Below are positions 1 to 64,000 of a DNA stretch of 64,000 bases, piece by piece. Under the pieces are notes generated by a model. It had not been told where the DNA came from. It searched no databases and was given only the letters and a program-made list of their open reading frames with translations. How positions within the stretch are numbered: position 1 is the first letter of the stretch; every line of letters begins with the position of its first letter. Made by a program: the position numbers and the translations under genes. The stretch covers positions 36,837 through 100,836 of the forward strand of contig CAJQLD010000021.1 in NCBI GenBank assembly GCA_905479095.1. The letters run 5' to 3'. This DNA is from an uncultured Flavobacteriaceae bacterium (GTDB lineage: Bacteria > Bacteroidota > Bacteroidia > Flavobacteriales > Flavobacteriaceae).

Positions 1-82
1 TAAGCACAAATCATCGCTTCCCCACTATCTGGTAGTAATGCTTTGGTACAGTGCTCACAAACAGGACGCATTTCTAACACGA

Positions 83-1774
83 TTATCTAATTAGCTTTTT
101 ATATTTGATTCGTTTTGGCATTAAATCGCCACCTAATCGTTGCTTTTTATTTTCTTCATATTCACTAAAACTCCCTTCGTAAAAGTAGACTTCAGAATTT
201 CCTTCAAACGCAAGAATATGGGTACAAACACGATCTAAAAACCAACGGTCGTGACTAATCACTACCGCACAGCCCGCGAAATTTTCGAGACCTTCTTCCA
301 AAGCTCGTAAGGTGTTTACATCCAAATCATTGGTTGGCTCATCTAAAAGCAGCACATTGCCTTCTTCTTTGAGGGTCATTGCTAAATGTAATCGGTTACG
401 TTCCCCACCAGAAAGCATATTTACTTTTTTATTTTGTTCACTCCCAGAAAAATTAAAACGACTTAGGTAAGCACGAGAATTTACTTGCCTCCCTCCCATC
501 ATAATTAACTCTTGTTCATCACTAAAATTCTGCCATATAGATTTTTCAGGATCAATGTTAGAATGACTTTGATCTACATAAGCGATTTTAGCAGTTTCAC
601 CGACTTTAAAACTTCCTTTGTCTGAGTTTTCTTCCCCCATAATCATTCGGAAAATAGTGGTTTTACCTGCGCCATTGGGTCCAATAATTCCAACAATACC
701 CGCTTGTGGGAGATTAAAATTTAAATTGTCATATAATAATTTATCATCATAGGCCTTGCTAACGCCTTCTGCTTCAATAACATTGGTTCCTAAACGAGGG
801 CCATTAGGAATGTATATTTCTAATTTTTCATCAAGTTGCTTTTGATCTTGATTCATTAATTTATCGTAGCTATTCAAACGTGCTTTTTGCTTCGTTTGAC
901 GGCCTTTGGCCCCTTGTCGGACCCATTCGAGTTCGCGTTCTAATGTTTTTTGACGTTTAGAAGCGGTTTTGCTTTCTTGAGCTAAACGTTTTGATTTTTG
1001 ATCTAACCATGACGAATAATTTCCTTTCCAAGGAATCCCTTCACCACGATCCAATTCTAAAATCCAACCCGCAACATTATCCAAGAAGTAACGGTCATGC
1101 GTTACCGCAATGACGGTCCCTTTATATTGCGCTAAATGATGTTCTAACCAATGAACCGATTCTGCATCCAAGTGGTTTGTAGGCTCATCTAACAATAAGA
1201 CATCAGGTTCTTGTAGTAGCAAGCGACAAAGGGCTACACGTCGGCGTTCACCTCCAGATAAAACGGCAATTTTTTTAGAACCATCAGGGGTTCTTAAGGC
1301 GTCCATCGCAATTTCTAATTTTGTATCTAACTCCCAAGCATTTGCAGCATCAATTTGATCTTGCAATTCCGCTTGACGGTTCATCAACTTTTCCATTCTA
1401 TCGGCATCAGAATATACTTCTTCTAACCCAAACATGTCATTGATTTTATTATATTCATCTAAAATTGCAACTGTTTCTGCAGCACCTTCACGCACAATTT
1501 CCATCACTGTTTTAGACTCGTCTAATTTTGGTTCTTGTTCTAAGTAGCCTACCGAGTAATCTTGTGAAAAAACCACATCCCCTTGGTAGTTTTTATCAAC
1601 TCCAGCAATAATTTTAAGTAAGGTTGATTTACCAGATCCGTTGAGTCCTAAAATTCCAATTTTAGCCCCATAAAAAAAACTAAGGTATATGTTTTTTAAA
1701 ACTGGCGTGTTTGCACTTTGGTAGGACTTCGTCACACCCGACATTGAAAAAATTATTTTTTTATCATCACTCAT
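83..1774 (-). CDS. ettA: Energy-dependent translational throttle protein EttA (ABC-F ATPase)
   Basis: Two ABC cassettes (GLNGSGKST/LSGGERRR/LLLDEPTNHLD and GPNGAGKTT/LSGGERNR/LLLDEPTNDLD) with inter-ABC linker and no TM segments; IYLSFFYGAKIG N-terminus typical of EttA. Confidence 0.9.
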   Translation of the reverse strand: MSDDKKIIFSMSGVTKSYQSANTPVLKNIYLSFFYGAKIGILGLNGSGKSTLLKIIAGVDKNYQGDVVFSQDYSVGYLEQEPKLDESKTVMEIVREGAAETVAILDEYNKINDMFGLEEVYSDADRMEKLMNRQAELQDQIDAANAWELDTKLEIAMDALRTPDGSKKIAVLSGGERRRVALCRLLLQEPDVLLLDEPTNHLDAESVHWLEHHLAQYKGTVIAVTHDRYFLDNVAGWILELDRGEGIPWKGNYSSWLDQKSKRLAQESKTASKRQKTLERELEWVRQGAKGRQTKQKARLNSYDKLMNQDQKQLDEKLEIYIPNGPRLGTNVIEAEGVSKAYDDKLLYDNLNFNLPQAGIVGIIGPNGAGKTTIFRMIMGEENSDKGSFKVGETAKIAYVDQSHSNIDPEKSIWQNFSDEQELIMMGGRQVNSRAYLSRFNFSGSEQNKKVNMLSGGERNRLHLAMTLKEEGNVLLLDEPTNDLDVNTLRALEEGLENFAGCAVVISHDRWFLDRVCTHILAFEGNSEVYFYEGSFSEYEENKKQRLGGDLMPKRIKYKKLIR

Positions 1775-1956
1775 TATACACGACCTTTTAAAGCATTAAA
1801 CACCCAAGCATTTGCAAAAAACCCAATTCCTACAGCAGCAAAGCCCCATCCTGCTACCTCATTATATCTAAAAGCGCCTAATGCGATTAAAGATATTCCT
1901 GTGAATATCATTATATATGTGGCCCAAGCCAGTACTGTGTTTTTATTCATTGCCAT
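1774..1956 (-). CDS. Small two-TM membrane protein (CAL67264-like flavobacterial family)
   Basis: MAMNKNTVLAWAT...FRYNEVAGWGFAAVGIGFF; start moved to ATG 1956 because the ORF-track start overlaps pirin. Confidence 0.65.
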   Translation of the reverse strand: MAMNKNTVLAWATYIMIFTGISLIALGAFRYNEVAGWGFAAVGIGFFANAWVFNALKGRV

Positions 1957-2005
1957 AATTAAAATTTTTATAATTGCAAATATCGTTAATTTGAGTGTAA
2001 CTTGT

Positions 2006-2737
2006 TTAGCTTTCATTGAAAGTTACAGGAACTTCAATAAATAAGAGCTGTGAATCTTCTGAAGCTTCGATTTTAAAGTCATCTGTTTCAGAAATACCCA
2101 CCGCATCTCTCGATTGTAATTGTGTTGTGTCAATTTTTGAGGCTCCATAAATCTGCATCACATAAACCCCATGATGCGATGATTTCACAGGATAGTCAAA
2201 CGATGTATTCGCAGCTAAATTTAGTCTGGAAATTTGTGCATCCTGATGAATTTTCAAACTCTTGTTAGCAGTTCCTTCATCAATCGATGCCACTAAAACT
2301 TGAAGCTCCCCATCGGATAAGGGTTCAAAATAGTGTTGATCATATCTTGGCGTGACATTATTTTTATTGGGTAGAATCCAAATTTGAAATAAACTTAAAA
2401 ACTCTGAAGCCGATCCGTTTATTTCTGAATGCTGAATCCCTGTACCAGCAGACATCACTTGAACTTCACCTGCTTTGACTTCTTCCCAAACATTTCCCAT
2501 AGAATCTTTATGTTTCAAAAGACCCGATAATGGAATGGTGATAATTTCCATATTGTCATGTGGATGCGTCCCAAATCCCATACTGGGTGCTATTAGATCA
2601 TCATTTAAAACTCTTAGGGCACCAAAATTCATTTTTTCTGGATTATAATAATTCGCAAAACTAAAGGAATGGTTTGCCTGTAACCAGCCATGATTTGCGG
2701 ATCCTCTAGAAGTAGCACTATGGAAAATTAATTTCAT
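2006..2737 (-). CDS. Pirin family protein (YhhW-like bicupin)
   Basis: RGSANHGWL, FSFANYYNP, FGALRVLNDD, GFGTHPHDNMEI, SAGTGIQHSE pirin motifs. Confidence 0.92.
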   Translation of the reverse strand: MKLIFHSATSRGSANHGWLQANHSFSFANYYNPEKMNFGALRVLNDDLIAPSMGFGTHPHDNMEIITIPLSGLLKHKDSMGNVWEEVKAGEVQVMSAGTGIQHSEINGSASEFLSLFQIWILPNKNNVTPRYDQHYFEPLSDGELQVLVASIDEGTANKSLKIHQDAQISRLNLAANTSFDYPVKSSHHGVYVMQIYGASKIDTTQLQSRDAVGISETDDFKIEASEDSQLLFIEVPVTFNES

Positions 2738-2821
2738 TTATAAATATATTTATAATTGTTCGTTAAACAAAAACTTGAAACCAAAGAATATTGTTATTTT
2801 TGTTCCACAAATATAAGAGTC

Positions 2822-4450
2822 ATGGATTTAAACTTCAACAAAAACGAAGATTATAATAAACTACTCGTAAGGGATCTTAACAAGCGTTTAGCTTCTGTTA
2901 AATTGGGTGGTGGAGCCTCCAAAATTACAAAAGAACACACAAAAGGTAAGTTAACCGCTCGAGAACGTATTGATTATTTATTAGATCCAAAATCCAAATC
3001 CATTGAAATTGGAGCCTTTGCTGGCGATAAAATGTATGAATCACACGGTGGCTGTCCTTCGGGTGGTGTAGTTGTTAAAATTGGCTATATCAAAGGGAAA
3101 CAATGCATTGTGGTTGCCAATGATGCCACGGTAAAAGCGGGTGCTTGGTTTCCAATCACGGCTAAAAAAAACCTCCGAGCTCAAGAAATCGCCATAGAAA
3201 ATAAATTACCCATTATTTATTTGGTAGATTCTGCGGGTGTTTACTTGCCATTACAAGACGAAATATTCCCTGATAAAGAACACTTTGGACGAATTTTTAG
3301 AAACAATGCACAAATGAGTAGTATGGGAATCACTCAAATTTCGGCCATCATGGGCAGTTGTGTGGCTGGTGGCGCCTATTTACCCATTATGAGTGACGAA
3401 GCCATTATTGTTGATAAAACGGCCAGTATTTTTTTAGCAGGAAGTTATTTAGTAAAAGCAGCGATTGGTGAGTCTATTGATAATGAAACACTTGGCGGTG
3501 CAACTACCCACTGCGAAATTAGTGGTGTAACCGACTATAAAGCAAAAGATGATGCCGATGCACTCGACAAAATCAAATCCATTATGGATAAAATAGGAGA
3601 TTTTGATTTAGCAGGCTATAACAAAAAAAAACCTAAAAATCCCAAAGAAAATCCTGAAGAACTTTTTGGAATTCTTCCAAAATCAAGAGCAGATCAATAT
3701 GATATGTATGAAATTATCAAACGGTTGGTTGATGGCTCTGAATTAGAAGAATACAAAGCTGATTATGGAAAAACAATCATTACAGGCTATGCACGCATAG
3801 ATGGCTGGGCCGTTGGGATTGTTGCTAATCAGCGTAAATTAGTCAAAACATCGACTGGAGAAATGCAGTTTGGAGGGGTCATATACAATGACAGTGCCGA
3901 TAAATCCACTCGCTTTATCGCAAACTGTAATCAGAAAAAAATACCCTTAGTTTTCATACAAGATGTCACCGGATTTATGGTGGGCAGTAAAAGTGAACAC
4001 AGTGGCATTATAAAAGATGGTGCGAAGATGGTCAATGCAGTCAGTAATAGTGTGGTGCCAAAATTTACAGTTATTATAGGAAATAGCTACGGCGCAGGAA
4101 ATTATGCGATGTGCGGAAAGGCCTATGACCCACGACTGATCGTTGCTTGGCCAAGTGCCGAATTAGCTGTGATGAGTGGAAACAGCGCTGCAAAAGTATT
4201 GTTACAAATCGAGAAAGCCTCTCTAAAGAAAACTGGTGAGACCATTACACCCGAAAAAGAAGCTGAATTATTCGATAAAATTAAAGCGCGCTACGATGAT
4301 CAAGTATCTCCTTATTATGCTGCTGCTAGACTATGGACGGATGCCATCATTGATCCTACTGATACACGTGATTGGATTAGTATGGGGATTGAAGCCGCTA
4401 ACAATGCACCAATTAAAAAAGCATTCAATATGGGGGTGACGCAGGTTTAA
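2822..4450 (+). CDS. Acyl-CoA carboxylase carboxyltransferase beta subunit (methylcrotonyl-CoA carboxylase beta-like)
   Basis: KLTARERI, VANDATVKAGAW, YLVDSAG, GSCVAGGAY, QDVTGFMVG, GNSYGAGNYAMCG; probable start ATG 2822 (MDLNFNKNED) after a TATTTTTG box at 2795-2802. Confidence 0.9.
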   Translation: MDLNFNKNEDYNKLLVRDLNKRLASVKLGGGASKITKEHTKGKLTARERIDYLLDPKSKSIEIGAFAGDKMYESHGGCPSGGVVVKIGYIKGKQCIVVANDATVKAGAWFPITAKKNLRAQEIAIENKLPIIYLVDSAGVYLPLQDEIFPDKEHFGRIFRNNAQMSSMGITQISAIMGSCVAGGAYLPIMSDEAIIVDKTASIFLAGSYLVKAAIGESIDNETLGGATTHCEISGVTDYKAKDDADALDKIKSIMDKIGDFDLAGYNKKKPKNPKENPEELFGILPKSRADQYDMYEIIKRLVDGSELEEYKADYGKTIITGYARIDGWAVGIVANQRKLVKTSTGEMQFGGVIYNDSADKSTRFIANCNQKKIPLVFIQDVTGFMVGSKSEHSGIIKDGAKMVNAVSNSVVPKFTVIIGNSYGAGNYAMCGKAYDPRLIVAWPSAELAVMSGNSAAKVLLQIEKASLKKTGETITPEKEAELFDKIKARYDDQVSPYYAAARLWTDAIIDPTDTRDWISMGIEAANNAPIKKAFNMGVTQV

Positions 4451-5576
4451 TTTGAAGGAGCGTTTCCTGACGCTTTATCTTTCCAGATAAAGTTTCCTTA
4501 AATTGATCTATATAATAAACATGCTTTGGCCGTTTTATTGGATCTATAGTATCAAAATTTAAAGTGTCATAAGGAGATAAACGTTCTATGACCATCACCA
4601 CAACCTCACCTAACTTATCATCTTTTAGAGACGATACAAAAAAACGTTCTTCAATAAACCCTTCGAGTTGTTGCTCTAATTGTTCCGGGGATATTTTAAT
4701 ACCTCCCGAATTAATAATCGAATCATACCGACCTATCCATTCAAAAGAAGTTTTAGAAATCAGTTTTACAATATCATTTGTTTGAATGGGAGTTGAAACT
4801 AATTCGGGTGCCTCAATACTTAAACAACTACGTGAATCTACCTTGATAGAAACTGAAGGAAACACTTCAAAAAACGAAAGTGTAGATCTTATTTTCTTAA
4901 CCGCAATATGACTCACGGTTTCAGTCATCCCAAAAGTTTCATAACAATTTGCCGATGAATTATTTAATTTAATTCTCAAAGTATTGGAAAGTTTTGCACC
5001 GCCAACAATGAGTGTTTTTATCTGATGTAAATGTTGAATTGAATTTTCAAGCTGCAAGGGGACCATCGCACAAAAATCATACGATTTAGACACGGATTTT
5101 AAGGGAGTCGAACTCGGCTCGACTACCTCTAATTCTAAACCTAAAACATAGGCTCTCACAAACATCATTTTAGCAGCGATATAGGAGTATGGCAAACATG
5201 ACAAAGCGGAGTTTCCAGGCCGTAATTTAAAGTAATCTCCTGTCGCAATGGCAGAATTAACCATCGCTTGTTTGGACATTAAAATCTTTTTTGGAGTGCC
5301 GGTTGACCCCGAAGTTTGAAGCGTAATGTCTGAATTTGAATCAATCCATTGGTGAATAAAAAGCCCTATAGGTTCTTGAAAGCCCTCTCCTACTTTGATA
5401 TACCGATCAGCAAGGGTTGACAACCCTAAATTATCATAAAAAATGCCGTTCAATTTGAACGAGGCATGTGGTTGACTGTATGTTCTTTTTCGATTCAACG
5501 CTTTATAAATAGTGATTTGCTTAATTAATCGTCTTTTAGTACGGAGCCTGTTAATTTTTCTTTCCAGTTGGTCCAT
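4425..5576 (-). CDS. menE: O-succinylbenzoate-CoA ligase (short AMP-binding protein)
   Basis: TSGSTGTPK AMP-binding loop, ETFGMTET, GRYDSIINSGGIKISPE, TLSGKIKR; lies in men cluster; true start probably downstream (e.g. TTG 5498) since the track start overlaps the next gene. Confidence 0.8.
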   Translation of the reverse strand: MDQLERKINRLRTKRRLIKQITIYKALNRKRTYSQPHASFKLNGIFYDNLGLSTLADRYIKVGEGFQEPIGLFIHQWIDSNSDITLQTSGSTGTPKKILMSKQAMVNSAIATGDYFKLRPGNSALSCLPYSYIAAKMMFVRAYVLGLELEVVEPSSTPLKSVSKSYDFCAMVPLQLENSIQHLHQIKTLIVGGAKLSNTLRIKLNNSSANCYETFGMTETVSHIAVKKIRSTLSFFEVFPSVSIKVDSRSCLSIEAPELVSTPIQTNDIVKLISKTSFEWIGRYDSIINSGGIKISPEQLEQQLEGFIEERFFVSSLKDDKLGEVVVMVIERLSPYDTLNFDTIDPIKRPKHVYYIDQFKETLSGKIKRQETLLQIKPASPPY

Positions 5577-6454
5577 TTATAGACTTTTGCGAAAATGTAA
5601 ATTAGAATCGGATATATAATTAATACGGAGGTAAATATTTCAACCGATCCAATATCTGGATCTGAAATATCCCTAAGAATCGAATTGGTTTGAAACGCGG
5701 TCCAATCTGCAGTAACTAAAAGGGCTGTGAATAAGTTATTCGCTGCATGAAATCCTAAGGCTAACTCCATCCCTTCATCCATCAAGGTGATAATTCCTAA
5801 AAAGAATCCTGTTCCAATATAATGTACTAATAAGATGTATCCCAATTTTTCAATTTCTGGGTTGGCAATATGAAGGAGTCCAAACGAAACCGAGGTCACC
5901 ACCAAAGGCACCCATTTATTTTTACATAACACCCCAATGCCTTGCATCAGATAGCCTCTAAATAGATATTCTTCAAAACTAGTTTGAAGCGGGACTAAAA
6001 CAATAGCAATGACTGCTAAGGTTAAAAATGGAACCAATTTAAAATTATACACATAATCCTCTGGTGACATCAAATAATCAACTAGGACCAGTCCACTTGA
6101 AATAATTCCCCAAAATAAGAATGAGAACCAAAAACGTTTCCAATCAATTTTTGATCTGGATGTTGTTAAACTTTTTATAGATTGTTTGTGTAAAAATTTC
6201 GCCACAAAAAATACGCCTGCAAGGCCAACGGCGAATGACAAAAGCATGAGGAATAAGTTCAAATTAGACTCTAAAAGTCCCATCATTTCATTCATATCTA
6301 ATTTCGAAAGATCCATTCCGGCCTCCACTGCTTTGGCAATTAAAGCGACTGTATAAGGAATTTGACCTAAAGTGACCGCAATGACAATGATGAGGACGCC
6401 TATGAGGTATAGCCACCAGTCGTGTTTGATATTAAATGCTTGTTTGATATACAT
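5525..6454 (-). CDS. CPBP (Abi/CAAX) family intramembrane metalloprotease
   Basis: Multi-TM; FEEYLFRGY, FGLLH and HAANN catalytic motifs. Confidence 0.88.
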   Translation of the reverse strand: MYIKQAFNIKHDWWLYLIGVLIIVIAVTLGQIPYTVALIAKAVEAGMDLSKLDMNEMMGLLESNLNLFLMLLSFAVGLAGVFFVAKFLHKQSIKSLTTSRSKIDWKRFWFSFLFWGIISSGLVLVDYLMSPEDYVYNFKLVPFLTLAVIAIVLVPLQTSFEEYLFRGYLMQGIGVLCKNKWVPLVVTSVSFGLLHIANPEIEKLGYILLVHYIGTGFFLGIITLMDEGMELALGFHAANNLFTALLVTADWTAFQTNSILRDISDPDIGSVEIFTSVLIIYPILIYIFAKVYKWTNWKEKLTGSVLKDD

Positions 6455-6457
6455 AAA

Positions 6458-7492
6458 TTAAAATTTTAAATTCCACGTTGTTTTTAAATCATAAAATAAT
6501 TGACCCGAGTTGACCATTAAGGGCGCTTGAATGTTATTGTTAAACAAACCGCCTGTTCCTAACCCCTGAGGAAGCGGACTTTTTAGTCCATAGGTCCATT
6601 GCGCAATCGCGTTCAATCCAATGTTACTTTCTAATGCACTAGTCACCCACCACCCAATAGAATTTGATGTTGCTAAGTTAATCCATTCTTGACTGCCACC
6701 AAAACCGCCGACGAGTGTCGGTTTCAGGATTATATATTGAGGGTTGATCGTTTCTAGTAACAGCTGTTTTTTTAGTAGTGGAAATACTCCAATCAGCTCT
6801 TCGTCCAATGCTATAGGCAATGGTGTTTGAGCACATAATCTAGCCATTTCTTGAGGTTGACCCTGTTGAATTGGTTGCTCAATTGAATGTAAGCTATATT
6901 CTGAAAGTCGTTTTAATTTTTCTAAGGCTTCATCTGGTTTGAAAGCGCCATTAGCATCCACACGTATTTCGATGGTTTGCGCATCAAATTCGGTTCGGAT
7001 AGATTTTATAAGTTCGAGTTCACTCTGAAAATCGATGGCACCAATTTTAAGTTTTAAACATGAAAAACCATCCTTAAGTTTATCCTTAATTTGCTGTTTC
7101 ATCTGGTGAGCATCGCCCATCCATATCAAACCATTAATAGGGATTGAGTCCTGACCTCTGGTAAAATCTGACGGAAATAATTCAAAAGAGTCCTTCTGTT
7201 TCAGTGATAAAAATGCCATTTCTAATCCAAATTGAATCGAAGGAAACTCTACTAGATTACTTAGTAAAACCGCAAGACCTAAATTGATGTTTTGACATAC
7301 CCAACTAAGTTTTTCTTCAAAATCGTCACGGTCATCAATGCTCAATCCTCTAAACATTCCACACTCTCCAATCCCTTTTAAAGAATCCGCTTCAAGTTGG
7401 ATAAACCAGGTGTCTTTGTAAGTTAAAACCCCACGAGACGTACCGCTTGGTTGTTTAAATTGAAGTTGGTATTTAAAGAAATTTGCCTGCAT
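6458..7492 (-). CDS. menC: O-succinylbenzoate synthase (enolase superfamily)
   Basis: KLKIG, RVDANG, IEQP, ALDEEL, ILKPTLVGG, SALES; men cluster context. Confidence 0.88.
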   Translation of the reverse strand: MQANFFKYQLQFKQPSGTSRGVLTYKDTWFIQLEADSLKGIGECGMFRGLSIDDRDDFEEKLSWVCQNINLGLAVLLSNLVEFPSIQFGLEMAFLSLKQKDSFELFPSDFTRGQDSIPINGLIWMGDAHQMKQQIKDKLKDGFSCLKLKIGAIDFQSELELIKSIRTEFDAQTIEIRVDANGAFKPDEALEKLKRLSEYSLHSIEQPIQQGQPQEMARLCAQTPLPIALDEELIGVFPLLKKQLLLETINPQYIILKPTLVGGFGGSQEWINLATSNSIGWWVTSALESNIGLNAIAQWTYGLKSPLPQGLGTGGLFNNNIQAPLMVNSGQLFYDLKTTWNLKF

Positions 7493-7551
7493 CTAAGGAA
7501 TTGAAAAAATTGAATTAATTAATTTACAAGTTAAAAATTATAGGTTTGCCT

Positions 7552-8448
7552 CTATAAAAGTGAGACGCTAAACAGCAGTGCTAGACCAAATGTTGAAAGC
7601 GCCAAAACTTTGAGTTGAGGGTCATAATTTTTAGGATCCTCTATTTTGCGAATACTAATGAGGTGAATCCCTAAGGGAACGAAAGCAACTAGAACTAAAA
7701 AGATTGAATTATCGGCATAAAAAAACGAATAAACTCCCATTAGAACCATCGCAATAACCACTAAAAATTGATGATATATTTTAGACCGATTAAAACCTAA
7801 ATAGCCTGCTAAGGTGTGCTTGTTTGATAATTTGTCAGATACTAAATCACGCATATTGTTCAAGTTGAGCACCCCTGCACTTAAAAGTCCGATCGAACTC
7901 GCCGGCAAGAGCATTAAAAAATCAAGTTGTTTGGAATATAAAAAATAGGTACCTAAGACACTAAGCCAACCAAAAAACAAAAAGACCATTACATCACCCA
8001 ATGCTTTATATCCGTAGGCAGAAGCCCCAACCGTATATTTAATTGCTGCCACAATCGCTAAAATTCCAAGAATGATGAACACCAATGACGTTAAAAATTG
8101 ATCAGCTCCAAAAGCATGATAGATTAGAGTCACAACTAAAATGAGACAAATAACAACATTAATAACAATCGCATTTCGCATCTGTTTTGGACTGATGATA
8201 CCACTTTGTAAGGCCCGTTCTGGACCAATACGATTTTCATTGTCAGTACCTTTAACACCATCGCCATAATCGTTTGCAAGATTAGATAGAATTTGTAAAC
8301 TTAAAGTTGTTATGATAGTTAAAACAAATACCGTTTGATTAAAAAACCCCTCTGAATAAGCAACTCCGGACCCTAGTATAGCTCCTGAAATTGAGAGTGG
8401 CAATGTTCTGAGTCGACAGGCAGAAATCCATGCTTTAAATTTTCTCAT
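7552..8448 (-). CDS. menA: 1,4-dihydroxy-2-naphthoate polyprenyltransferase
   Basis: RLRTLPLS, NLANDYGDGVKGTD, LNLNNMRD UbiA-family motifs; start placed at ATG 8448 just after menB stop. Confidence 0.92.
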   Translation of the reverse strand: MRKFKAWISACRLRTLPLSISGAILGSGVAYSEGFFNQTVFVLTIITTLSLQILSNLANDYGDGVKGTDNENRIGPERALQSGIISPKQMRNAIVINVVICLILVVTLIYHAFGADQFLTSLVFIILGILAIVAAIKYTVGASAYGYKALGDVMVFLFFGWLSVLGTYFLYSKQLDFLMLLPASSIGLLSAGVLNLNNMRDLVSDKLSNKHTLAGYLGFNRSKIYHQFLVVIAMVLMGVYSFFYADNSIFLVLVAFVPLGIHLISIRKIEDPKNYDPQLKVLALSTFGLALLFSVSLL

Positions 8449-8449
8449 A

Positions 8450-9289
8450 CTATGGAATCCATTTTTTTTCAAAATTTGGGGGGCGTTTTTCCAAAAAGGC
8501 ATCTCGGCCTTCTTTAGCTTCGTCGGTCATATACGCTAATCGGGTTGCTTCCCCTGCAAATACTTGCTGCCCTACCATACCATCATCGGTAAGGTTCATG
8601 GCAAACTTGAGCATTTTAATCGATATTGGAGATTTTGCTAAAATTTCTTGCGCCCACTCATAGGCCGTTGCTTCTAAATCTGCATGCGGGACCACCGCAT
8701 TAACCATACCCATATCAAACGCTTCTTGGGCGTTATAATTTCTTCCTAAGAAAAATATTTCTCTGGCTTTTTTCTGTCCTACCATTTTAGCTAAGTAGGC
8801 AGATCCATAGCCACCATCGAAACTGGTAACATCGGCATCTGTCTGCTTAAAAATAGCATGTTCTTTACTCGCTAGCGTCAAATCACAAATCACATGTAAA
8901 CTATGACCGCCACCAACAGCCCAACCTGGCACAACTGCAATGACCGCTTTTGGCATGAACCGAATAAGACGTTGAACTTCTAGAATATTTAAGCGGTGGT
9001 ACCCATCATCGCCTACATAGCCTTCGTGACCACGGGCTTTTTGATCGCCGCCACTACAAAATGAATAAATGCCATCTTTTGGAGAAGGACCTTCAGCACT
9101 TAATAAAACCACACCAATGCTTGTATCTTCATTTGCGTCATATAACGCTTGGTATAGCTCAAGAGTTGTTTTGGGTCTAAAAGCATTTCTAACCTCAGGG
9201 CGATTAAATGCAATACGGGCTACGCCATTACATTTTTTATAGGTAATATCTTCATATTCATTAACAGTTTTCCATTGTATACTAGGCAT
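8450..9289 (-). CDS. menB: 1,4-dihydroxy-2-naphthoyl-CoA synthase
   Basis: FNRPEVRNAFRP, FCSGGDQ, GWAVGGGHSLH, SFDGGYGS, QKKAREIFF. Confidence 0.96.
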   Translation of the reverse strand: MPSIQWKTVNEYEDITYKKCNGVARIAFNRPEVRNAFRPKTTLELYQALYDANEDTSIGVVLLSAEGPSPKDGIYSFCSGGDQKARGHEGYVGDDGYHRLNILEVQRLIRFMPKAVIAVVPGWAVGGGHSLHVICDLTLASKEHAIFKQTDADVTSFDGGYGSAYLAKMVGQKKAREIFFLGRNYNAQEAFDMGMVNAVVPHADLEATAYEWAQEILAKSPISIKMLKFAMNLTDDGMVGQQVFAGEATRLAYMTDEAKEGRDAFLEKRPPNFEKKWIP

Positions 9290-9301
9290 GAAAGTACAGT
9301 T

Positions 9302-10138
9302 TTATGTGGTTAAATAAATACCATCTAATTCAATTCGAATTTGACGTTGTTTGTAAAGAGTTCCAACTGCTTTTTTGAAGCTTTTCTTACTCATTTGAAC
9401 TACTGATTTAATCGCTTCTGGTGATGATTTATCGGTTAGTTTCAAACAACCGTCTTCGTTGTTTTCCAAAAACTCTAATATCGCTTGAGCATTTGGCTCA
9501 ATATTTCGATACCCAATTTTATCGAGTGTGATATCTAATTTATTACCTGGACGAATTTTTTTCACTATTCCTTTTAACTTATCACCAATACTAAGATCTT
9601 TAAATAAATCTTGATTAAAAATTAAGCCTAAATGAGATTTATTTACAATGACATTCATTCCTAAATCAGAGGGGTGAGATACGATCAAATCAACTTCATC
9701 GAAAGCGAGTACTGAAAGTTCTTTATTATCTAAAAAACGATTTGTTTTACTCGAAGCTACTAAGCGCTCAGAAGTTTCATCTAAATAACAATACACCAAA
9801 TACCAGCCACCAGCTTTCATTGGAAATGCTTGCTCTCTGAAGGGACAAAATAGTTCTTTAACTAATCCCCAATCTAGAAAGGCTCCAAATTCGTTAACAG
9901 AGTTACAACGAAGCAATGAGAATTCTCCTTTTTTAATGTAAGGATGATCCGTCACAGCGACCAATCGTTCTTCATTATCTAAATAGACAAAAACCTCAAT
10001 GGTATCATCTATTTCAAATGTATCGGGGACATATCGATTTGGAAGTAAAACCTCTTGATCTTCGCCATCTCCCAAAAACAATCCTGGTTCTGTATCTCTT
10101 AGAATTGTAAGCGTATTGTAGTCTCCTATGTGTATCAT
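9302..10138 (-). CDS. cvfB: CvfB family S1 RNA-binding protein
   Basis: Repeated S1-like segments (GLFL..EVLLPNRY, GAFLDWGLVKELFCP), C-terminal SKKSFKKAVGTLYKQRQI winged helix. Confidence 0.85.
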   Translation of the reverse strand: MIHIGDYNTLTILRDTEPGLFLGDGEDQEVLLPNRYVPDTFEIDDTIEVFVYLDNEERLVAVTDHPYIKKGEFSLLRCNSVNEFGAFLDWGLVKELFCPFREQAFPMKAGGWYLVYCYLDETSERLVASSKTNRFLDNKELSVLAFDEVDLIVSHPSDLGMNVIVNKSHLGLIFNQDLFKDLSIGDKLKGIVKKIRPGNKLDITLDKIGYRNIEPNAQAILEFLENNEDGCLKLTDKSSPEAIKSVVQMSKKSFKKAVGTLYKQRQIRIELDGIYLTT

Positions 10139-10142
10139 GCCA

Positions 10143-10150
10143 CAAAGGTA
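10143..10150 (-). promoter_or_regulatory. Bacteroidota sigma-70 -7 box (TACCTTTG) for cvfB
   Basis: Exact TAnnTTTG match just upstream of the start codon. Confidence 0.6.
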
Positions 10151-10171
10151 AGAATAATAGAGGGAGAAAAT

Positions 10172-10200
10172 AAAAAAAGCGTCACAACAAATTGTGACGC
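10172..10200 (-). terminator. Intrinsic terminator after DUF2853 gene
   Basis: GCGTCACAA-caaa-TTGTGACGC 9-bp stem with a T-run on the minus strand. Confidence 0.8.
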
Positions 10201-10224
10201 TAAAGAATTAGATTTAATGGGATA

Positions 10225-10563
10225 TTAATACACTGATTCTTTTCCAAAATGCTTAACCAATAAATAATAAACTACCGCACGGTATTTATTTCGATTAGAG
10301 CGTCCATACTGCTCCAAAACTTTATCAATACCTTCTTTTAATTTGTCATTTCCTGAAAGTCCTAATTTTTTAATTAAAAAATTATTTCGAACGGTATCCA
10401 ACTCTGATTCGTCCGTTCCAGAGACCGTACTAGAATCTTTATTATAGATCGAAGGCCCACATCCTATCGTAACTTTTCGAAGTAAATCCACATCAGGTTT
10501 AACACTACATTTTTCTCTTAAATCACTGGCATACTTTTCAATGAGTTCATCTCTTTTGTTCAT
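10225..10563 (-). CDS. DUF2853 family protein
   Basis: GCGPSIY..D, NFLIKKLGL, RNKYRAVVYYLL pattern recalled for DUF2853. Confidence 0.8.
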   Translation of the reverse strand: MNKRDELIEKYASDLREKCSVKPDVDLLRKVTIGCGPSIYNKDSSTVSGTDESELDTVRNNFLIKKLGLSGNDKLKEGIDKVLEQYGRSNRNKYRAVVYYLLVKHFGKESVY

Positions 10564-10672
10564 AACAAGTTTATTTAAATTAGATTTGATTTAGATGTCA
10601 TTAACACCTTGTATTAGTTAAGACACCGTCTTAAAAATAAAGTCACATTTAAATAAAAATTAATTAGAAATA

Positions 10673-12352
10673 CTATTTAATAAAATCAAAATAAGATAAT
10701 AGAATTTGATCATTTTGAGATGAAGGTGTGAAAATTTCAAGAATTTTGGGACGCGCACTAGAGGAGTAAAAAAATTCTAATTCAGTCGCTAAATCAGTGT
10801 CAGAGCTTGCAGATGTATACTCGAAATCGAAAAGTTTTGAAATCGACTCAGCCGTGAGCGAATGATTGGTTTCAAAAAAAGTGCTAAAATTTTCGGAATT
10901 TTTATTTCCTGGTAGAATCCTAAAGATGCCTCCGCCTCTATTGTTTATAATTATAAGTCTGAAATTTGAAGGAATATAATTATTCCAAAGGGCATTACTA
11001 TCGTAAAAAAAGCTCAGATCACCTGTAATGAAAACGGTCGGTTGTTTTGAAACACAAGCTGCTCCAACTGCCGTACTGGTAGAACCATCGATACCACTCG
11101 TGCCGCGATTGCAAAATACGGAGAGGGTCTTATTCAATTCAAACAACTGTAAGTATCGTATCGTGGAGCTATTTCCTGACTGCAGGTTGTAGTTATCAGG
11201 GATCTGTTTCAAAAGACTATCAAATGCTTTAAAATCACTAAATGGAATCGATTTTATATAATCATGATGTCTTAAGAGACGGTGTGTTTTAACGTGGTTC
11301 CAAGTCTCAAAATAAGTGCTTTCATTTTGTGAATTATCAGAACTTGTGAGTTGACTAAAAAATGAATTTACTGTACATTTATGATGTTTCGTTAAGCAAA
11401 AAAACGTGTCATTTGCTTGCACAGGATCTATATGCCAATGAGTTTTTGGAGAATAGGTCCGTAAAAACGTTTTAATCTTTTTTGAAACAACCATTCCTCC
11501 AAACGTGAGTAGTAACTCAGGTTTTAGGGACTCAAAATCAGTTGAATCTAAAGGGGAAATTAATTGGTCGATACTTGCAAAAAAGTTTGAATGGTGCAAG
11601 TTTGAAGTCGTTTCGGTTAGGACAATCACGGAGGGATTCTCTGCAATCAATTTTAAATAAACTTTTTTAACGTTATCAGGCGGATTCACGCCGACTAAGA
11701 TCATTTTTCGATTTGACGACTTCCAAGTTTTCAGATCTGATTTTGAGAGTGAAAAAGAAGCAATTGGGGTTTTAATATTAAGGGGAGCTAGTCGCTCGGT
11801 GAACCCGTCGACCGTTTCGTACAAGGGTTCTGCAAACGGTACATTTATATGGACTGGGCCTTTTTCTGCTTTTGCAAGTTGCAGTGCCTTATGAATGAGT
11901 GAATTATTACTTTTAGGGACCTTTAAAAACCTTGTCTTAGACAGTTCTTTTAGATTTGCTTCGAATAAAACATGAGCGCCAAAAACATGAGGTTGGGTAA
12001 TGGTTTGACCGTCTCCAATATTGATAAGATGGTCTGGACGGTCGGCAGAAATTATAATTAATGGGATTCGACTATAAAACGCTTCTGTGACCGCAGGATA
12101 ATAATTAACCAACGCACTTCCAGAAGTACAAACCAACGCCACAGGCTGTTGTAATTTCTGTGCCATTCCTAAAGCAAAAAAACCAGCACAACGCTCATCA
12201 ACAATACTATAACAATCAAAAAAGTCATGATTGGTAAACCCAATCGTCAACGGCGCATTTCGACTCCCTGGAGAAATTACAATATGTTGGATATTGTGAT
12301 TTTTACAGAGTTGAATAATCGATTGCGCTAAAAGTTGTTTTGGCTGTATCAT
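10673..12352 (-). CDS. menD: SEPHCHC synthase (ThDP-dependent)
   Basis: ISPGSRNAPL, VDERCAGFFALG, CTSGSA, NRGTSGIDGSTSTAVG, GDLSFFYDSN. Confidence 0.96.
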   Translation of the reverse strand: MIQPKQLLAQSIIQLCKNHNIQHIVISPGSRNAPLTIGFTNHDFFDCYSIVDERCAGFFALGMAQKLQQPVALVCTSGSALVNYYPAVTEAFYSRIPLIIISADRPDHLINIGDGQTITQPHVFGAHVLFEANLKELSKTRFLKVPKSNNSLIHKALQLAKAEKGPVHINVPFAEPLYETVDGFTERLAPLNIKTPIASFSLSKSDLKTWKSSNRKMILVGVNPPDNVKKVYLKLIAENPSVIVLTETTSNLHHSNFFASIDQLISPLDSTDFESLKPELLLTFGGMVVSKKIKTFLRTYSPKTHWHIDPVQANDTFFCLTKHHKCTVNSFFSQLTSSDNSQNESTYFETWNHVKTHRLLRHHDYIKSIPFSDFKAFDSLLKQIPDNYNLQSGNSSTIRYLQLFELNKTLSVFCNRGTSGIDGSTSTAVGAACVSKQPTVFITGDLSFFYDSNALWNNYIPSNFRLIIINNRGGGIFRILPGNKNSENFSTFFETNHSLTAESISKLFDFEYTSASSDTDLATELEFFYSSSARPKILEIFTPSSQNDQILLSYFDFIK

Positions 12353-12359
12353 TAACCCA

Positions 12360-12367
12360 CAAAGTTA
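12360..12367 (-). promoter_or_regulatory. Bacteroidota sigma-70 -7 box (TAACTTTG) for menD
   Basis: Exact TAnnTTTG match just upstream of the start codon. Confidence 0.55.
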
Positions 12368-12420
12368 TTTAAATTTTAGGGTTTAATTAGAAATGAAATA
12401 ATAAATATTTCCTAAAAGGT

Positions 12421-13533
12421 TTAGAGCACCTTTTTAATCGTTTGAATTTTATTTTGAATCTCGATACACTCAGCCTCTGGGTCTGAATCCTCGGTGATAC
12501 CGCCACCGCCATATAAAATTGCTTGAGAATTTTTTAAAGACATACAGCGTAAATTAACCGCTAGATTTGTGAATTTTCGAACTGTTTGATATGCTCTATT
12601 TTCAATGTTTTTTTTAGAGTTCCTAAAAGTGGATGCTGTAGGGACATTTAATTCTCCAAAAAAACCAGCATAAAAAGCACGGTCATAGGATTCATTGGAA
12701 TGGATAAATTTTAAGGCACTCGTTCTTGGTGTACCACAAACAGCTGGAGTTGGATGCATAGCCCGTAATAACTGTTTTAAACTATGATCTGTCGATTTTA
12801 ACCACCCAGAGATATGCGTTTGAAGATGTAGTAATTCGCCCGCTCTAAACGTATATGGACCAGATGTTTTTATAGGATCTAAATAATCAGACAAAATCTC
12901 CAATAAATAATCCGTAACAAAGGCATGTTCTTTTACGTTTTTGGCATCCCATTCGACTTGCTCAGAGGATTGAAATGCTTGGGTTCCTGCAAGTGCCATT
13001 GTGGACACCGACTTTCCTTCGAGCTTCAACAAACTTTCGGGAGAGGCTCCAAGCCAAAATCCTGTTTGAGGGTGAAACCAACAATAGGTAAATGCGGACG
13101 GATAACTTTGTGATAGTTTTTTAAAAATTTCGATAGGGTTTGAAACTTCCATTGAAAATTTAAATTCTTTTGAAAGTACCACCTTTTCTAAATCCGATGA
13201 TTTTATTTCTGCAATCGCCTTAGAGACTCGATTAAAATGATTTTTAGTCGACTCAACCTCATCAAAAAGATTCGTGTTAATTAAGTCCTCAAAGACTGGA
13301 GGGTTTAATTCTAAGATTTTAGATCGCTCAAATGGTATATAATAACTGTCTTTTGTGTGATCAAAAGGAGCAAACACAAATCCACTTTCAGAAAAATCAT
13401 TTATAAGATGTGTTTCCAAATCACTTTGGATGTATGCTTTTATGGATTGTTGATCTGGTTTAGAAAAAAGAACAAACGGATGTTTTGATACTAAGGCGGA
13501 TTCGATTTGATCGAAAAAATCGGTCGAAGTCAT
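12421..13533 (-). CDS. menF: Isochorismate synthase
   Basis: KVVLSK, WLGASPE, TMALAGT, EHAFV, HPTPAVCG, NLRCM, GGGITEDS chorismate-binding motifs. Confidence 0.88.
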   Translation of the reverse strand: MTSTDFFDQIESALVSKHPFVLFSKPDQQSIKAYIQSDLETHLINDFSESGFVFAPFDHTKDSYYIPFERSKILELNPPVFEDLINTNLFDEVESTKNHFNRVSKAIAEIKSSDLEKVVLSKEFKFSMEVSNPIEIFKKLSQSYPSAFTYCWFHPQTGFWLGASPESLLKLEGKSVSTMALAGTQAFQSSEQVEWDAKNVKEHAFVTDYLLEILSDYLDPIKTSGPYTFRAGELLHLQTHISGWLKSTDHSLKQLLRAMHPTPAVCGTPRTSALKFIHSNESYDRAFYAGFFGELNVPTASTFRNSKKNIENRAYQTVRKFTNLAVNLRCMSLKNSQAILYGGGGITEDSDPEAECIEIQNKIQTIKKVL

Positions 13534-13959
13534 CTAGCTGTTTTTAGGCAGTGAAACCGTTGTTAATTTACAAGACGATATTAATTGTTGTTCCCCATCT
13601 GTAACTTCAATATTAAAAATTTGCATGGTTCTTCCTCTGTGAATAAAAGTGGCTTTTGCATATACAAATCCCTCTTTTACACTTTTAATATGTTTGGCAG
13701 AAATATCGATCCCTCTGACAAAAAAGTTGGTAGTATCTAAAAAAATATGAGCGGCAAAACTTCCAACCGTTTCGGCCAGTGCTGCTGTTGCACCGCCATG
13801 TAAAACGCCGTCTGGTTGATACACTCGCTTTGTAACAGGCATTTTAGCAATTACAAAATCCTCCCCTGCATCGACAAATTCAATCTGTAAAGTTTCCATT
13901 AAGGTATCTTTACAAGCTGCGTTTGCAGCTTTCATAATTTGATCTTTAGTTGGACTCAT
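13534..13959 (-). CDS. PaaI/hotdog thioesterase, probable DHNA-CoA thioesterase (MenI-like)
   Basis: YQPDGVLHGGATAALAETVGS hotdog motif; abuts menF. Confidence 0.8.
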   Translation of the reverse strand: MSPTKDQIMKAANAACKDTLMETLQIEFVDAGEDFVIAKMPVTKRVYQPDGVLHGGATAALAETVGSFAAHIFLDTTNFFVRGIDISAKHIKSVKEGFVYAKATFIHRGRTMQIFNIEVTDGEQQLISSCKLTTVSLPKNS

Positions 13960-14032
13960 TGATTCGTTTATTTGATGGTAAAGTTACAAAAAGCAACGAT
14001 GAAGTCAATGACTACATAACGTTAAAAAAGTG

Positions 14033-14066
14033 CAAAAAAAAAGCGCAACCCGAAGGTTGCGCTTTT
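14033..14066 (-). terminator. Intrinsic terminator of the proteorhodopsin gene
   Basis: AAAAGCGCAACC-CGAA-GGTTGCGCTTTT perfect 12-bp stem with a long T-run on the minus strand. Confidence 0.9.
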
Positions 14067-14093
14067 ACAAAATTTAATATCTCCTTGTAATAC

Positions 14094-14819
14094 TTATGCG
14101 GTTTTCTTTACAGCTAAGCTATAAATTACTAAACCGAAACCGATTTTGTTGATTGCATCCGCAATGTTGTATAAGACATCCATGTCTAATCCAAGGTTTG
14201 CAAAAGAAGAATACCACTGTCCATCAGCTGTACCTACTAAGTATCCTAATGGATAAATGATCCATCCAACAAGTACAAACCAACAAAGAATTTTGTGTGC
14301 TGCTAAAACATCTCCACCAGCTTCTTTAGCTAATTTTGCTGCTCCACCTAACCATATTTCGTACACGATAGCAAAGTATGCTACTGCAGAGAAAAAGCCC
14401 CAAAGAGCTGCGCTTCCTGTATAAACAGCTTCTCCTAAGTAACCTGTTACTAACATGATTACTGAAAGAACAATCATTTTAGTTAGTAATGATTTTTTAG
14501 CACCTGCTACTTTTAGTATTAAATAAAATTCAACACACATTAATGGCACCGTAAGAATCCAATCTACATAACGGAAAAACGTTGGAGACTCCATGTTTGA
14601 AGCCCAATAATCTCTCATGTAGAAATAGTGTACTGCTGCAATAAATGTGATTAAACCAGAAACTAGAACGGAAGTTCTCCATTTTTTGTCAAATTGATTT
14701 AATGATAAAAAGAAAAAGGCAGAAGCTGCCATCATTGCCATACATCCTACAAAGAATGTAAACCCTACGTAATCGGTTGGATCCATTTTGGCTACCAGAG
14801 GTAAAAATAAGTTTGTCAT
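14094..14819 (-). CDS. Proteorhodopsin, DTE proton pump, green-absorbing type
   Basis: Seven TM segments; AAVHY (His75 equivalent), RYVDWILTVPLMCVEF (D97/T101/M105/E108 equivalents), DAINKIGFG retinal lysine. Confidence 0.97.
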   Translation of the reverse strand: MTNLFLPLVAKMDPTDYVGFTFFVGCMAMMAASAFFFLSLNQFDKKWRTSVLVSGLITFIAAVHYFYMRDYWASNMESPTFFRYVDWILTVPLMCVEFYLILKVAGAKKSLLTKMIVLSVIMLVTGYLGEAVYTGSAALWGFFSAVAYFAIVYEIWLGGAAKLAKEAGGDVLAAHKILCWFVLVGWIIYPLGYLVGTADGQWYSSFANLGLDMDVLYNIADAINKIGFGLVIYSLAVKKTA

Positions 14820-14841
14820 TTTTTTTAAATTAAGTTAGTTT

Positions 14842-14873
14842 TTGTTTAAACAAATATATAAAAAATTAAACTA
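14842..14873. promoter_or_regulatory. Proteorhodopsin -7 box overlapped by a candidate operator
   Basis: TATATTTG on minus strand at 14851-14858; perfect palindrome TTTGTTTAAACAAA 14841-14854; TTGTTTAA-N16-TTAAACTA inverted repeat 14842-14873. Confidence 0.55.
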
Positions 14874-14889
14874 ATTGTTGCGTATTTCG

Positions 14890-14897
14890 TAAATTTG
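14890..14897 (+). promoter_or_regulatory. Bacteroidota sigma-70 -7 box (TAAATTTG) for blh
   Basis: Exact TAnnTTTG match 31 bp before the ATG. Confidence 0.55.
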
Positions 14898-14928
14898 TAG
14901 CTTCACACCACGTATTTAACACTATTTT

Positions 14929-15825
14929 ATGAAGAATGTTTTTAATTTCTCAATCGTCGCTAGCTTCATTGGACTGTGGATTACTACACATGTTCCAGAG
15001 AGTTTTGAACTTATCTTGGGATTTATTTTAATTTTTACTTTTGGGATGGTTCACGGCTCGAATGATTTATTAATAGTTAACAAACTTTTAATAAATACTA
15101 AACACTATTCAAAACTCACACTATTGACAGCTTACTTGTTTGTGGTGTCATTTGCTATTTTGATTTTTTATTGGGCGCCAGCCTTAGCAATGATTCTGTT
15201 TATGTTATTTAGTGCTTACCATTTTGGAGAGCAACATTGGGAACATCGTTTTTCTAAATTAAACTCCTATCGAAAATCAATCTTCTATTTTTCATACGGA
15301 ATGTTTATTCTGTATTTGTTGTTTGCATTTAACGACACAGGCGTGAAATCGATCGTATTTGAAATTACTAGTTATGAGATTACTCGTTTATACAGTCAAA
15401 TCGTTCTCATTGTTTTGGGAAGTATTATAGGACTTGTTTTGATAACAGAATTTCTTACGAAACGTCTTGCTATAGAGGCGATCCTTAAAGAACTATTTAC
15501 ACTAGTAGTGTTGGCTATGATTTTTTCATCCTCATCCCTTATATGGGGCTTTGCTATTTACTTCATCCTTTGGCATAGTATTCCTTCATTATTAGAACAA
15601 ATTAAATTTATATATGGCGATGTCAAAACAGTATCTGCTTTAAACTATTGTAAAGCAGCACTCCCCTATTGGATTATTTCATTGGTTGGCATGGTGATTT
15701 TATATGCGATTTTTAGTAGTGAAAAACAGTTCTATTCGCTCTTCTTTGCATTCATTGCAGCAGTCACATTTCCGCATGCGATTGTGATGGTGAAAATGTT
15801 TTCCAAAAAAAAAGCACAACCATAA
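14929..15825 (+). CDS. blh: Brp/Blh beta-carotene 15,15'-dioxygenase
   Basis: GMVHGSND, SAYHFGEQH, LWHSIPS, VTFPHA (four His iron ligands); multi-TM; divergent from proteorhodopsin. Confidence 0.95.
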   Translation: MKNVFNFSIVASFIGLWITTHVPESFELILGFILIFTFGMVHGSNDLLIVNKLLINTKHYSKLTLLTAYLFVVSFAILIFYWAPALAMILFMLFSAYHFGEQHWEHRFSKLNSYRKSIFYFSYGMFILYLLFAFNDTGVKSIVFEITSYEITRLYSQIVLIVLGSIIGLVLITEFLTKRLAIEAILKELFTLVVLAMIFSSSSLIWGFAIYFILWHSIPSLLEQIKFIYGDVKTVSALNYCKAALPYWIISLVGMVILYAIFSSEKQFYSLFFAFIAAVTFPHAIVMVKMFSKKKAQP

Positions 15826-15840
15826 ATTGATTGTGCTTTT
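15810..15840. terminator. Bidirectional terminator between blh and dnaK
   Basis: AAAAGCACAA...TTGTGCTTTT inverted repeat with A/T runs on both sides, between convergent genes. Confidence 0.7.
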
Positions 15841-15862
15841 CAGTATTAAACAAAACTAAGGG

Positions 15863-17758
15863 TTATTTCACTTCTTCGAAATCAACATCTTCAACATTGT
15901 CTTCTTGAGACGCTTCTGCATCAGCAGCACCTTCTGGAGCAGCACCTTCAGCACCTTCTTGGGCTTTGTACATTTCCTCACTAGCGACTTTCCATGCTTC
16001 GTTGATTTTCTCTAAAGCAGGATCAATAATCGCGATGTCTTTAGACTCATAGGCCGCTTTTAATTCTTCCAAAGCAGCTTCTATGGGTTGTTTTTTATCA
16101 TCTGATAATTTATCACCAAATTCTTTTAACTGATTCTCAGTTTGAAAAATCATCCCATCTGCAGCATTTAATTTGTCTGCTGTTTCTTTGGCTTTCGCAT
16201 CTGCGTCGGCATTCGCTTCAGCATCTTGTTTCATTTTTTGGATCTCTTCTTCAGTTAACCCAGAAGATGCTTCAATACGAATATCTTGTGTTTTATTCGT
16301 TGCTTTGTCTGTTGCAGAAACTTTGATAATTCCATTGGCATCAATATCAAACGTGACTTCGATTTGAGGCGTTCCACGTTGTGCTGGTGGAAGACCATCT
16401 AAATGAAAACGTCCAATTGTTTTATTATCCGCAGCCATGGCACGCTCGCCTTGAAGGACGTGAATTTCAACCGACGGCTGATTGTCAGCAGCTGTTGAAA
16501 ATACTTGAGATTTTTTGGTTGGAATGGTCGTGTTAGACTCAATCAATTTGGTTAACACATTCCCCATTGTTTCGATTCCTAAAGATAATGGTGTGACATC
16601 TAATAATAAGACATCTTTCACATCTCCAGATAATACACCACCTTGAATTGCAGCACCTACAGCGACAACCTCATCAGGATTAACTCCTTTATTTGGTTTT
16701 TTTCCGAAGAATTTCTCAACCGCTTCTTGAACTGCAGGAATTCGAGTCGAACCTCCTACTAGGATAATTTCATCAATATCACTTGTTGATAAACCAGCTG
16801 CTTTTAAAGCAGTTTGACAAGGCTCAATGGTTCTTTTTACTAAATCGTCTATTAATTGCTCAAACTTTGCTTTTGAAAGTGAACGTACCAAGTGTTTTGG
16901 GCCACTCGCAGTTGCCGTTACATAGGGTAAGTTAATTTCTGTTTGTGCAGAAGATGATAACTCGATTTTAGCTTTTTCAGCGGCTTCTTTCAAACGTTGA
17001 AGCGCCATAGGATCTTTACGTAAGTCTAAATTTTCTTCGGCTTTGAATTCTTCTGCTAACCAGTTGATGATTTTTTCATCAACATCATCACCACCTAAGT
17101 GAGTGTCTCCGTCAGTAGCAAGCACTTCAAAGACGCCATCTCCTAATTCTAATACAGAAACATCATGTGTTCCTCCACCAAAATCAAAAACAACGATTGT
17201 TTGATCTTTTCCTTTTTTGTCCATTCCGTATGCCAATGCAGCCGCTGTCGGCTCGTTGATAATACGTCGTACTTTTAAACCTGCAATTTCACCCGCTTCT
17301 TTCGTAGCTTGACGTTGTGCATCATTAAAATATGCAGGAACTGTAATCACCGCTTCAGTCACTTCTTGATCTAAAAACTCTTCAGCTGTTTTTTTCATTT
17401 TCTGAAGTACCATCGCCGATAATTCTTGTGGCGTATACAAACGACCATCGATATCGACACGAGGTGTGTCATTATCTCCTTTAACCACTTTGTAAGGGAC
17501 ACGACCAACTTCTTGATTCGATTCTGAGAATTTATTTCCCATAAAACGTTTAATCGAATAAACGGTTTTTGTTGGATTAGTGACCGCTTGACGTTTGGCA
17601 GGATCTCCTACTTTGATTTCACCACCTTCAACGAAAGCGATAACAGACGGCGTAGTACGTCGTCCTTCTGCATTAGTAATCACGACTGGCTCATTACCTT
17701 CCATTACTGAAACACAAGAGTTCGTAGTTCCTAAATCGATTCCAATTATTTTACTCAT
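15863..17758 (-). CDS. dnaK: Chaperone DnaK (Hsp70)
   Basis: [40 protein letters not shown]-like, LVGGSTRIP signatures. Confidence 0.99.
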
Positions 17759-17804
17759 AATATAGTTATTGTTAAAATTGAATTTTTTATTTACAACTCA
17801 ACAT

Positions 17805-17847
17805 AGTCAATCATTATGCCAATACAACACGACTGACACGATGTCAG
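17805..17847 (-). promoter_or_regulatory. Sigma54-like -24/-12 element and CTGACA-N3-TGTCAG inverted repeat upstream of dnaK
   Basis: Minus strand TTGGCATAATGATTGAC with canonical GG-to-G spacing of 12; perfect 6-bp inverted repeat at 17833-17847. Confidence 0.4.
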
Positions 17848-17993
17848 ATTCAGAAAAAATTAAAAAATGTTTATTAAAATCAAACTTTGGTACGTGCTTT
17901 GTATTTAAAGAAGAAAATCAATAATTATATAACTAAAAACATCTTCATATGGATGTGCTATATTACCTTTGAAAACATTTAAACTATTTAAAC

Positions 17994-18506
17994 ATGAAAC
18001 GTATATTCTCTTTTGTTACCCTGATTACTTTAGTATTAACCGCCTGTGAAGGGGCTCCCGGACCTCCTGGGTTTGATGGCCTAGATGGTTTAAATGGTCA
18101 AGATGGAGAAGAAACTATAGCAGATGCTTTTCAATTAAGAGATGTTGATTTTATATCCAGTGATGATTTTCAAGTTACCTATGAAGGTTTTGATTTTATA
18201 GAATCTGACGTGGCTTTGGTATATCTAAAATGGGAACTTGAAGATGGCACAATAACTTGGAGACAGTTGCCTCAAACTATATTTTTTGATAATGATATTC
18301 TCGTCTATAATTTTGACTTTACACAAGACACTGTTACGTTATTTTTAGATGGAACAATTGACTTTAACTCTCTAGATAATTCCTGGACACAAAATCAAGA
18401 ATTCAGAGTTGTAATTGTCCCAGCCAATCAAGTTAGTGGAGTTGACACTTCTGATATCAGCATAGTAATGGCGTTAGGAAATATTGAAACTTTTGAAGTG
18501 AGATAA
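17994..18506 (+). CDS. Lipoprotein with a short collagen-like (GXY) linker
   Basis: Signal peptide and lipobox LTAC, then EGAPGPPGFDGLDGLNGQDG; acidic beta-rich C-terminal domain. Confidence 0.7.
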   Translation: MKRIFSFVTLITLVLTACEGAPGPPGFDGLDGLNGQDGEETIADAFQLRDVDFISSDDFQVTYEGFDFIESDVALVYLKWELEDGTITWRQLPQTIFFDNDILVYNFDFTQDTVTLFLDGTIDFNSLDNSWTQNQEFRVVIVPANQVSGVDTSDISIVMALGNIETFEVR

Positions 18507-18528
18507 AACCAAACTACGACATATATAT

Positions 18529-18559
18529 AGCTCGAAAATTAAATTTTTCGAGCTTTTTT
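18529..18559 (+). terminator. Intrinsic terminator
   Basis: AGCTCGAAAA-ttaaat-TTTTCGAGCT stem followed by a T-run. Confidence 0.85.
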
Positions 18560-18714
18560 GTGCTTTATTTTCTTTTTCTAACTTCTTAATATCCTAAATA
18601 TCTATTTTGAGATTGTTATTTACGTTCCTAAGCTCAAAGTCTTAGTTCTCACATAAAAAGCCAAAATCATATACTAATTTAGTACTTTTACACCCTATCA
18701 TAAATTATACGATC

Positions 18715-19533
18715 ATGTCAGCATCAAAAAAAGAATACAAAAGAGTGACGGTTAAATCGCTCATTGAAATGAAATCATTAGGGGAAAAAATCTCCATGTT
18801 GACGGCTTACGATTATACGATGGCTAAAATCGTAGATGGCGCAGGCATTGACGTCATATTAGTAGGCGATTCTGCCAGTAACGTGATGGCAGGTCATGAA
18901 ACGACGCTTCCTATTACACTGGATCAAATGATTTACCATGCATCCTCTGTGGTGCGCGCCATCGACCGGGCTCTTGTGGTGGTTGATTTACCTTTTGGAA
19001 CCTATCAAAGCGACCCAAAAGAAGCCCTTCGCTCTGCAATTCGCATCATGAAAGAAAGCGGTGGACACGCTGTTAAACTCGAAGGTGGCAAAGAAATTAA
19101 AGATTCAATTAAAAAAATATTAAATGCAGGAATTCCTGTCATGGGGCATTTGGGACTCACCCCACAATCGATCTATAAATTTGGAACTTATACGGTCAGA
19201 GCCAAGGAAGAAGAAGAGGCTTTACAACTAATTGAAGATGCCAAACTCTTGGAACGTTTGGGATGTTTCGCTTTAGTTCTTGAAAAAATCCCTGCGGCCT
19301 TAGCACAGCAAGTTGCTGAGAGTATTAGCATCCCAGTCATTGGCATTGGTGCTGGCGGCGGCGTCGACGGACAAGTTCTGGTGTTACACGATATGCTAGG
19401 AATGACCCAAGAATTTCATCCGAGATTTTTACGACGCTATATGAGTTTACACGAAGAAATGACAACGGCGATCAATCAATACATTGACGATGTAAAATCT
19501 TCTGATTTTCCAAGTGAAAACGAACAGTATTAA
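18715..19533 (+). CDS. panB: 3-methyl-2-oxobutanoate hydroxymethyltransferase
   Basis: [40 protein letters not shown]. Confidence 0.97.
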
Positions 19534-19534
19534 A

Positions 19535-20248
19535 ATGATGGAAAAGATTGTTTCAACTACTGACAACCTTCAAGTTCTCCATGAAGACAATCATTTAATC
19601 ATTATTAATAAACGCTCTGGTGACCTTGTTCAAGGGGATAAAACGGGCGACACCCCTCTTAGTGATATTGTAAAGGGGTATATTAAAAAAAAGTATAACA
19701 AACCTGGTGCAGTGTATCTTGGTGTCACGCATCGATTGGACCGTCCCACAACTGGGATTGTCATATTCGCAAAAACCTCTAAAGCGCTCACCAGAATGAA
19801 TGCGTTGTTTTTAAATAAAAAAATAGCCAAAACCTATTGGGCGATGGTGAAAAATAAGCCTTCAAAATCAAAAGACACACTTATTAATTGGCTTAAAAAA
19901 AATCCGAAAAACAATAAATCAACGGCCTACAAAAAAGAAGTGGATCAAAGTAAAAAAGCGATTTTACATTATGAATTAATTCATAGCTTAGACCGCTACC
20001 ACCTTCTAGAAGTGAATCTTGAAACTGGACGGCATCATCAAATTAGATGTCAGCTATCCACTGTAGGAAGTCCTGTAAAAGGCGATTTAAAGTATGGATT
20101 CGATCGAAGCAATCCAGATGGTAGCATCCATCTTCATGCTCGTAATATTTCATTTATACACCCTGTAAATGACCAGATAATAATAATTTCTGCACCCCCT
20201 CCAAACGAAGTGCTATGGAACGAATGTATGAGGAAAATCGACGTATAA
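19535..20248 (+). CDS. RluA family pseudouridine synthase
   Basis: INKRSG, THRLDRPTTG catalytic Asp motif, ETGRHHQIR, GDLKYG; start moved to ATG 19535. Confidence 0.92.
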   Translation: MMEKIVSTTDNLQVLHEDNHLIIINKRSGDLVQGDKTGDTPLSDIVKGYIKKKYNKPGAVYLGVTHRLDRPTTGIVIFAKTSKALTRMNALFLNKKIAKTYWAMVKNKPSKSKDTLINWLKKNPKNNKSTAYKKEVDQSKKAILHYELIHSLDRYHLLEVNLETGRHHQIRCQLSTVGSPVKGDLKYGFDRSNPDGSIHLHARNISFIHPVNDQIIIISAPPPNEVLWNECMRKIDV

Positions 20249-20250
20249 TT

Positions 20251-21627
20251 ATGGAAGCAAAATTAATCATAGAAAACCAACGACAGTATTTTCAAACGCG
20301 GGCAACTCGCGATATTGAACTGCTAAAAAGCCGATTAATTAAACTTCGTGTCGAAATTCTCAAAAGAGAAGACGCCATTTACGAAGCACTTTACAAAGAT
20401 TTTAAAAAATCTAAATTTGAAACTTATTTTAGCGAAATAGGCATTGTGATTTCAGAAATTGACGCCACACTAAAACATATAAATACTTGGTCTAAACCTA
20501 AGAAAGTAAGAGCCTCAGGACTCAACTTCCCTTCAAGAGATTACATCTATAGCGAACCTTATGGCTGTGTCTTGGTTATTGCCCCATGGAATTACCCTTT
20601 TCAGCTTGCTATCGCACCTGTTATTTCGGCCATTTCAGCAGGAAATACCGTGGTCTTAAAACCAAGCGAACATACGGCTCATACCTCACAATTATTAGAA
20701 GATATCCTGACAACTGTTTTTCCAACAGAGCATGTTAAGGTTATTCAAGGAGGAATTCCAGAAACGACCTTGCTCTTAAAAGAACGCTGGGACTACATCT
20801 TTTTTACTGGCAGTGTTGCCGTCGGGAAAATTGTAGCCAAAGCAGCAGCGCCTTTCTTAACGCCGCTTACCCTCGAATTAGGTGGGAAAAATCCGTGCAT
20901 CATCGATCCAACAATGTCTACGAAATTAATTGCAAAACGATTGGTATGGGGGAAATTTGTGAATGCGGGCCAAACCTGTATCGCTCCTGATTACTTATTG
21001 GTTCATAAATCTATAAAAGCACAGTTGATTTCTGATTTAAAATCGGAGATCATCAAAGCGTACGGCGAAAACCCACAAGAATCTGAGGATTACCCTCGAA
21101 TTGTTAATTCTAAAAACTTAGCAAGACTCACCAACATGTTGCAAGACTCCGAAGTGGTGTTTGGTGGCGTATCAGATACAGACGATTGCTACTTAGCGCC
21201 GACGCTTATTAACGAACCAGCATTCGATTCCGCCGTTATGAAAGACGAAATCTTTGGGCCCATCTTACCGATTTTATCGTATGAAACAGAAAAAGACATC
21301 CATTCTGTTTTGAGTCACTATGACAAACCACTTGGGTTTTATGTGTTTTCAAACAACACATCCTTTTACAAAAAAATGATTGAAACTTATAGTTTTGGAG
21401 GGGGCACAATTAACGATACAATGATTCATTTTGGGAACTCTAATTTACCTTTTGGCGGGGTTGGCGAAAGCGGTATTGGCGCCTATCATGGCCGCCTAGG
21501 TTTTGATACTTTTTCACACAAAAAAGGAATTGTAATTAAAGGAAATTGGTTGGATATTCCACTGCGTTACGCACCCTACACAAACAAACTTAATGCCCTT
21601 AAAAAGTTATTTAAATTCTTAGGATAA
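20251..21627 (+). CDS. Aldehyde dehydrogenase (ALDH3/YwdH-like)
   Basis: APWNYP, FTGS, LELGGKNP, NAGQTCIAPD catalytic Cys, EIFGPILP; start moved to ATG 20251. Confidence 0.93.
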   Translation: MEAKLIIENQRQYFQTRATRDIELLKSRLIKLRVEILKREDAIYEALYKDFKKSKFETYFSEIGIVISEIDATLKHINTWSKPKKVRASGLNFPSRDYIYSEPYGCVLVIAPWNYPFQLAIAPVISAISAGNTVVLKPSEHTAHTSQLLEDILTTVFPTEHVKVIQGGIPETTLLLKERWDYIFFTGSVAVGKIVAKAAAPFLTPLTLELGGKNPCIIDPTMSTKLIAKRLVWGKFVNAGQTCIAPDYLLVHKSIKAQLISDLKSEIIKAYGENPQESEDYPRIVNSKNLARLTNMLQDSEVVFGGVSDTDDCYLAPTLINEPAFDSAVMKDEIFGPILPILSYETEKDIHSVLSHYDKPLGFYVFSNNTSFYKKMIETYSFGGGTINDTMIHFGNSNLPFGGVGESGIGAYHGRLGFDTFSHKKGIVIKGNWLDIPLRYAPYTNKLNALKKLFKFLG

Positions 21628-21745
21628 ATCGTCCAAATACCCTATTTAAGTCGATAGCTTTTATTTATAGTGACAATTCAATAATCTGTATATCAATATT
21701 TTATAAAGATCATTTAAACTAAAAATTTAGGGGTGCATTAAAACA

Positions 21746-22846
21746 CTATCGAATTGAGTTAAGTGCGTAAATTGCGAAGCTAGCCAACCAGTGTCCGCCC
21801 TCATAACTATCCCCTACTACGCTCGGTAATGAATACTTAATATGGGTATTCGCGATTACTTTTAAGTGTTGAAATTTAGTGCTGTTTTCCGCAATGGTAT
21901 TCAGACTCCAAGCTCGCGAAAAATTAACCCCATCAAGGTGTACTAACTTGCCATCATTTCGGTCTGAAACAATACCTGGTTCTATAGAAAAATTTGGGTC
22001 TTTTAGTTGTGGTAAAAACCCTTCAATCCAGTTTTCAAATTCCTTAAACGTAAGAATCCGTTTCATTAATGCAGCTTCTTCTAAACATGGCGACAAAAAA
22101 TCATAGCCCCCAGGCTCCCAAACAATCGGACACGCTTGGTCGTTAAGATAAAAGTCTTTGGCACGCGTTTGAATCACTGTCTTTAGTTCGGAATGATTTA
22201 CGGAAACAGCATAATCCCACGCAAAACTCAACCCAAAAGCAGTATTTGGATGCTCCCCTACTCTAATTGGATAATTTAATTTTGGTAAGAATTCAATATA
22301 CTTAAACACTATCAAATCTGTTAATGGTTTTAAATTCAATTCGATTTTCCTTGCAACAGAATCTTCCCAAGAGTGAAGTTCTTCTGCTAACTTTAATAAC
22401 CAAGCCCATCCGTATGTACGCTCAAAAGAGGAATTATGTTGTCCTTCAAAATACGAGACTTCTTTTAATATGTTTTCTTCAGAGATACTCTGTAATAATT
22501 GAATTTTAATTGTTTCGTAGTTGTCAATTTCAGGAAATCGCTTCAACAAACTCACCAAACTCCAGTGACCATGAACCGCAGAATGCCAATCAAAACAACC
22601 ATAAAACGTAGGATGCAATGTTTTAGGAGATAATAAATCGGCTTCACTCCCTAAGGTTTGTCCCAACCTGTACGGGTATTCGGTCTCCATACAATGCAAT
22701 GGCAATTGCGCTAAGCGATTAGCTTCTATCAAACTTAAAACAGGTGAATTTAAAGCCAATTCTACTGGAGGCAAGCTGGCTTTACGTTGATTACACCCCA
22801 TTAGTGAAGTCATGACAATGGCTGTAAATATGTGTTTAAGTTTCAT
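21746..22846 (-). CDS. DUF2891 family lipoprotein
   Basis: FYGCFDWHSAVHGHW, SFERTYGWAW, YEGGHWLASFA; lipobox LMGC from ATG 22846. Confidence 0.8.
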   Translation of the reverse strand: MKLKHIFTAIVMTSLMGCNQRKASLPPVELALNSPVLSLIEANRLAQLPLHCMETEYPYRLGQTLGSEADLLSPKTLHPTFYGCFDWHSAVHGHWSLVSLLKRFPEIDNYETIKIQLLQSISEENILKEVSYFEGQHNSSFERTYGWAWLLKLAEELHSWEDSVARKIELNLKPLTDLIVFKYIEFLPKLNYPIRVGEHPNTAFGLSFAWDYAVSVNHSELKTVIQTRAKDFYLNDQACPIVWEPGGYDFLSPCLEEAALMKRILTFKEFENWIEGFLPQLKDPNFSIEPGIVSDRNDGKLVHLDGVNFSRAWSLNTIAENSTKFQHLKVIANTHIKYSLPSVVGDSYEGGHWLASFAIYALNSIR

Positions 22847-22919
22847 AGGTTTTGAGTTTCTATACAAAGTGAAATTACCTTTTTTTTTATAATATCTTAA
22901 TTTTCACATCAAAAATATT

Positions 22920-23001
22920 GATCCAAACTTCGGTATTGAATGGCTTCTAACTTGGCAACTCATCTAAAAATAAACTTCATTATAAGATAGTGAAAGCTCA
23001 C
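22920..23001 (-). pseudogene. Collapsed relic of comM/yifB
   Basis: 22920-22947 matches comM 38705-38732 at 27/28 nt (EAIQYRSLD); 22953-23001 matches comM 39297-39346 at 40/50 with a 1-nt deletion (GEISLSHNGVLFLDELP region). Confidence 0.85.
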
Positions 23002-23180
23002 TTTAGAGATGGCAATTCCCTGCACAGGCAAAAACGAACAAGATTACAGAGTGCATTCCTGCTAACTTTGCTTCATGAGTCGCATTCACAGATACACGCA
23101 TGATACATCCTTAGTAGCGAGCTCAAGTTGCGTATACAAAATGTTAAGTGTTTCATTTAACCATATAAAAAGACAAAAAA

Positions 23181-25244
23181 TTAATGTGTTTCGTTTTTTG
23201 ATTTCATAAATAGAGGGGTTGCACATAAATACCATTTTAACTTAAAACCAATTTCGCTAAAGTTGAAACCTGCAGCAGTTGCTGATGCAATATCACTATG
23301 CAAGCCAAAGAGATTAGCTGTAAACCTATTGGAGATATTGTAACCTAATTTACCCTGAAATCTAAATGTATTTTGCCGCTCTTGGTCTTCAACAAACTGT
23401 AATCCAGTTGCAAGGTTTAGATTGTAAAACCATTTTCCAGTTTGATTTTTCACAAGATCCACAAATACCTCAACAACATTAAATTTTTCTGGGCTAAAAT
23501 AAATAACCGGCACTTGATCTTTAAATGTTATGTATTGGTAATTTAAGCCTGTTTTAAGCAACGGTTTATCAAAAAGGTTATAATACACCGAAGTGAATAG
23601 TAAATGCTTCTGGTTGCTGTCATTTTGCCAAGAGTAATTGTATTGCGTATACCAACCTAAATTAAAATTAGAATTTACATTGTAATTTGCATATAAGGTG
23701 TTTTGCACAATTTCTCGGTTTAGTAAATCGGCATTAAAATCTTGCCATTCGCGTTTATAGCCAAGGTCTAAAGTTTGCAGTTTAAACGGTTTTGTTTTAA
23801 AAACGATATTTGTTAAAAACTGTGTGTAATTAGTTGTTTTTGCATTCACATCAGTCACACCAATATTTGTTTTAATAGCTATTTTTGGATGCAGTAAGTA
23901 GTTAAAACCAAATAACAAATTATTTGCTTTGGCTTTGTTAGTGGTGACTTTGTTTTTAGAATTTCTATAACTATACAAACCATTGACTTGTAACTTTGTA
24001 GATAATGGCACAGTGACGTTTGTTGTTTCGGTAAAAGCCTCATTATTTCCATTGTCAAAACTATAGGTCGTTTTTGTTTCAAAAAAAGGCGTAAACTGTT
24101 TGTCTAATATGTTTACAAAGTTTTCAGCATCTTTTTGGTTTTTAAAAATGGACAATGTTTTATAAACTGCTCGATAAGCGTCGTTGTACAAACCGAGCGC
24201 TTTTTGTGCATTGGCCTTCCCTAGATTTCCATCAAAAGAGATGCTGTCGTTTGTTAAAATGGTGTTGTAATCTTTAAGACTTTTTTTGAAATCTCCTTTA
24301 TAGGTATTTAAAGTGGCACGTAAGGCTAAAACCCAATTTTGGTTTGGCTTTGTGAGTATTAAATCCCTAATTAATGATCTAGCTGTTTTATACTTTTTAT
24401 TCCAAATTAAAGCTTGTATGTAACGTTCTGTTGTTTGTTGTGTTTGTGCTTCATTCATAGACGTTAATCCATCAAAAGCTTCTTTACTTATTTTAAGTGC
24501 ATCCTTTTCTTTTCTATTTAAATGCGAGACTAATGCCAAACCATTTAATGCTGTGATTTTTTGACCTGGTTGTTCTGCGATAAGATTATAGCACTCTTTT
24601 GCTTTTTCTAATTGATCTGAAATTAAATATAAATTAGCAAGATTCAGTAAGGTATCGATATCATTATTAAAGAGACGTAAATTTTCTTTTAACAAGTTTT
24701 CTGCTTGCGTATATTCTTGTTGCTGTTGTTTTTGGTAAGCATATCCTAAATACATGTATTTTTTAGAATTCAATGCATTTAAATTATTGGGCTTTACAAC
24801 TAATGCTTTATCAACATATATTAAGGCATTTTCGTATTCTTTTAAATTTGATAATGTGTTTGCATAACTTAAGAGTGCTGGAAAACTTTTAGGCTCTTCA
24901 TTTACTAATATTTTAAAATATTTCTTAGCTTCTTCAAACTTATCATTCCATAACAAAGATTCTCCATAATTCAATTTTACTTCAAAATCATCATTATAAT
25001 TTTCCAATAAATTTATAAAAATCGCAGTGGCTTTTTCAGGATTCCCGTTTAAACCAACAGCACGTCCAAAACACAAACGAGCCGTTTTATTTTGGGCATG
25101 ATCATTTAAGATATTTTGAAAAAATAATTCAGCGTTTTGATATTCTCCAGCTTCTAAATAAGCAAAACCTTTTTGCATATCTTGAGAGAACATAAATAGA
25201 GAAAACGTCGTGCAAAAAAGCAAGAGATAGGGATTGATTTTCAT
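23181..25244 (-). CDS. Secreted TPR protein with probable C-terminal outer-membrane beta-barrel
   Basis: Signal peptide MKINPYLLLFCTTFSLF from ATG 25244; multiple TPR-like helical repeats; last ~280 aa have an alternating aromatic/hydrophobic beta-strand pattern ending GFKLKWY. Confidence 0.7.
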   Translation of the reverse strand: MKINPYLLLFCTTFSLFMFSQDMQKGFAYLEAGEYQNAELFFQNILNDHAQNKTARLCFGRAVGLNGNPEKATAIFINLLENYNDDFEVKLNYGESLLWNDKFEEAKKYFKILVNEEPKSFPALLSYANTLSNLKEYENALIYVDKALVVKPNNLNALNSKKYMYLGYAYQKQQQQEYTQAENLLKENLRLFNNDIDTLLNLANLYLISDQLEKAKECYNLIAEQPGQKITALNGLALVSHLNRKEKDALKISKEAFDGLTSMNEAQTQQTTERYIQALIWNKKYKTARSLIRDLILTKPNQNWVLALRATLNTYKGDFKKSLKDYNTILTNDSISFDGNLGKANAQKALGLYNDAYRAVYKTLSIFKNQKDAENFVNILDKQFTPFFETKTTYSFDNGNNEAFTETTNVTVPLSTKLQVNGLYSYRNSKNKVTTNKAKANNLLFGFNYLLHPKIAIKTNIGVTDVNAKTTNYTQFLTNIVFKTKPFKLQTLDLGYKREWQDFNADLLNREIVQNTLYANYNVNSNFNLGWYTQYNYSWQNDSNQKHLLFTSVYYNLFDKPLLKTGLNYQYITFKDQVPVIYFSPEKFNVVEVFVDLVKNQTGKWFYNLNLATGLQFVEDQERQNTFRFQGKLGYNISNRFTANLFGLHSDIASATAAGFNFSEIGFKLKWYLCATPLFMKSKNETH

Positions 25245-25287
25245 TGGTAATTTTTGATAGTTCAAGTTAAACATTATAAGCGATTCA

Positions 25288-25317
25288 TTCATCTATAGAT
25301 AATGTCCTCTCATCGAA
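25288..25317 (+). promoter_or_regulatory. Candidate LytTR-type tandem box A
   Basis: TTCATCTAT-N12-CTCATCGAA, 21-bp period, in the divergent TPR/flippase promoter. Confidence 0.6.
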
Positions 25318-25499
25318 ATTAAATTGATTTCTAAAGATATCTGGGTAATATTTATACCTGAAATTAACCTAAATACAATTTTGGTTTATACGTTTTGAAG
25401 CACAATCCCCTATATCATTTTTAGCATAAAGAATAGTGATTGAATTTAGAAACACTACGAATGTATTAACCAAGGCTAATTTCTTAATCAAAATAAAAA

Positions 25500-26738
25500 A
25501 TGCAAATCATCTCATTTATACGTTCAAAAAAGATATCGGATGAACAATTATTTATGTTGAGCGTACTGGTTGTTAATGCAGGTAATTATATATACAATCT
25601 TATTCTTGGTCGAATTTTAGATCCAGGACAATTTGCAGATGCAGCGGTCTTAATTACTTTTTTATCTGTTCTATCCTTTGTCGCGATGACTTTTCAATTA
25701 GTAACTGCAAAATTTTCAGTCGTATTTGAAACTAATTTATTTATGATTTTTATTTCAAAGGTTTATAAGAATGCTCTTTTTGTCGGAATTAGTTTTGGAG
25801 GTATCATTATTATTTTTTCAAAACAATTACAACAAATATTAAATACTTCATCTTCAAATATGTTTACTGTTTTCGGAATTGGGATGCCATTATACTTTTT
25901 AATGAGTGTCAATAGAGGCGTTTTTCAAGGAAAAAAAGCATTCAAGTATTTATCAATTACCTATCAATCTGAAATGTTGAGCAGACTGGTCATCACATTA
26001 GGATTGCTACTCGCATTTAACATACAATCGTCACTCGTAATCGCTCTTGGAATTTTCTTCTCCTTTTGTTTTGGTTTAATCCCGTTTAACTTTAAAAGTT
26101 TAAGCTTTAAAACATCTTTAGGCATTGCCCAAAATCAATTAAAATTAGTGAGAAAATTTTTTATAATTACTGCCTTTTATGAATTAACTCAAATTATAAT
26201 TAACAACAGTGACATTCTTTTAGTGAAGCATTATTTTGAATCGTATGAAGCTGGGTTGTATGCCTCTTTGGCAATAATTGGTAGAATTGTATACTTTATA
26301 GCTTGGATGTTTGTGATGTTATTACTCCCTACCGTTGTTGAACTTAAAAAAGAGGGAAAAGCAACAGCTCCAGTTTTATTTAAATATGTTGGGTATATAA
26401 CTATTGTAGCAGCTGTAATTATTTTGAGTTATGCATTATTTCCAAAAACAGCAATTAGCTTATTATTTGGTGAGAGTTATTTAGCGATGGCTCCCTTACT
26501 TTGGAAATATGCTTTAGCAACTGGGTTATTCGCCATTTCAAACATTTTTGCTTATTACTATTTGTCATTAGATCGATTTATGCCTGTTGTGTTGTCTGGT
26601 ATTTTTGGAATGTTACAAATGGGGCTCATCATATTTTTTCATGATACTTTAGAACAAGTCGTTCACATTCAAATTATAGCAATGATGTTATTACTCGTTT
26701 TTCAAATTATTTATTTCGCTTTAGATTCTAAATCATAA
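25500..26738 (+). CDS. Oligosaccharide flippase (Wzx/MOP-like)
   Basis: About 12 TM segments; NYIYNLILGRILDP, NNSDILLVKHYF, AGLYASLAIIGRIV flippase-like motifs. Confidence 0.8.
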   Translation: MQIISFIRSKKISDEQLFMLSVLVVNAGNYIYNLILGRILDPGQFADAAVLITFLSVLSFVAMTFQLVTAKFSVVFETNLFMIFISKVYKNALFVGISFGGIIIIFSKQLQQILNTSSSNMFTVFGIGMPLYFLMSVNRGVFQGKKAFKYLSITYQSEMLSRLVITLGLLLAFNIQSSLVIALGIFFSFCFGLIPFNFKSLSFKTSLGIAQNQLKLVRKFFIITAFYELTQIIINNSDILLVKHYFESYEAGLYASLAIIGRIVYFIAWMFVMLLLPTVVELKKEGKATAPVLFKYVGYITIVAAVIILSYALFPKTAISLLFGESYLAMAPLLWKYALATGLFAISNIFAYYYLSLDRFMPVVLSGIFGMLQMGLIIFFHDTLEQVVHIQIIAMMLLLVFQIIYFALDSKS

Positions 26739-26792
26739 TTATCATGACGTTAAACCCACAATTCAATTGCTATTATAAATAGAAAAAAAAGC

Positions 26793-28010
26793 ATGAAACT
26801 AGCTATCGTAACAGCATTTCCGCCAAGTAAAGTCACATTAAATGAATATGCTTACCATTTAGTAAAACACTTCAGACTAAAAAAAGACATTTCAGAAATT
26901 ATTTTGTTAACGGATAAAACAAAAGGTAAAAAAGATATTTTATTTACTAAAAAAGGGTGTGGCATTACAATCAAAGAATGTTGGTCGTTTAATAGCTATG
27001 CTAACATTATTAATATCACAAAAGCAATTAATAAAACAAAACCAGACGCCGTATTATTTAACTTACAGTTCATGAAATTTGGGGATAAAAAAATAGCTGC
27101 TGCATTAGGGTTATTTTTACCTTTTGTCTGTAAGTTAAAAGGAATCCCAAACATTGTTTTACTGCACAACATATTAGAAGAAGTCGATTTAGAATCTGCT
27201 GGATTTACAACTAACAAATTTCTACAAAAAATATACGGTTTTATAGGGACGACATTAACAAAAATAATATTACTAGCAGATGTTGTTTCGGTCACCATTC
27301 AAAAATATGCTACGACTTTGGAAGAAAAGTATAGTGCTAAAAACGTGATTTTAATACCACATGGAACCTTTGAAGTATCTGACGAAAAACCAGATTTTAC
27401 GGTTCCTAAAGGACCTTTACAAATAATGACTTTTGGGAAATTTGGAACTTACAAAAAAGTAGAGTTATTAATTGAAGCCGTAGAGGTTGTAAGAGATTCT
27501 ACTGGATTAGATCTAGAAGTGGTGATCGCAGGCACCGATAATCCAAATGTAAAAGGGTACTTGGCAAAAGTACAACAAGAGTATAACCATGTACCCCAAA
27601 TCAGATTTACAGGATACGTGAAAGAGTCTGAGGTGCCTACTCTGTTTAAAGAAAGTGCTGTAGTTGTATTCCCATATACATCTACTACAGGAAGTTCTGG
27701 TGTATTACATCAGGCAGGAAGTTATGGCAAAGCTGTTGTAATGCCCTATTTAGGGGACTTAGCATTACTAGTAAAAGATGAAGGTTATCTAGGTGAGTTC
27801 TTTGAACCAAGATCAGTTGAAAGCTTAGCAAAAGCAATAGAAGCAATTGTAACTAATGACTACTACAGAAAAGATTTAGGAAAGGCTAATTATAAAGCTG
27901 CGACGGCATATCCCATGAGTAAAATTACAGACATGTATCTCAATGAGTTCAATTCAATTATAAACAACAAAAAGCAGAGAAAAATACAATCCATTACTGG
28001 CCGGAGATAA
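26793..28010 (+). CDS. GT4 family glycosyltransferase (GT-B)
   Basis: LIPHG, FGKFGTYKKVELLIEA, RFTGYV, VVFPYTSTTGSSGVLHQAGSYGKAVV. Confidence 0.85.
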   Translation: MKLAIVTAFPPSKVTLNEYAYHLVKHFRLKKDISEIILLTDKTKGKKDILFTKKGCGITIKECWSFNSYANIINITKAINKTKPDAVLFNLQFMKFGDKKIAAALGLFLPFVCKLKGIPNIVLLHNILEEVDLESAGFTTNKFLQKIYGFIGTTLTKIILLADVVSVTIQKYATTLEEKYSAKNVILIPHGTFEVSDEKPDFTVPKGPLQIMTFGKFGTYKKVELLIEAVEVVRDSTGLDLEVVIAGTDNPNVKGYLAKVQQEYNHVPQIRFTGYVKESEVPTLFKESAVVVFPYTSTTGSSGVLHQAGSYGKAVVMPYLGDLALLVKDEGYLGEFFEPRSVESLAKAIEAIVTNDYYRKDLGKANYKAATAYPMSKITDMYLNEFNSIINNKKQRKIQSITGRR

Positions 28011-29511
28011 ACTTAAATGCCGCTTTTTTTGTTCCATTGTCATCAATAAATCCATAATATTTTTGAGCATTTTTACGCCAAGGTAGCCCTCCTACAACTT
28101 CATTTGGAATGTTTACAAAGTCATATAAGGTCCAAGACATAAATTGTATATCATTTTCAGAGATGATCTTTTGAGCTTTTTCATAATAATCGGCTTGATC
28201 ATTATTAGAATTTCCAAATGGGTTCCATAAACCACTATAAGAGGACATTCCAAATTCACCCATAACTAAAGGCTTGTTTGGAGCTTTTGCTTTAAGAGAT
28301 TTTATGGAGGCGGCAAGGTTATCTAAATCTTCATAATAATGAAAAGAGATAAAGTCAACTTTATCTTTTAAAATTGCTGCGCTTTGTATGTCGGACCATC
28401 CAATAGTGACTGCATGAGCGGAATCTATAGATTTAACCAAATCAATCAAAGCATTTAACCATGCGATAACATTCAATTCACCTCTTGAATCAAAGTCTAA
28501 GTTAGGCTCATTTTTAATATCCCAAGCAATAATTGCTTCATGATCTTTTAGTTCAGATACAATCGTTTTTGCATGCTGCATATTCAAGGTCCAATTTAAG
28601 ACTGAATAATCACCATAAAAGTCAAAAAGAGTGACCACAACTTTTAAATCATTTTCCTCTGCTGCATCTAATGTTTGCTTTAATTTATCTAATTTTTCTG
28701 TAATAACATTTGCTTTACCAAAATCATCATATTGCACAAAAATACGAACCGTAGTTAATCCGCTATCTCTAATAATCTTAAAGTCGTTTGAAATCGTGTT
28801 TTTTGAAAAAGCACCTCCAAACATATCCCATGGTGTATCTTTTGGATAATAATTAATCCCTCTTATGTTTAAATTGCTCGATGCAACTTTAGCGTTTTCT
28901 TTCTGATAATTTTCTGTGGATACTTTTACCATATGCCTAATTCTCCAAAAACCGTCTTCCAATAAAAGTATGATTTTGTAAGTGGATTTTTCTGTGGTTT
29001 CAAAAATTAATTTTTCATCTTTAAATACACGTTTGTACTCTAAAACATCAGTATCTGTAAGTATTGCTAAGTGTCCATCTTCGCTATAAAAATTTAAAGT
29101 TGGATGGTGCTCTAAAGTTGTAGATTCAATGGTGATTCTATTTTTTATATTTAAATCAATAAAATCAAACCTATTTTCACGAGCGTTATCCGTAAAGTAG
29201 TCCTTAATGACGTCTTTGGTATTCGTCTTATAAGCAACCAGGCTTACATACCATGCATCTAAATAATCATTTTCTAAAGTGTTTAGCGTTACTTCGTCCA
29301 TTGATCTTCCTTCATTATTTAAGGGAGTCCAATCAACTTTAGGGATGTATTGCTCTATTTTTTTTAATTCTGTATGAAGCATTTTACTTCTATCTGCTCC
29401 TGTATTTAGATATACAAACACTGCACTAATCCCAGATATAATAATTACAATAACTAGGAGATATGAGCCTAATAAAAGACTACGTACTATATTTTTATTT
29501 AAACCTACCAT
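27994..29511 (-). CDS. Membrane-anchored clan GH-A glycoside hydrolase (GH5/GH2-like TIM barrel)
   Basis: N-terminal TM anchor; RGINYYP, WDIKNEP acid/base Glu, ISFHYY, VMGEFG nucleophile Glu. Confidence 0.8.
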   Translation of the reverse strand: MVGLNKNIVRSLLLGSYLLVIVIIISGISAVFVYLNTGADRSKMLHTELKKIEQYIPKVDWTPLNNEGRSMDEVTLNTLENDYLDAWYVSLVAYKTNTKDVIKDYFTDNARENRFDFIDLNIKNRITIESTTLEHHPTLNFYSEDGHLAILTDTDVLEYKRVFKDEKLIFETTEKSTYKIILLLEDGFWRIRHMVKVSTENYQKENAKVASSNLNIRGINYYPKDTPWDMFGGAFSKNTISNDFKIIRDSGLTTVRIFVQYDDFGKANVITEKLDKLKQTLDAAEENDLKVVVTLFDFYGDYSVLNWTLNMQHAKTIVSELKDHEAIIAWDIKNEPNLDFDSRGELNVIAWLNALIDLVKSIDSAHAVTIGWSDIQSAAILKDKVDFISFHYYEDLDNLAASIKSLKAKAPNKPLVMGEFGMSSYSGLWNPFGNSNNDQADYYEKAQKIISENDIQFMSWTLYDFVNIPNEVVGGLPWRKNAQKYYGFIDDNGTKKAAFKFISGQ

Positions 29512-30722
29512 AGGATTTTAGAATTAAACGTTTTCTTTAATCCAGCCGTTTTAAGAACTATAGAATAAGTATCGTTTTTAAATACATCTGGTTTTAAATA
29601 GAAATCTACAAATCCATTAAAGGACGTTTTGGTCATCGTTTCAAGTACTCTATTGTTTTTATAAACGAACAGTTTAACTTCCAATCCATCAGGAATCATT
29701 TGATTCATAAAACTTTGTAGAGGTCCAACCGATATTCCTCTATTCGTTTCTGAAAATTCAACTTTAAAATCTTTCACAACCTGACTGTAGTTTAATGTGA
29801 TTGTATTACTTTCTGCAATACCCTCCACATAAGCCTTAACAGTCCATTGCGTACCATAATCAGGATGTATCATTTTAGAAGTTGCAACTCCGTTAATGGT
29901 CGTGCCGGAAGTATTTAAAATACTTCCTTTATCATTGGTTATAAAAAAAGAAACAAATGTACCATCACTAATAATATTGTTCTGTACATCTGTTAGAACA
30001 GACGTAGAAAATGTAGTAACCTGATTGCCATCGGCATACGCATGTGAGCGACTCGCTAAAATTTTAAAATCAATTGGAATCGCTGGAAAAACAGTGATAG
30101 AAAATTCTTTAGAATTTGTATGTAATGCTTCAGAAGAGACTAAGATGCGACCGCTTTTATTTTGAGAATATATATTTTTATAAGCAATAAAATTTTTAGT
30201 ATAAATATCATCTTGTTTTTCTAAATTCAAAAATTGATACTTTGTTTTTACGAGTGTGTTTTCGGCTAATGGATTGTCTAATGAATCGGTTGGAATCACA
30301 ACCAACATGGAATAATCCATTCCACCAGCTTCAATACTGGGAGGTCCAATATAAGTTTCCATCGAAGAAACAACTTGCTTTGGATGGATATTGAATTCCC
30401 CAGATATTGATGACTCTTCATGAATTAATTCCCATTTTATGACACCAATTTTACTGGAAATATTGGAAGGGAATGTATAGCTTAGTATTTTGTTCTCGTA
30501 AATTGGAGTTAACAAGGTAGAACCATAACTATTTGAGCAATATAAAAGTGGTTTTATTTCTTTTGTAGTTGCTACTTTTAAAACGATAGTTGTTCCTGCT
30601 TCAAATGCTGTTTGAGTCGTTTCTAAAGTGAAGCTTAAAGCGACTTCACTATTTTTAACGACTACAAATGAGGAGGATAAAATCAAGATCAATAGGAATA
30701 TGTATGTGAATTTATGCTGCAT
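29505..30722 (-). CDS. Secreted hypothetical protein, beta-rich (possible Ig-like domains)
   Basis: N-terminal signal/TM; HAYADGNQVTTFSTSVLTDVQNNIISDGTFV resembles invasin/Big_1 Ig segments; translationally coupled to neighbours. Confidence 0.6.
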   Translation of the reverse strand: MQHKFTYIFLLILILSSSFVVVKNSEVALSFTLETTQTAFEAGTTIVLKVATTKEIKPLLYCSNSYGSTLLTPIYENKILSYTFPSNISSKIGVIKWELIHEESSISGEFNIHPKQVVSSMETYIGPPSIEAGGMDYSMLVVIPTDSLDNPLAENTLVKTKYQFLNLEKQDDIYTKNFIAYKNIYSQNKSGRILVSSEALHTNSKEFSITVFPAIPIDFKILASRSHAYADGNQVTTFSTSVLTDVQNNIISDGTFVSFFITNDKGSILNTSGTTINGVATSKMIHPDYGTQWTVKAYVEGIAESNTITLNYSQVVKDFKVEFSETNRGISVGPLQSFMNQMIPDGLEVKLFVYKNNRVLETMTKTSFNGFVDFYLKPDVFKNDTYSIVLKTAGLKKTFNSKILW

Positions 30723-33700
30723 TAATTTAGGTTTCCAATGTAAGAGTTCATTTCAATTTTTATATAACTAAAGTCTGGATGCTTGATTTTTTGTAATTCA
30801 GAACTTGAATGATTTTCGATTCTATTCGGTATTATTTTATTTGAAATATGGGCATTAGGCAACCCATTTACAAAAACATTCTCCATAGACTCACTAATGA
30901 TTTTTATTTTACCATTCTTCAAAATTTGATATTCAAAACCTTTTTTTCGCTGTTGTCTGATCCCCTCTTTTAGAAATAAATGATCGACCCAAAGCATTGT
31001 TTTGTTTTGGTCGTAATAAGAGATTAAAAGTTGAGGCACTGTAATCTCCTGAATGCCGCTATTAAATAAATTTCCGCTAATAATGTCTCCATTTATATCT
31101 AATTGACTTAAGACACTCTTTTTATATAAATCAGATCCAGAAACATTTCCCGCTACTTGTAAATTGAATTTTGTAGGATGTTCTTTAAAATCAACAGGCG
31201 TAAATTCATCTGGATTAAAGGTGTCGGGTATAGAATCTTGCGTTTTTGACCATGCAATACCTTCAAAATTAATTCTAAAAGCACTTGACTCTTTAGGAAA
31301 TAATTTATGTTTAACATGGTATTTAGCGTTATACGTTGCAAGCTCTTTATTGTGATCATCATACAATGTGCCTTTAAGCACAATATCAGCAGGTACATTA
31401 TCTATATTTTGAATTTCTCCAATGATGGCAAAATGAGTCCCGTATTTTACAAGTCTTGCTGATAACACTTCTAAAACAGGTTGTTTTAAAATATCTTCAT
31501 GATGCGTTTGTTCTGTTGTTATACGTCTTCTTCCTTGATTAAAATAACTAGTCGTATTATTTGAAAAAAGTTGATCGGGTGGTAAATCAGTGTCTAAGCC
31601 TTCTGATTTTATATACCATTTCTTATGATATTTAGATACTGACTTATAATCAATTTTTCGTATTTTTTCGAGAGGTGTAATCCAATCAGCAATTACTTTG
31701 ACGGTTGCCAAACTATCATTTCTACTCGTAATAATTGTTTCAATGGCATCCAGTTTTGCATAACTATTTAGCAAACCTCCTGAGAGGGAGGTCTCAAGCA
31801 TATATTGTGAAATTGAAATATTACTTGTGGGATCTATCAAACTATATGCTATTTCAAACTCTTTGAAATCTAACGCGTCATAATAGGCAATTATAGCGTT
31901 TTCTGGACTTCGTTGTGAGTCATTTTTTAAATAGAATTGATAAAGATTATAAAAGACAATTACAACTAAAAAAATTGACCAAAAGTGTGTGATTTTCAGG
32001 ATTGATTTTGAGAACTTCGAATAACGATTAGAAAATTTTAAAAATTCAGGTGTTTTTTTATGTCTTGTTTTTAAAGTATTTACCAATAACATTTGTATGT
32101 TTAAAATAAACGCTATTAATACCGTTAAAAATGGCACTATTCCCCATACAATTTTTTGCCATTTTGCGACATCATCCTTGGGTAAAATAGATGAAATTGG
32201 TGATACATTCAATCGCTCCCAAACCATAATTCCATTTTCTAATTTCTGCAATCGTTGCCAACCACAGAAATAGAGTATCGGATCATAAAACTTATCATTA
32301 GAGAAAATATATTTAAGATTATATTTATCTGGAGTTGTCAAAAACTGCTGTAATGAACCAATTCCTGCGACCCCTTTAAATTTTGAGTTTTCTAAACGCT
32401 CTATAGGTCTAGTGGTTAGTTCTGGTAATCTTCGCGCCGAATGATAATTTCCGTCGACTGTCATTGCATTAGTTTGCGCACTTAACCATGCCATTTGATC
32501 ACCAAAACCTAAAGTTAAAAACCGCCATTTATCGTGATCATCTTGATTTAAGAAGTTCACAATAGGGAGCATCTCAATTTTTTGCGGCTGGAATGGCCTA
32601 AAGTAACCAAGACTCATGGTGAAAACAGTCATAAAGATAAATAGTCCAGCAAGGATTCCTCCAATAATACGATGGTAAATTGCTCCAAAACGCACTCGAA
32701 TCAAGGCTTTTAAATCCCCTTCTACAAAACGATACGCAAATTCACCTAGTAGGGGTAACGACATAATAGAAGCCCAAAGCGTAAATCTATCTAATGTAAG
32801 AATGTTAAATGCTGTTTCACCTAAAACCATTCTTGGAATTGGGGTCGTTCCGCCAGTTCCTAAAATCGTTAGTAGTGTTATCGATAAACCGAAAAAGAGA
32901 TAACGTTTACTATAATATCTATAAAAAATATATGGCAATAGGATGAGTAGAATTCCCCAAGGGATTAAAAAGAACATTAGACCAGAAGACGTAATTTCTA
33001 AAAAATTATCTCTTGATCCGTGCGGAATGGGTACTTGAGTTATTGGATTATTTTTTGAATTAATCCAATATGGAAAAATACAGCCAATAATAATAACTAG
33101 TGAAGCCATTCCAAAACTAATAATCCTGTTAAAGAGTTTAAAGAAACTATTTAGAAAAATTTTAAACGAAACTTCTTTTAGTGTGTCTACTTGATCTCGA
33201 GACACATCTAAAATAACCATTCCTATTAATGGAAAGACAAAAAATACCATTCCGAATATAGGGGTCACATGATGAGAAGTAACAGTCACAGCAATTAATG
33301 ACAAGGAAGTTGCTAAATATCTTGATCTACCTGTTTTAAGCCATAAATAAATTTCTGGTAACGCATGCATTAAAATAGAAATCCCAACAATACTTGGCAA
33401 TTGACCAAATACGTGAAGCGTTTCAACAAATGATGACGAAAATACTGCTAAAATAGAGGCATAACCCGCAACCGTTTTATTTGATGTAATTAATAACGAA
33501 AACCGATACACTCCAGTTATAAAAAGGACTATTGAAATTAGAGCGACCGAGAACAATCCAAACTTTAACCCCCCCATCATCGACAGTAGTCCAATAGATT
33601 GATGAACTAAAGGAGGATAGCTCATAACCGTAAAGCCTGTATACCACTCATAATTCCAAGGTTCAAACCAACTATTGGCATAATGGTCCGAAAAAAATAA

Positions 33701-33811
33701 ATGGATCAAAGCATCATAGGTACTTTCTAAAGTGAAAAACATGGAAGTACCATGAAACACAACCCCAATTAGTAGTGCAACAATCAAATATTTATTGGTG
33801 GTTTCTTTCAT
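30722..33811 (-). CDS. Large polytopic membrane protein, GT-C-like N-terminus with extracytoplasmic C-terminal domains
   Basis: A dozen or more TM segments in the first ~630 aa; YDALIH...WNYEWYTGFTVMSYPPLVHQ first loop resembles PTPS-related/YfhO-like GT-C proteins. Confidence 0.6.
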   Translation of the reverse strand: MKETTNKYLIVALLIGVVFHGTSMFFTLESTYDALIHLFFSDHYANSWFEPWNYEWYTGFTVMSYPPLVHQSIGLLSMMGGLKFGLFSVALISIVLFITGVYRFSLLITSNKTVAGYASILAVFSSSFVETLHVFGQLPSIVGISILMHALPEIYLWLKTGRSRYLATSLSLIAVTVTSHHVTPIFGMVFFVFPLIGMVILDVSRDQVDTLKEVSFKIFLNSFFKLFNRIISFGMASLVIIIGCIFPYWINSKNNPITQVPIPHGSRDNFLEITSSGLMFFLIPWGILLILLPYIFYRYYSKRYLFFGLSITLLTILGTGGTTPIPRMVLGETAFNILTLDRFTLWASIMSLPLLGEFAYRFVEGDLKALIRVRFGAIYHRIIGGILAGLFIFMTVFTMSLGYFRPFQPQKIEMLPIVNFLNQDDHDKWRFLTLGFGDQMAWLSAQTNAMTVDGNYHSARRLPELTTRPIERLENSKFKGVAGIGSLQQFLTTPDKYNLKYIFSNDKFYDPILYFCGWQRLQKLENGIMVWERLNVSPISSILPKDDVAKWQKIVWGIVPFLTVLIAFILNIQMLLVNTLKTRHKKTPEFLKFSNRYSKFSKSILKITHFWSIFLVVIVFYNLYQFYLKNDSQRSPENAIIAYYDALDFKEFEIAYSLIDPTSNISISQYMLETSLSGGLLNSYAKLDAIETIITSRNDSLATVKVIADWITPLEKIRKIDYKSVSKYHKKWYIKSEGLDTDLPPDQLFSNNTTSYFNQGRRRITTEQTHHEDILKQPVLEVLSARLVKYGTHFAIIGEIQNIDNVPADIVLKGTLYDDHNKELATYNAKYHVKHKLFPKESSAFRINFEGIAWSKTQDSIPDTFNPDEFTPVDFKEHPTKFNLQVAGNVSGSDLYKKSVLSQLDINGDIISGNLFNSGIQEITVPQLLISYYDQNKTMLWVDHLFLKEGIRQQRKKGFEYQILKNGKIKIISESMENVFVNGLPNAHISNKIIPNRIENHSSSELQKIKHPDFSYIKIEMNSYIGNLN

Positions 33812-33873
33812 CGATAATCTTCACAGTATCAGCAATGTAAATATAAATTATTCTAATAGCATTTCAATTGCTT

Positions 33874-33903
33874 GTCATCTAAAGCAATTGACCATTCGTC
33901 TAC
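33874..33903 (+). promoter_or_regulatory. Candidate LytTR-type tandem box B
   Basis: GTCATCTAA-N12-TTCGTCTAC, 21-bp period, in the divergent GT-C/REC-GT2 promoter. Confidence 0.6.
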
Positions 33904-33986
33904 ACATAATAATTAATTAATCTAAAGAACAATTTTAGACCCCTCTTGTATAGTATTTTAGAAGTCTCTAAATAAAATATCATACT

Positions 33987-35201
33987 TTGAAAATATTAGC
34001 GATAGATGATCAAAAACTAGTGTTGCTTCCAATAGAAAAGCGGTTAAATGAACTTGAATATAAAGTCAAAACTGAAACAAACTCTATTAAAGCAATAGGC
34101 ATTTATCATTCGTTTAAACCCGATTTGGTAATCGTTGATATTAACATGCCTAAAATTTCAGGATTAGAAATTGTGAAATATATTAGAAATTCCGAAAATC
34201 CGAAAACACCTATATTAATTTTATCTGGCGATACAAATGATAACGTCATAATTGAAGGGTTTGATTTAGGAATTAATGATTACATGAAAAAACCAATAAG
34301 CTTAAATGAAATATGTGTTCGAATAAAAAAATTAATTGGAATTCCAAAACAAGTAAATACCGTGAAAACGATCAGTCAAGTAATCATCCAACAACGCTGC
34401 GTAGGAGTCGTAATTCCCTGTTATAACGAAGAGCAACGTTTGTTAAGTAAAAAGTTTACTAATTATATTGATAAAAACTCTGGCTATCATCTATGTTTTG
34501 TAAATGATGGTAGTAAAGACAAAACTTTAGAAGTCCTTAAGAAATTACAAAAAGGCAGAGAAGAGTTTATAACGATTTATGATTGCAAAAAAAATGGTGG
34601 AAAAGCCGAAGCTGTTCGTTTGGGAATGCTCTACATGGCTAAAAAAGAAGATATCGATTATATAGGTTTCCTAGATGCCGATTTATCGACCAATCTAACC
34701 GATTTTGATGATCTAGTAAAAACAATAGAACATTCTGATTTCAAAATAGTGAGCGGGTCTAGAATTACACGAATGGGAGCAAATATCACAAAAGAGTCCG
34801 CTAGAACCGTTATAAGTTTTACAATTAATTTTATAATTAGAAAAATTTTATCCATGGATTTTAAAGACACACAATGTGGTGCGAAAATATTTCATAAGGA
34901 TATTATCTCAATCGTTTTTAGAGATAAATTTATAACAAAGTGGATTTTTGATGTTGAAATATTTAAAAGAATGTCACAATATTATGGTCTAAAAAAAGCC
35001 AAAACAATGCTTTGTGAACAACCGTTAAAAAAATGGATACATGCTGATGGCTCAAAATTATCTTTAAAAGACTCGTTTAGAATTATAAGTGACTTAGCAC
35101 TAATTGCTTGGGTTTATAGATCAAAAAAAATAAAAAATAAAGCTTTAGCAGAAGCTTTATATACTGACCAAACAGGATCCTACTCCCCTACGGATTATTA
35201 G
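33987..35201 (+). CDS. Receiver domain-GT2 glycosyltransferase fusion
   Basis: TTG start; REC motifs IDD, VIVD51INMP, ILS, KKP; GT2 motifs VVIPCYNEE, FVNDGSKD, NGGKAEAV, FLDADL, DTQCGAK (polyprenol-phosphate sugar synthase-like). Confidence 0.9.
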   Translation: MKILAIDDQKLVLLPIEKRLNELEYKVKTETNSIKAIGIYHSFKPDLVIVDINMPKISGLEIVKYIRNSENPKTPILILSGDTNDNVIIEGFDLGINDYMKKPISLNEICVRIKKLIGIPKQVNTVKTISQVIIQQRCVGVVIPCYNEEQRLLSKKFTNYIDKNSGYHLCFVNDGSKDKTLEVLKKLQKGREEFITIYDCKKNGGKAEAVRLGMLYMAKKEDIDYIGFLDADLSTNLTDFDDLVKTIEHSDFKIVSGSRITRMGANITKESARTVISFTINFIIRKILSMDFKDTQCGAKIFHKDIISIVFRDKFITKWIFDVEIFKRMSQYYGLKKAKTMLCEQPLKKWIHADGSKLSLKDSFRIISDLALIAWVYRSKKIKNKALAEALYTDQTGSYSPTDY

Positions 35202-35247
35202 TACCATTTGAATACTGGATTAAACTATAAATAAATACAGTTAAGTT

Positions 35248-35266
35248 TCAAGCTTTAACAGCTTGA
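35248..35266. terminator. Hairpin between convergent REC-GT2 and LytTR genes
   Basis: TCAAGCT-ttaac-AGCTTGA 7-bp stem. Confidence 0.55.
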
Positions 35267-35277
35267 GAGAACGTATC

Positions 35278-35991
35278 TTATAATAAATTAAGCAGCTTCA
35301 TTAGCTGAGGTCTGTTGGAGCGACTTACGGGAATTACATCTCTTTTTATCAACACACTATTGTCTTCAATATCAATGATTTTTTTGATATTTATAATATA
35401 AGAGCGATGAATTTTTAAAAACAAATGGTCTGGAAGTTTATCTTCTATTTTTTTTAAAGTAGAATGTACCATATAGTTTTTGTTCTCTGTTTTTACATGA
35501 ATATAATCCCCTTTTGCTTCAATGAGGTATATACTAGGAATATCAATTTTAATAAGCCTTCTGTCAATATTAATATACAAATCGTCTGCAGAAGTCCTTT
35601 CTGTTTTTTTTGATGAATCATAAGAATCAACCGATGAATTCTGTTTGTCTGTTGCTTTTTGTAGTGCCTTTTGAAAACGCTCAGGAGCTATTGGTTTCAC
35701 TAAGTAATCTAAAATACAATCGTATTCAAAAGCTTGTATAGCAAAATTTGAATCTGAAGTCGTCAATATTATTTTTGGAGGATTTTTTAATGTTTCAATA
35801 AAATCAAACCCTGTGAAATCTGGCATGTGAATATCTAAGAAAATTAAATCAACCGTATGTTGATTTAAATATTTAATGGCTTGAATTGCATTTGGAAACT
35901 CTTCAATAACATTAAGATTTTCAACTTTAGAACATAACTGTCCAATAATAGCTCTTGCAGTAACCTCATCATCAATAATAATACAATTCAT
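35278..35991 (-). CDS. LytTR family DNA-binding response regulator
   Basis: REC (IIDDE, IFLDIHMP, DYLVKP) plus LytTR (IYLIEAKGDY, FLKIHRSYIIN, IPVSRS). Confidence 0.95.
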   Translation of the reverse strand: MNCIIIDDEVTARAIIGQLCSKVENLNVIEEFPNAIQAIKYLNQHTVDLIFLDIHMPDFTGFDFIETLKNPPKIILTTSDSNFAIQAFEYDCILDYLVKPIAPERFQKALQKATDKQNSSVDSYDSSKKTERTSADDLYINIDRRLIKIDIPSIYLIEAKGDYIHVKTENKNYMVHSTLKKIEDKLPDHLFLKIHRSYIINIKKIIDIEDNSVLIKRDVIPVSRSNRPQLMKLLNLL

Positions 35992-36000
35992 AAATACTAA

Positions 36001-36318
36001 CTATAGTTGTTGTAAATAATTTGTTATGTTAATTAATATAGATTTGAATTCTTGATTAAGGCTTGTATTTCCTTTTAATAAATCGTTTTCAAAAGCTGAA
36101 GCAATTTCATAACTTTTATCAAGACCCAATATACTAATTTTATGCTTAAGTTTATGCACATTATCTGCAGTCAACTTAAAGTTTTTAGCTTTAAAGTTTT
36201 TTAAATATTCTTCTTTCTCTAAAGGAAACTCCATTTTAATTATATTAATTATCTTTTTCTCAAAGGCCGTATCTCCTCCTGACATATTATATATATAAGA
36301 TAAGTTTGGTGTTTCCAT
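36001..36318 (-). CDS. Stand-alone Hpt histidine phosphotransfer protein
   Basis: 105 aa helical protein with VHKLKHKISILG Hpt motif. Confidence 0.85.
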   Translation of the reverse strand: METPNLSYIYNMSGGDTAFEKKIINIIKMEFPLEKEEYLKNFKAKNFKLTADNVHKLKHKISILGLDKSYEIASAFENDLLKGNTSLNQEFKSILINITNYLQQL

Positions 36319-36320
36319 AT

Positions 36321-37535
36321 TTATTTTTTTAACGTAAAATGGAATGTAGTTCCTTTTCCATAATCAGATTCTATCCATATATTTCCATTATAAAGATCTA
36401 TAATTTTTTTGACAATTGAAAGTCCTATTCCTGTAGAATCTTTATGATCATTTAGTGAATGGAAAATTTTGAAAATTTTATCATGGTATTTTTTTTCTAT
36501 TCCAACGCCGTTATCCTTAATTGAAAATTGATAAAACGATTTTTTTTCAGAAACGTCAATTTCTATTAAACCGTTTTTTTTATTATTAAATTTAATCGCA
36601 TTACCAATTAAGTTTTGAAACAATTGCTGAAATTTTGTTCGTTCACCAAAGACAACTGGCAATTTATTCTTAACATTAATTTTAATATGACTTGGAATAA
36701 AAATAATTTTTTTCAAGTCTTCAATAACTATATTTAAATCAACATTTAGTTTTTTAGATTCGTCCAAACTAACACTAGAATACAATAATACATCCGAAAT
36801 CAACAGCTCCATCTTTTCTAAAGTGGATTCGATATGACCAAAGTTTTGAAGACTGTTTTTATCAAATTTTCCTATATTATCTTCTTTTAGCCAACTTACT
36901 AAGGCGTAAATACTACTTAGCGGTGATTTTAAATCATGGGATACAATGTGTGCATATTCTTGAAGTTCATCATTACTCTTTCCAAGTTTCAAAAGTAACT
37001 TTTCTTTTTGGAGTTCAAGGTTTTTAATTTCAGTAATATCCCTAACAATTCCTTGTGCAGCTATGGCTTTATGGTTTTCATCATAAATGATACTTGCATT
37101 AATATGAACTAATTTTTGATCATTTGATTTTGTATTTATTTTAACTTGAAAATTTGTGATCGATCCATTATTAATTAATTTACTGTAACTTTTTTTGACT
37201 TTTTCAACCTCTGAAACATCGACGAGAGTAAAAAGATTAATATTTTCTTGATTGTTGTCATAGCCAAGCAAACTGGTTGCAGGTTCATTCATTTTTATAA
37301 CATTGCCCCTAAGATCCATAACAACATATGCATCTACTATATTTTCAAATACACCTCTCAGTTCAGATGATTTTTCAGCAATTAATTTCTCTAATTTAAA
37401 ATTAGATTTTTTTAGTTTTTGGGTAAGGTCATAGAATTCGGTAGATTTTCCTTCTAAAATTTTTTCAGCAGCTTTTCTCGCCCCTTTCTCACGTTTTAAA
37501 GCTCTTAATAAGATGCCTTCTAGTTGTTGATTCAT
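36321..37535 (-). CDS. Soluble PAS-domain sensor histidine kinase
   Basis: N-terminal coiled coil (REKGARKAAEKILE), PAS, H-box SHDLKSPL, N-box NLIGNAIKF, KDNGVGI, GIGLSIV, GKGTTF; no TM segment. Confidence 0.93.
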   Translation of the reverse strand: MNQQLEGILLRALKREKGARKAAEKILEGKSTEFYDLTQKLKKSNFKLEKLIAEKSSELRGVFENIVDAYVVMDLRGNVIKMNEPATSLLGYDNNQENINLFTLVDVSEVEKVKKSYSKLINNGSITNFQVKINTKSNDQKLVHINASIIYDENHKAIAAQGIVRDITEIKNLELQKEKLLLKLGKSNDELQEYAHIVSHDLKSPLSSIYALVSWLKEDNIGKFDKNSLQNFGHIESTLEKMELLISDVLLYSSVSLDESKKLNVDLNIVIEDLKKIIFIPSHIKINVKNKLPVVFGERTKFQQLFQNLIGNAIKFNNKKNGLIEIDVSEKKSFYQFSIKDNGVGIEKKYHDKIFKIFHSLNDHKDSTGIGLSIVKKIIDLYNGNIWIESDYGKGTTFHFTLKK

Positions 37536-38074
37536 TTATTCTTTGTGATGCTAAATTTGACTTCAGTTCCATCCTCTTTGATTTTTTCTAAATCAATGAC
37601 TGCTGTAGAATTAAAATACTCAAAGGTTTTATTCATCAGACCTAAGCCAAAATGATGCATAGCCCTACTAGACTTGTAAATCATTATTAATGAATTTTCT
37701 GTTTTTTCAATGACCTCAAATGTTGGTAATTCCGCATCTGGGTAAATTTTTCTAACCTCAACATGAATATGGTTTTCAATAGATGAAATCATTTCTATAG
37801 GGTCTTTATAAATTGCTAAAAGTCCAGGATAACTACTTTCAATTACACTAAAAAAATGCTCCGCATACACAAGTAAAAGGGCGTCTATAGAAATTTTTGT
37901 ATGCGCACTTAGATGCTGAAGTAATTGTAACATTTCAGAAAATTCATAGGTGCCAACAGAAGTATAGATGCCTTCAGACTCTAGTTTTGAAGCACTGATA
38001 ATTTTATCAACAACTTCCAATCCAAATTTAGTTTCTACAAGCTCTAAAAATTCAGTAAGTACGATTCCTTTCAT
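37532..38074 (-). CDS. H-NOX (heme NO/O2-binding) sensor
   Basis: MKGIV N-terminus, YTSVGTY, proximal His104 in HIHVEVRKIYP, Y133-x-S-x-R137 heme motif. Confidence 0.93.
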   Translation of the reverse strand: MKGIVLTEFLELVETKFGLEVVDKIISASKLESEGIYTSVGTYEFSEMLQLLQHLSAHTKISIDALLLVYAEHFFSVIESSYPGLLAIYKDPIEMISSIENHIHVEVRKIYPDAELPTFEVIEKTENSLIMIYKSSRAMHHFGLGLMNKTFEYFNSTAVIDLEKIKEDGTEVKFSITKNK

Positions 38075-38483
38075 TTGTGTTTTTTAATTCATTTATACTC
38101 CAATACGCTAATAGTTTTTCAATTTTAGATACATAATCTTCATATTTTAGAGGTTTGAGTACGTAGCCTGCAATCCCAATTTCATAACAAGCAATCAAAT
38201 CTTTTTGATTATTGGAGGTCGTTAGTATTATTGTTGGGATATATTTTAATGTATCATCATTTTTTAAAATAGATAAAAACTCGATCCCATTTATTTTGGG
38301 CATGTTTAAGTCTAATAAAATAATATTCGGGAGATTGGTTTTTTGTGCTAATAGTTTTAAATCATCTTCGACATTATTAGCGCCAATGATTTCATGATTT
38401 AGTTTTAATTTTGAGATGGTTCTATTAAACTTCATAACTTCAATAGCATCATCTTCAATAAGTAGGATTTTAAGGGTTTTCAT
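38052..38483 (-). CDS. Single-domain response regulator (Rcp1-like)
   Basis: LLIEDD, ILLDLNMPKING, ILTTS, YVLKP. Confidence 0.93.
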   Translation of the reverse strand: MKTLKILLIEDDAIEVMKFNRTISKLKLNHEIIGANNVEDDLKLLAQKTNLPNIILLDLNMPKINGIEFLSILKNDDTLKYIPTIILTTSNNQKDLIACYEIGIAGYVLKPLKYEDYVSKIEKLLAYWSINELKNTNERNRTY

Positions 38484-38563
38484 TTCAATAAAAAATTAAA
38501 TAATTTCTAAAATAAATATATCCTACGGGTGGTCCTATATATTTTGTTTGATGGTTGGGAAGT

Positions 38564-38594
38564 GTCGATGAATAGCTAAAATATGGCGATGAAT
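38564..38594 (-). promoter_or_regulatory. Candidate LytTR-type tandem box C
   Basis: Minus strand ATTCATCGCC-N11-ATTCATCGAC (9/10 identical, 21-bp period), 80 bp upstream of the signalling operon. Confidence 0.65.
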
Positions 38595-38684
38595 TGTAAT
38601 GCTGATTTTGGCGGTTTATTTGAAACTCGATTTATAAGTCTATTTCTTAGTTGTCTACTTAGTTGCTCAATTTTAAGAAGCACC

Positions 38685-40223
38685 TTATCCCAACCACCCA
38701 TCACGATCCAAACTTCTGTATTGAATGGCTTCACTAATATGGGCACTTTCTATAGACGAAGCGCCTTCTAAATCGGCAATGGTTCTGGAAACTTTTAAAA
38801 TACGATCATAGGCTCGCGCTGACAAACCGAGGCGTTCCATAGCGGTTTTTAAAAGCTGCATTGAATTCGCATCTAATTTACAATAAGCACGTATTTGCTT
38901 CACATTCATTTGTGCGTTGTAATGTACACTACTCGATTTTTCAAAACGCTGTGTTTGTAATTCACGTGCTTTAGTCACCCGTTTTCTTATATCCACGGAG
39001 GACTCCCCTTTGCGCTCGTCTGACAGTTTTTCAAACGGGACCGGTGTCACCTCTATATGGATATCAATACGATCCAATAATGGTCCCGAAATTTTACCCA
39101 AATACCGTTGCATTTCCCCCGCAGATGACATCGTAGGCGCATTTGGGTCATTAAAATACCCACTAGGACTTGGGTTCATACTGGCCACCAACATAAAACT
39201 ACTTGGATAGGTGACTGTAAACTTGGCACGTGAAATGGTCACCTCTCGATCTTCTAAGGGCTGACGCATGACTTCTAATACCTCCCGTTTAAATTCTGGT
39301 AATTCATCTAAAAACAACACCCCATTATGAGACAGTGAAATTTCACCGGGTTGCGGGTAACTTCCCCCACCCACGAGGGCTACATTTGAAATCGTATGAT
39401 GGGGCGACCGAAATGGACGTTGTGCAATTAATCCTTTTTGAGCACCAACCCGCCCTACTACAGAATGTATTTTAGTCGTTTCCAAGGCTTCGTGCAAGGT
39501 CATCGGAGGCAGAATTGATGGCAAGCGCTTGGCGAGCATGGTTTTTCCCGCGCCCGGTGGCCCAATTAATATAATGTTATGTCCACCAGCAGCAGCAATT
39601 TCCATACAGCGTTTGATGCTCTCCTGCCCTTTGACATCAGAAAAATCAAATTCAGGATGCTCTAAGTTTTTTTGAAACTCGGCATGGGTATCTACTATGG
39701 TTTGCTCTAAGGCTTTGTTTTTATCAAAATAATTAATCACTTCCGAAATGTGTTCCACACCATACACTTTCAACCCGTCGACAATGGCAGCTTCTTTTGC
39801 ATTTTCTTTAGGTAGAATAAATCCTTCAAAACCATCCTCTAGAGCTTTAATCGCAATTGGCAACGCCCCTTTGATGGGCTGTACTGATCCATCTAAGGAG
39901 AGTTCTCCCATAATGACATACCGATCAATGTTGACCTCTTTTATTTGATTGGAGGCCGTTAAGATCCCCATTGCCAACGACAAGTCATAGGCAGCCCCTT
40001 CTTTGCGCATATCCGCAGGCGACATATTGATGATGAGTTTTTTACCGGGAATTTTATAACCATTATTTTGAAGCGCAGCCGCAATTCGGAAGTTACTTTC
40101 TTTAATGGCGTTATCTGGTAATCCCACCAAATGGTAGCCGATGCCTTTATCGACATTGACTTCGATTGTGATGGTATGTGCTTCCACGCCAAAGACGGCG
40201 CTTCCATAGACTTTTTTGAGCAT
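38685..40223 (-). CDS. comM: YifB/ComM Mg-chelatase-like AAA+ ATPase
   Basis: Lon-like N-domain (GLPDNAIKES, YDLSLAMG), Walker A GPPGAGKT, PFRSPHH, LFLDELPEF, GPLLDRID, YRSLD. Confidence 0.95.
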   Translation of the reverse strand: MLKKVYGSAVFGVEAHTITIEVNVDKGIGYHLVGLPDNAIKESNFRIAAALQNNGYKIPGKKLIINMSPADMRKEGAAYDLSLAMGILTASNQIKEVNIDRYVIMGELSLDGSVQPIKGALPIAIKALEDGFEGFILPKENAKEAAIVDGLKVYGVEHISEVINYFDKNKALEQTIVDTHAEFQKNLEHPEFDFSDVKGQESIKRCMEIAAAGGHNIILIGPPGAGKTMLAKRLPSILPPMTLHEALETTKIHSVVGRVGAQKGLIAQRPFRSPHHTISNVALVGGGSYPQPGEISLSHNGVLFLDELPEFKREVLEVMRQPLEDREVTISRAKFTVTYPSSFMLVASMNPSPSGYFNDPNAPTMSSAGEMQRYLGKISGPLLDRIDIHIEVTPVPFEKLSDERKGESSVDIRKRVTKARELQTQRFEKSSSVHYNAQMNVKQIRAYCKLDANSMQLLKTAMERLGLSARAYDRILKVSRTIADLEGASSIESAHISEAIQYRSLDRDGWLG

Positions 40224-40278
40224 TTTAGTAAATTTGAGAATTTAAAACTACTAAATATTAAGGAATAATAAAATTATT

Positions 40279-41265
40279 GTATATCCGTAATTATTCATAA
40301 TGCAGTAATATTAGCAATAACAAGTCTTTCAAAGATTCTCTCTCCAAAGTATCTACGATTAAGCTTGTAAACAAATTCATTAAGGTATAATTGCAAGTAT
40401 TTTTTCTTAATTTTATGGTAATTACCTACAAAGTTTCTTTTTGCATTACTAATTGCAATATGTACCCATTTTAGGGTTTCTTTAGTTGTTTGTTCATTTG
40501 ATTTTTCGCTCATATGTATTTCAACGTAGTCAGCAATATTAACGTAGGAGGTGCTTTTGTCTGTAAATACAATGGTTTGCTCGTCATCAATAGCATTCTC
40601 AAGAGTATCATCTGTTCCCTCAGCCTTATGATCCTCTAATACTTTAGCTTTAAAATAGCGACATTGTCTTTCTACTTTACCTGTTTCTATATCTTCAAGA
40701 ATAGTGCTCTCTGCCATGATCATAACATTCGATTTTGTTTTACTTCCTCGTCCTGATTTTTGGGTTTTATGTTGATACTCTGAAGCTTCAATGGTAAAAT
40801 AGCCTTCATCCATTTCTATCATGCCTTCTAATGTGTAGCGGTCATCTCGCTGTCCCATGGCTTTTCGTAATTTATGAACCATTGCCCAAACTGGTTCATA
40901 GCGCTTTAAACCTAATTGGCGTTGTATTTCTTTACTCGAAAAACCCTTCTTTGTTGCCGTTAATAAGAACATGGTTTTGTACCAAATCAAAAATGATAAA
41001 TTTGAACTCTGCATTATGGTTCCGCTTCTCAAAGAGGTACGACTTCTACATTGTTTACATTCATAACTCCATTGACTCTTTATCCAATAATGAGTCGTAT
41101 TTGAACACCTTTTACAAATAACGCCTATTTTATCGCGTTCCCCTTTAAAATGAGTTCGGCAAGATTCTTCACTATCAAATTCTGCTGTAAAACTAAAAAT
41201 ATTCATACCTTTATTTTTTTTAAATATAATAAATAATTAACTGTTATTAGTATTTACGGACATAC
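40279..41265 (-). mobile_element. IS1595-family insertion sequence (~987 bp)
   Basis: Imperfect terminal inverted repeats GTATATCCGTAATTATTCATAA / GTATGTCCGTAAATACTAATAA (18/22) around a single transposase; no clean 8-bp target duplication. Confidence 0.85.
40295..41206 (-). CDS. IS1595 family transposase
   Basis: Zn ribbon CKRC...CKQC, HTH (FSSKEIQRQLG), EMDEGYF, VFTDKSTSY, YLQLYLNEFVYKLNRR. Confidence 0.92.
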   Translation of the reverse strand: MNIFSFTAEFDSEESCRTHFKGERDKIGVICKRCSNTTHYWIKSQWSYECKQCRSRTSLRSGTIMQSSNLSFLIWYKTMFLLTATKKGFSSKEIQRQLGLKRYEPVWAMVHKLRKAMGQRDDRYTLEGMIEMDEGYFTIEASEYQHKTQKSGRGSKTKSNVMIMAESTILEDIETGKVERQCRYFKAKVLEDHKAEGTDDTLENAIDDEQTIVFTDKSTSYVNIADYVEIHMSEKSNEQTTKETLKWVHIAISNAKRNFVGNYHKIKKKYLQLYLNEFVYKLNRRYFGERIFERLVIANITAL

Positions 41266-41320
41266 AAATAACATTTACTTGAATTACAATAATCCTAAAT
41301 TAAGAATAAAAATTAGATTG

Positions 41321-41328
41321 TATCTTTG
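41321..41328 (+). promoter_or_regulatory. Bacteroidota sigma-70 -7 box (TATCTTTG) for the aquaporin
   Basis: Exact TAnnTTTG match 13 bp before the ATG. Confidence 0.55.
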
Positions 41329-41341
41329 AAAAAAAAATGAA

Positions 41342-42001
41342 ATGAAAAAATACCTTTCAGAAATCATAGGAACCTTTAGCATGATTTTTTGTGGCTGTGG
41401 CGCCATGGTGATCAATGATTTTACAGGGGGTACCATTACCCATCCTGGGGTGGCCATCACATGGGGATTGATTGTCATGACGATGATTTATGCGTTTGGA
41501 GACATTTCAGGAGCGCATTTTAATCCGGCGGTGACCGTTGGGTTTGCAGTCGCTAAAAAATTCAGATGGAAAGAAGTTCCAAAATACATAGTAGCCCAAT
41601 TTACTGGCGCAATTGCCGCTTCGCTGCTCCTACTCTATCTATTTCCGGACAGTGACTTAGGAGCCACCATTCCCACTATTGAACCCTTAAAAGTATTTAT
41701 CATCGAATTGCTTCTTAGCTTTTTCTTAATGGTGGTCATTATAAATGTGTCCACTGGCAGTAAAGAAATTGGGCCTATTGCTGGGATTGCCGTCGGAAGC
41801 GTGATTCTCTTAGAAGCCATGTTTGCTGGGCCATTAACAAAAGCGTCTATGAATCCCATTCGTTCGTTAGCGCCTGCCCTAGCTTCCGGAAATTTTACCG
41901 ACTTGTGGGTGTATCTGACTGCACCATTCTTGGGGATGCTATTAGCAGTCTTTAGTTGCAAACTTGTAAAAGATGACAATTGCTGTGATGAAAAATGTTA
42001 A
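41342..42001 (+). CDS. MIP-family channel, NIP-like (AqpN-type)
   Basis: SGAHFNPAVT and ASMNPIRS boxes, six TM segments, Cys-rich tail CKLVKDDNCCDEKC. Confidence 0.9.
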   Translation: MKKYLSEIIGTFSMIFCGCGAMVINDFTGGTITHPGVAITWGLIVMTMIYAFGDISGAHFNPAVTVGFAVAKKFRWKEVPKYIVAQFTGAIAASLLLLYLFPDSDLGATIPTIEPLKVFIIELLLSFFLMVVIINVSTGSKEIGPIAGIAVGSVILLEAMFAGPLTKASMNPIRSLAPALASGNFTDLWVYLTAPFLGMLLAVFSCKLVKDDNCCDEKC

Positions 42002-42016
42002 TATTTGTTTAATTGT
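41991..42016 (+). repeat. Exact 26-bp direct repeat, copy 1
   Basis: AAAAATGTTAATATTTGTTTAATTGT, identical to 47637-47662; upstream of the TetR-like/ABC1/cryptochrome operon. Confidence 0.85.
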
Positions 42017-42068
42017 ATCTATAATATCTTAGACAAAATGTATTTTTACGCTATAAATAAAACATGTT

Positions 42069-42725
42069 ATGGCGAAAAAAAAACCTCTCACACAAAACAC
42101 ACTTGTAAAGCTTTATATGGACTATGTTTTAGAACATAACCATCCTCCAAAATCTATTTACACCTTTTCAAAATCTAACGGATTTGAAGAAGCTGATTTT
42201 TATCAGTTTTTTGCAAATTTCGAAGTTTTAGAAAGCGCTATTTTTAGTTTATTCTTTACAAACACACTTGAAACTTTAGAGACAAGTAAAGACTACCCTA
42301 CTTACGATTCTAGAAATCAATTATTGAGTTTTTACTTTACATTTTTCGAGAACCTAACCGCCAACAGAAGTTATGTGGTCTATGCATTAAACGAAAGTTC
42401 TAATCAACTCGAAAATTTAAAAAAATTAAAAGGCTTACGTTCAAAGTTCTTGAATTATATCGATCAATTAGATATTGAAGTATTGCAAATCAAAAACAAG
42501 CAATTAGAGCAAATTAAAGATAATGTCGTTCAAGAAACCTATTGGATTCAACTGATGCTAACCTTAAAGTTTTGGTTAGATGATACGTCTACTTCCTTTG
42601 AAAAAACAGATATTTTTATTGAAAAATCAATCAATGCTAGCTTTGATCTCATTAACATTTCCCCATTAAAAAGTTTCGTTGATTTCGGCAAATTTTTGAT
42701 TAAGGAAAAAATCAGCATGAACTAA
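42069..42725 (+). CDS. TetR-like protein (C-terminal ligand domain, COQ9-like fold)
   Basis: Helical N-terminus (PKSIYTFSKSNGFEEADFYQFF) and FWLDDTSTSFEKTDIFIEKS C-terminus recalled from flavobacterial TetR_C proteins. Confidence 0.65.
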   Translation: MAKKKPLTQNTLVKLYMDYVLEHNHPPKSIYTFSKSNGFEEADFYQFFANFEVLESAIFSLFFTNTLETLETSKDYPTYDSRNQLLSFYFTFFENLTANRSYVVYALNESSNQLENLKKLKGLRSKFLNYIDQLDIEVLQIKNKQLEQIKDNVVQETYWIQLMLTLKFWLDDTSTSFEKTDIFIEKSINASFDLINISPLKSFVDFGKFLIKEKISMN

Positions 42726-42726
42726 T

Positions 42727-44037
42727 ATGAAGTCCATCGACAAAATACCAACCTCAAAAATACAACGTGCCGGGAAACTTGTTTCTACGGGTGCAAAGGT
42801 TGGGGTGAATTATTTAAAATACTATGGTGAGAAAATCACTAAATCAGAAGCCGTTGCAAAAGAAAATCTCAATAAAAATAATGCCGAAGATATTTATTCG
42901 GGATTAAAACAACTCAAAGGAAGTGCTTTAAAAGTAGCGCAAATGTTGAGCATGGAGAAAAGCATTTTACCGCAAGCTTACGTAGATAAATTTTCATTAG
43001 CTCAATTTTCTGTTCCGCCACTGTCGCCTCCACTAGTGATCAAGACCTTTAAAAAATATTTTGGACAACACCCCAACGAAATTTTTGACGAATTTGATTC
43101 TGAATCCGTCAATGCTGCCAGTATTGGACAAGTCCACAAAGCAGAAAAAGATGGCAAAAAATTGGCTGTAAAAATCCAGTATCCAGGCGTGGCTGATAGT
43201 ATCAAATCGGACTTATCTCTGGTGAAACCGATTGCCATAAAAATGTTTAACATTAAAGGGACAGATTCTGACAAATACTTTCAAGAAGTAGAAGATAAAT
43301 TGGTAGAAGAAACCAATTACGATCTTGAAATCTCTCAAAGTAAAGAAATAGCAAAAGCCTGCGTTCACATTCCTAATTTATTATTTCCAGAATATTATGA
43401 TGATTATTCTTCGGATCGCATCATCACAATGGATTTTATGAAAGGGGAGCATCTTTCAGAATTTGCAAAATATAATACCGATACGCAGAAGGCGAATCAA
43501 CTTGGCCAAGCGCTTTGGGATTTTTATATGTTTCAAATTCATACCCTAAAAAAAGTACATGCAGATCCACATCCTGGAAATTTTCTGATTAATGAGGATG
43601 CACAGTTGATTGCTTTAGATTTTGGTTGTATGAAATCTATACCAGATGAGTTTTACATTCCTTACTTTGAATTATCGGATAAAAAAATTATTGATACTCC
43701 CAAATTATTTAAGGAGAAGTTGTTTGAGTTAGAAATTTTAACTCCAACAGATACTCCCGAAGAATTATCATTTTTCACCGCGATGTTTCATGATCTATTG
43801 AGTGTGTTTACGTTGCCATTTCACGAAGCAGTGTTTGACTTTTCTAACTCAGAGTTTTTTAATAAAATTGGAGATTTAGCCGATCGTTACAGCAAAAGCA
43901 CAGAGCTCAGGAAGTTTAATGGAAATCGTGGGTCAAAACATTTTATATATATCAATCGAACCTTTTTTGGACTCTATAATTTGATGTTTGATTTAAAAGC
44001 ATCATCTGTAAAAATTAACCAATTCAACAATTACTAA
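42727..44037 (+). CDS. ABC1/AarF/UbiB (COQ8-like) atypical kinase
   Basis: LKVAQ (KxGQ-like), AASIGQVH, AVKIQYPG, HADPHPGNF, LDFG. Confidence 0.92.
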   Translation: MKSIDKIPTSKIQRAGKLVSTGAKVGVNYLKYYGEKITKSEAVAKENLNKNNAEDIYSGLKQLKGSALKVAQMLSMEKSILPQAYVDKFSLAQFSVPPLSPPLVIKTFKKYFGQHPNEIFDEFDSESVNAASIGQVHKAEKDGKKLAVKIQYPGVADSIKSDLSLVKPIAIKMFNIKGTDSDKYFQEVEDKLVEETNYDLEISQSKEIAKACVHIPNLLFPEYYDDYSSDRIITMDFMKGEHLSEFAKYNTDTQKANQLGQALWDFYMFQIHTLKKVHADPHPGNFLINEDAQLIALDFGCMKSIPDEFYIPYFELSDKKIIDTPKLFKEKLFELEILTPTDTPEELSFFTAMFHDLLSVFTLPFHEAVFDFSNSEFFNKIGDLADRYSKSTELRKFNGNRGSKHFIYINRTFFGLYNLMFDLKASSVKINQFNNY

Positions 44038-44658
44038 ATGTTACACTTAAAACGCCAAGATTTTGATGATTTAGACCATGTTTACAGAATAAACATGATG
44101 AATAGTTGTTCGGGATTTAAGTCGGCAAATCTCATCGGAACCAAATCAAATGACGGCGTTCCAAACGTAGCGGTTTTTAGTTCCGTAACGCACTTAGGAT
44201 CCAACCCTCCCCTTCTTGGAATCGTATTTAGACCCGTAAGTGATGTGCCCAGAAATACGTACGAAAACATCAAAGAAACAGGCCAATTCACAGTGAATCA
44301 CATCCATTTAGATATTATTGAGCAGGCACACCATACCTCTGCTAAATATGATAAAGGTATCTCAGAATTTGACATTACAAAACTTGAAGAAGAATATAAA
44401 AACGATTGGCATGCACCATTTGTAAAAGGCGCGCCCATTCAAATGGCACTCACCTTTTGTGAGGAATACATCATCAAAGCCAACAATACGGTCCAACTTA
44501 TTGCCGAGATAAAAGATTTATATATCAAAGATGATATTGTAGAAGCAGATGGATTTGTCAATTTAGCCAAAGCAAATATTGTGGCCATTAACGGCTTAGA
44601 CGGCTATGCTCTGCCATCGCTTAAACAACGAATCGAATACCAACGTCCAAAAAAATAA
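44038..44658 (+). CDS. Flavin reductase family (DIM6/NTAB) protein
   Basis: NVAVFSSVTHLGSNPPLLG, RNTYENIKETGQFTVNH. Confidence 0.85.
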   Translation: MLHLKRQDFDDLDHVYRINMMNSCSGFKSANLIGTKSNDGVPNVAVFSSVTHLGSNPPLLGIVFRPVSDVPRNTYENIKETGQFTVNHIHLDIIEQAHHTSAKYDKGISEFDITKLEEEYKNDWHAPFVKGAPIQMALTFCEEYIIKANNTVQLIAEIKDLYIKDDIVEADGFVNLAKANIVAINGLDGYALPSLKQRIEYQRPKK

Positions 44659-44671
44659 AGATTCATTCACA

Positions 44672-44812
44672 TTGAAAAAACAGTTTCTCCCTAGCAAAAT
44701 TTGCATTCAATGCAATCGACCCTTTACATGGCGAAAGAAATGGGAGAAAAATTGGGAATCCGTCAAATATTGTAGTAAAAAATGCAGCAGTCTTCGAAAA
44801 AAACAAGCTTAG
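44672..44812 (+). CDS. DUF2256 small zinc-finger protein
   Basis: LPSKICIQCNRPFTWRKKWEKNWESVKYCSKKC; probable TTG start 44672. Confidence 0.85.
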   Translation: MKKQFLPSKICIQCNRPFTWRKKWEKNWESVKYCSKKCSSLRKKQA

Positions 44813-46092
44813 TTTGGTTTGGAAATGATTTAAGAACAGTCGATAACTACGTCCTTAATGCAGCCGTAGAATCGTCTGAAAAAGTCATCGGTGTTTATTT
44901 TTTAAATCCAAAATTTTTCATACCCACTAAATATGGGTTTAAAAAAACAGCCGTATTTCGCGTTCAATTTCTTCTTGAAACATTAGAAGATCTTAAACAA
45001 CAATTACAACACCTCAATATTTCGTTAATTGTTTTACACGAAACTCCAGAAAACAGTCTAAATAAACTAATTTCAGAGTATGAAATTACAAGCGTATATC
45101 GTCAAAATGAATGGACAACTGAGGAAGTGAAAACTTATCAATCGAGCCTCAATACAATTTCAAAAACGGTTGATTTTAAATCTTATTACAATCAATTTTT
45201 ATACCACCCAGAAGATCTTCATTTTGAAGCAAAGGATACGCCTCGAGTATTTACTCATTTTAGAAAAGCCATTGAGAAATCGGTTAAAATTCGTCCTTTA
45301 GTGGTTCCTAAACAAATGCCCAAAGAAAATCTTTTAGAAAACACACCTAACGTCCCGACTCTTGATTTTTTAGGCTATCAAACGCCTCATCAAGTTCCGG
45401 AATCGGCGTTTCCATTTAAAGGTGGAGAAACACAAGCAAACCAGCGAATTGAATCCTATGTTTTTGAAAGTAAAGCCTTAGGTATTTATAAAAAAACTAG
45501 GAATGGATTGATAGGTATCAATTATAGTTCGAAATTTTCTGCTTGGCTGGCAAATGGGAGTCTTTCCCCTCGAACTATCTACTGGAATGTTAAAAAATTT
45601 GAAGCTACTTACGGATCAAATGACTCAACGTATTGGATGATTTTTGAATTAATTTGGCGCGATTATTTCAAATTTATTTCGTTAAAACATGGCTCTCATA
45701 TTTTTAAAATCGGAGGGATTCTAGAAAAAACATATGATTGGAATCAGGACGCTTCGCTTGTAGACCAATGGATCAACGGCACCACTTCAAATGACTTTGT
45801 AAATGCAAATATGCTTGAATTACAAAAAACAGGTTGGATGAGTAATCGAGGTCGGCAAAATGTCGCTTCCTATTTTTCCAAAACACTTCAATTGGATTGG
45901 CGCATTGGTGCGGCCTACTTTGAAGCACTTTTAATCGATTATGATGTACATAGTAATTATGGCAATTGGATGTACGTCTCAGGGGTCGGAAATGACCCTC
46001 GAAATCGAACGTTTAATGTCAAACTTCAAGCCGAGCGCTATGACTCCAATGGAGCGTATCGCAAAAAATGGCTTCAAACAAAATTATTTTAA
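44782..46092 (+). CDS. Cryptochrome DASH
   Basis: VWFGNDLRTVDN, FKGGETQA, YKKTRNGLIG..YSSKFSAWLANG, ELIWRDYF, GWMSNRGRQNVASY, GVGNDPR. Confidence 0.92.
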   Translation: MQQSSKKTSLVWFGNDLRTVDNYVLNAAVESSEKVIGVYFLNPKFFIPTKYGFKKTAVFRVQFLLETLEDLKQQLQHLNISLIVLHETPENSLNKLISEYEITSVYRQNEWTTEEVKTYQSSLNTISKTVDFKSYYNQFLYHPEDLHFEAKDTPRVFTHFRKAIEKSVKIRPLVVPKQMPKENLLENTPNVPTLDFLGYQTPHQVPESAFPFKGGETQANQRIESYVFESKALGIYKKTRNGLIGINYSSKFSAWLANGSLSPRTIYWNVKKFEATYGSNDSTYWMIFELIWRDYFKFISLKHGSHIFKIGGILEKTYDWNQDASLVDQWINGTTSNDFVNANMLELQKTGWMSNRGRQNVASYFSKTLQLDWRIGAAYFEALLIDYDVHSNYGNWMYVSGVGNDPRNRTFNVKLQAERYDSNGAYRKKWLQTKLF

Positions 46093-47625
46093 ATGAAAAC
46101 ACTACGTCTTATACTAGGAGATCAACTCAACGCACAACATTCATGGTATACATCTGTTACAGAATCTACCGTGTATTGTATGTTTGAAATGCGGCAAGAA
46201 ACCGATTATGTCAAACACCACATTCAAAAAGTGGTTGGATTTTTCGCGGCCATGCGAGCGTTTTCAGAAGAACTAAAATCGCAAGGGCATACCGTGATTT
46301 ATGTTACCTTAGACGAGGCTTCAAATCATCAGGACTTAAGAGAAAACATAACGGCTCTGATCGCTTCTCAGAGTGTTGAGAAATTTGAATACCAATCGCC
46401 CGATGAATACCGGTTGGACGAGCAACTTAAAACTATTTGCAAGTTGGTATCCATTCCAACTCAAGAATTTGATACGGAACATTTCTATACCACTCGCGAT
46501 GAACTTTCGATATTCTTTGAAGGAAAAAAGCAGTTGTTAATGGAACGCTTTTATCGATATATGCGTAAAAAACATCACATTTTAATGGAAGGCGAACAGC
46601 CTGAAGGTGGTGAATGGAACTATGATAAAAGCAATCGAAATAAATGGAAAGGATCTCCAGGAATTCCACCCTTTATTCAGTTTAACACCAACGTAGAATC
46701 GATTTTAAACGCCATTCAATCGTCTGGAGTTGAAACCATTGGGCGTTTCAAAGAAACCACGTTTTCGTATCCAGTAAATAGGGCGCAATCGTTGCAACAA
46801 CTCGAGTATTTTAATCAGCATTTATTAGTTCATTTTGGGGATTACCAAGATGCATTACATACCGATGAAGTGTATCTGTTTCACTCTCGGTTATCGTTTG
46901 CAATGAACCTTAAAATTATTAGCCCAAAAGAAATTATAACGTCTGTTTTATCCCATTATCGATCTCATAGTGATGAAATTTCTATTTCACAAGTTGAAGG
47001 ATTTATCCGACAAGTGATTGGATGGCGAGAATATATGCGTGGGATGTATTGGGCACAAATGCCGGAGTATAAAACTTTAAATACGCTCGATAATCATCAG
47101 CCAATTCCTGAATTCTTTTGGACTGGAGAGACCAAAATGAATTGCTTAAACAAAACCATTAATAACTCATTAGACAATGCCTATGCACATCACATTCAAC
47201 GTTTGATGATTACGGGGAATTATTTGCTATTGACCCAAACAAACCCCGATGACGTGGATGCTTGGTATTTAGGTATTTATATCGATGCCTTAGAATGGGT
47301 TCAACTCCCCAATACTCGGGGGATGAGTCAGTTTGCCGATGGTGGACTGATTGCGACTAAACCTTATGTTTCATCTGGGAGCTATATCAATAAAATGAGT
47401 AATTATTGTGGTGACTGTCAGTATAATGTCAAAGAGCGCTTGGGAGAAAATGCCTGTCCATTTAATAGCTTATACTGGAATTTTCTGGATGATAAGCGAT
47501 CTCAATTGGCCAGTAATTTTCGTATGAAGATGATGTATTCTGTATTGAATAAATTTTCTACTGAGGAACTCATTTCGATGAAATTGAGAGCTTCCAATAT
47601 AATGGAAACTCCAGAGAATTTTTAG
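46093..47625 (+). CDS. FeS-BCP/CryPro cryptochrome-photolyase (bacterial (6-4) photolyase type)
   Basis: LILGDQL, HHIQK, QVIGWREY, YAHHIQRLM; four FeS Cys (KMNC, NYCGDC, ACPF). Confidence 0.92.
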   Translation: MKTLRLILGDQLNAQHSWYTSVTESTVYCMFEMRQETDYVKHHIQKVVGFFAAMRAFSEELKSQGHTVIYVTLDEASNHQDLRENITALIASQSVEKFEYQSPDEYRLDEQLKTICKLVSIPTQEFDTEHFYTTRDELSIFFEGKKQLLMERFYRYMRKKHHILMEGEQPEGGEWNYDKSNRNKWKGSPGIPPFIQFNTNVESILNAIQSSGVETIGRFKETTFSYPVNRAQSLQQLEYFNQHLLVHFGDYQDALHTDEVYLFHSRLSFAMNLKIISPKEIITSVLSHYRSHSDEISISQVEGFIRQVIGWREYMRGMYWAQMPEYKTLNTLDNHQPIPEFFWTGETKMNCLNKTINNSLDNAYAHHIQRLMITGNYLLLTQTNPDDVDAWYLGIYIDALEWVQLPNTRGMSQFADGGLIATKPYVSSGSYINKMSNYCGDCQYNVKERLGENACPFNSLYWNFLDDKRSQLASNFRMKMMYSVLNKFSTEELISMKLRASNIMETPENF

Positions 47626-47636
47626 TCTTTTTGATA

Positions 47637-47662
47637 AAAAATGTTAATATTTGTTTAATTGT
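47637..47662 (+). repeat. Exact 26-bp direct repeat, copy 2
   Basis: Identical to 41991-42016; upstream of the folE/tspO/phr operon. Confidence 0.85.
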
Positions 47663-47712
47663 TAATGTAAATGACTCAACATTATGTATGTTTGATTACT
47701 TAAACATTACTA

Positions 47713-48141
47713 TTGGTTCTAGATACAACATACTACAACAAGGAACATCGACAAATATTTGAAAATTTTGTTGGCAAACCTTACACTTTCTTTGAAGCTA
47801 TAAAACGCCGTGGCGTTGGCTCAAAACGGATGATTGTCGACAAAGTAAGTGTAAACTTAAATCCAATTTTAAATACGGTTTCCGATCTAAATTATGCTAA
47901 TATTGAAATGCGAAAAAAAGGCATTTTAATTCATATCACTAAAGGACAACAGAATTTCACATGGGCCATCCCATTTTATCATTTGGTAGTATACAAAACA
48001 GATGGGATGAGTATTCATGCTCAAGGAAAGTTCATCCACTTCAAAAAGTCGAGAAATTTCTATGAAAATAAGAATTTTTTAAGATCTTTATTGGAAGAAA
48101 AAATACAGTTTGACGAACAATATAAACTTCCTGTATCATGA
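47713..48141 (+). CDS. Hypothetical protein
   Basis: 142-aa ORF, first gene of the operon, stop overlaps next start; no motif recognised. Confidence 0.7.
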   Translation: MVLDTTYYNKEHRQIFENFVGKPYTFFEAIKRRGVGSKRMIVDKVSVNLNPILNTVSDLNYANIEMRKKGILIHITKGQQNFTWAIPFYHLVVYKTDGMSIHAQGKFIHFKKSRNFYENKNFLRSLLEEKIQFDEQYKLPVS

Positions 48142-48410
48142 ATTTTAATACTGTAGAATTGGATCGAATTATAGAAATGGCTTGGGAAGATCGCACGACT
48201 TTTGAAGCGATTGAACATCAATTCAAATTGAGTGAACAAGAAGTAATCAAAATTATGCGTACCTACATGAAACCCAAAAGTTTCCGATTGTGGCGAGCAC
48301 GGGTTCAAGGTAGAAAAACAAAACACCAAAAATTAAGATCATTTGAATCTGGAAGATTTAAATGCACGAGACAACGACAAATAACTCATAACAAAATATC
48401 AAAGCGTTAA
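48138..48410 (+). CDS. TIGR03643/DUF2805 family protein
   Basis: RIIEMAWEDRTTFEAI, SFRLWRARVQGRKTKH. Confidence 0.88.
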   Translation: MNFNTVELDRIIEMAWEDRTTFEAIEHQFKLSEQEVIKIMRTYMKPKSFRLWRARVQGRKTKHQKLRSFESGRFKCTRQRQITHNKISKR

Positions 48411-48418
48411 AATAAATT

Positions 48419-49108
48419 ATGAATAATCAAGTTACTGAAGATGAAAAGGATCTGTTAAATGGATTTTCGAACCATGAAATTGGTGATGACCACCTTTTTA
48501 CGGGCTTAGAAACGCCAATGAAGAAAGACGCTTTTAAAGTATCCGACCAAGAAAAGAAAAAGAAAATTGCTGTTTTATTTGAAGAAATAATGGATGTTTT
48601 AGGATTAGACCTTACAGACGATTCTCTTAAGGGAACTCCTGAACGTGTTGCAAAAATGTATATTGATGAAATATTTTCTGGATTAAACTCTAAAAATAAA
48701 CCAAAAGTTGCGTTATTTGAAAATAAATATCGATACAACCAGATGTTGGTTGAAAAAGACATTACTTTTTATTCGAACTGTGAACATCACTTTGTTCCCA
48801 TTATTGGGAAAGCGCATGTTGCCTACATTTCATCAGGAAAAGTAATTGGTTTATCAAAATTGAACCGAATTGTACAGTATTACGCCAAAAGGCCACAAGT
48901 TCAAGAACGATTGACCAATCAAATTGCAGAAGAATTAAAAGGCATATTAGGAACCGAAGATGTAGCTGTCATTATTGACGCGAAGCATTTATGTGTTTCC
49001 TCTAGAGGAATTAAAGACGATACCTCTGCAACTGTTACCGCTTTTTATGGTGGTGCATTTAATACCTCAGCAAAAATTGCTGAATTACAAAATTATTTAA
49101 AACTATAA
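48419..49108 (+). CDS. folE: GTP cyclohydrolase I
   Basis: TPERVAKMY, SNCEHHFVP, GLSKLNRIV, RPQVQERLT, HLCVSSRG. Confidence 0.97.
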   Translation: MNNQVTEDEKDLLNGFSNHEIGDDHLFTGLETPMKKDAFKVSDQEKKKKIAVLFEEIMDVLGLDLTDDSLKGTPERVAKMYIDEIFSGLNSKNKPKVALFENKYRYNQMLVEKDITFYSNCEHHFVPIIGKAHVAYISSGKVIGLSKLNRIVQYYAKRPQVQERLTNQIAEELKGILGTEDVAVIIDAKHLCVSSRGIKDDTSATVTAFYGGAFNTSAKIAELQNYLKL

Positions 49109-49110
49109 CT

Positions 49111-49335
49111 ATGGATGTTATTAAACAAGCTGAAGCTTTTGAACTCAAACCACTCACATTTAAAACGACGAGTGAGCGAATCGAAGCATCAAGAGAAGTA
49201 AAAGGATTAATATTGGGAATCAACGAGATTTATAAAACCAGTCAAGATCCTAAATTAATGGATCAAATGAAACGCTTAACTGCGATAAAACAAAAAATTG
49301 AAAAACGTTTAAAAGGGCGTCCACTAAGAGCATGA
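49111..49335 (+). CDS. Small hypothetical protein
   Basis: 74-aa helical ORF tightly packed in the operon. Confidence 0.65.
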   Translation: MDVIKQAEAFELKPLTFKTTSERIEASREVKGLILGINEIYKTSQDPKLMDQMKRLTAIKQKIEKRLKGRPLRA

Positions 49336-50015
49336 AAAAAATTATTATTATTGGGGGGAGTAAAGGCATTGGAAAAGCAATTACCGAAAATCTTCTTAAG
49401 GAGTATGAAGTCGTCAACATCAGCCGAACCCCACCAGATTTCCAACATGCTAATTTATCGCACCATACTTGTGATATATTAACGGATGAATTACCAGAAA
49501 TTGAAGCAGCGGATAGCTTAATCTACTGTCCAGGAAGCATCAACTTAAAACCTTTTAATAGGCTAAAATTAGATGATTTTAGAACGGATTTTGAAATCAA
49601 TGTGATTGGTGCCGTTAAATCAATTCAAGCCTATACAAAAGCTCTGTCACAGAGTGAATCGGCTTCAATTGTGTTGTTTAGTACGGTTGCCACAAAATTA
49701 GGAATGCCTTTTCATGCAAGTGTCGCCACGGCAAAATCCGCAGTTGAAGGACTCACAAAATCAGTGGCTGCTGACTTAGCACCTACCATTCGAGTGAATG
49801 CAATTGCGCCAACGATTACAGACACGGAATTAGCAGCTAAATTTCTTAGAAATGAACGTATGATTGAAAGTACAATTCAGCGTCATCCTCTCAAAAAATA
49901 TTTAGCACCTTCAGAAGTCGCTGCAATGGCTGAATACCTAATTTCGGATGTGTCTAAATCAATTTCAGGACAAATATTTAACTTAGATTGCGGGATTGTG
50001 TCTCTAAAATTATAA
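49332..50015 (+). CDS. Short-chain dehydrogenase/reductase, atypical active site
   Basis: GGSKGIG nucleotide motif, RVNAIAP; YxxxK appears as VATAK. Confidence 0.85.
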   Translation: MKKIIIIGGSKGIGKAITENLLKEYEVVNISRTPPDFQHANLSHHTCDILTDELPEIEAADSLIYCPGSINLKPFNRLKLDDFRTDFEINVIGAVKSIQAYTKALSQSESASIVLFSTVATKLGMPFHASVATAKSAVEGLTKSVAADLAPTIRVNAIAPTITDTELAAKFLRNERMIESTIQRHPLKKYLAPSEVAAMAEYLISDVSKSISGQIFNLDCGIVSLKL

Positions 50016-50016
50016 A

Positions 50017-50571
50017 ATGAGATTATTAATAGTAGTGGTTATCATAGCTGTAATAACATTTTCAATTCAATCTAAATCGCAATCAAAAATTAACCAAAGT
50101 ATGTCTTTATATAACATTGAAATAAATAGTATTGATGGCAGTCCCATCAATCTAAACGAGTACAAAGGAAAACACCTTCTGTTTGTGAATGTTGCATCTG
50201 AATGTGGCTTTACTGGACAATATGAAGACCTTCAAAAACTATACGATACGTATCAAGATAAGTTGATGGTAATAGGAGTTCCTTGCAATCAATTTGGTGG
50301 CCAAGAACCTGGGAATTCTGATGAGATTCAATCCTTTTGTCAAAAAAACTACGGTGTTACATTTTTAATGACTGAGAAAATTGATGTTAATGGAGATTCG
50401 CAACACCCACTCTATCAATGGTTAACTAAAAAAGATATGAATGGTGTTAAAAGCACTTCCGTTAAATGGAATTTTCAAAAGTATTTGATCGATGGAAACG
50501 GACAGTTTGTAGATTACTTTTATTCAATCACAAAACCATTAAGTAGTAAAATAACCCGCCAATTTAAATAA
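50017..50571 (+). CDS. Glutathione peroxidase family protein
   Basis: FVNVASECGFT, VPCNQFGGQEPG, KWNFQKYLI; N-terminal hydrophobic segment. Confidence 0.93.
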   Translation: MRLLIVVVIIAVITFSIQSKSQSKINQSMSLYNIEINSIDGSPINLNEYKGKHLLFVNVASECGFTGQYEDLQKLYDTYQDKLMVIGVPCNQFGGQEPGNSDEIQSFCQKNYGVTFLMTEKIDVNGDSQHPLYQWLTKKDMNGVKSTSVKWNFQKYLIDGNGQFVDYFYSITKPLSSKITRQFK

Positions 50572-50574
50572 ATC

Positions 50575-50742
50575 ATGTTTGGAATTTTTAAGAAAAAATC
50601 ACCGATTGAAAAACTTCAGGAACGTTACAAAAAATTAATGTCAGAATGGCATCAACTTTCATCTACAGATCGCTCTGCGAGTGACGCTAAATATGCAGAA
50701 GCACAGTCGATTTTAAATGAAATCGAAAATCTTAGAGATTAA
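50575..50742 (+). CDS. Small protein, Lacal_2735-like (missing from ORF track)
   Basis: Manually translated 55 aa MFGIFKKKSPIEKLQERYKKLMSEWHQLSSTDRSASDAKYAEAQSILNEIENLRD; fills the gap exactly between gpx and tspO. Confidence 0.85.
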   Translation: MFGIFKKKSPIEKLQERYKKLMSEWHQLSSTDRSASDAKYAEAQSILNEIENLRD

Positions 50743-51204
50743 ATGAAATTTTACAAAGGATTAATCCTTTTTATAATCATTAATTTTAGTGCACTTGGTA
50801 TTGGAACTTGGCTCATGAACGGTGGTCCACAATCAGATTGGTACATTCTTCTTAATAAAGCGCCTTGGACGCCTCATGGATGGGTTTTTGGTGTGGCCTG
50901 GAGTAGTATTATGCTGCTGTTCTCTGTGTATATGGCGTATCTCATTCAAACAGACCGATCTCAAAAAGTAATTCTATTATTTAGTTTTCAATTTGTATTA
51001 AACGTGTTCTGGAACTACCTGTTTTTCAACCAACAACTCATCACCTTAGGCTTGCTTAATATTCTTTTTTTAACCTTACTGATGTTCTATTTTCTTGTGG
51101 CGTTTAAACATTCGCTTAAAAACAAAACTTTTTATGTCCTCCCCTATTGCATCTGGTTATTAATAGCGACTTCTTTAAATTTATACATCGCATTATACAA
51201 TTAA
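50743..51204 (+). CDS. tspO: TspO/MBR tryptophan-rich sensory protein
   Basis: WYILLNKAPWTPHGWVFGVAW, LNVFWNYLFF, PYCIWLLIATSLN. Confidence 0.92.
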   Translation: MKFYKGLILFIIINFSALGIGTWLMNGGPQSDWYILLNKAPWTPHGWVFGVAWSSIMLLFSVYMAYLIQTDRSQKVILLFSFQFVLNVFWNYLFFNQQLITLGLLNILFLTLLMFYFLVAFKHSLKNKTFYVLPYCIWLLIATSLNLYIALYN

Positions 51205-51205
51205 A

Positions 51206-51667
51206 ATGAAATTATACCGATTACATAAAAAGCAAAATTTCCCTATTAGTGTGGAAACAGCTTGGGAATTTTTATCAAATCCAAAAAATCTAAAAACCAT
51301 TACGCCAGAGTATATGAGTTTTGATATCATATCGGGGGCCGATCGTCCCATGTATGCAGGACAAATCATCCAATATATTGTAACACCAATTTTAGGAATC
51401 AAAACCAAATGGGTCACTGAAATTACCCAAGTTAAAGACCAACACTATTTTGTAGATGAACAACGGTATGGACCCTACGCGCTTTGGCATCACAAGCATT
51501 TTATTAAAGCAATTGATGGCGGTGTAGAAATGGAAGATATCATTGACTATAAAGTGCCACTTGGTTGGCTTGGGCAATTGGTACACCCGTTTATTGTGAA
51601 GCCTAAATTAGAAGAGATTTTTGCCCACAGACAAAAGAAATTAATCGAATTATTTGGAGTGTACTAA
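51206..51667 (+). CDS. SRPBCC family protein
   Basis: WEFLSNPKNLKTITP, FVDEQRYGPYALWHHKH. Confidence 0.88.
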   Translation: MKLYRLHKKQNFPISVETAWEFLSNPKNLKTITPEYMSFDIISGADRPMYAGQIIQYIVTPILGIKTKWVTEITQVKDQHYFVDEQRYGPYALWHHKHFIKAIDGGVEMEDIIDYKVPLGWLGQLVHPFIVKPKLEEIFAHRQKKLIELFGVY

Positions 51668-52971
51668 TGAAAAAAAAAGTTTCCCTATTTTGGTTTAGAA
51701 GAGATTTAAGACTGCACGATAACCACGGATTATTTGAAGCTTTACAGGCCAAGGAAGCGGTACTTCCTATTTTCATTTTTGATCCTGCTATTTTGGAATC
51801 CTTACCTAAAAATGACGCAAGAGTTGAATTTATTCACCACCAGCTAACTGAAATCAATGCAAGTTTACAAACACACGGAAGTGGTGTGGCTGTTTACCAT
51901 GGATCACCAGAAGTTATATTAGATAAAATTACAAATGAGTTTGATGTGAGTGCCGTGTATTACAATCATGATTATGAGCCCTATGCACTTGAAAGAGACG
52001 CCGCTATTTCAAAATTATTAGAATCAAAATCGATCGCTTTTAAATCCTACAAAGATCAGGTTATATTTGAGAAAAATCAAATTACAAAAGACGATGGACT
52101 GCCATATAAAGTCTATACACCCTTCTCTAAAAAATGGTTAGCAGCCTTTAATTCAGAAGACTGTAGGGCGTTTGATTCGGAGAACTTATTGGACCATACA
52201 CATAAATCAAAGTCATTGAATTGGGTCGATTTGAATGCTATAGGATTTGAACCCAATCCCGTTAAAGTTGCGCCCTACAAGGTTGAAAAAGAGATTATAG
52301 AGAATTATGAAGCCACACGAAATTTCCCTGCAGTTGATGGGACTTCAAAATTAGGGCCTCACTTACGATTTGGAACCGTGAGTGTTCGGGAAATCGTCGC
52401 TAAAGCGATTCGACATGAAAATATCACCTTTTTAAAAGAATTAATCTGGCGTGAGTTTTTTATGCAGATTTTATGGCATTTTCCGCATACCGTTACACGG
52501 AGTTTTAAACCACAATATGATGCCATTAAATGGCGTAATGATCCCGAAGAATTTAAAAAATGGTGTGATGGTACTACCGGCTATCCACTAGTAGATGCTG
52601 GCATGCGAGAGTTAAATCAAACTGGATTTATGCACAACCGCGTTCGTATGTTGGTGGGTAGTTTTTTGTGTAAGCACCTTTTGATCGATTGGCGTTTGGG
52701 TGAAGCTTATTTTGCAGAAAAGCTCCATGACTTTGAACTTTCAAGCAATGTAAGTAATTGGCAATGGGTGGCTGGATGTGGGGTTGATGCTGCGCCGTAT
52801 TTTAGAATTTTCAATCCGACGACACAAGTCACTAATTTCGACAAAGCGCATACATACATTAAAAAATGGGTGCCAGAGTATCAGGAGTTAACGTATCCTA
52901 CGCCAATGGTGGATCATAAATTTGCTAGAGAACGTTGCCTCACAACGTATAAAGAAGCCCTAGCGAAGTAG
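51667..52971 (+). CDS. phr: CPD (deoxyribodipyrimidine) photolyase
   Basis: FWFRRDLRLHDN, YKVYTPF, TSKLGPHLRFG, ELIWREF, GTTGYPLVDAGMR, MHNRVRM, DAAPYFRIFNP. Confidence 0.94.
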   Translation: MKKKVSLFWFRRDLRLHDNHGLFEALQAKEAVLPIFIFDPAILESLPKNDARVEFIHHQLTEINASLQTHGSGVAVYHGSPEVILDKITNEFDVSAVYYNHDYEPYALERDAAISKLLESKSIAFKSYKDQVIFEKNQITKDDGLPYKVYTPFSKKWLAAFNSEDCRAFDSENLLDHTHKSKSLNWVDLNAIGFEPNPVKVAPYKVEKEIIENYEATRNFPAVDGTSKLGPHLRFGTVSVREIVAKAIRHENITFLKELIWREFFMQILWHFPHTVTRSFKPQYDAIKWRNDPEEFKKWCDGTTGYPLVDAGMRELNQTGFMHNRVRMLVGSFLCKHLLIDWRLGEAYFAEKLHDFELSSNVSNWQWVAGCGVDAAPYFRIFNPTTQVTNFDKAHTYIKKWVPEYQELTYPTPMVDHKFARERCLTTYKEALAK

Positions 52972-53550
52972 CTATAGTTTTTTGACATATTGAGTGATAA
53001 TCACAATGTGCTTCCCATCAACTTTCCCTTCAATATAAGTCTCATTTTCATGATCTAATGAGATGCGTCTCACTGCGGTCCCTTGTTTGGCAACCATACT
53101 CGTCCCTTTGACTTTCAAATCTTTAATTAGAACCACACTATCGCCTGTTTCTAAAATAACGCCATTCACATCTCTGTGAATAAGTTTGGTCCCTTCTTCC
53201 ACACCATCGCCAAGCGCCTTTGCCAGCTCTAATGTTTCATCGTCCAAATACATCATGTCTATCAAATCTTGAGACCAACCGGCTGAAATGACGCGATTTA
53301 ACATGCGCCATGCGATAATTTGTACAGGAATAAATTCACTCCACATACTGTCATTAAGACACCGCCAGTGGTTGGGATTAATTAAATCTGAATCTTCGAT
53401 TTGTGAGGTACACGTTTTACATGCATAAATACTATCCGTAAGGTCTATTTTCTTGGAGGGTTGAAGCGTATAAACGTTTAGGTTTTCAGTGGCTTTACAA
53501 AGCTCACAGGCCTGCTGGCTACGTTCTTGAAGTGCTTTTTCTATGTTCAT
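52972..53550 (-). CDS. PhnA domain protein (zinc ribbon plus C-terminal PhnA domain)
   Basis: CELC...CKTC, HWRCLNDSMWS, DVNGVILETGDSVVLIKDLKVKG. Confidence 0.85.
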   Translation of the reverse strand: MNIEKALQERSQQACELCKATENLNVYTLQPSKKIDLTDSIYACKTCTSQIEDSDLINPNHWRCLNDSMWSEFIPVQIIAWRMLNRVISAGWSQDLIDMMYLDDETLELAKALGDGVEEGTKLIHRDVNGVILETGDSVVLIKDLKVKGTSMVAKQGTAVRRISLDHENETYIEGKVDGKHIVIITQYVKKL

Positions 53551-54860
53551 GAGTCAATGCGTTCAATCTTGGCACCAATAGCACGCAAGCGATCATCAAT
53601 ATTTTCGTAACCACGATCAATTTGTTCAATATTGTGGATTGTTGAGGTTCCTTTGGCAGAAAGTGCCGCGATTAATAAAGAGACGCCCGCTCTAATATCT
53701 GGAGAGGTCATAGTCGTTGCTTTTAGGCTTGATTTAAAATCATGTCCAATCACAGACGCACGGTGTGGGTCACAAAGGATAATTTTTGCGCCCATATCAA
53801 TCAACTTATCGACAAAGAATAAACGGCTTTCAAACATTTTTTGATGGATAAGAACACTGCCTCTTGCTTGTGTTGCAACCACCAAAATAATACTTAATAA
53901 ATCGGGGGTAAATCCAGGCCAAGGGGCATCAGAAATGGTTAAAATTGAACCATCAATATAGTTTTGAATTTCATAGCCGTCTGTATGGGCAGGAATAAAA
54001 ATATCCTCGCCTTTTCTTTCAATAGTAATTCCTAATTTTCCAAACACATTTGGAATCACACCTAAATCATCCCAACTGACATTTTTAATCGTTAATTCAC
54101 TTTTGGTCATTGCCGCTAATCCGATCCAACTTCCAATTTCAATCATATCGGGCAACATCGTATGTTCGGTACCTCCCAAGATTTTAACCCCTTCAATGGT
54201 GAGCATATTTGAGCCAATCCCCGAAATTTTGGCGCCCATTCTATTGAGCATTTTACAAAGTTGCTGTAGATACGGTTCACAAGCAGCATTGTATATAGTG
54301 GTGGTTCCTGTGGCTAAAACAGCAGCCATCACAATATTGGCAGTCCCTGTAACAGAGGCTTCGTCGAGCAACATATAAGTCCCCTTAAGTTCTTTTGCCT
54401 CGACCCCATAGAAATGATCTTCTCGGTTGTATCTAAAGTTGGCTCCTAGTTTAATAAACCCTTCAAAATGCGTATCTAAACGTCTACGTCCAATTTTATC
54501 ACCGCCTGGTTTTGGAATATATCCTTTTCCGAAGCGCGCTAAAAGCGGCCCTACAATCATGATGGATCCACGTAAACCACGACCATCGACTTTAAAAGCT
54601 TCCGTTTCTAAATACTCTAAATTAATCGCATCGGCCTGAAAAGAATAACTGCCTTTTGCTAACTTTTCAACTTTAACGCCCAGTTTTCCTAATAAAACAA
54701 TAAGCTTATTGACATCAATAATATCGGGGATATTGTGAATCGTAATTTTATCGGGAGATAATATAACGGCACATAATATTTGAAGGGCTTCATTTTTGGC
54801 ACCTTGTGGCTGAATGGCCCCTTTTAATTGGTGTCCGCCTTCAATTTTAAAAGTTTTCAA
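53547..54860 (-). CDS. murA: UDP-N-acetylglucosamine 1-carboxyvinyltransferase
   Basis: GAKNEAL, LRGSI, PGGDKIGRR (Asp at the Cys115-equivalent site), SVTGTAN, DIRAG, IDRGYE; TTG start. Confidence 0.96.
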   Translation of the reverse strand: MKTFKIEGGHQLKGAIQPQGAKNEALQILCAVILSPDKITIHNIPDIIDVNKLIVLLGKLGVKVEKLAKGSYSFQADAINLEYLETEAFKVDGRGLRGSIMIVGPLLARFGKGYIPKPGGDKIGRRRLDTHFEGFIKLGANFRYNREDHFYGVEAKELKGTYMLLDEASVTGTANIVMAAVLATGTTTIYNAACEPYLQQLCKMLNRMGAKISGIGSNMLTIEGVKILGGTEHTMLPDMIEIGSWIGLAAMTKSELTIKNVSWDDLGVIPNVFGKLGITIERKGEDIFIPAHTDGYEIQNYIDGSILTISDAPWPGFTPDLLSIILVVATQARGSVLIHQKMFESRLFFVDKLIDMGAKIILCDPHRASVIGHDFKSSLKATTMTSPDIRAGVSLLIAALSAKGTSTIHNIEQIDRGYENIDDRLRAIGAKIERIDS

Positions 54861-54912
54861 TGTTGAGTGATTTTAATGAGTAGTTAGCGTTACGTTCTAT
54901 TCTTTCTTCGTC

Positions 54913-55566
54913 CTAGTAACGTTTTCGATTTTTTTGATGGTTGTTGTTCTTTTTGGCTGGTTTCTTTTGAGAGGTAAATTTGCGTTGTACCTTAAGTAAA
55001 CTAGACACTTCACTTAACGCTTCCTTGCTATTACGTAAGTCAATTTTTCCATCCGATAATTCAAAAAGATGTCCAAAAATAACCACATCTTCTACTGTAT
55101 CTTTATTCCAATTTAGGAATGATTTTTTCATGTGATTGGCAATGGTATATTCCAAAGCTTCTTTCATTTCACCAGCTTCCCAAGTATTGGCTACATCAAT
55201 CATGGTTTTGATGTTATTTCCGTAAAAACGATATTTCGGAAAGTTTTGAGGATACTTTAAAGGCGCTGGCTTTATGCTTAACATTTCCTCTGTTGGCTTC
55301 TCAAAAGGGGAATCTGCATCTAATTTTAAATCAGACATGATAAATAATTGATCCCAAAGTTTGTGTTGAAAATCAGGCACATCACGTAAGTGAGGTTGCA
55401 TGTTTCCCATAACAGAAATAATAGCCTTTGCGAGGCGATTCCGTTCTTCTTTAGAGTCTTGAGCCACAGCATGGTTAATCATTTTCTGTAAATGTCTTCC
55501 ATATTCAGGAATGATTAAGTGTTCTCGTTCTGTATTATATTCTAGTTGATCTGTTAACGCTGTCAT
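54913..55566 (-). CDS. DUF4290 family protein
   Basis: LEYNTEREHLIIPEYGRHLQKM, KLWDQLFIMS; conserved Bacteroidota gene upstream of murA. Confidence 0.85.
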   Translation of the reverse strand: MTALTDQLEYNTEREHLIIPEYGRHLQKMINHAVAQDSKEERNRLAKAIISVMGNMQPHLRDVPDFQHKLWDQLFIMSDLKLDADSPFEKPTEEMLSIKPAPLKYPQNFPKYRFYGNNIKTMIDVANTWEAGEMKEALEYTIANHMKKSFLNWNKDTVEDVVIFGHLFELSDGKIDLRNSKEALSEVSSLLKVQRKFTSQKKPAKKNNNHQKNRKRY

Positions 55567-55663
55567 GTAGGCGATCTTTGTTTTAAAAAATTAAGTGCTT
55601 GCAAAATACAAAAAAATAGTGTGAGTCTAATAGTATTTTAAAAGTTGATTAAAAGCAGTGAAT

Positions 55664-55957
55664 TTACAGGGAAATAACGCCTTCAACTTGGCTTCCAACT
55701 TCTTTATATTTTACTATTACGTCCTCAGGGGTACGCATTACTACGTTAATTGAAACGCTGGTGTAATTCCCTTTTTTAGAAGGAATTGTATGGATTACCG
55801 CTCCCAGATTATCAAAAATAGACTCAATCGTTTTGATTTTTGAAAGGTCTGTTTTAACAATAAACTTATACAAATATTCAGAAGGCCATACGGAAGTGTC
55901 ATATAGCTTTTCCTTTAAATTATTATAAAACGCTTCTGGGTTAGATGATTTATCCAT
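55664..55957 (-). CDS. DUF493 (YbeD-like) protein
   Basis: WPSEYLYKFIV, SKKGNYTSVSI. Confidence 0.85.
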   Translation of the reverse strand: MDKSSNPEAFYNNLKEKLYDTSVWPSEYLYKFIVKTDLSKIKTIESIFDNLGAVIHTIPSKKGNYTSVSINVVMRTPEDVIVKYKEVGSQVEGVISL

Positions 55958-56047
55958 TGTTTAACTCTAAGTCCGCAAATATACATTATATCTGATTTTT
56001 TATTTCCCTTTTAAATCACGAATTTTACAAGAATTAAACAAAACAAC

Positions 56048-56593
56048 TTGAATACTCAAAAAATAGCATTGATTGGTGGTCCTAGTACAGGCAAAACAAC
56101 TTTAATTAACGCCCTTAAGGCAAAAGGCTATTATTGTATGGAAGAAATTTCTAGGCAAATCACCCTCGAAGCACAAGAAAAAGGCATTGAGCAATTGTTT
56201 TTGGAAGATCCTTTATTATTTAGTGAACAACTCTTATTGGGACGTCAAAAACAGTTTTTAGATGCAGACAAACTTTCTGATAAATTGGTGTTTTTTGATC
56301 GTGGCCTCCCAGATGTTGTGGCGTATTTAGACTATTTAAAAAGCAGCTATCCAGAATCTTTTAAAACGATTTGCAATCAACACCAGTATGACAAGGTATT
56401 CATCTTAAAACCCTGGAAAGCAATTTATGAGCAAGACAATGAACGTTACGAAACATTTGAACAAGCCCTTATCATTCATGACTTTCTAGTTAAATCTTAT
56501 ACGGAACACGGATATACCATTATTGACACTCCTTTTGGAACCATTGAAGAACGCATTGAATTTATTAAAAATCATTTAAATTCTCATGAATGA
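56048..56593 (+). CDS. AAA_28/NadR-like nucleotide kinase-fold ATPase
   Basis: GGPSTGKTT, FFDRGLPD, YEQDNERYE; TTG start. Confidence 0.8.
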   Translation: MNTQKIALIGGPSTGKTTLINALKAKGYYCMEEISRQITLEAQEKGIEQLFLEDPLLFSEQLLLGRQKQFLDADKLSDKLVFFDRGLPDVVAYLDYLKSSYPESFKTICNQHQYDKVFILKPWKAIYEQDNERYETFEQALIIHDFLVKSYTEHGYTIIDTPFGTIEERIEFIKNHLNSHE

Positions 56594-58488
56594 AGCATCC
56601 AATTGAATTATTGGAACACTATTGGGGGTTTTCAGAATTTAAACCCCAGCAAGAAGCGATCATAGAAGCGGTTTTAGCGAATGAAGACTGTATTGCACTT
56701 CTACCAACGGGTGGTGGAAAATCGGTTTGTTTTCAAATACCGGCACTTATCAAAGACGGTATTTGTATTGTGGTATCGCCACTCATTGCATTGATGCAAG
56801 ATCAAGTCAATACACTGAAAGCAAAAGGGATTAAAGCCATGGCCCTTACGAGTGGTTTTAGTTACGATGATATTGATCGAATGTTGGATAATTGTATTTA
56901 TGGGAATTATAAATTTCTCTACTTGTCTCCCGAACGGCTGCAACAAGATTTAGTTCAAGAACGCATCAAACAAATGAATGTTAATCTAATTGCGGTCGAC
57001 GAAGCGCATTGTATTAGTCAATGGGGACATGATTTTAGACCCGCTTATAGAGAGATTAAATCCCTCAGAACCTTACACCCTACTGTGAATGTCATTGGAT
57101 TGACGGCCTCTGCAACGTCTAAAGTAGTCAACGATATTTGTACTCAATTGGATTGTATTGCCCCACAGATTTTGAAGACGTCGTTTTTACGCCCTAACTT
57201 GGCTTATTTGACCTTGGATTGTGAAGATAAATACTTCAAAACGGTTCAAATTTTAAAAAAATATTCGGGAGCTTCTATTATATATGTTCGAAACCGAAAA
57301 GCAACGCTTGAAATTTCAAACTATTTAAATAAAATTGGAGTTACAAGCGGCTACTATCACGGCGGGTTAAGTCCGAAAGAAAAAGACACCCAATTTGATC
57401 TTTGGACCACGAATCAAAATCAAGTCATGGTGGCTACCAATGCCTTTGGAATGGGAATTGATAAAGCAAATGTACAAACCGTGATTCATCATAATTTACC
57501 TGAAAGTTTAGAAAGCTATTACCAAGAAGCTGGACGAGCGGGACGAAATAATGAAAATGCATACGCTGTGATTCTTCGGAATACTTCGGATGAAACGGAT
57601 TCTAAAAACCAATATATTAATGCTTTACCAGATATAAACTATTTAAAAACTATTTATAAGCGACTGTGTAATTATTTCCAGATTTCATACGGAGAAGGTG
57701 TAAATGCAGTTCATAGTTTTAACTTTAAATTATTTTGCAGCACCTATAAACTCCCTTCTGCATTGACTTATAATGCGCTCCGAATTCTAGATCGTACCAG
57801 TATTATTACGTTAGAAGAACGATTTAAAAACACGGCCTTTATTCAGATTAAAATTGGAAATACGGCCTTGTTCAATTACCTTGAAAAACATCCAAAACAA
57901 GCTCTAATTATTAAGGTTATTTTAAGAACGCATGAAGGGGTCTTTGAGCATTCAACAGAAATTTACACCCAGGTCATTGCTAAAAAAACAAACCTAACAG
58001 AAGCTCAAGTCATTGCAGAATTAACGGCTTTAAATACCGCTGAAATTGTGGCATTCGAATCTTCTAAAACCGATGCTCAAATTACGTTTATAGAACCGCG
58101 AGAAGACGATAAAACAATTCATAGAATTTCAAAAATTGTAACCCAACAACACGATTTAAAAAAAGCACAGCTTCAATCCGTATTTGATTATGTCAAAAAT
58201 GATGGCCTTTGTAAAAGTCAAAAACTACTTTCATATTTTGAAGAAACAGATTCAAAAGCATGTGGAATTTGTTCGAGTTGTTTGGAACGTTCAAAAAACA
58301 ATTCATTTTCTAAAAATGATACACAAACAATCTTAACTTTGCTAAAAAAAGATTCGCTCTCGTCTCGAAAACTTGAAACCTTAAGTTCATTTGGTCGTGA
58401 CACATTAACCGCTATTTTAGCAAATCTTTTGGAAAGAGGGCTAATTGAAATTACAGAAAGAAATACATACCAACTCAAAACGTTATGA
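56590..58488 (+). CDS. recQ: RecQ family ATP-dependent DNA helicase
   Basis: LPTGGGKS, DEAHCISQWGHDFRP, ATNAFGMGIDK, YYQEAGRAGR, C-terminal Zn Cys cluster. Confidence 0.93.
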   Translation: MKHPIELLEHYWGFSEFKPQQEAIIEAVLANEDCIALLPTGGGKSVCFQIPALIKDGICIVVSPLIALMQDQVNTLKAKGIKAMALTSGFSYDDIDRMLDNCIYGNYKFLYLSPERLQQDLVQERIKQMNVNLIAVDEAHCISQWGHDFRPAYREIKSLRTLHPTVNVIGLTASATSKVVNDICTQLDCIAPQILKTSFLRPNLAYLTLDCEDKYFKTVQILKKYSGASIIYVRNRKATLEISNYLNKIGVTSGYYHGGLSPKEKDTQFDLWTTNQNQVMVATNAFGMGIDKANVQTVIHHNLPESLESYYQEAGRAGRNNENAYAVILRNTSDETDSKNQYINALPDINYLKTIYKRLCNYFQISYGEGVNAVHSFNFKLFCSTYKLPSALTYNALRILDRTSIITLEERFKNTAFIQIKIGNTALFNYLEKHPKQALIIKVILRTHEGVFEHSTEIYTQVIAKKTNLTEAQVIAELTALNTAEIVAFESSKTDAQITFIEPREDDKTIHRISKIVTQQHDLKKAQLQSVFDYVKNDGLCKSQKLLSYFEETDSKACGICSSCLERSKNNSFSKNDTQTILTLLKKDSLSSRKLETLSSFGRDTLTAILANLLERGLIEITERNTYQLKTL

Positions 58489-59435
58489 AAAAAGAAGACA
58501 TCCGTATTGTATTTATGGGGACTCCAGAATTTGCAGTCACTATATTAGAGGGGCTTTTGAAACATAAATACACGATTGTAGGGGTTATCACTGCTCCTGA
58601 TCGGCCTGCAGGAAGAGGTCAAAAACTTCATGAATCGGCCATCAAAGTGTTTTCTAAGTCTAAAGGGTTGACCATTTTACAGCCAACTAACTTAAAAGAA
58701 GATTCTTTTTTGAATGATTTAAAAAATTTAAAAGCCAATCTTCAAATTGTAGTGGCCTTTAGAATGCTCCCAAAAGTTGTGTGGCAAATGCCCGCTTTAG
58801 GAACCTTTAATTTACACGCTTCTTTACTCCCTGATTATCGTGGGGCTGCTCCCATAAATTGGGCGATTATCAACGGAGAAAATGAAACGGGTGCTACCAC
58901 CTTTTTTATTGATGAAAAAATTGATACAGGTGCGGTTATTTTACAATCTAAAATTGACATTCATCCTACAGAAAATGCAGGAGAATTACATGATAAACTG
59001 ATGCATTTAGGAAGTGAATTGGTCTTAAAAACCATCAAAACCATTGAAGATGGAACCGTAAAAACCACGACGCAACCTCTAAAAGAAACCAAAACGGCTT
59101 ATAAGTTAAATAAGGAAAATTGTAAAGTGGATTGGAATACTACAATGGACGCGATTTATAACCAGGTTCGGGGACTCCATCCCTACCCTGCTGCTTGGGG
59201 ACTTTTGTCCAATGGCGAGGCCCTTTTAAATGTTAAACTGTATGAGGTTGTGAAACATTCTGAACCACACGAATTTAAAGCTGGACACCTCATAATTTCT
59301 AAAAAAGCAATTAAGGTCGCCGTTAAGGGTGGATTTATTGAACTCATCAATTTTAAATTCCCTGGAAAACGACAAATGGATGCCGTCTCTTTTTTAAATG
59401 GGTTTACATTTGATGAAAATGCTAAAATGATTTAA
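58485..59435 (+). CDS. fmt: Methionyl-tRNA formyltransferase
   Basis: FMGTPEFA, PDRPAGRG, NLHASLLPDYRGAAPINWA. Confidence 0.97.
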   Translation: MKKEDIRIVFMGTPEFAVTILEGLLKHKYTIVGVITAPDRPAGRGQKLHESAIKVFSKSKGLTILQPTNLKEDSFLNDLKNLKANLQIVVAFRMLPKVVWQMPALGTFNLHASLLPDYRGAAPINWAIINGENETGATTFFIDEKIDTGAVILQSKIDIHPTENAGELHDKLMHLGSELVLKTIKTIEDGTVKTTTQPLKETKTAYKLNKENCKVDWNTTMDAIYNQVRGLHPYPAAWGLLSNGEALLNVKLYEVVKHSEPHEFKAGHLIISKKAIKVAVKGGFIELINFKFPGKRQMDAVSFLNGFTFDENAKMI

Positions 59436-59447
59436 TAACTAGTACAC

Positions 59448-59723
59448 ATGACAAAAAACGACTTGATTGACCAAATGGCACTGAATGCAGGTATTTCTCG
59501 ATCCGCTGCGAACAAAGCACTAGAAGCCTTGGTAACCGGCATAAGTGAGACTTTAATGGATGGTAAACGAATGAGTCTGCAAGGGTTTGGAAGTTGGTCT
59601 GTTTATGAAAGAACCGCTCGTAATGGAAGAAATCCGAGAACCAACGCCCCTATTTTCATACCTTCTAAACAAGTAGTTCGGTTTAAACCAAGCAGCCAAC
59701 TCACCAAAAAAATAAACCCATAG
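59448..59723 (+). CDS. hup: DNA-binding protein HU
   Basis: MTKNDLI, GFGSW, RNGRNPRT, VRFKPS. Confidence 0.93.
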   Translation: MTKNDLIDQMALNAGISRSAANKALEALVTGISETLMDGKRMSLQGFGSWSVYERTARNGRNPRTNAPIFIPSKQVVRFKPSSQLTKKINP

Positions 59724-59844
59724 TCACTCTAAAATTTACGCGACAGGTGGTTAGACAAAATCTAAACGGTTCAAAAATATTAAACAATAAAATCCGAAGG
59801 TTCTGATTTTTTAATTAACTTTCGATAAAATAAATTTTTAGATT

Positions 59845-60417
59845 ATGAAAAAATTAATTTCCTTAATTACTCTTAGTGTATTCGTCATAGCATGTAAATC
59901 TGAACCTAAAAAATCAGATTCAAAAACATCCAAAACAATAGAGAATATTGAAAACGCTCAAAAATCAAAAACACTTTCTATTAGCTTAAACCCAAAAAGT
60001 GACAGTAATGTCAGTGGGGTCGTTCTTTTTACCGAAACGAATGGCATGGTAAAAATGAATGCCAAAGTTTCAGGATTATCAGATGGCTTACACGCAATTC
60101 ATATTCACCAAACGAGTGATTGTAGCTCTGTTGATGGGAAATCTGCTGGTGGCCATTGGAATCCCACCAACCAACCACATGGAAAATGGGGCGTTGAAAC
60201 CGGGTACCACAAAGGGGATATTGGTAATTTTATGGTGAATTCAGAAACAGAAACGGTCGTTGAATTTAGTACTGATGAATGGTGTATTGGTTGTGGCGAT
60301 CCCACTAAAGATATTCTTGGAAAAGGCGTCATTATCCATCAAGGAACCGATGATTATAGCTCCCAACCCTCTGGTGCTGCAGGAAGTAGAGTCAGTTGTG
60401 CAGGAATTATCGAGTAA
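59845..60417 (+). CDS. sodC: Cu/Zn superoxide dismutase lipoprotein
   Basis: Lipobox VIAC; HAIHIH, GGHWNP, PHG, HKGDIGN, IIH, GSRVSC metal ligands intact. Confidence 0.93.
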   Translation: MKKLISLITLSVFVIACKSEPKKSDSKTSKTIENIENAQKSKTLSISLNPKSDSNVSGVVLFTETNGMVKMNAKVSGLSDGLHAIHIHQTSDCSSVDGKSAGGHWNPTNQPHGKWGVETGYHKGDIGNFMVNSETETVVEFSTDEWCIGCGDPTKDILGKGVIIHQGTDDYSSQPSGAAGSRVSCAGIIE

Positions 60418-60563
60418 GCAGCACAGAAATTGAATCTTTAGACTGATACTACCAATTCAGAAAATTATTTAAAATCAATTAAAGTTTTTTTTTAACTTTA
60501 AAGCTCATCATTTGACATCAATCCAGTTGATTAATACGTTTTAAAAATACTACCTTTGTTGCT

Positions 60564-60821
60564 ATGGGATTAAATAATAACGATATTTTTAAAAAACTTA
60601 GAGTCGCTCATAAATTAAGAGACGATGATATTGTAAAAATTTGCGGTTTGAAAGACTTCAAAATCACTAAAAGTGAACTTAATGCAATTTTCAGAAATGA
60701 AAACCACGAAAAATACATGGAATGTGGTGATCAATTTTTGAGAAACTTCTTAGACGGTTTAATTATTCACTTAAGAGGACCTATGCCGCCAAAAGGGGCG
60801 AATACCACCCCGAAAAAATAA
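60564..60821 (+). CDS. DUF1456 family protein
   Basis: NNDIFKKLRVA, CGDQFLRNFLDGLI. Confidence 0.85.
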   Translation: MGLNNNDIFKKLRVAHKLRDDDIVKICGLKDFKITKSELNAIFRNENHEKYMECGDQFLRNFLDGLIIHLRGPMPPKGANTTPKK

Positions 60822-60826
60822 GAGCT

Positions 60827-61714
60827 ATGAAAAAGTATTTTATAATCAGTTTACTTATAGGACTCTTTTTCAATTGTAATCACACAACAAATAAAAAAGC
60901 ATCATTAGATTCAGACTATTTAAATACGCTGAACCAAAATCGAGAACTGAGATCCAAAAATCGTGTCAAATACTTAGAATTGACAGGATTATTTAAATTA
61001 GATTCTATTTCTAACTCCTTTGGAAAAGCAGCGTCAAATCAATTCGTTTTGAATATTGAATACTTACCTTCCTCTGTTGGTAGCATCCATTTATCAGAAA
61101 AAGGTCTTAAATTTCAAGCTGCAAAAAACATAAAAGTGTCCACTGAAACTGGCGATCAAATCGAAACTTTAGCCCTGCCAATTGATGCCTATGGAAATTC
61201 TGTACAACTAACTTACAAAGCCCTAAAATGGCAAGTCATCACCCGTTCTGGCTCACTGTATCTAAGAGTTTGGGATTCTAAAAACTCCGCTATAAAAGCG
61301 TTTAAGGGGTTTAAAAGTTCTGATGTAAATTCAGATTTTATTTTCGATGCTAACTTTAAATACTTTGAAACCGCTCAGCAAGAAACCGTCGCTTCAAAAT
61401 TAGGGATCAAGGAGGTCACTAATTTTATTGGACAAGTTCATTTTACCTACAAAAAAAATAATTACACATTAGATGTTGGAAGTGAAGGCATCCTCATGGT
61501 TGCCGATTTAACCTCCGGAGAAACTACGTATGGCGGTGGACGTTATATGTATCTTGAGTTGCCCGATACAAATGGCAGCATTCGTTTAGATTTTAACTAC
61601 CTATACAATCCTCCTTGTGCGTTCTCTGAATTCACGACTTGTTTATATCCACCTCGACAAAATCAATTACCATTCAAGATTGAAGCGGGAGAACTTCTTA
61701 AAAAAGATTTATAA
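60827..61714 (+). CDS. DUF1684 family lipoprotein
   Basis: Lipobox FFNC; DLTSGETTYGGGRY, LDFNYLYNPPCAF, CLYPP. Confidence 0.85.
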   Translation: MKKYFIISLLIGLFFNCNHTTNKKASLDSDYLNTLNQNRELRSKNRVKYLELTGLFKLDSISNSFGKAASNQFVLNIEYLPSSVGSIHLSEKGLKFQAAKNIKVSTETGDQIETLALPIDAYGNSVQLTYKALKWQVITRSGSLYLRVWDSKNSAIKAFKGFKSSDVNSDFIFDANFKYFETAQQETVASKLGIKEVTNFIGQVHFTYKKNNYTLDVGSEGILMVADLTSGETTYGGGRYMYLELPDTNGSIRLDFNYLYNPPCAFSEFTTCLYPPRQNQLPFKIEAGELLKKDL

Positions 61715-61778
61715 TTTTTAATAATAAGTGTAACAAATTAGTAAATTGAGATACTAATATTTCAACTAGATAACCAAT

Positions 61779-62273
61779 TTGAAATCAGTAACAGAACAAA
61801 ATTTTGTAACCCTTTTACAGGAACACCAGAACATTGTACATAAGATCTGTAGGATCTACACAAATGATTCTGATGCTCATAAAGATCTGTTTCAGGAAAT
61901 TACAATTCAGTTATGGAAAGCGTTTCCTAAATTTAGAGGCGACTCAAAATTTAGTACTTGGATGTATCGCGTCGGATTAAATACGGCTATTACTTTATAT
62001 CGAAAATCCTTACGACACGTACAAAGTCAACGGATCGAATCGGTGAAATATAAATTATCCTATGAAGAATATGATGATACCAAGGACGAACAACTGAAAC
62101 TTATATATGGTGCCGTACGAAAACTAAACGATATCGATAAAGGAATTGTTTTCTTGTATTTAGAAAACAAAAATTATAAAGAAATTAGTGAAACACTAGG
62201 AATTAGCGAAGTCAATGCACGCGTACGTATGAATCGTATTAAAACGAAATTAAAAACCCAGTTAAATTCTTAA
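61779..62273 (+). CDS. ECF sigma-70 factor
   Basis: DLFQEI, KFSTWMYRVGLNTA, YKEISETLGISEVNARVRMNRIK; TTG start. Confidence 0.93.
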   Translation: MKSVTEQNFVTLLQEHQNIVHKICRIYTNDSDAHKDLFQEITIQLWKAFPKFRGDSKFSTWMYRVGLNTAITLYRKSLRHVQSQRIESVKYKLSYEEYDDTKDEQLKLIYGAVRKLNDIDKGIVFLYLENKNYKEISETLGISEVNARVRMNRIKTKLKTQLNS

Positions 62274-62275
62274 TT

Positions 62276-62929
62276 ATGGATGAATTAGAACTACTAAAAA
62301 AAGATTGGGATAAGTCTTCTACGAACTATCCAACCCTAAATAATGAACAACTTTATAAATTAATTAATAAGAAATCGTCTTCGATCGTGAAGTGGATCTT
62401 TATTATTAGTCTTTTAGAATTTGTCGTATGGACCTTGATTTCATTTCTTTTTGACGGATCAGAGAGTTTAGAAAAAATGAAAAGCTATAATGTTGAACAC
62501 ATTTTTTATCCTCTGACTATTTTTGGATACTTGGTTTTATTTGTTTTTTTCAATTTGTTTTATAAAAACTACAAAAGTATTTCAGCAACAGACAATACAA
62601 AAATGTTGATGGAACAAATTTTAAAAACACGTAAAACAGTTAAGCAATACGTGATTTTCAATCTTGGGTTTATGTGTATTTCTATTGTTTTGGGAGTCTA
62701 TATCGAACTGACAAACAACCCAGAAGTTCAAACGATGCTTACGAATATCAAATCTGAGGGCGCCAATAATATTTATATATTTTATTTAATAGTTGTGGGA
62801 TTAAGTGTGCTCGCAATGGCCGTCATTGCAGCCGTTTTGATAGGGTTTTATTATCTGATTTATGGGCTTTTACTAAAGCGATTGAAATCGAACTACAAAG
62901 ATTTGAAAGTGCTAGAAAAAGCATTCTAA
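62276..62929 (+). CDS. Membrane protein, possible anti-sigma partner
   Basis: MDELELLKKDW N-terminus then four TM segments; coupled to the ECF sigma gene. Confidence 0.65.
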   Translation: MDELELLKKDWDKSSTNYPTLNNEQLYKLINKKSSSIVKWIFIISLLEFVVWTLISFLFDGSESLEKMKSYNVEHIFYPLTIFGYLVLFVFFNLFYKNYKSISATDNTKMLMEQILKTRKTVKQYVIFNLGFMCISIVLGVYIELTNNPEVQTMLTNIKSEGANNIYIFYLIVVGLSVLAMAVIAAVLIGFYYLIYGLLLKRLKSNYKDLKVLEKAF

Positions 62930-62931
62930 AA

Positions 62932-63729
62932 TTACCAGTTTCTTTTTTTATTAAGAGACTCCGTTTCTAAAAGGTCTTTTTGAGAAATAACCTTTAAGAA
63001 TGAAGGATGTTGCTCGATAGCATACTCAATTTTTTCTACGATTTGATCGATTGATGTGTTCTCATAATCTATCTCCAAAGGGGCTTTAATTTCCATAGTT
63101 TGAAGAATATTTTTCTTCTTTACACGAATCCCCTTTTTGTCAAATGAACGTCGAAACCCATCAATTACAATCGGGACAACAATAGGCTTGTAGTGTTTAA
63201 TAATATGAGCCGTTCCTTTTCGAATGGGCTTAAAAGGCGTTGTGGTTCCTTGTGGGAACGTAATAACCCACCCATCATTTAAGGCTTTATTAATATTAGA
63301 AATATCACTCATTTTAACTTGTCGATTGACATTTTCACCAGAAGCGCGCCAAGTACGTTCAATACTTATAGAACCCGCATACGCAAATATTTTTGGAAGT
63401 AATCCAGACTTCATCGTCTCCTTAGCAGCCACAAAATAGACATTCAATTTCGGGTTCCATAAATAACCTACATTTTTAATATTGTCATCGCGCCCACTCA
63501 GGGCTGCATTAAATACATGAAACATCGCCATCACATCTGCGAAATACGTTTGATGATTAGAAATAAACAAAACGTTGTTATGAGGTAAATTTCGTAAAAT
63601 ATCAGACCCTTCTATTTGAAGCTCATTAAACCCTCGATAGCGTCGGTGACTTAATACACCTGCAAGACGAATGACCCATTTTTTGAGAAATAGATATTGA
63701 CCGAAAATATTTTTTTTTAAAAGCCCCAT
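62932..63729 (-). CDS. Lysophospholipid (PlsC-like) acyltransferase
   Basis: SNHQTYFAD (HxxxxD), FPQGT block. Confidence 0.88.
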   Translation of the reverse strand: MGLLKKNIFGQYLFLKKWVIRLAGVLSHRRYRGFNELQIEGSDILRNLPHNNVLFISNHQTYFADVMAMFHVFNAALSGRDDNIKNVGYLWNPKLNVYFVAAKETMKSGLLPKIFAYAGSISIERTWRASGENVNRQVKMSDISNINKALNDGWVITFPQGTTTPFKPIRKGTAHIIKHYKPIVVPIVIDGFRRSFDKKGIRVKKKNILQTMEIKAPLEIDYENTSIDQIVEKIEYAIEQHPSFLKVISQKDLLETESLNKKRNW

Positions 63730-63757
63730 AAAGATTGTTAAAATTGGTTTTGCAAAC

Positions 63758-64000
63758 CTACGCTATTTTTTTAAAAATTTTATTTAACATCGTTTTAATT
63801 TCCATGAGCATCATGGCGGTAGCCCCCCAAACAATATGGTTGTTTAAATTAAATGCAGGAACCTCCGTAGAAGATCCAGAAGCTATTTCGACTTCTGAAG
63901 TTACTTCAAAGGAATCATTCAAAAAGTCTGTTAAGGACACTTCGAGAACAGCATCAACTTCTGAAGCCTGAAGTGTAAAACGAAGCAGATCCTTTGAAAT
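63758..64000 (-). CDS. Nudix CoA pyrophosphatase, C-terminal part (runs off the window end)
   Basis: SEVDAVLEVSL...VPAF...VWGATAMML C-terminal signature; frame open to the window edge. Confidence 0.75.
   Translation of the reverse strand: MSKDLLRFTLQASEVDAVLEVSLTDFLNDSFEVTSEVEIASGSSTEVPAFNLNNHIVWGATAMMLMEIKTMLNKIFKKIA

Follow-up and report, generated by a model that had tools for sequence, protein, structure and literature searches.

In the Flavobacteriaceae genome analysed here (the source genome, G000; its assembly is 90% complete) comM is separated from the DUF2891 gene by a block of twelve genes, at the far side of which lies what appears to be a remnant of comM itself. This arrangement raises the questions of whether the block was acquired horizontally, by which route it came to lie at comM, and whether it is fixed or can still be excised. 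A 64-kb window (the whole stretch of DNA analysed, from whose first letter all positions are counted) was compared with other genomes of the family, denoted G001, G003 etc.

The upstream border of the block is formed by an intact comM gene (38685–40223, minus strand; 512 aa), to which ChlI, Mg_chelatase and Mg_chelatase_C match over the full length, and the native downstream neighbour of comM, the DUF2891 gene (21746–22867, minus strand; PF11199), lies beyond the other end. A search with a comM DNA profile in nhmmer returned exactly two further significant pieces in the window besides intact comM, which are collinear with comM and in the same orientation. Piece 1 (23001–22953, minus strand; comM nt 878–927, approximately 82% identical, E-value 2.6e-3) covers the Walker-B region and carries a frameshift and approximately 18% substitutions. 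Piece 2 (22948–22920, comM nt 1491–1519, E-value 3.6e-4) coincides with the downstream copy (22920–22947, minus strand; comM nt 1492–1519) of a 28-bp direct repeat, the upstream copy of which (38705–38732, minus strand) lies inside comM codons 498–506. The two repeat copies are identical at 27 of 28 positions, and no match at three or fewer mismatches was obtained with 100 dinucleotide-preserving shuffles. Past the relic, the sequence aligned to the stretch between comM and DUF2891 in G013 and G003, the last six codons being lost in an 18-nt gap. Judged from these alignments, the relic is a collapsed, 5'-truncated second comM copy in front of DUF2891.

No comM similarity was found upstream of the relic by nhmmer or by local alignment of 23002–23120, which scored no better than shuffles, and weak protein-level matches there to comM aa 202–230 and 244–255 (one of them by cheap-gap alignment) were dismissed as chance. 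The repeat is the remainder of a duplication covering at least comM nt 878–1539, and the insertion therefore involved mid-comM and not the 3' end alone. A sequence-only reading of this stretch had placed an insertion at the comM 3' end via the 28-bp repeat: the repeat, its orientation and the bracketing by intact comM and comM relic all held up, but the repeat is not a minimal att core.

The intact comM of G000 is 91–95% identical at the amino acid level to that of congeners, and its 5' and 3' parts both group inside the genus clade. Its unique substitutions are in excess in the 3' part (8.9 vs. 3.8 per 100 nt), and the best breakpoint falls at nt 1090 (permutation p = 0.09), which is suggestive only of a possible mosaic. 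A mosaic comM with a 3' end from a low-GC donor genus was ruled out, since the 3' part falls inside the genus clade and the breakpoint has p = 0.09. The downstream 28-mer is identical at 28 of 28 positions to the comM of G011, including the genus-type GGATC end; relic piece 1 shows 40/49 identity to both donor-type and resident-type sequences and was not assigned to either. On the other side of comM, an IS1595-family insertion sequence (40277–41275, minus strand; DDE_Tnp_IS1595) lies before the aquaporin gene; no such copy stands between these two genes in G015 and G001. Being single-copy in the assembly, outside the island and equipped with its own terminal inverted repeats, it was regarded as a bystander.

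The comM-DUF2891 spacer sequence known from G013 and G003 can be followed in G000 to just past the comM stop codon and is picked up again at the relic. The inserted block, which runs from just past this stop codon to the relic, spans 23002–38684 (15,683 bp; no strand assigned). An island at comM had already been proposed as a 15.8-kb block (22920–38732); its location stands and its bounds are narrowed accordingly.

All 12 ORFs of the island were scanned against Pfam. The first gene encodes a stand-alone receiver (REC) protein (38052–38483, minus strand; PF00072), which shares 70–83% identity with its counterpart at the start of this cluster in other genera, and is followed on the same strand by genes for an H-NOX haem/NO-binding sensor (37532–38074; PF07700, E-value 7e-38), a PAS histidine kinase (36321–37535; HisKA, HATPase_c, PAS), a possibly Hpt-like 105-aa protein (36001–36318; weak Hpt match with an E-value of 0.008, under the curated cut-off), whose gene is kept in the cluster in other genomes, and a REC-LytTR response regulator (35278–35991). 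A REC domain fused to a GT2 glycosyltransferase is encoded on the plus strand (33987–35201). Three minus-strand genes encode a 1029-aa protein with no Pfam family, which served as cluster marker (30722–33811), a 405-aa protein with a weak Ig-like match (Invasin_D3) under the curated cut-off (29505–30722), and a glycoside hydrolase-like protein (27994–29511; Glyco_hydro_2_C, Glyco_hydro_cc). The block is completed by a GT1-family (GT4-type) glycosyltransferase (26793–28010) and a polysaccharide flippase-like membrane protein (25500–26738; Polysacc_synt_3), both on the plus strand, and by a 703-aa TPR protein (23181–25292, minus strand). By its predicted domains the cluster joins genes of glycan synthesis and export to a sensory set made up of one H-NOX sensor, one histidine kinase and three receiver proteins.

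In 13 congeners and in G021, a member of another genus, comM directly adjoins DUF2891 or an aldehyde dehydrogenase gene (aldh). The comM 3' end is 63 bp from DUF2891 in G003 and G013, comM adjoins aldh in G011, G004, G014, G019, G012, G007, G002, G009, G001, and G005, and DUF2891 adjoins comM in G021, this adjacency thus being common to another genus. Gene order in these genomes shows the native arrangement to be comM followed directly by DUF2891, and the empty site that had been predicted for relatives was found in this form. G015 also has an insertion at the comM site, with other cargo, and the island block was not found at the comM locus of any congener readable there. The sampled relatives are distant (comM approximately 83% identical at the nucleotide level); G006, the nearest relative at the locus (97% nucleotide identity in DUF2891), gives no information, its contig breaking off within that gene.

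The composition of the block also sets it apart. Its GC content of 30.7% (genome 36.5%, with a standard deviation of 1.5% for 15.7-kb windows) is the lowest among 354 windows of the same size in the genome, and its tetranucleotide distance is in the top 1.1%. A compositional shift had been suggested from single sampled lines, with approximately 27% GC in the flippase and approximately 45% in a core gene; the shift was thereby confirmed across the region, although both sampled values are local extremes. The genomes with the closest homologs have approximately 31% GC in cluster and flanks alike, and the island is shown to fit the base composition of low-GC genera of the family and not that of its host.

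The cluster was found in roughly a quarter of Flavobacteriaceae genomes, the 1029-aa marker protein being present in 94 of 401. Only one congener, G011, has it, at another locus inside a 21.8-kb insertion that has no flanking boundary repeats; this locus is empty in G000, where contig C30 has 56 bp. The marker protein of G000 is 81–85% identical to those of other genera vs. 73% to that of G011, it falls within a well-supported clade of other genera, and the AU test of a single clade of G000 and G011 gave p = 0.0385. With an empty site in relatives and a composition and phylogeny unlike those of the host, the block has both hallmarks of a genomic island, and its horizontal acquisition from another bacterial lineage, at comM, is well supported. 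A cluster at this position in all relatives, a congruent phylogeny and an unshifted composition, which together would have told against acquisition, were not seen.

The same 12 genes were present in 11 other genomes examined (47–88% amino acid identity), and the G000 version of this H-NOX/two-component/glycan cluster is compact, at 15.7 kb vs. 16–24 kb. It is without the second kinase and without the 4–7 kb that elsewhere separate the genes of the LytTR regulator and the TPR protein. With its glycan block inverted and 5–8 kb missing, its gene order is unique among the clusters examined. Only in G000 does the cluster adjoin comM (0 of 12 other genomes examined), so that a donor arrangement was not found. 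In the three genomes whose marker protein is most similar, the cluster lies away from comM and has the standard gene order.

comM is a known target of mobile elements (PMC12378983), and comM-type Mg-chelatase genes are reported to be very frequent targets of large serine recombinases (LSRs; PMC10083194). That it is a recurrent target had been stated at the outset as established, and this was upheld within the family, where the comM hotspot is well supported: a second C-terminal comM match was found in approximately 35 of 364 genomes, and in 15 of approximately 40 genomes inspected an intact comM, cargo and a truncated comM copy lie on one contig. This arrangement is estimated for approximately 10% of the family's genomes. 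In G290, G352, G015, and G280, six-frame searches of the whole genome detected no tyrosine or serine recombinase inside the island, and in the remaining islands of the 15 none was found among the scanned cargo ORFs. Many truncated copies start near aa 268–279 or aa 454–490, and single cases start at aa 197, 292, 330, 338, 372, 394, 427, and 441. The copies in G290, G352, G280, and G242 start at comM nt 812–836. An LSR element in the congeners G013, G005, and G117 crosses over at the aa 268–279 site (approximately nt 840; approximately nt 842 in G013 and G005), and in G069, of another genus, an LSR element splits comM near nt 1400–1450, at the aa 454–490 site. G290 carries three nested comM 3' copies with 717-bp repeats that are 98.5% identical. 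In G290 and G352 the truncated comM copy directly adjoins an HTH gene, for which G000 shows no equivalent.

In the island itself no tyrosine or serine recombinase was detected by Pfam in the 12 ORFs or by genome-wide six-frame searches (PF00589, PF00239), as the sequence-only reading had it, and no serine recombinase was detected anywhere in the assembly (six-frame PF00239). Pfam found no transposase in the island, the sole nearby one being that of the IS1595 copy. No homolog of the G013 LSR or tyrosine recombinase was found in G000 or in the G290 island, and neither island boundary of G000 shows a recombinase, an att-like inverted repeat or an element-end sequence; the noncoding boundary sequence had no match among 200 fetched loci or in the gene surroundings compared from other genomes. 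Among the features of an integrative element, the block thus has flanking repeats from the target gene and lacks an encoded recombinase.

For the route of entry, a Campbell-type event (site-specific in trans or homologous) had been proposed; the acquired island and the empty sites in relatives agree with this, and for the insertion itself we infer a site-specific or homologous mechanism. We consider it moderately probable that the island is immobile, horizontally acquired cargo that arrived on or with a comM-targeting integrative element whose recombination module was later lost. The insertion would have displaced the resident comM 3' part, from approximately nt 840–878 on, downstream, and one intact gene would have been preserved or re-formed with what came in, either a comM 3' part or a complete comM carried by the element. 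Loss of the recombination module would have followed, one possibility being that RecA deleted it by recombining the resident 5' half with the comM of the element, and the displaced copy would later have undergone two deletions that reduced it to 82 nt and left the 28-bp repeat. In the 5' direction the relic can be traced as far as nt 878, approximately 36 nt off the LSR crossover at approximately nt 842, and the insertion may or may not have used the LSR site. This offset, the boundaries free of recombinase, att-like inverted repeat and element end, the absence of a serine recombinase from the G000 assembly, the genus-type comM throughout, the position of the cluster away from comM in the other genomes examined and the scattered single-case fragment starts were counted against this explanation. 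As a tentative generalization, many comM-targeting LSR elements in Flavobacteriaceae may have turned into permanent cargo islands through healing of comM: the element would bring comM or its 3' part, recombination of this copy with the resident 5' half would delete the recombinase module and rebuild an intact comM, and the cargo would be stranded between that gene and the displaced resident 3' copy, approximately 10% of genomes, G000 included, carrying such scars.

Homologous integration alone, by which RecA would have integrated circular DNA with the cluster and a comM 3' segment (e.g., looped out of a donor with comM, island and truncated comM) and no site-specific recombinase would have acted in the lineage, is rather doubtful. 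The genus-type nature of both comM copies, the 0 of 15 such islands with a recombinase, the long G290 repeats, which could support such cycles, and a breakpoint within the duplicated part, as a crossover would give, are consistent with it, but the breakpoint falls short of significance, a donor with the cluster beside comM was not found, and homology alone does not predict that fragment 5' ends cluster near the two LSR-split sites. The same clustering is left unexplained by homology-facilitated illegitimate recombination at DNA uptake, in which linear DNA anchored in comM would have been joined illegitimately at its far end near nt 878, with replacement of the intervening stretch and the resident 3' part as relic. 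This route needs no recombinase and accounts for the irregular boundary at nt 878 and for single-case fragment starts elsewhere in the family, but it calls for a donor in which a genus-type comM was immediately followed by the cluster, an arrangement that none of the genomes examined has, and we regard it as unlikely.

Whether the island is fixed or can still loop out through the repeat had been left undecided, and a coverage dip and excision joints had been named as what to look for. In metagenome contigs from 2014–2022 (runs X1, X4, X12, and X16) both junctions were bridged with zero mismatches and the depth over the island was flat; no excision joint (22947 to 38705) was present in these contigs, which drop rare variants. 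Because of the flat depth and the absence of the joint, the island appears fixed. That it is still mobile, through the 28-bp repeat or a recombinase in trans, is very improbable: direct repeats in the same orientation are present and LSR elements occur in congeners, but a 28-bp repeat with one mismatch is a poor substrate for loop-out, the relic is deleted across both LSR sites, and the assembly has no serine recombinase. An element moved in trans has both att sites intact and its cognate recombinase in the cell, a combination that G000 does not show. That the cluster is ancestral here with repeated loss in relatives, or the contig an assembly chimera, is hardly credible, as the distance of the sampled relatives and the contig break of G006 inside DUF2891 would allow it but the comM relic on the far side, the DUF2891-comM adjacency in another genus, the strong compositional shift, the incongruent tree and unitigs of four independent runs bridging both junctions speak against it.

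The acquired cluster has a bearing beyond this locus as an example of how abundant marine Flavobacteriaceae pass a complete sensing-and-glycan module from one genus to another; in one genus the module landed independently at two loci, and it appears to have become fixed. The role of comM as a hotspot, already familiar from Proteobacteria and from LSR targeting, is extended to Flavobacteriaceae with comM left intact. Should the healing route be real, it would account for the conversion of elements that split a recombination gene into stable recombinase-free islands, and would provide an easily searchable signature, a truncated target-gene copy downstream of an intact one.

Among known systems, the LSR elements in comM/Mg-chelatase-family genes (Durrant et al., 2022; PMC10083194) share the target gene with the G000 island; sr1WO of phage WO in Wolbachia is another LSR system for such genes (PMC9203015). 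LSR elements split comM in two and their attL and attR share only a few bp, whereas the G000 island has no LSR, a comM intact at 512 aa and a duplication of hundreds of bp. AbaR islands disrupt comM; they are Tn7-like transposons that bring their own transposition genes and produce short target duplications. In the G000 island, in contrast, there are no transposition genes, comM is intact and part of the gene is duplicated over a long stretch. Like the G000 island, the AbaR-type resistance islands of Acinetobacter baumannii (PMC11441513, PMC7508600) are recurrent comM cargo islands fixed in the population. Integrase-less att-flanked remnants (CIME-type in streptococci; tRNA/tmRNA islands) resemble it in having a full target gene, a displaced partial 3' copy and no recombinase inside, and the nested copies known from such remnants, of which the Dehalococcoides ssrA islands (PMC3146451) are an example of stacking at tRNA/tmRNA genes, were seen in G290. 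They differ from the comM islands in that the target here is protein-coding and the duplicated part reaches 717 bp, and from G000 in particular in that its downstream repeat is decayed beyond likely use. The G000 island is a feature of an ordinary kind and yields a useful comparative pattern.

On the minus strand, read from right to left, the comM locus of the uncultured Flavobacteriaceae bacterium (G000; assembly of 2.23 Mb in 102 contigs, 90% complete, with the window at C21:36837-100836) comprises an IS1595-family insertion sequence, intact comM (window 38685-40223, minus strand, 512 aa), twelve island genes, a spacer of 313 bp (22868-23180) and, last, DUF2891 (21746-22867). The island genes encode, in order, REC, H-NOX, PAS histidine kinase, 105-aa, REC-LytTR and REC-GT2 (plus strand) proteins, a 1029-aa protein that matched no Pfam family, a 405-aa protein, a glycoside-hydrolase-like protein, GT1 and a flippase (both plus strand), and a 703-aa TPR protein. 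The IS1595-family element (40277-41275), located in the comM-aquaporin spacer, has imperfect terminal inverted repeats of roughly 20 bp, occurs as a single copy in the G000 assembly and is a bystander. Despite the single assembly copy, its depth in the metagenome runs X1 and X4 was above that of the flanks.

The 28-bp direct repeat that a sequence-only reading had placed at both ends of the block is real: 22920-22947 and 38705-38732 agree at 27 of 28 positions in the same orientation, and 100 shuffles gave no match when up to 3 mismatches were allowed. A comM DNA profile constructed from 21 relatives and run over the whole 64 kb gave two extra significant matches, at 22948-22920 (comM nt 1491-1519) and 23001-22953 (nt 878-927), which are collinear with 5 nt between them; comM similarity upstream of nt 878 was looked for and none was detectable. 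The sequence 3' of the downstream 28-mer aligned with the comM-DUF2891 spacer of the congeners G013 and G003 except for an 18-nt gap, which corresponds to the last six comM codons. Because the pieces are collinear and native spacer follows them, the relic is a 5'-truncated comM copy lacking nt 928-1490 and the last codons.

The genus backbone at this locus is panB-rluX-aldh-[DUF2891]-comM-aquaporin-TetR (aldh, aldehyde dehydrogenase), and the empty site expected for an island was found in relatives: only 63 bp separate the comM 3' end from DUF2891 in G003 and G013, and comM adjoins aldh in ten further congeners. comM also adjoins DUF2891 in G021, which belongs to another genus, so that the adjacency is old. 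The 15.7-kb block between comM and its native neighbor was found in G000 only, and not in all relatives with congruent phylogeny and even composition; in the nearest relative at the locus (G006) the contig ends in DUF2891, so that the comM junction is not readable. Among congeners the cluster was found only in the complete genome G011, at another locus, within a 21.8-kb insertion (L035:9290-20000 and L036:1-11131; G011:C1, ~929.3-951.1 kb) that also carries a TonB-dependent receptor and two unknown ORFs and in which neither a recombinase nor boundary repeats were found. G000 has 56 bp at the site of the G011 insertion (contig C30), and these reciprocal empty sites indicate two independent acquisitions of the cluster.

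The composition of the island was likewise shifted, with a GC content of 30.7% against 36.5% for the genome (standard deviation of same-size windows 1.5%), the lowest value among 354 windows, and a tetranucleotide distance in the top 1.1%. Eight genomes from other genera, those holding the closest homologs, had ~30-33% GC in cluster and flanks alike; in G011 the cluster had 32.1% against 36.3% in its flanks. The 1029-aa protein, used as cluster marker, was present in 94 of the 401 family genomes, and the G000 protein was 85% identical to those of two uncultured Flavobacteriaceae MAGs, 84% to that of Patiriisocius sp. Uisw_017, 81% to those of Formosa, Algibacter, Winogradskyella, and Olleya, and 73% to that of G011. 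In the marker tree G000 fell within a supported clade of other genera, apart from G011; forcing the two together was 41.7 log-likelihood units worse (AU p = 0.0385), a marginal rejection with G011 on a long branch. In other genera the cluster is a conserved module with the H-NOX block followed by the TPR gene through REC-GT2, relative to which the G000 cluster is shorter and has its glycan block inverted, and the cluster adjoined comM in none of 12 other genomes examined. Empty sites, GC shift, and marker phylogeny thus make it well supported that the block entered at comM as an island acquired from a foreign source.

The island appears fixed, and its join is not an assembly artifact. Twenty marine metagenome runs (2012-2022) contained a share of 1.00 of the stretch's sampled words, and contigs of four runs, with 0-1 differences, spanned both junctions (e.g., 22577-29273 and 32370-38796). 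Word depth was equal in island and flanks (X1 ~193, X4 ~72, X12 and X16 ~16), with no dip. A joint from 22947 to 38705 was not listed among the contigs of the four runs, where rare excision could escape detection; in X1, a joint linking 21593 with 22920 derives from a relative without DUF2891. Of the two fates proposed from sequence alone, fixation therefore appears to hold, and ongoing mobility by looping out is unlikely. The reported lack of a recombinase also holds, as a Pfam scan of the island detected none. Genome-wide searches of the 90% complete G000 assembly yielded no serine recombinase and two tyrosine recombinases, one Xer-sized on C21, ~20 kb outside the window, and one on C45.

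When 401 family genomes were searched with comM aa 283-512, ~35 had at least two matches, and about 40 genomes were inspected in all. In G013, G005, G117, G069, G086, and G143 comM is split by an element. The 5.3-kb element of G013 (L032:9736-15091; G013:C1) encodes a 543-aa large serine recombinase (LSR) starting 50 nt from the junction and a tyrosine-recombinase fragment; its junction sequences place the crossover at comM nt ~842, and the element-side sequences form an imperfect palindrome. G005 (L028) carries the same element, and in G117 comM is interrupted at that position too. In G069, G086, and G143 the split lies near aa 454-490; the larger G069 element (L198:2929-4656, minus strand, G069:C17; L197, G069:C50), inserted near aa 463-480, encodes a 575-aa LSR at a distance of 25 bp from the comM 3' fragment and carries phage-like DUF5131 and GP88 genes on the other side.

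In 15 genomes intact comM is followed by cargo and a 5'-truncated comM copy (G290, G352, G280, G242, G015, G356, G250, G173, G431, G384, G024, and G037, and, located by coordinates only, G191, G049, and G052). Cargo includes a 38.9-kb polysaccharide-utilization locus, secreted proteins, a sulfatase, an OLD-family nuclease, and a two-component pair. Genome-wide six-frame searches placed no tyrosine or serine recombinase inside the islands of G290, G352, G015, and G280, and in the remaining islands none was found among those cargo ORFs that were scanned against Pfam. The truncated copies gather in their starts at aa 268-279 (nt 812-836 at base level, at most ~30 nt from the LSR crossover) and aa 454-490 (near nt 1407-1429 or 1447-1450); single copies start at aa 197, 292, 330, 338, 372, 394, 427, and 441. 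G290 (L090-L092; G290:C2:394000-443999) has three comM 3' copies, nested or in a row, in the order intact comM, the 38.9-kb locus, an aa-275 copy (98.5% identical over 717 bp), a 243-aa ORF, and an aa-475 copy, which looks like the result of at least two successive insertions. XRE-type HTH genes, 47% identical, abut the truncated copy in G290 and G352, which are of different genera (L092:2902-3381, minus strand; L093:3584-4006, plus strand), with ~13 nt conserved at the junction, possibly a conserved terminus shared by a single family of elements.

Several further comM variants were encountered. An IS200-like Y1 (HUH) transposase-family gene lies directly 3' of intact comM in two genera (L093:7620-8189, minus strand, G352; L099:1906-2556, minus strand, G431), and in G431 no other gene separates comM from its 90-nt 3' copy. 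In G210 (L204; G210:C87:16000-21000) decayed comM nt 859-1122 lies 96 nt downstream of intact comM with no cargo in between, and could be what remains of an island since lost or of an insertion that was aborted. Patiriisocius sp. Uisw_017 (G437) has a stray comM fragment (aa 135-284; L208:7730-8179, C1 ~1.68 Mb) that ends at the LSR site, 1 Mb from intact comM, and G163 a second full-length comM just 53% identical to the query (L205:10010-11494; G163:C39). In the genus of G000, comM is internally deleted in G001 (aa 1-50 joined to aa 415-512; L043:6942-7370, G001:C4) and has several stop codons in G003, and is thus often inactivated.

How the block entered is a matter for plausible but unproven accounts. 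A site-specific origin is the best single reading, because the copy boundaries gather close to LSR sites and comM is a favored LSR target. Intact comM would have been kept by means of the incoming comM 3' part; alternatively, recombination with an element-borne comM copy could have kept comM and deleted the recombinase. Elements bearing their own comM copy are faintly suggested by G143, where a second comM 5' copy lies 1.3 kb from a serine-recombinase fragment. Against a site-specific origin in G000 itself, the relic is traceable from nt 878 only, both comM copies are of genus type, a hint of a comM mosaic was not significant, and no element end was recognizable. A purely homologous Campbell integration was judged rather unlikely, and homology-facilitated illegitimate recombination more doubtful still.

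The family-wide signature, in which a truncated copy lies downstream of an intact gene, is worth a systematic survey. comM is reported to be inactivated by mobile elements in many Gram-negative species (PMC12378983), and LSRs most often target comM-type Mg-chelatase genes, which account for 12.4% of predicted site-specific integrases (PMC10083194). The pattern of comM as a target across the family agrees with this literature on LSR targets (PMC10083194), and the G000 block belongs to a known kind, the cargo islands located at the comM hotspot.

Follow-up and report, generated by a model that had tools for sequence, protein, structure and literature searches.

A candidate H-NOX-headed phosphorelay linked to a surface-glycan synthesis and export cluster in marine flavobacteria

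In this paper we looked at a locus within a 64,000-nucleotide stretch of DNA from an uncultured Flavobacteriaceae bacterium (the window). It rather likely works as a single functional unit, in which a phosphorelay headed by an H-NOX sensor controls a cluster for surface-glycan synthesis and export. The genes present, their folds, the conservation of catalytic and phospho-acceptor residues, the linkage across genomes and the shared cis element were computed directly (Table 1). Sequence comparison suggests that the relay and the seven-gene glycan cluster, which share the cis element, form one conserved unit, present in roughly one in four marine flavobacteria. Such a unit would probably serve as an on/off switch for a coat or slime polymer in bacteria without c-di-GMP. 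The gene map agrees with a preliminary description of this DNA on twelve open reading frames, their coordinates and five transcription units, and Pfam HMM annotation together with structure prediction bore out all of the domains that it had assigned to the twelve genes. Its statement that the locus has no GGDEF/EAL protein also holds: a domain search found neither domain in any gene of the locus, and the genome as a whole (90% complete) yielded no GGDEF.

Table 1. Features of the locus, with positions in the window
Feature	Position	Strand	Basis
28-nt direct repeat, left copy	22920..22947	+	read in sequence
Predicted TPR + 16-strand beta-barrel outer-membrane export porin	23181..25244	-	Pfam TPR families, AlphaFold, Foldseek
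Tandem boxes A, before porin gene, 21 bp apart	25286..25319	-	second-best matrix match, pattern
PST/MOP-family flippase-like membrane protein	25500..26738	+	Pfam Polysacc_synt_3, E 2e-10
GT4 glycosyltransferase	26793..28010	+	Pfam Glycos_transf_1, E 1e-18
Membrane-anchored clan GH-A glycoside hydrolase	27994..29511	-	Pfam GH2_C, Glyco_hydro_cc (TIM barrel)
Anchored periplasmic protein, tandem Ig-like (Big_1/invasin D3) domains	29505..30722	-	Pfam Invasin_D3, weak
1029-aa GT-C-fold membrane glycosyltransferase, unnamed family	30722..33811	-	AlphaFold, Foldseek
Tandem boxes B, before GT-C operon	33872..33927	-	alignment of 62 intergenic regions; 41-bit match
REC-GT2 fusion, ArnC/GtrB-like polyprenyl-phosphate glycosyltransferase domain	33987..35201	+	Pfam Response_reg, Glycos_transf_2
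REC-LytTR response regulator	35278..35991	-	Pfam
Free-standing Hpt phosphotransfer protein	36001..36318	-	Pfam Hpt, weak (E 0.008)
Soluble PAS-HisKA-HATPase histidine kinase, non-hybrid	36321..37535	-	Pfam
H-NOX haem gas sensor	37532..38074	-	Pfam HNOB, E 7e-38
Single-domain receiver, signalling operon gene 1	38052..38483	-	Pfam
Tandem boxes C, inverted, before signalling operon, 21 bp apart	38562..38595	+	matrix, pattern

Co-occurrence of the signalling and glycan genes had been set beforehand as the point on which the proposal could fail, and the link was found. Of 401 Flavobacteriaceae genomes surveyed, 141 have HNOB and 97 the GT-C protein; the GT-C gene is full-length in 92. H-NOX lies on the same contig as the full-length GT-C gene, 2.7-32 kb off, in 75 of these 92 genomes (a hand tally of two result tables), a count that overstates independence because the genomes are related. 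In 12 genomes, most of them fragmented assemblies, H-NOX is found on a different contig, and in one (G137) the two genes are 2.3 Mb apart. The remaining four have no H-NOX, and three of them keep the orthologous LytTR gene ~8-11 kb from the GT-C gene; relay and cluster are kept without H-NOX in G173 and G007. An orthologue of REC-LytTR (E<=1e-75) was detected in 138/401 genomes, including GT-C genomes without H-NOX. At least four gene orders preserve the link. The relay adjoins the porin gene in G166, G229 and G001 and REC-GT2 in this window, a reduced relay stands next to GT2 in G081 and G270, and the cluster is shuffled in G001.

The preliminary description also reported matching tandem boxes in all three promoter regions, which was confirmed by a position matrix and by a pattern. 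The matrix was trained only on the REC-GT2/GT-C intergenic regions of 62 orthologous promoters (~185 bp each), the alignment of which shows conserved tandem boxes with a core T(A/C)GA(C/T)GAAT and a spacing of 21 bp. LytTR regulators such as AgrA and ComE bind direct repeats with a 21-bp period. The three best matrix matches in the 64-kb window, at 33872(-), 25286(-) and 38562(+), are the three promoter regions. The pattern MGAYGA-N15-MGAYGA, composed after the sites had been seen, has three matches in the window, one in each promoter region, versus 0.03 expected; genome-wide the strict pattern gives 15 matches versus 7 for the control and is therefore not specific at that scale.

Boxes A are CTATAGATGAATG (16.4 bits) and the weaker ATTTCGATGAGAG, at a position matched in 43/65 orthologous loci. 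The porin reading frame is open up to 25292, and its start is most likely Met17 (25244), because the orthologues are 686-688 aa long and residues 1-18 are poorly modelled; this start places boxes A 42-75 bp upstream. Region B contains three boxes, CTTTAGATTAATT, GTGTAGACGAATG and CTTTAGATGACAA, spaced 21 and 22 bp, so that the 21-bp period is inexact, followed downstream by a -7-like TAnnTTTA element; they are matched in 65/76 loci, these sites being the training set of the matrix. Boxes C, GTGTCGATGAATA (16.6 bits) and the weaker ATGGCGATGAATT, lie ~80-110 bp upstream of the signalling operon, and most of the module loci examined have them at this position, likewise inverted, ahead of the REC gene. 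Examples of loci with an equivalent of boxes C are G001, G081, G206, G173, G040, G152 and G229. In regions A and C of the window the partner box is weak, at less than 4 bits in each case.

Scanning 80 loci (1.7 Mb) with the matrix gave 136 pair matches. Of these, 65 precede the GT-C gene and 43 lie at the start of the porin gene; ~17 fall at the junction of PST and GT4, at least 7 stand ahead of REC, and ~4 are located elsewhere. Across the 1.7 Mb the boxes are almost confined to sites ahead of the operons of the relay and of the glycan genes. This argues against the option that relay and glycan genes are mere neighbours, the boxes being those of a different regulator or a part of promoter architecture. 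This option seems very improbable to us, although ~53 H-NOX genomes carry the relay without a full-length GT-C cluster, which means that the relay is not dedicated to the cluster, and although it would also fit the distance in G137 and the five LytTR regulators of the genome, because of which REC-LytTR is assigned as the putative box binder by position only. Apart from the boxes, the linkage in several gene orders speaks against it, as does G040, where the GT-C and H-NOX genes are both truncated and all that lay between them has gone in a single deletion. Relay and cluster have moved jointly in the studied genome as well, within an island of 15.8 kb that sits at the 3' end of comM and is bounded by two 28-nt repeat copies; the left copy and the comM 3' end (38705-38732) are identical at 27/28 positions. 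The GC content is 0.28-0.33 within the island versus 0.36-0.38 outside, both junctions are spanned by metagenome contigs, and in G229 the flanking gene adjoins comM with the insert absent. In two metatranscriptome runs the coverage was flat and DNA-like.

The relay of this window is trimmed to five genes and placed on the GT2 side; most relatives have a bigger one, which includes a multi-PAS kinase of 788 aa, a second kinase and a FIST sensor protein. The phospho-acceptor sites are conserved: D11, D58 and K110 are invariant in 19 orthologues of the single-domain receiver, and in REC-LytTR the invariant residues are D53 and K99. The weak Pfam call of Hpt is upheld by His55 within VHKLKHK, which is invariant in 17 orthologues, and its gene is always located between the kinase and LytTR genes in the locus comparison. 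The kinase translation has the H-box HDLKSPL and no hydrophobic segment was found in it; its gene overlaps that of H-NOX by 4 nt.

Another question is which ligand the sensor binds. The H-NOX shares ~85% identity over 179 aa with the crystallised H-NOX of Kordia algicida (Ka; PDB 6BDD; PMC7356049) and has the proximal His104 and Y133-S135-R137 (YxSxR). A molecular-dynamics study found NO to be preferred by the Ka pocket and names Tyr140 as a distal hydrogen-bond donor for the O2-sensing Cs H-NOX only (PMC7356049); the characterised stand-alone H-NOX/kinase pairs are all NO-responsive (PMC8738867). These data favor NO over O2, CO or haem redox state, and make it rather unlikely that the locus is not specifically NO-controlled or that H-NOX is only one of several inputs. 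Several inputs would, however, fit the larger relay of most relatives, the two genomes that retain relay and cluster without H-NOX, and a box pair elsewhere in the genome that precedes a hybrid PAS kinase which could feed Hpt.

Turning to the glycan genes, the 1029-aa protein has no match in Pfam or NCBIfam. Its AlphaFold model (pLDDT 89.5, pTM 0.88) retrieved only GT-C enzymes as top Foldseek matches in the PDB (STT3, PglB, DPY19, ArnT and EmbA-C; E 3e-7, probability 1.0), so that the earlier "GT-C-like" reading can now be given as a GT-C fold. Asp33 and His37, directly after TM1, are invariant in 45/45 sequences, and the C-terminus consists of NTF2-like and beta-sandwich domains that are taken to be periplasmic. 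The family comprises 935 clusters at 50% identity. The Ig-like gene overlaps both neighbours through stop/start codons, and the Atlas structure neighbours of its product are Big_1/Invasin_D3 proteins. The hydrolase has an N-terminal hydrophobic anchor and NEP and GEFG motifs in its translation, and its PDB sequence matches are GH158 and GH5 mannanases. The PST/MOP flippase-like gene is conserved within the cluster, and GT4 shows 71-81% identity in 80 loci. The porin model has 22 TPR helices and a 16-strand barrel (pLDDT 86); its best PDB matches in Foldseek are BcsC 9b8a, PelBC 9h80 and PgaA 4y25 (barrel TM 0.76), in line with the export role read earlier from TPR plus barrel, and the match to the NCBIfam PgaA porin region (E 6e-8) is below cut-off. 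The model thus identifies the protein as a predicted BcsC/PgaA/PelB-type EPS export porin.

The GT2 domain had been described as a polyprenol-P-sugar enzyme, and its nearest PDB sequences are indeed the polyprenyl-phosphate glycosyltransferases ArnC and GtrB, which have C-terminal membrane helices whereas none are evident in the REC-GT2 sequence. All 72 orthologues share D7, D8, D51, S80, K102, D230xD232 and DTQCG, and each has an intact receiver; G081 and G270 have a GT2 without receiver. In G050 the same relay and boxes stand ahead of a different glycan operon with a REC-Bac_transf fusion, so that a receiver fused to a lipid-carrier-priming enzyme recurs.

The same regulon might also serve another glycan chemistry: a Wzx/Wzy-like or Pel-like polymer made by GT4 and PST with a priming enzyme encoded elsewhere, while GT-C, instead of polymerising, would transfer or ligate en bloc (OST/PglB-like) or act as a decorating enzyme (Gtr/ArnT-like) supplied by REC-GT2. 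The combination of GT2, GT-C and flippase is the three-component decoration logic of GtrA/B/*, ArnC/ArnT and CsbB/YfhO, and the best folds of GT-C include the oligosaccharyltransferases STT3 and PglB, users of lipid-diphosphate-linked glycans. The locus of a distant, 46%-identical homologue has Bac_transf in the place of GT2, two GT4s and an acetyltransferase, as in a repeat-unit pathway; lipid-diphosphate-linked units may therefore be the substrate of the GT-C enzyme. We regard this chemistry as possible but the less favored option: Wzy, Wzz, Wza and a priming phosphoglycosyl transferase are all missing from the conserved seven-gene core, translational coupling joins the GT-C/Ig-like/hydrolase trio, which is conserved together with a BcsC-like porin, and the GT-C gene, ~80% identical across genera, is the best conserved gene of the cluster.

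With GT-C as the polymer-building enzyme, we infer the following model, including its order of phosphotransfer and sign of regulation. H-NOX would bind a diatomic gas, most likely NO, and modulate the adjacently encoded soluble PAS kinase, from which phosphate may pass to the free receiver, the free Hpt and then REC-LytTR, and probably also to the receiver of REC-GT2. Control would thus act at two levels, transcription through LytTR and, probably, enzyme activity through REC-GT2. The predicted targets of phosphorylated LytTR are the tandem 13-nt boxes at 21-bp spacing ahead of three units, namely its own operon, the operon of GT-C, Ig-like protein and hydrolase, and the porin gene; in relatives those ahead of GT4 would be a further target. 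Donor, acceptor and product are likewise putative: REC-GT2 may load a sugar onto polyprenyl phosphate at the cytoplasmic face, and the GT-C enzyme may build or extend a periplasmic polymer from the lipid-linked sugar. The Ig-like protein and the hydrolase would act on this polymer and the porin would export it, while a lipid-linked primer or unit could come from, or be flipped by, GT4 and the PST protein.

No published description of a system with the same make-up was found in the literature searched. The preliminary description knew of no characterised pathway of this kind and had overlooked the control of syp in Vibrio fischeri. There, the Hpt of SypF (and LuxU) links HnoX-HahK to SypG, at the level of transcription, and to SypE, post-transcriptionally, and the syp polysaccharide is controlled in this way without c-di-GMP (PMC12369376). 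Since this is a control at two levels like the one proposed here, the control logic of the locus is, by analogy, not new. The parallel with Pel drawn earlier stands for the architecture and not for the components: no PelG-family match was found in the locus, PelC/D/E are absent from it, and the hydrolase belongs to clan GH-A, in contrast to GH114/CE4 in Pel. With its coupled GT-C/Ig-like/hydrolase trio and BcsC-like porin, the cluster is closer to BcsA/B/Z/C than to a decoration system.

The twelve open reading frames mapped in this part of the window fall into five transcription units, which are listed below with the other coordinates. The domains named for these proteins in the preliminary description were all borne out by Pfam and NCBIfam, except for the 1029 amino acid membrane protein, which matches no family. 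The H-NOX matches HNOB (Pfam PF07700, E 7e-38, 130.6 bits against a cut-off of 25.5) and is ~85% identical over 179 aligned residues to PDB 6BDD, the crystallised Kordia algicida H-NOX (Ka H-NOX; used as in PMC7356049). Its proximal His104 and the YxSxR haem-propionate motif (Y133-S135-R137) align with this structure, and molecular dynamics of the close homologue (PMC7356049) suggest NO-selective ligand binding indirectly. The molecule name of PDB 6BDD and 6BDE is '2,4-dihydroxyhept-2-ene-1,7-dioic acid aldolase', yet the sequence is that of an H-NOX and PMC7356049 treats 6BDD as the Kordia algicida H-NOX, so the name was apparently deposited in error.

Coordinates of the features in the window and in loci of other genomes or contigs
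Feature	Sequence	Position	Strand	Remarks
Twelve-gene locus	window	23181-38483
Unit 1: porin gene	window		-
Unit 2: PST flippase-like gene and GT4	window		+
Unit 3: GT-C, Ig-like protein, hydrolase	window		-	stop/start overlaps between genes
Unit 4: REC-GT2	window		+
Unit 5: REC, H-NOX, kinase, Hpt, LytTR	window		-	H-NOX overlaps the genes on both sides
Box A, before the porin gene	window	25286	-
Box B, before the GT-C operon	window	33872	-
Box C, before the signalling operon	window	38562	+
Direct repeat, first copy	window	22920-22947
Direct repeat, second copy	window	38705-38732
Flanking gene	window	21746-22867
Flanking gene	window	38685-40223
Two box pairs, DUF4114 and CAP-domain genes	L085 (G229)	3170-6726		between porin and LytTR
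Box pair before hybrid kinase gene	L105 (G000:C23:31000-36500)	2378-2404
GT-C and H-NOX relics	L097 (G040)	9599-10484		convergent
Alternative glycan operon	L092 (G050)	13900-18707
Relay without H-NOX gene	L096 (G173)	12343-15295

The kinase is soluble and non-hybrid, with HisKA and HATPase domains and an H-box (Pfam and translation), and the output regulator is composed of a receiver (PF00072) and a LytTR domain (PF04397, E 1e-20). The Hpt protein matches Pfam weakly, but its His55 is invariant across orthologues, as are D58 of REC and D53 of the LytTR regulator; D51 of REC-GT2 is invariant in 72 orthologues. The residues of a His-Asp-His-Asp phosphorelay are complete (kinase H-box, receiver Asp, Hpt His, output receiver Asp), and we infer the order of phosphotransfer from the presence of a non-hybrid kinase together with a free REC and a free Hpt. 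In characterised pairs the NO-bound H-NOX inhibits its kinase (PMC8738867, PMC12369376); by analogy, such inhibition here would cut the phosphate flow to both outputs. No GGDEF protein was found in the whole genome (90% complete), and Pfam detects no PilZ or other c-di-GMP-binding module in the twelve genes. To our knowledge, the phylum Bacteroidota lacks c-di-GMP, and we know of H-NOX signalling worked out in Proteobacteria only, mostly via c-di-GMP or quorum sensing. In two runs labelled as metatranscriptomes (X11 and X20), positions 21000-40500 are covered at a flat depth that resembles the study's DNA runs; the reads probably stem from DNA and are uninformative on transcription.

The 1029 amino acid protein was modelled from an alignment of 50 diverse homologues (pLDDT 89.5, pTM 0.88). 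In a Foldseek search of the PDB its top 17 matches are all GT-C enzymes (STT3, PglB, DPY19, ArnT), with Emb proteins further down; the best match has an E-value of 3e-7 and a probability of 1.0, and TM-scores by target are 0.35-0.53. Asp33 (in TYDA) and His37, immediately past TM1, are invariant in 45 of 45 sequences, and Asp33 provides the conserved acidic residue of the first extracytoplasmic loop of GT-C enzymes. The C-terminal ~400 residues are predicted to form NTF2-like and beta-sandwich domains. The protein does not belong to any named GT-C family (PMT, STT3, ArnT, YfhO and others) by Pfam or NCBIfam, and its language-model neighbours, PMT_2 and PTPS_related, stand at 0.90-0.92 only. 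Seven of eight distant relatives likewise match nothing in these databases and the eighth gives one sub-threshold DUF6541 match, while the whole family comprises 935 clusters at 50% identity without a Pfam model. Around the distant homologues the pair of GT-C and Ig-like genes is kept, with other two-component systems alongside, and the hydrolase is found in the first locus only. The protein represents an uncharacterised, widespread GT-C family, which is paired with an export porin.

This porin is modelled with 22 TPR helices followed by a 16-strand barrel, and its Foldseek matches are BcsC, PelBC/PelB and PgaA. The hydrolase is anchored at its N-terminus and carries the clan GH-A motifs NEP and GEFG. 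The PDB sequences nearest to the GT2 half of REC-GT2 are ArnC (7e-7) and GtrB (1e-5), and the receiver and GT2 catalytic residues, including D230xD232, are invariant in the 72 orthologues. Reading the translation by eye, we found no C-terminal TM hairpin, as no hydrophobic stretch of ~20 residues follows the catalytic domain. The pairing of a GT2 with a GT-C argues for a polyprenyl-monophosphate sugar as the donor; lipid-diphosphate-linked units are favoured, on the other side, by the resemblance of the fold to OST enzymes and by the Bac_transf gene of a distant locus.

One of the key questions is whether the relay and the glycan genes belong together. The seven glycan genes are clustered in essentially all 80 fetched loci, with the GT-C gene 73-85% identical across genera. 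Loci of ±10 kb made the relay seem mostly absent at first, which was corrected by whole-genome searches of 401 Flavobacteriaceae: the relay lies mostly 11-20 kb off, past the porin gene. HNOB was found in 141 and the GT-C protein in 97 of the 401 genomes. The linkage was tallied by hand in the 92 genomes with a full-length GT-C gene; in 75 of them H-NOX is on the same contig, 2.7-32 kb from GT-C (with peaks at ~11-12 and ~16-17 kb on the side of the porin gene), in 12 it is on a different contig, mostly in fragmented assemblies, in one (G137) it is 2.3 Mb distant and in four none was found, counts which overstate the statistics since related genomes are not independent. The variety of gene arrangements holds irrespective of counting, and among the fetched examples the link is kept in at least four gene orders. 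Three of the four genomes without H-NOX (G007, G173, G362) keep the orthologous LytTR gene ~8-11 kb from the GT-C gene; in this LytTR search seven candidates were scored per genome of the 401, and absences or distant matches (G226, G015, G292) are unreliable. The relay is also found without a full-length glycan cluster, in ~53 genomes. Chance adjacency of relay and glycan genes was considered as an explanation and rejected.

The promoter regions can be compared as well. The intergenic region between REC-GT2 and GT-C is ~185 bp in most loci, and its alignment over 62 loci reveals three conserved boxes at a spacing of 21-22 bp and, after them, a -7-like element. A matrix was built from the two best boxes of this alignment, and its three top matches in the window are boxes A, B and C, one per promoter region. 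The pattern MGAYGA-N15-MGAYGA occurs at exactly these three sites in the 64 kb, where 0.03 are expected, with the pattern devised after the sites had been seen. Genome-wide the strict pattern is not specific (15 matches against 7 in the control), and these matches probably lie mostly in coding DNA. When 1.7 Mb of related loci were scanned for box pairs, 136 matches were obtained: 65 lie before the GT-C gene, the region on which the matrix was trained, 43 where the porin gene begins, ~17 between PST and GT4, at least 7 upstream of the relay operon and ~4 elsewhere. Most relay loci examined, even those without the glycan cluster, have a strong pair in inverted orientation ~60-110 bp before REC, the first gene. 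The box reads T(A/C)GA(C/T)GAAT and occurs in both orientations relative to the target gene; in the window each region holds one strong box (16-20 bits) with weaker partners. Generic repeat finding and a simple pair scan recovered the pattern in part, and phylogenetic footprinting was needed.

LytTR regulators are known to bind direct repeats with a 21-bp period, and sites of this type, direct repeats ~21 bp apart before target promoters, were found here and are conserved. By position the boxes can be assigned to the LytTR regulator of this locus as the putative binder, in a genome that carries five LytTR genes. In genome G229 two box pairs precede genes for a 940 amino acid DUF4114 protein, which ends in a T9SS sorting tail, and a 166 amino acid CAP-domain protein; both are likely further members of the regulon. 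Elsewhere in the genome of the window, a hybrid PAS-PAS-HisKA-HATPase-REC kinase of at least 762 amino acids is encoded ~90-120 bp downstream of a box pair with the same inverted geometry; this kinase may feed into the free Hpt as a second input.

One possible option, which we put forward tentatively and at rather low probability, is that the locus encodes a further route of exopolysaccharide assembly, with polymerisation by GT-C in the periplasm, BcsC-type export, a receiver-gated GT2 and an NO relay controlling both GT2 and transcription. The GT-C enzyme would polymerise the chain in the periplasm from a polyprenyl-monophosphate sugar and pass it to the BcsC-type porin. Phosphorylation of the receiver fused to the GT2 that charges the lipid carrier would gate the flux as early as the first committed step, and the nitric-oxide-sensing relay would govern both this step and transcription. 

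For the crystallised flavobacterial Ka H-NOX, which is physiologically unassigned, the analysis provides a concrete and testable output. It consists of one defined regulator, its own DNA box and some dozen target genes, and about a quarter of the Flavobacteriaceae genomes sampled have it. The carriers colonise algae and particles, which are places of NO production.

In its logic, the closest characterised system is that of V. fischeri, in which HnoX-HahK acts through SypF (Hpt)/LuxU on SypG and SypE and hence on the syp polysaccharide locus (PMC12369376, citing Thompson et al. 2019). In both, H-NOX is found beside its kinase, an Hpt step is used, no c-di-GMP enzyme lies in the path, and two receiver outputs act on one exopolysaccharide locus, at and below transcription. 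Here a LytTR protein takes the place of the sigma-54 activator SypG as output regulator, and the second output receiver is fused directly to the glycan enzyme, where V. fischeri uses the SypE/SypA partner switch. Instead of hybrid kinases, the relay has a kinase, a receiver and an Hpt as individual small proteins, and its genes are physically linked to those for the glycan. The host belongs to Bacteroidota, and the glycan machinery is unrelated, being centred on GT-C with a BcsC-like porin. Neither SypG nor SypE/SypA has a counterpart here, and since the output and glycan proteins are not homologous, the likeness is one of logic (PMC12369376). The H-NOX/HnoK networks of Shewanella, Vibrio cholerae, Legionella and Pseudoalteromonas also have a stand-alone H-NOX that regulates an adjacent kinase and biofilm-related behaviour, but they act via c-di-GMP enzymes (REC-EAL, HD-GYP, GGDEF) or via LuxU/LuxO of quorum sensing (PMC8738867), whereas the outputs here are LytTR and REC-GT2.

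The glycan genes resemble synthase-dependent export systems (BcsA/B/Z/C, PgaA-D, Pel) in the TPR and 16-strand porin with the BcsC/PgaA/PelB fold, in the periplasmic glycoside hydrolase and in GT4 and the PST-type protein, which parallel PelF and PelG. As in cellulose synthesis, where BcsB follows BcsA, an anchored beta-rich periplasmic partner is encoded directly after the membrane enzyme. However, the central membrane enzyme has a GT-C fold instead of being a GT2 synthase, there is no PilZ/c-di-GMP receptor, and the hydrolase is of clan GH-A and not GH8, GH114 or GH153. Membership in Pel was rejected, as the twelve genes have no PelG-family match, no PelA (GH114 and deacetylase) and no PelC, PelD or PelE; by Pfam, the Pel-equivalent genes are Polysacc_synt_3 and the GH-A barrel only. 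Three-component lipid-linked glycosylation (GtrA/GtrB/Gtr*, ArnC/ArnT, CsbB/YfhO) also has an ArnC/GtrB-like GT2 beside a GT-C with a first-loop Asp, here divergently encoded, and a flippase-like gene in the cluster. The GT2 here differs by its N-terminal receiver and by lacking evident C-terminal membrane helices, the GT-C is 1029 amino acids long with ~400 residues of extra C-terminal domains, and the export porin and hydrolase are absent from decoration systems. The regulons of AgrA, ComE and AlgR are LytTR regulons with direct repeats spaced by 21 bp. They share with this locus the REC-LytTR architecture, imperfect direct repeats at a spacing of ~21 bp ahead of the target promoters, as well as a site in front of the regulator's own operon, but the input here is a gas-sensor phosphorelay via Hpt instead of a peptide-sensing HPK10 kinase, and the box sequence is its own. 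Literature searches brought up neither a paper dealing with this locus or with the role of H-NOX in Flavobacteriia, nor the combination of LytTR, a receiver-fused glycan enzyme and a BcsC-like porin together with a new GT-C family.

Variant loci are found in relatives. In genome G050, which has no GT-C cluster, the same tandem boxes head another glycan operon, encoding UDP-glucose dehydrogenase, an epimerase, a single REC, a REC-Bac_transf fusion (a priming enzyme) and an OEP protein, and adjoining the H-NOX relay and a small STAS gene. It is possible that receiver-fused enzymes that prime lipid carriers (REC-GT2, REC-Bac_transf) are a direct post-translational control point of glycan synthesis. 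In G040 a truncated GT-C (residues 5-157) meets a truncated H-NOX (residues 1-145), the relic of a single deletion that took out all genes which typically lie between GT-C and H-NOX; REC-GT2 and REC survive along with their box sites. In G081 and G270 (loci L088 and L098) the cluster is divergent, with a GT-C 52% identical and a 243 amino acid GT2 without a receiver; a REC/H-NOX/PAS-GAF-kinase trio adjoins this GT2, Hpt is not nearby and the orthologous LytTR is 7-20 kb off. G173 retains the glycan cluster as well as the box site ahead of REC, but its relay has no H-NOX gene, and a gap of only 242 bp separates REC from a 765 amino acid kinase.

The relay in the window is a trimmed five-gene form, with a 404 amino acid single-PAS kinase and without the FIST protein and the second kinase, and lies on the REC-GT2 side, a gene order unseen in the other loci examined. 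The unit of 15.8 kb is flanked by a 28-nt direct repeat, which matches the comM 3' end at 27 of 28 positions, has a lower GC content than its flanks and contains no integrase gene. Contigs of several metagenome assemblies span both junctions, and in G229 the flanking gene is directly beside comM with the site uninterrupted. The GT-C protein of the window is 85% identical to those of other lineages and only 73% to that of the same-genus G166, a pattern that fits joint acquisition of the relay and glycan genes. The GT-C of Portibacter lacus (L036) and of a Saprospiraceae MAG (L040/L054) is 77-79% identical to that of the window despite the different family, the level of many Flavobacteriaceae, which suggests horizontal transfer of the glycan cluster.

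Follow-up and report, generated by a model that had tools for sequence, protein, structure and literature searches.

Phased direct-repeat arrays as candidate operators of an H-NOX-linked LytTR regulator in a flavobacterial glycan cluster

In a 64,000-nucleotide stretch of DNA from an uncultured Flavobacteriaceae bacterium (the window), we examined three boxes, A, B and C, that stand at the promoter regions of a glycan cluster. We consider it quite probable that these boxes are phased direct-repeat arrays serving as operators of the REC-LytTR response regulator encoded in the same cluster, which would activate its targets, its own operon included. An initial annotation had proposed LytTR operators at these places, and that reading gains support from a motif that is near-unique in the genome, is conserved, and travels with the LytTR gene, a pattern that suggests binding by the LytTR protein. 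The boxes are real, conserved regulatory sites, through which a gas-sensor-controlled LytTR regulator most likely activates its own operon, the cluster for polysaccharide synthesis and export, and a secreted surface protein in many marine Flavobacteriaceae.

A Pfam search assigned the regulator a LytTR domain (PF04397, E=9.7e-21, residues 145-234) and a receiver domain (Response_reg PF00072, E=1.3e-19), and found LytTR to be the sole DNA-binding domain in the cluster. Searched by sequence against the PDB, the regulator returned receiver-domain matches only and no LytTR-domain structure. Its gene belongs to a sensor operon whose members overlap or sit 2-9 bp apart, in an order kept in 23 orthologous loci; the last 4 bp of the H-NOX gene (PF07700, E=6.9e-38) are also the first 4 bp of the PAS-HisKA-HATPase kinase gene. 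The coordinates of all features are collected in Table 1. The cluster resembles an inserted island: a relic (27/28) of the 3' end of comM lies at 22920-22947. The genome is apparently a metagenome-assembled draft.

Table 1. Repeat units, -7-like boxes and genes of the cluster, in window coordinates; scores are from the matrix built on other genomes.
Feature	Position	Strand	Sequence	Remarks
Site A unit 1, strong	25284..25304	+	TTCATTCATCTATAGATAATG	14.8 bits
Site A unit 2, CGAAAT type	25305..25325	+	TCCTCTCATCGAAATTAAATT	6.7 bits; exactly 21 bp past unit 1
-7-like box of A, weak	25346..25353	+	TAATATTT	62 bp past unit 1 start; two mismatches to TAnnTTTG
Site B unit 1, weak	33870..33890	+	GCTTGTCATCTAAAGCAATTG	-2.9 bits alone; within the genome's second-best dyad
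Site B unit 2, strong	33891..33911	+	ACCATTCGTCTACACATAATA	24.1 bits, the genome's best single unit
Site B third unit, weak	33913..33933	+	TTAATTAATCTAAAGAACAAT	offset 22 bp
-7-like box of B	33954..33961	+	TATTTTAG	63 bp past strong-unit start; one mismatch to TAnnTTTG
Site C distal unit	38577..38597	-	ACAATTCATCGCCATATTTTA	0.7 bits; within the genome's third-best dyad
Site C proximal unit, strong	38556..38576	-	GCTATTCATCGACACTTCCCA	18.0 bits; aligns with orthologs' conserved proximal unit
Site C third unit, degenerate	38535..38555	-	ACCATCAAACAAAATATATAG	negative matrix score
-7-like box of C	38507..38514	-	TATTTTAG	62 bp past proximal-unit start
TPR + outer-membrane barrel-like exporter candidate	23181..25244	-		TPR families; divergent at A
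Flippase-like + GT1 glycosyltransferase unit	25500..28010	+		Pfam; co-oriented, downstream of A; flippase-like 25500-26738, GT1 26793-28010
Divergent unit at B	27994..33811	-		Pfam; 1029-aa membrane protein 30722-33811, Ig-like protein 29505-30722, glycoside hydrolase 27994-29511
REC-GT2 glycosyltransferase	33987..35201	+		Pfam Response_reg + Glycos_transf_2; co-oriented, downstream of B
Sensor operon	35278..38483	-		Pfam; REC 38052-38483, H-NOX 37532-38074, PAS-histidine kinase 36321-37535, Hpt 36001-36318, REC-LytTR
REC-LytTR response regulator, proposed box reader	35278..35991	-		Pfam LytTR + Response_reg

Re-reading the sequence returned the boxes where they had first been placed and with the same letters: TTCATCTAT-N12-CTCATCGAA at 25288-25317 (A, + strand), GTCATCTAA-N12-TTCGTCTAC at 33874-33903 (B, + strand) and ATTCATCGCC-N11-ATTCATCGAC at 38564-38594 (C, - strand). 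As also reported initially, the 21-bp period is exact at all three, ACCATTCGTC is present at 33891-33900, divergent genes flank both A and B, and a co-oriented start codon follows 84 bp past the end of B and 81 bp past the end of C. The pairing of the boxes is thereby upheld, but the unit length of 9 bp first given to them is not: the conserved unit spans about 17 nt (consensus yCATTCRTCKACAsTTAA), and each array holds two to three units as 21-bp direct repeats. B and C each contain one further weak unit, a third, which had been missed, and the distal units of both score about zero bits each when scored alone. The most likely start of the TPR/barrel gene is 25244, rather than the in-frame upstream ATG (25292), with which box A overlaps.

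The pair TCRTCKM-N14-TCRTCKM occurred five times in the 2.23-Mb genome, three of these being A, B and C, and 13 other spacings of the TCRTCKM pair gave 0-3 copies each (mean about 0.7). Because this consensus was fitted post hoc, so that the count was defined after the fact, we moved the main case to a weight matrix of 21 columns derived only from orthologous sites of 29 other genomes, with this genome excluded. Scanning both strands of the whole genome at period 21 (4.47 million positions) ranked A (21.5 bits), B (21.2) and C (18.7) as the best three dyads. A reversed matrix peaked at 6.3 in the whole-genome scan, and 20 column-permuted matrices reached 9.0 on average and 18.6 at most with their best dyad, and no more than 9.5 with their third-best. 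Period 21 was the sole strongly enriched spacing in both the consensus count and the matrix scan; an outlier of 20.1 bits at period 22 appeared because the third weak unit of B lies at 22 bp. These promoter regions are essentially the only places in the genome with the dyad. In addition to the three sites first reported, there is a fourth: the fourth-best dyad, C86:49-90, is located on another contig (C86) ahead of a gene for a T9SS-secreted protein whose orthologs adjoin the LytTR gene in other genomes.

Sites were kept at orthologous positions across about 30 genera. In 31 orthologous REC-upstream regions, an unbiased k-mer count put CCATTCGTCGACACTTAA first among the conserved words, and alignments of REC-upstream sequence revealed a third unit, of the form ..CGAAAT, in addition to two spaced at 21 bp. 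The distal unit of site C aligns with the conserved distal unit of the orthologs (CCATTCGTCGACACTTAA), and its third unit with their conserved third unit (..TAACGAAAT). In orthologs of site A, unit 1 reads TTCATTCATCTACAGCAA.. in 13 of the 14 loci having a corresponding promoter region and unit 2 reads TCCACTCGTCGAAATT; the weak unit 1 of site B is of the 'AATCTAAAG' type, which is also seen at the orthologous sites of GT1 and REC-GT2. Despite rearranged gene order, sites recur in the TPR/flippase region, upstream of GT1, in the membrane-protein/REC-GT2 region and, on the downstream side of LytTR, in front of the T9SS cargo gene, and the best conserved of all is the one preceding the sensor operon, which encodes LytTR. 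The window sites are weaker, at 18-21 bits compared with 43-61 bits at most orthologous REC-upstream sites. In a genome of the same genus (G011), the sole site above threshold was the REC-upstream one. Genome G022, whose LytTR is 61% identical, has the operon and neither a recognisable box nor the glycan cluster. In orthologs a small STAS-like gene stands between the A-type site and the flippase gene; the window contains no remnant of it.

Across the family, a strict dyad pattern gave 90 matches in 74 of 401 genomes (reversed control, 0). H-NOX was present in 69 of these 74 pattern-positive genomes and a LytTR ortholog in three more (at least 72 of 74), while only 3 of 259 genomes with neither H-NOX nor the glycan cluster had the pattern. 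Two genomes (G073 and G244) had a match but no LytTR ortholog at E<=1e-50; these may be chance matches or incomplete assemblies. The strict pattern was present in only half of the H-NOX-positive genomes, reflecting either limited sensitivity or a diverged motif. In two genomes (G042 and G207) H-NOX is absent, and both the REC-kinase-Hpt-LytTR genes and the boxes are kept. About a quarter of the sampled family genomes have the glycan cluster and about a third the H-NOX operon; among the carriers are Winogradskyella, Psychroserpens, Algibacter, Dokdonia and Aquimarina, and copies also occur in Saprospiraceae.

This distribution bears on who reads the boxes. They could be real and yet be read by another LytTR paralog or by an unrelated factor encoded elsewhere, which we think improbable. 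Four more LytTR-domain genes exist in the genome besides the cluster regulator (five in total), and relatives contain 6-14 matches to the latter. However, an outside regulator with a wider regulon would be expected to have sites in operon-less genomes, whereas the motif is found alongside the operon and is nearly missing from genomes that lack it (the 3 of 259 above). It also persists where H-NOX is lost and LytTR retained, and the top-conserved site precedes the very operon that encodes the cluster LytTR.

Bacteroidota promoters follow a -33/-7 rule, and we therefore set aside a sigma-70 scan and searched for TAnnTTTG, counting offsets from the start of the last strong unit. An exact TAnnTTTG lay at +62/63, that is, 3 x 21 bp, in 23 of 61 orthologous units, compared with about 0.1 expected by chance (an estimate from a genome-wide frequency of 0.0008 per position); 8 further units had it at +83/84, bringing the total to 31 of 61 orthologous sites. 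In this genome a -7-like box stands at +62/63 at all four sites, at A and B with the same offset as in orthologs, and at C86 it is an exact TAnnTTTG. The T, A, T and T columns of the -7-like box of site C are invariant in a 23-sequence alignment. Because the last strong unit starts 62-63 bp before the -7 box, the array abuts the -33 region, and this predicted geometry, upstream of the core promoter, is as expected for an activator that acts by recruiting RNA polymerase. Orientation was uniform as well: of the dyads scoring more than 15 bits in 80 further loci, 99 shared the direction of LytTR and 0 lay on the opposite strand.

Promoter-proximal activator geometry is found only at the three co-oriented units, namely flippase-GT1, REC-GT2 and the sensor operon. 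The initial annotation had joined five units in one regulon; promoter geometry is consistent with this for these three, whereas for the TPR/barrel and the membrane protein-Ig-GH operons we infer control from the shared intergenic region. The cluster LytTR might instead bind mainly as a repressor or roadblock, notably at these two divergent operons, although we judge this unlikely. Divergent start codons lie close to the arrays (40 bp from site A for TPR/barrel and 59 bp from site B for the membrane protein, with 41-100 bp and 59-66 bp, respectively, in orthologs), making promoter overlap possible, and the H-NOX-linked HnoC of Shewanella is a repressor that phosphorylation releases (PMC8738867). 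On the other hand, every array points to its co-oriented gene and is phased at +62/63 to a -7 box, the phasing having been examined in that direction, and the arrays abut the -33 region from upstream and do not lie over the core promoter. That the boxes are chance likenesses, or repeat debris carried by the island and devoid of regulatory function, is scarcely credible: TCRTCKM was indeed fitted post hoc and the cluster is island-like (the comM 3' relic), but an independent matrix ranks A, B and C first in the genome where controls do not, and sequence, position, orientation and phasing are conserved over about 30 genera and many rearrangements.

Returning to activation by the cluster regulator, we infer which protein binds, whether it activates or represses, and that NO is the input, as follows. 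NO sensed by H-NOX would modulate the PAS histidine kinase, and phosphate would pass from the kinase to the stand-alone REC, to Hpt and on to the LytTR regulator, probably also reaching the REC-GT2 enzyme. Phosphorylated LytTR dimers would then bind the repeats, activating the sensor operon (positive feedback) together with the flippase-GT1, REC-GT2 and T9SS-secreted surface protein units, and possibly modulating the two divergent operons of the shared intergenic regions.

In Proteobacteria, H-NOX steers biofilm formation, mostly via c-di-GMP or quorum-sensing circuits. We found no description of the present regulon in the published literature on H-NOX, LytTR and exopolysaccharide in Flavobacteria/Bacteroidetes, and no paper in the literature on H-NOX function in Bacteroidota. 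Our judgement leans slightly towards an undescribed regulon, widespread in marine Flavobacteriaceae and carried on a mobile island, in which NO and H-NOX would act through a four-step phosphorelay on a LytTR activator that directly controls dedicated polysaccharide synthesis and export, a glycosyltransferase under receiver control and a surface protein of the T9SS. If true, NO would in this way influence surface or biofilm behaviour independently of c-di-GMP. The operator model defines a testable regulon through its consensus, spacing and phasing, with four predicted targets here and more in relatives, and it predicts NO-responsive genes in abundant marine particle- or alga-associated Flavobacteriaceae. 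The motif can be used for target searches in any genome, and would be the first operator consensus for a LytTR regulator within Bacteroidota.

A site at the regulator's own operon and an exact spacing are typical of Gram-positive LytTR systems, and both recur here. The binding sites of LytTR regulators are imperfect direct repeats, each 8-13 bp long and separated by about 12 bp (a 21-bp period), that abut the promoter, and the Gram-positive quorum-sensing operators of AgrA, ComE, PlnC/PlnD, VirR and FsrA have the same two-repeat, 21-bp period as the arrays described here (PMC4064291). The present system differs from these in its Bacteroidota host and -33/-7 promoter type; in its unit of about 17 nt, with up to three units and a rigid 3 x 21 bp to the -7 box; and in its H-NOX phosphorelay with free REC and Hpt, where the Gram-positive systems use a peptide-sensing membrane kinase.

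The core bound by AlgR of Pseudomonas aeruginosa, CCGTTCGTC, is identical at 8 of 9 positions to the strong units here (CCATTCGTC; at 33891-33900, ACCATTCGTC) (PMC4064291), and C86:49-90 carries ACCGTTCGTC exactly, a site likeness that does not imply protein orthology. AlgR is LytTR-type and controls an exopolysaccharide (alginate) pathway (PMC4064291), comparable to the predicted glycan cluster here; the two proteins were compared at the level of their shared Pfam domain. Unlike the promoter-abutting arrays, AlgR sites may lie inside genes or be separated from the start site by hundreds of bp (PMC4064291). The partner sensor of AlgR is AlgZ/FimS.

The H-NOX/HnoK networks of Shewanella and Vibrio (HnoB, HnoC, HnoD; HqsK-LuxU-LuxO) share with this cluster an H-NOX gene beside a histidine kinase and, as predicted here, branched or multi-step phosphotransfer and a biofilm-related output (PMC8738867, PMC6335343). 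HnoC exerts transcriptional feedback on the hno genes (PMC8738867, PMC6335343); considered as a counterpart of the LytTR regulator, it is a functional parallel only. In contrast to those networks, the cluster described here is without c-di-GMP enzymes. Its transcriptional output is predicted to run through a LytTR regulator that has an operator family of its own, with sites immediately in front of glycan-synthesis genes and a T9SS cargo gene, and its second output would be a receiver fused to a GT2 enzyme.

Three paired-box sites, A, B and C, had been described in the initial annotation, and all three read in the window sequence exactly as claimed (table below). On the minus strand, Pfam identified a sensor operon encoding a stand-alone REC protein, H-NOX (E=6.9e-38), a PAS histidine kinase, Hpt and REC-LytTR (LytTR, E=9.7e-21); the accompanying glycan cluster encodes a TPR/barrel protein, a Polysacc_synt_3 flippase-like protein, GT1, a TIM-barrel glycoside hydrolase, an Ig-like protein, a 1029-aa membrane protein and REC-GT2. 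The whole cluster comprises five transcription units with three promoter regions, and a site lies in each of the three. The mechanical ORF of the TPR/barrel gene (23181-25292) begins at an ATG within box A; its true start is likely 25244, since the longer form puts 16 extra residues before the signal peptide, whereas ortholog alignments begin at the first residue of the shorter one. Most orthologous operons (e.g. locus L042:3233-5415) have two added genes between the first kinase and Hpt, one for a protein of 377 aa and one for another kinase of ~350 aa; in the window the operon is reduced and has a single 404-aa kinase. In orthologous loci the A-type site and the flippase gene are also separated by a 92-aa STAS-like (anti-sigma-antagonist-like) gene (e.g. 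L042:14721-14999); at 25326-25499 neither this gene nor a relic of it was found.

Coordinates of the paired-box sites and associated features (-7 box offsets are relative to the last strong unit of each array)
Feature	Position	Strand	Context	-7 box
Site A	25288-25317	+	between TPR/outer-membrane-barrel-like gene (-) and flippase-like gene (+)	+62, TAATATTT, poor
Site B	33874-33903	+	between 1029-aa membrane protein gene (-) and REC-GT2 gene (+)	+63, TATTTTAG
Site C	38564-38594	-	81 bp upstream of five-gene operon	+62, TATTTTAG
Fourth site, contig C86 (locus L074)	49-90		46 bp before T9SS cargo gene (L074:136-3714); 48 bp from contig end	+62, TAGGTTTG, exact
comM 3'-end repeat	22920-22947 and 38705-38732		27/28 match; second copy at cluster's far side	

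The degenerate core proposed in the initial annotation occurs five times at period 21 in the 2.23-Mb genome, three of these being the window sites, and zero to three times at each of thirteen other spacings. As that consensus had been fitted to the sites, we made an independent test with a 21-column weight matrix derived from 29 genomes, the window's own left out, and scanned both strands of the whole genome (4.47 million positions) for dyads, i.e. two units at period 21. The top three genome-wide were A (21.5 bits), B (21.2) and C (18.7), followed by the site on C86, another contig of the same genome (14.1). The fifth-best dyad (9.0 bits) consists of the proximal and third units of site C, and the next independent site scores 7.6. 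Maxima at other periods were low except at 22 and 27, both of which involve the strong unit of B. A reversed matrix peaked at 6.3 bits; with twenty column-permuted matrices the best dyad averaged 9.0, and the third-best in these controls never exceeded 9.5.

H-NOX orthologs were present in 137 of the 401 sampled genomes of the family. Plain k-mer counting in 31 orthologous REC-upstream regions returned CCATTCGTCGACACTTAA as the most widely shared word, and an anchored display together with a MAFFT alignment (A1) resolved three units: CCATTCGTCGACACTTAA first, (G)TTATTCRTCKACACTTAA exactly 21 bp past it, and a degenerate third, ..TAACGAAAT. Several orthologs (L044:137, L047:92, L048:108, L052:122, L055:149) have, ~550 bp ahead of REC, an extra strong unit whose -7 box is at +83/84; it precedes a small gene that is missing from the window.

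Of 23 orthologous loci of 20 kb each, 17 have the sensor operon and the glycan cluster close together, in several gene orders, and whatever the arrangement, matrix dyads recur at the same set of functional places. These places are upstream of REC; in the TPR/flippase region (A-type, TTCATTCATCTACAGCAA.. TCCACTCGTCGAAATT; by our own count, 13 of the 14 loci having that region); upstream of GT1 (a site missing from the window, whose gap there is just 54 bp); between the membrane protein and the REC-GT2 or flippase gene, at 59-66 bp from the start of the membrane protein; and just downstream of LytTR, ahead of an 800-940-aa gene. The boxes are thus conserved in orthologous promoters, and the paired-site observation is confirmed and is robust both statistically and evolutionarily.

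The Bacteroidota -7 consensus, shared by Bacteroides and Flavobacterium promoters, is TAnnTTTG. In 61 cases from the orthologous loci, counted from the last strong unit of the array, this box starts at +62 or +63 in 23 and at +83/84 in 8 more; other positions within 140 bp hardly ever carry it, the upstream 140 bp yielded only five instances, and its genome-wide frequency is 0.0008 per position. Its T, A, T and T columns are invariant in alignment A1. Every array faces its co-oriented gene, and 80 further named loci contain 99 dyads scoring above 15 bits in the orientation of LytTR and none on the other strand. The fixed placement of the -7 box at +62/63 means that the arrays end at the expected place of the -33 element, which is the position of an activator touching RNA polymerase and the usual one for LytTR regulators.

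The gene behind the C86 site encodes a 1192-aa protein with DUF6923 repeats and a T9SS C-terminal sorting domain (Por_Secre_tail), and is orthologous to the 800-940-aa gene found downstream of LytTR elsewhere. In 14 other genomes its orthologs come immediately after the LytTR gene and are preceded by a box. Since the gene is on a separate contig here, adjoins LytTR elsewhere and has a box in both settings, it appears to be a moved regulon member that retained its operator.

The documented target of LytTR regulators is a pair of imperfect 8-13 bp direct repeats spaced ~12 bp apart, and AlgR recognises the core CCGTTCGTC (PMC4064291); the corresponding sequence is CCATTCGTC in the strong units of the present sites and ACCGTTCGTC in the C86 unit. 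LytTR is the sole DNA-binding domain that Pfam detected in the cluster. A strict dyad pattern, allowing one mismatch, matched 74 of the 401 genomes (90 matches), and its backwards-read control matched none. Matches fell in 56/94 genomes with the membrane-protein gene (H-NOX is present in 89 of these 94), in 15/48 with H-NOX and no membrane-protein gene, and in 3/259 with neither, one of these three having an orthologous LytTR fragment at a contig end. Among the genomes that have the membrane-protein gene but not H-NOX are four intact clusters, each with a LytTR ortholog (63-79% identical) in the same genome, in three of them on the cluster's contig. Two of these four, G042 (L075) and G207 (L076), have no H-NOX gene and a larger kinase (673 and 765 aa) while keeping REC, Hpt, LytTR and the glycan cluster, as if the sensor had been replaced or fused and the output module left constant; both retain the dyad upstream of REC (42.6 and 38.7 bits, respectively). 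This retention, with the near-absence of the motif from genomes lacking the operon, indicates that it tracks the REC-kinase-Hpt-LytTR core and not the H-NOX sensor. The window's own genome has four other LytTR genes, so a regulator encoded elsewhere might read the boxes, but the motif follows the core and is not a general one in genomes without it, which argues against such a regulator. The initial annotation's reading of the boxes as LytTR operators, joining five units in one regulon with feedback on the sensor operon, is thus supported as far as computation goes, by conservation, geometry and phyletic link. LytTR orthologs 75-77% identical also occur outside the Flavobacteriaceae, in Saprospiraceae, suggesting horizontal transfer; a 27.7-bit dyad lies downstream of the gene in an uncultured member (L128), and none lies within 4 kb of it in Portibacter lacus (L147).

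The window sites, at 18-21 bits, are far weaker than most orthologous ones, which reach 43-61 bits upstream of REC. In both B and C one unit scores near zero, and G011, of the same genus, retains a single scoring site; decay or divergence of the regulon may be under way in this lineage. Genome G022 (L010) is an exception to autoregulation: it has the H-NOX operon and a 61%-identical LytTR, with no box within 20 kb, no pattern match in the genome and no glycan cluster. With start codons 40 and 59 bp from the arrays, the divergent TPR/barrel and membrane-protein operons may be under their control as well. The 15.8-kb cluster looks like an island inserted at the comM 3' end, given the comM repeat and its patchy presence in the genus (2/20 genomes).

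LytTR binding to the boxes, the activating sign of the regulation and the NO input are proposals. We found no published description of this regulon in the literature searched, the coverage of which was incomplete, and an earlier description is possible. In operator architecture the sites match known LytTR systems, so their kind is already known; what is new here is the phylum, a longer unit, as many as three units per array, a distance of exactly three periods to the -7 box, and the wiring. Known H-NOX circuits work via HnoB/HnoD, HqsK-LuxU-LuxO or the repressor HnoC (PMC8738867, PMC6335343). The present cluster encodes no c-di-GMP enzyme, and its H-NOX phosphorelay would lead to a LytTR activator acting directly before glycan-synthesis genes and a T9SS cargo gene.
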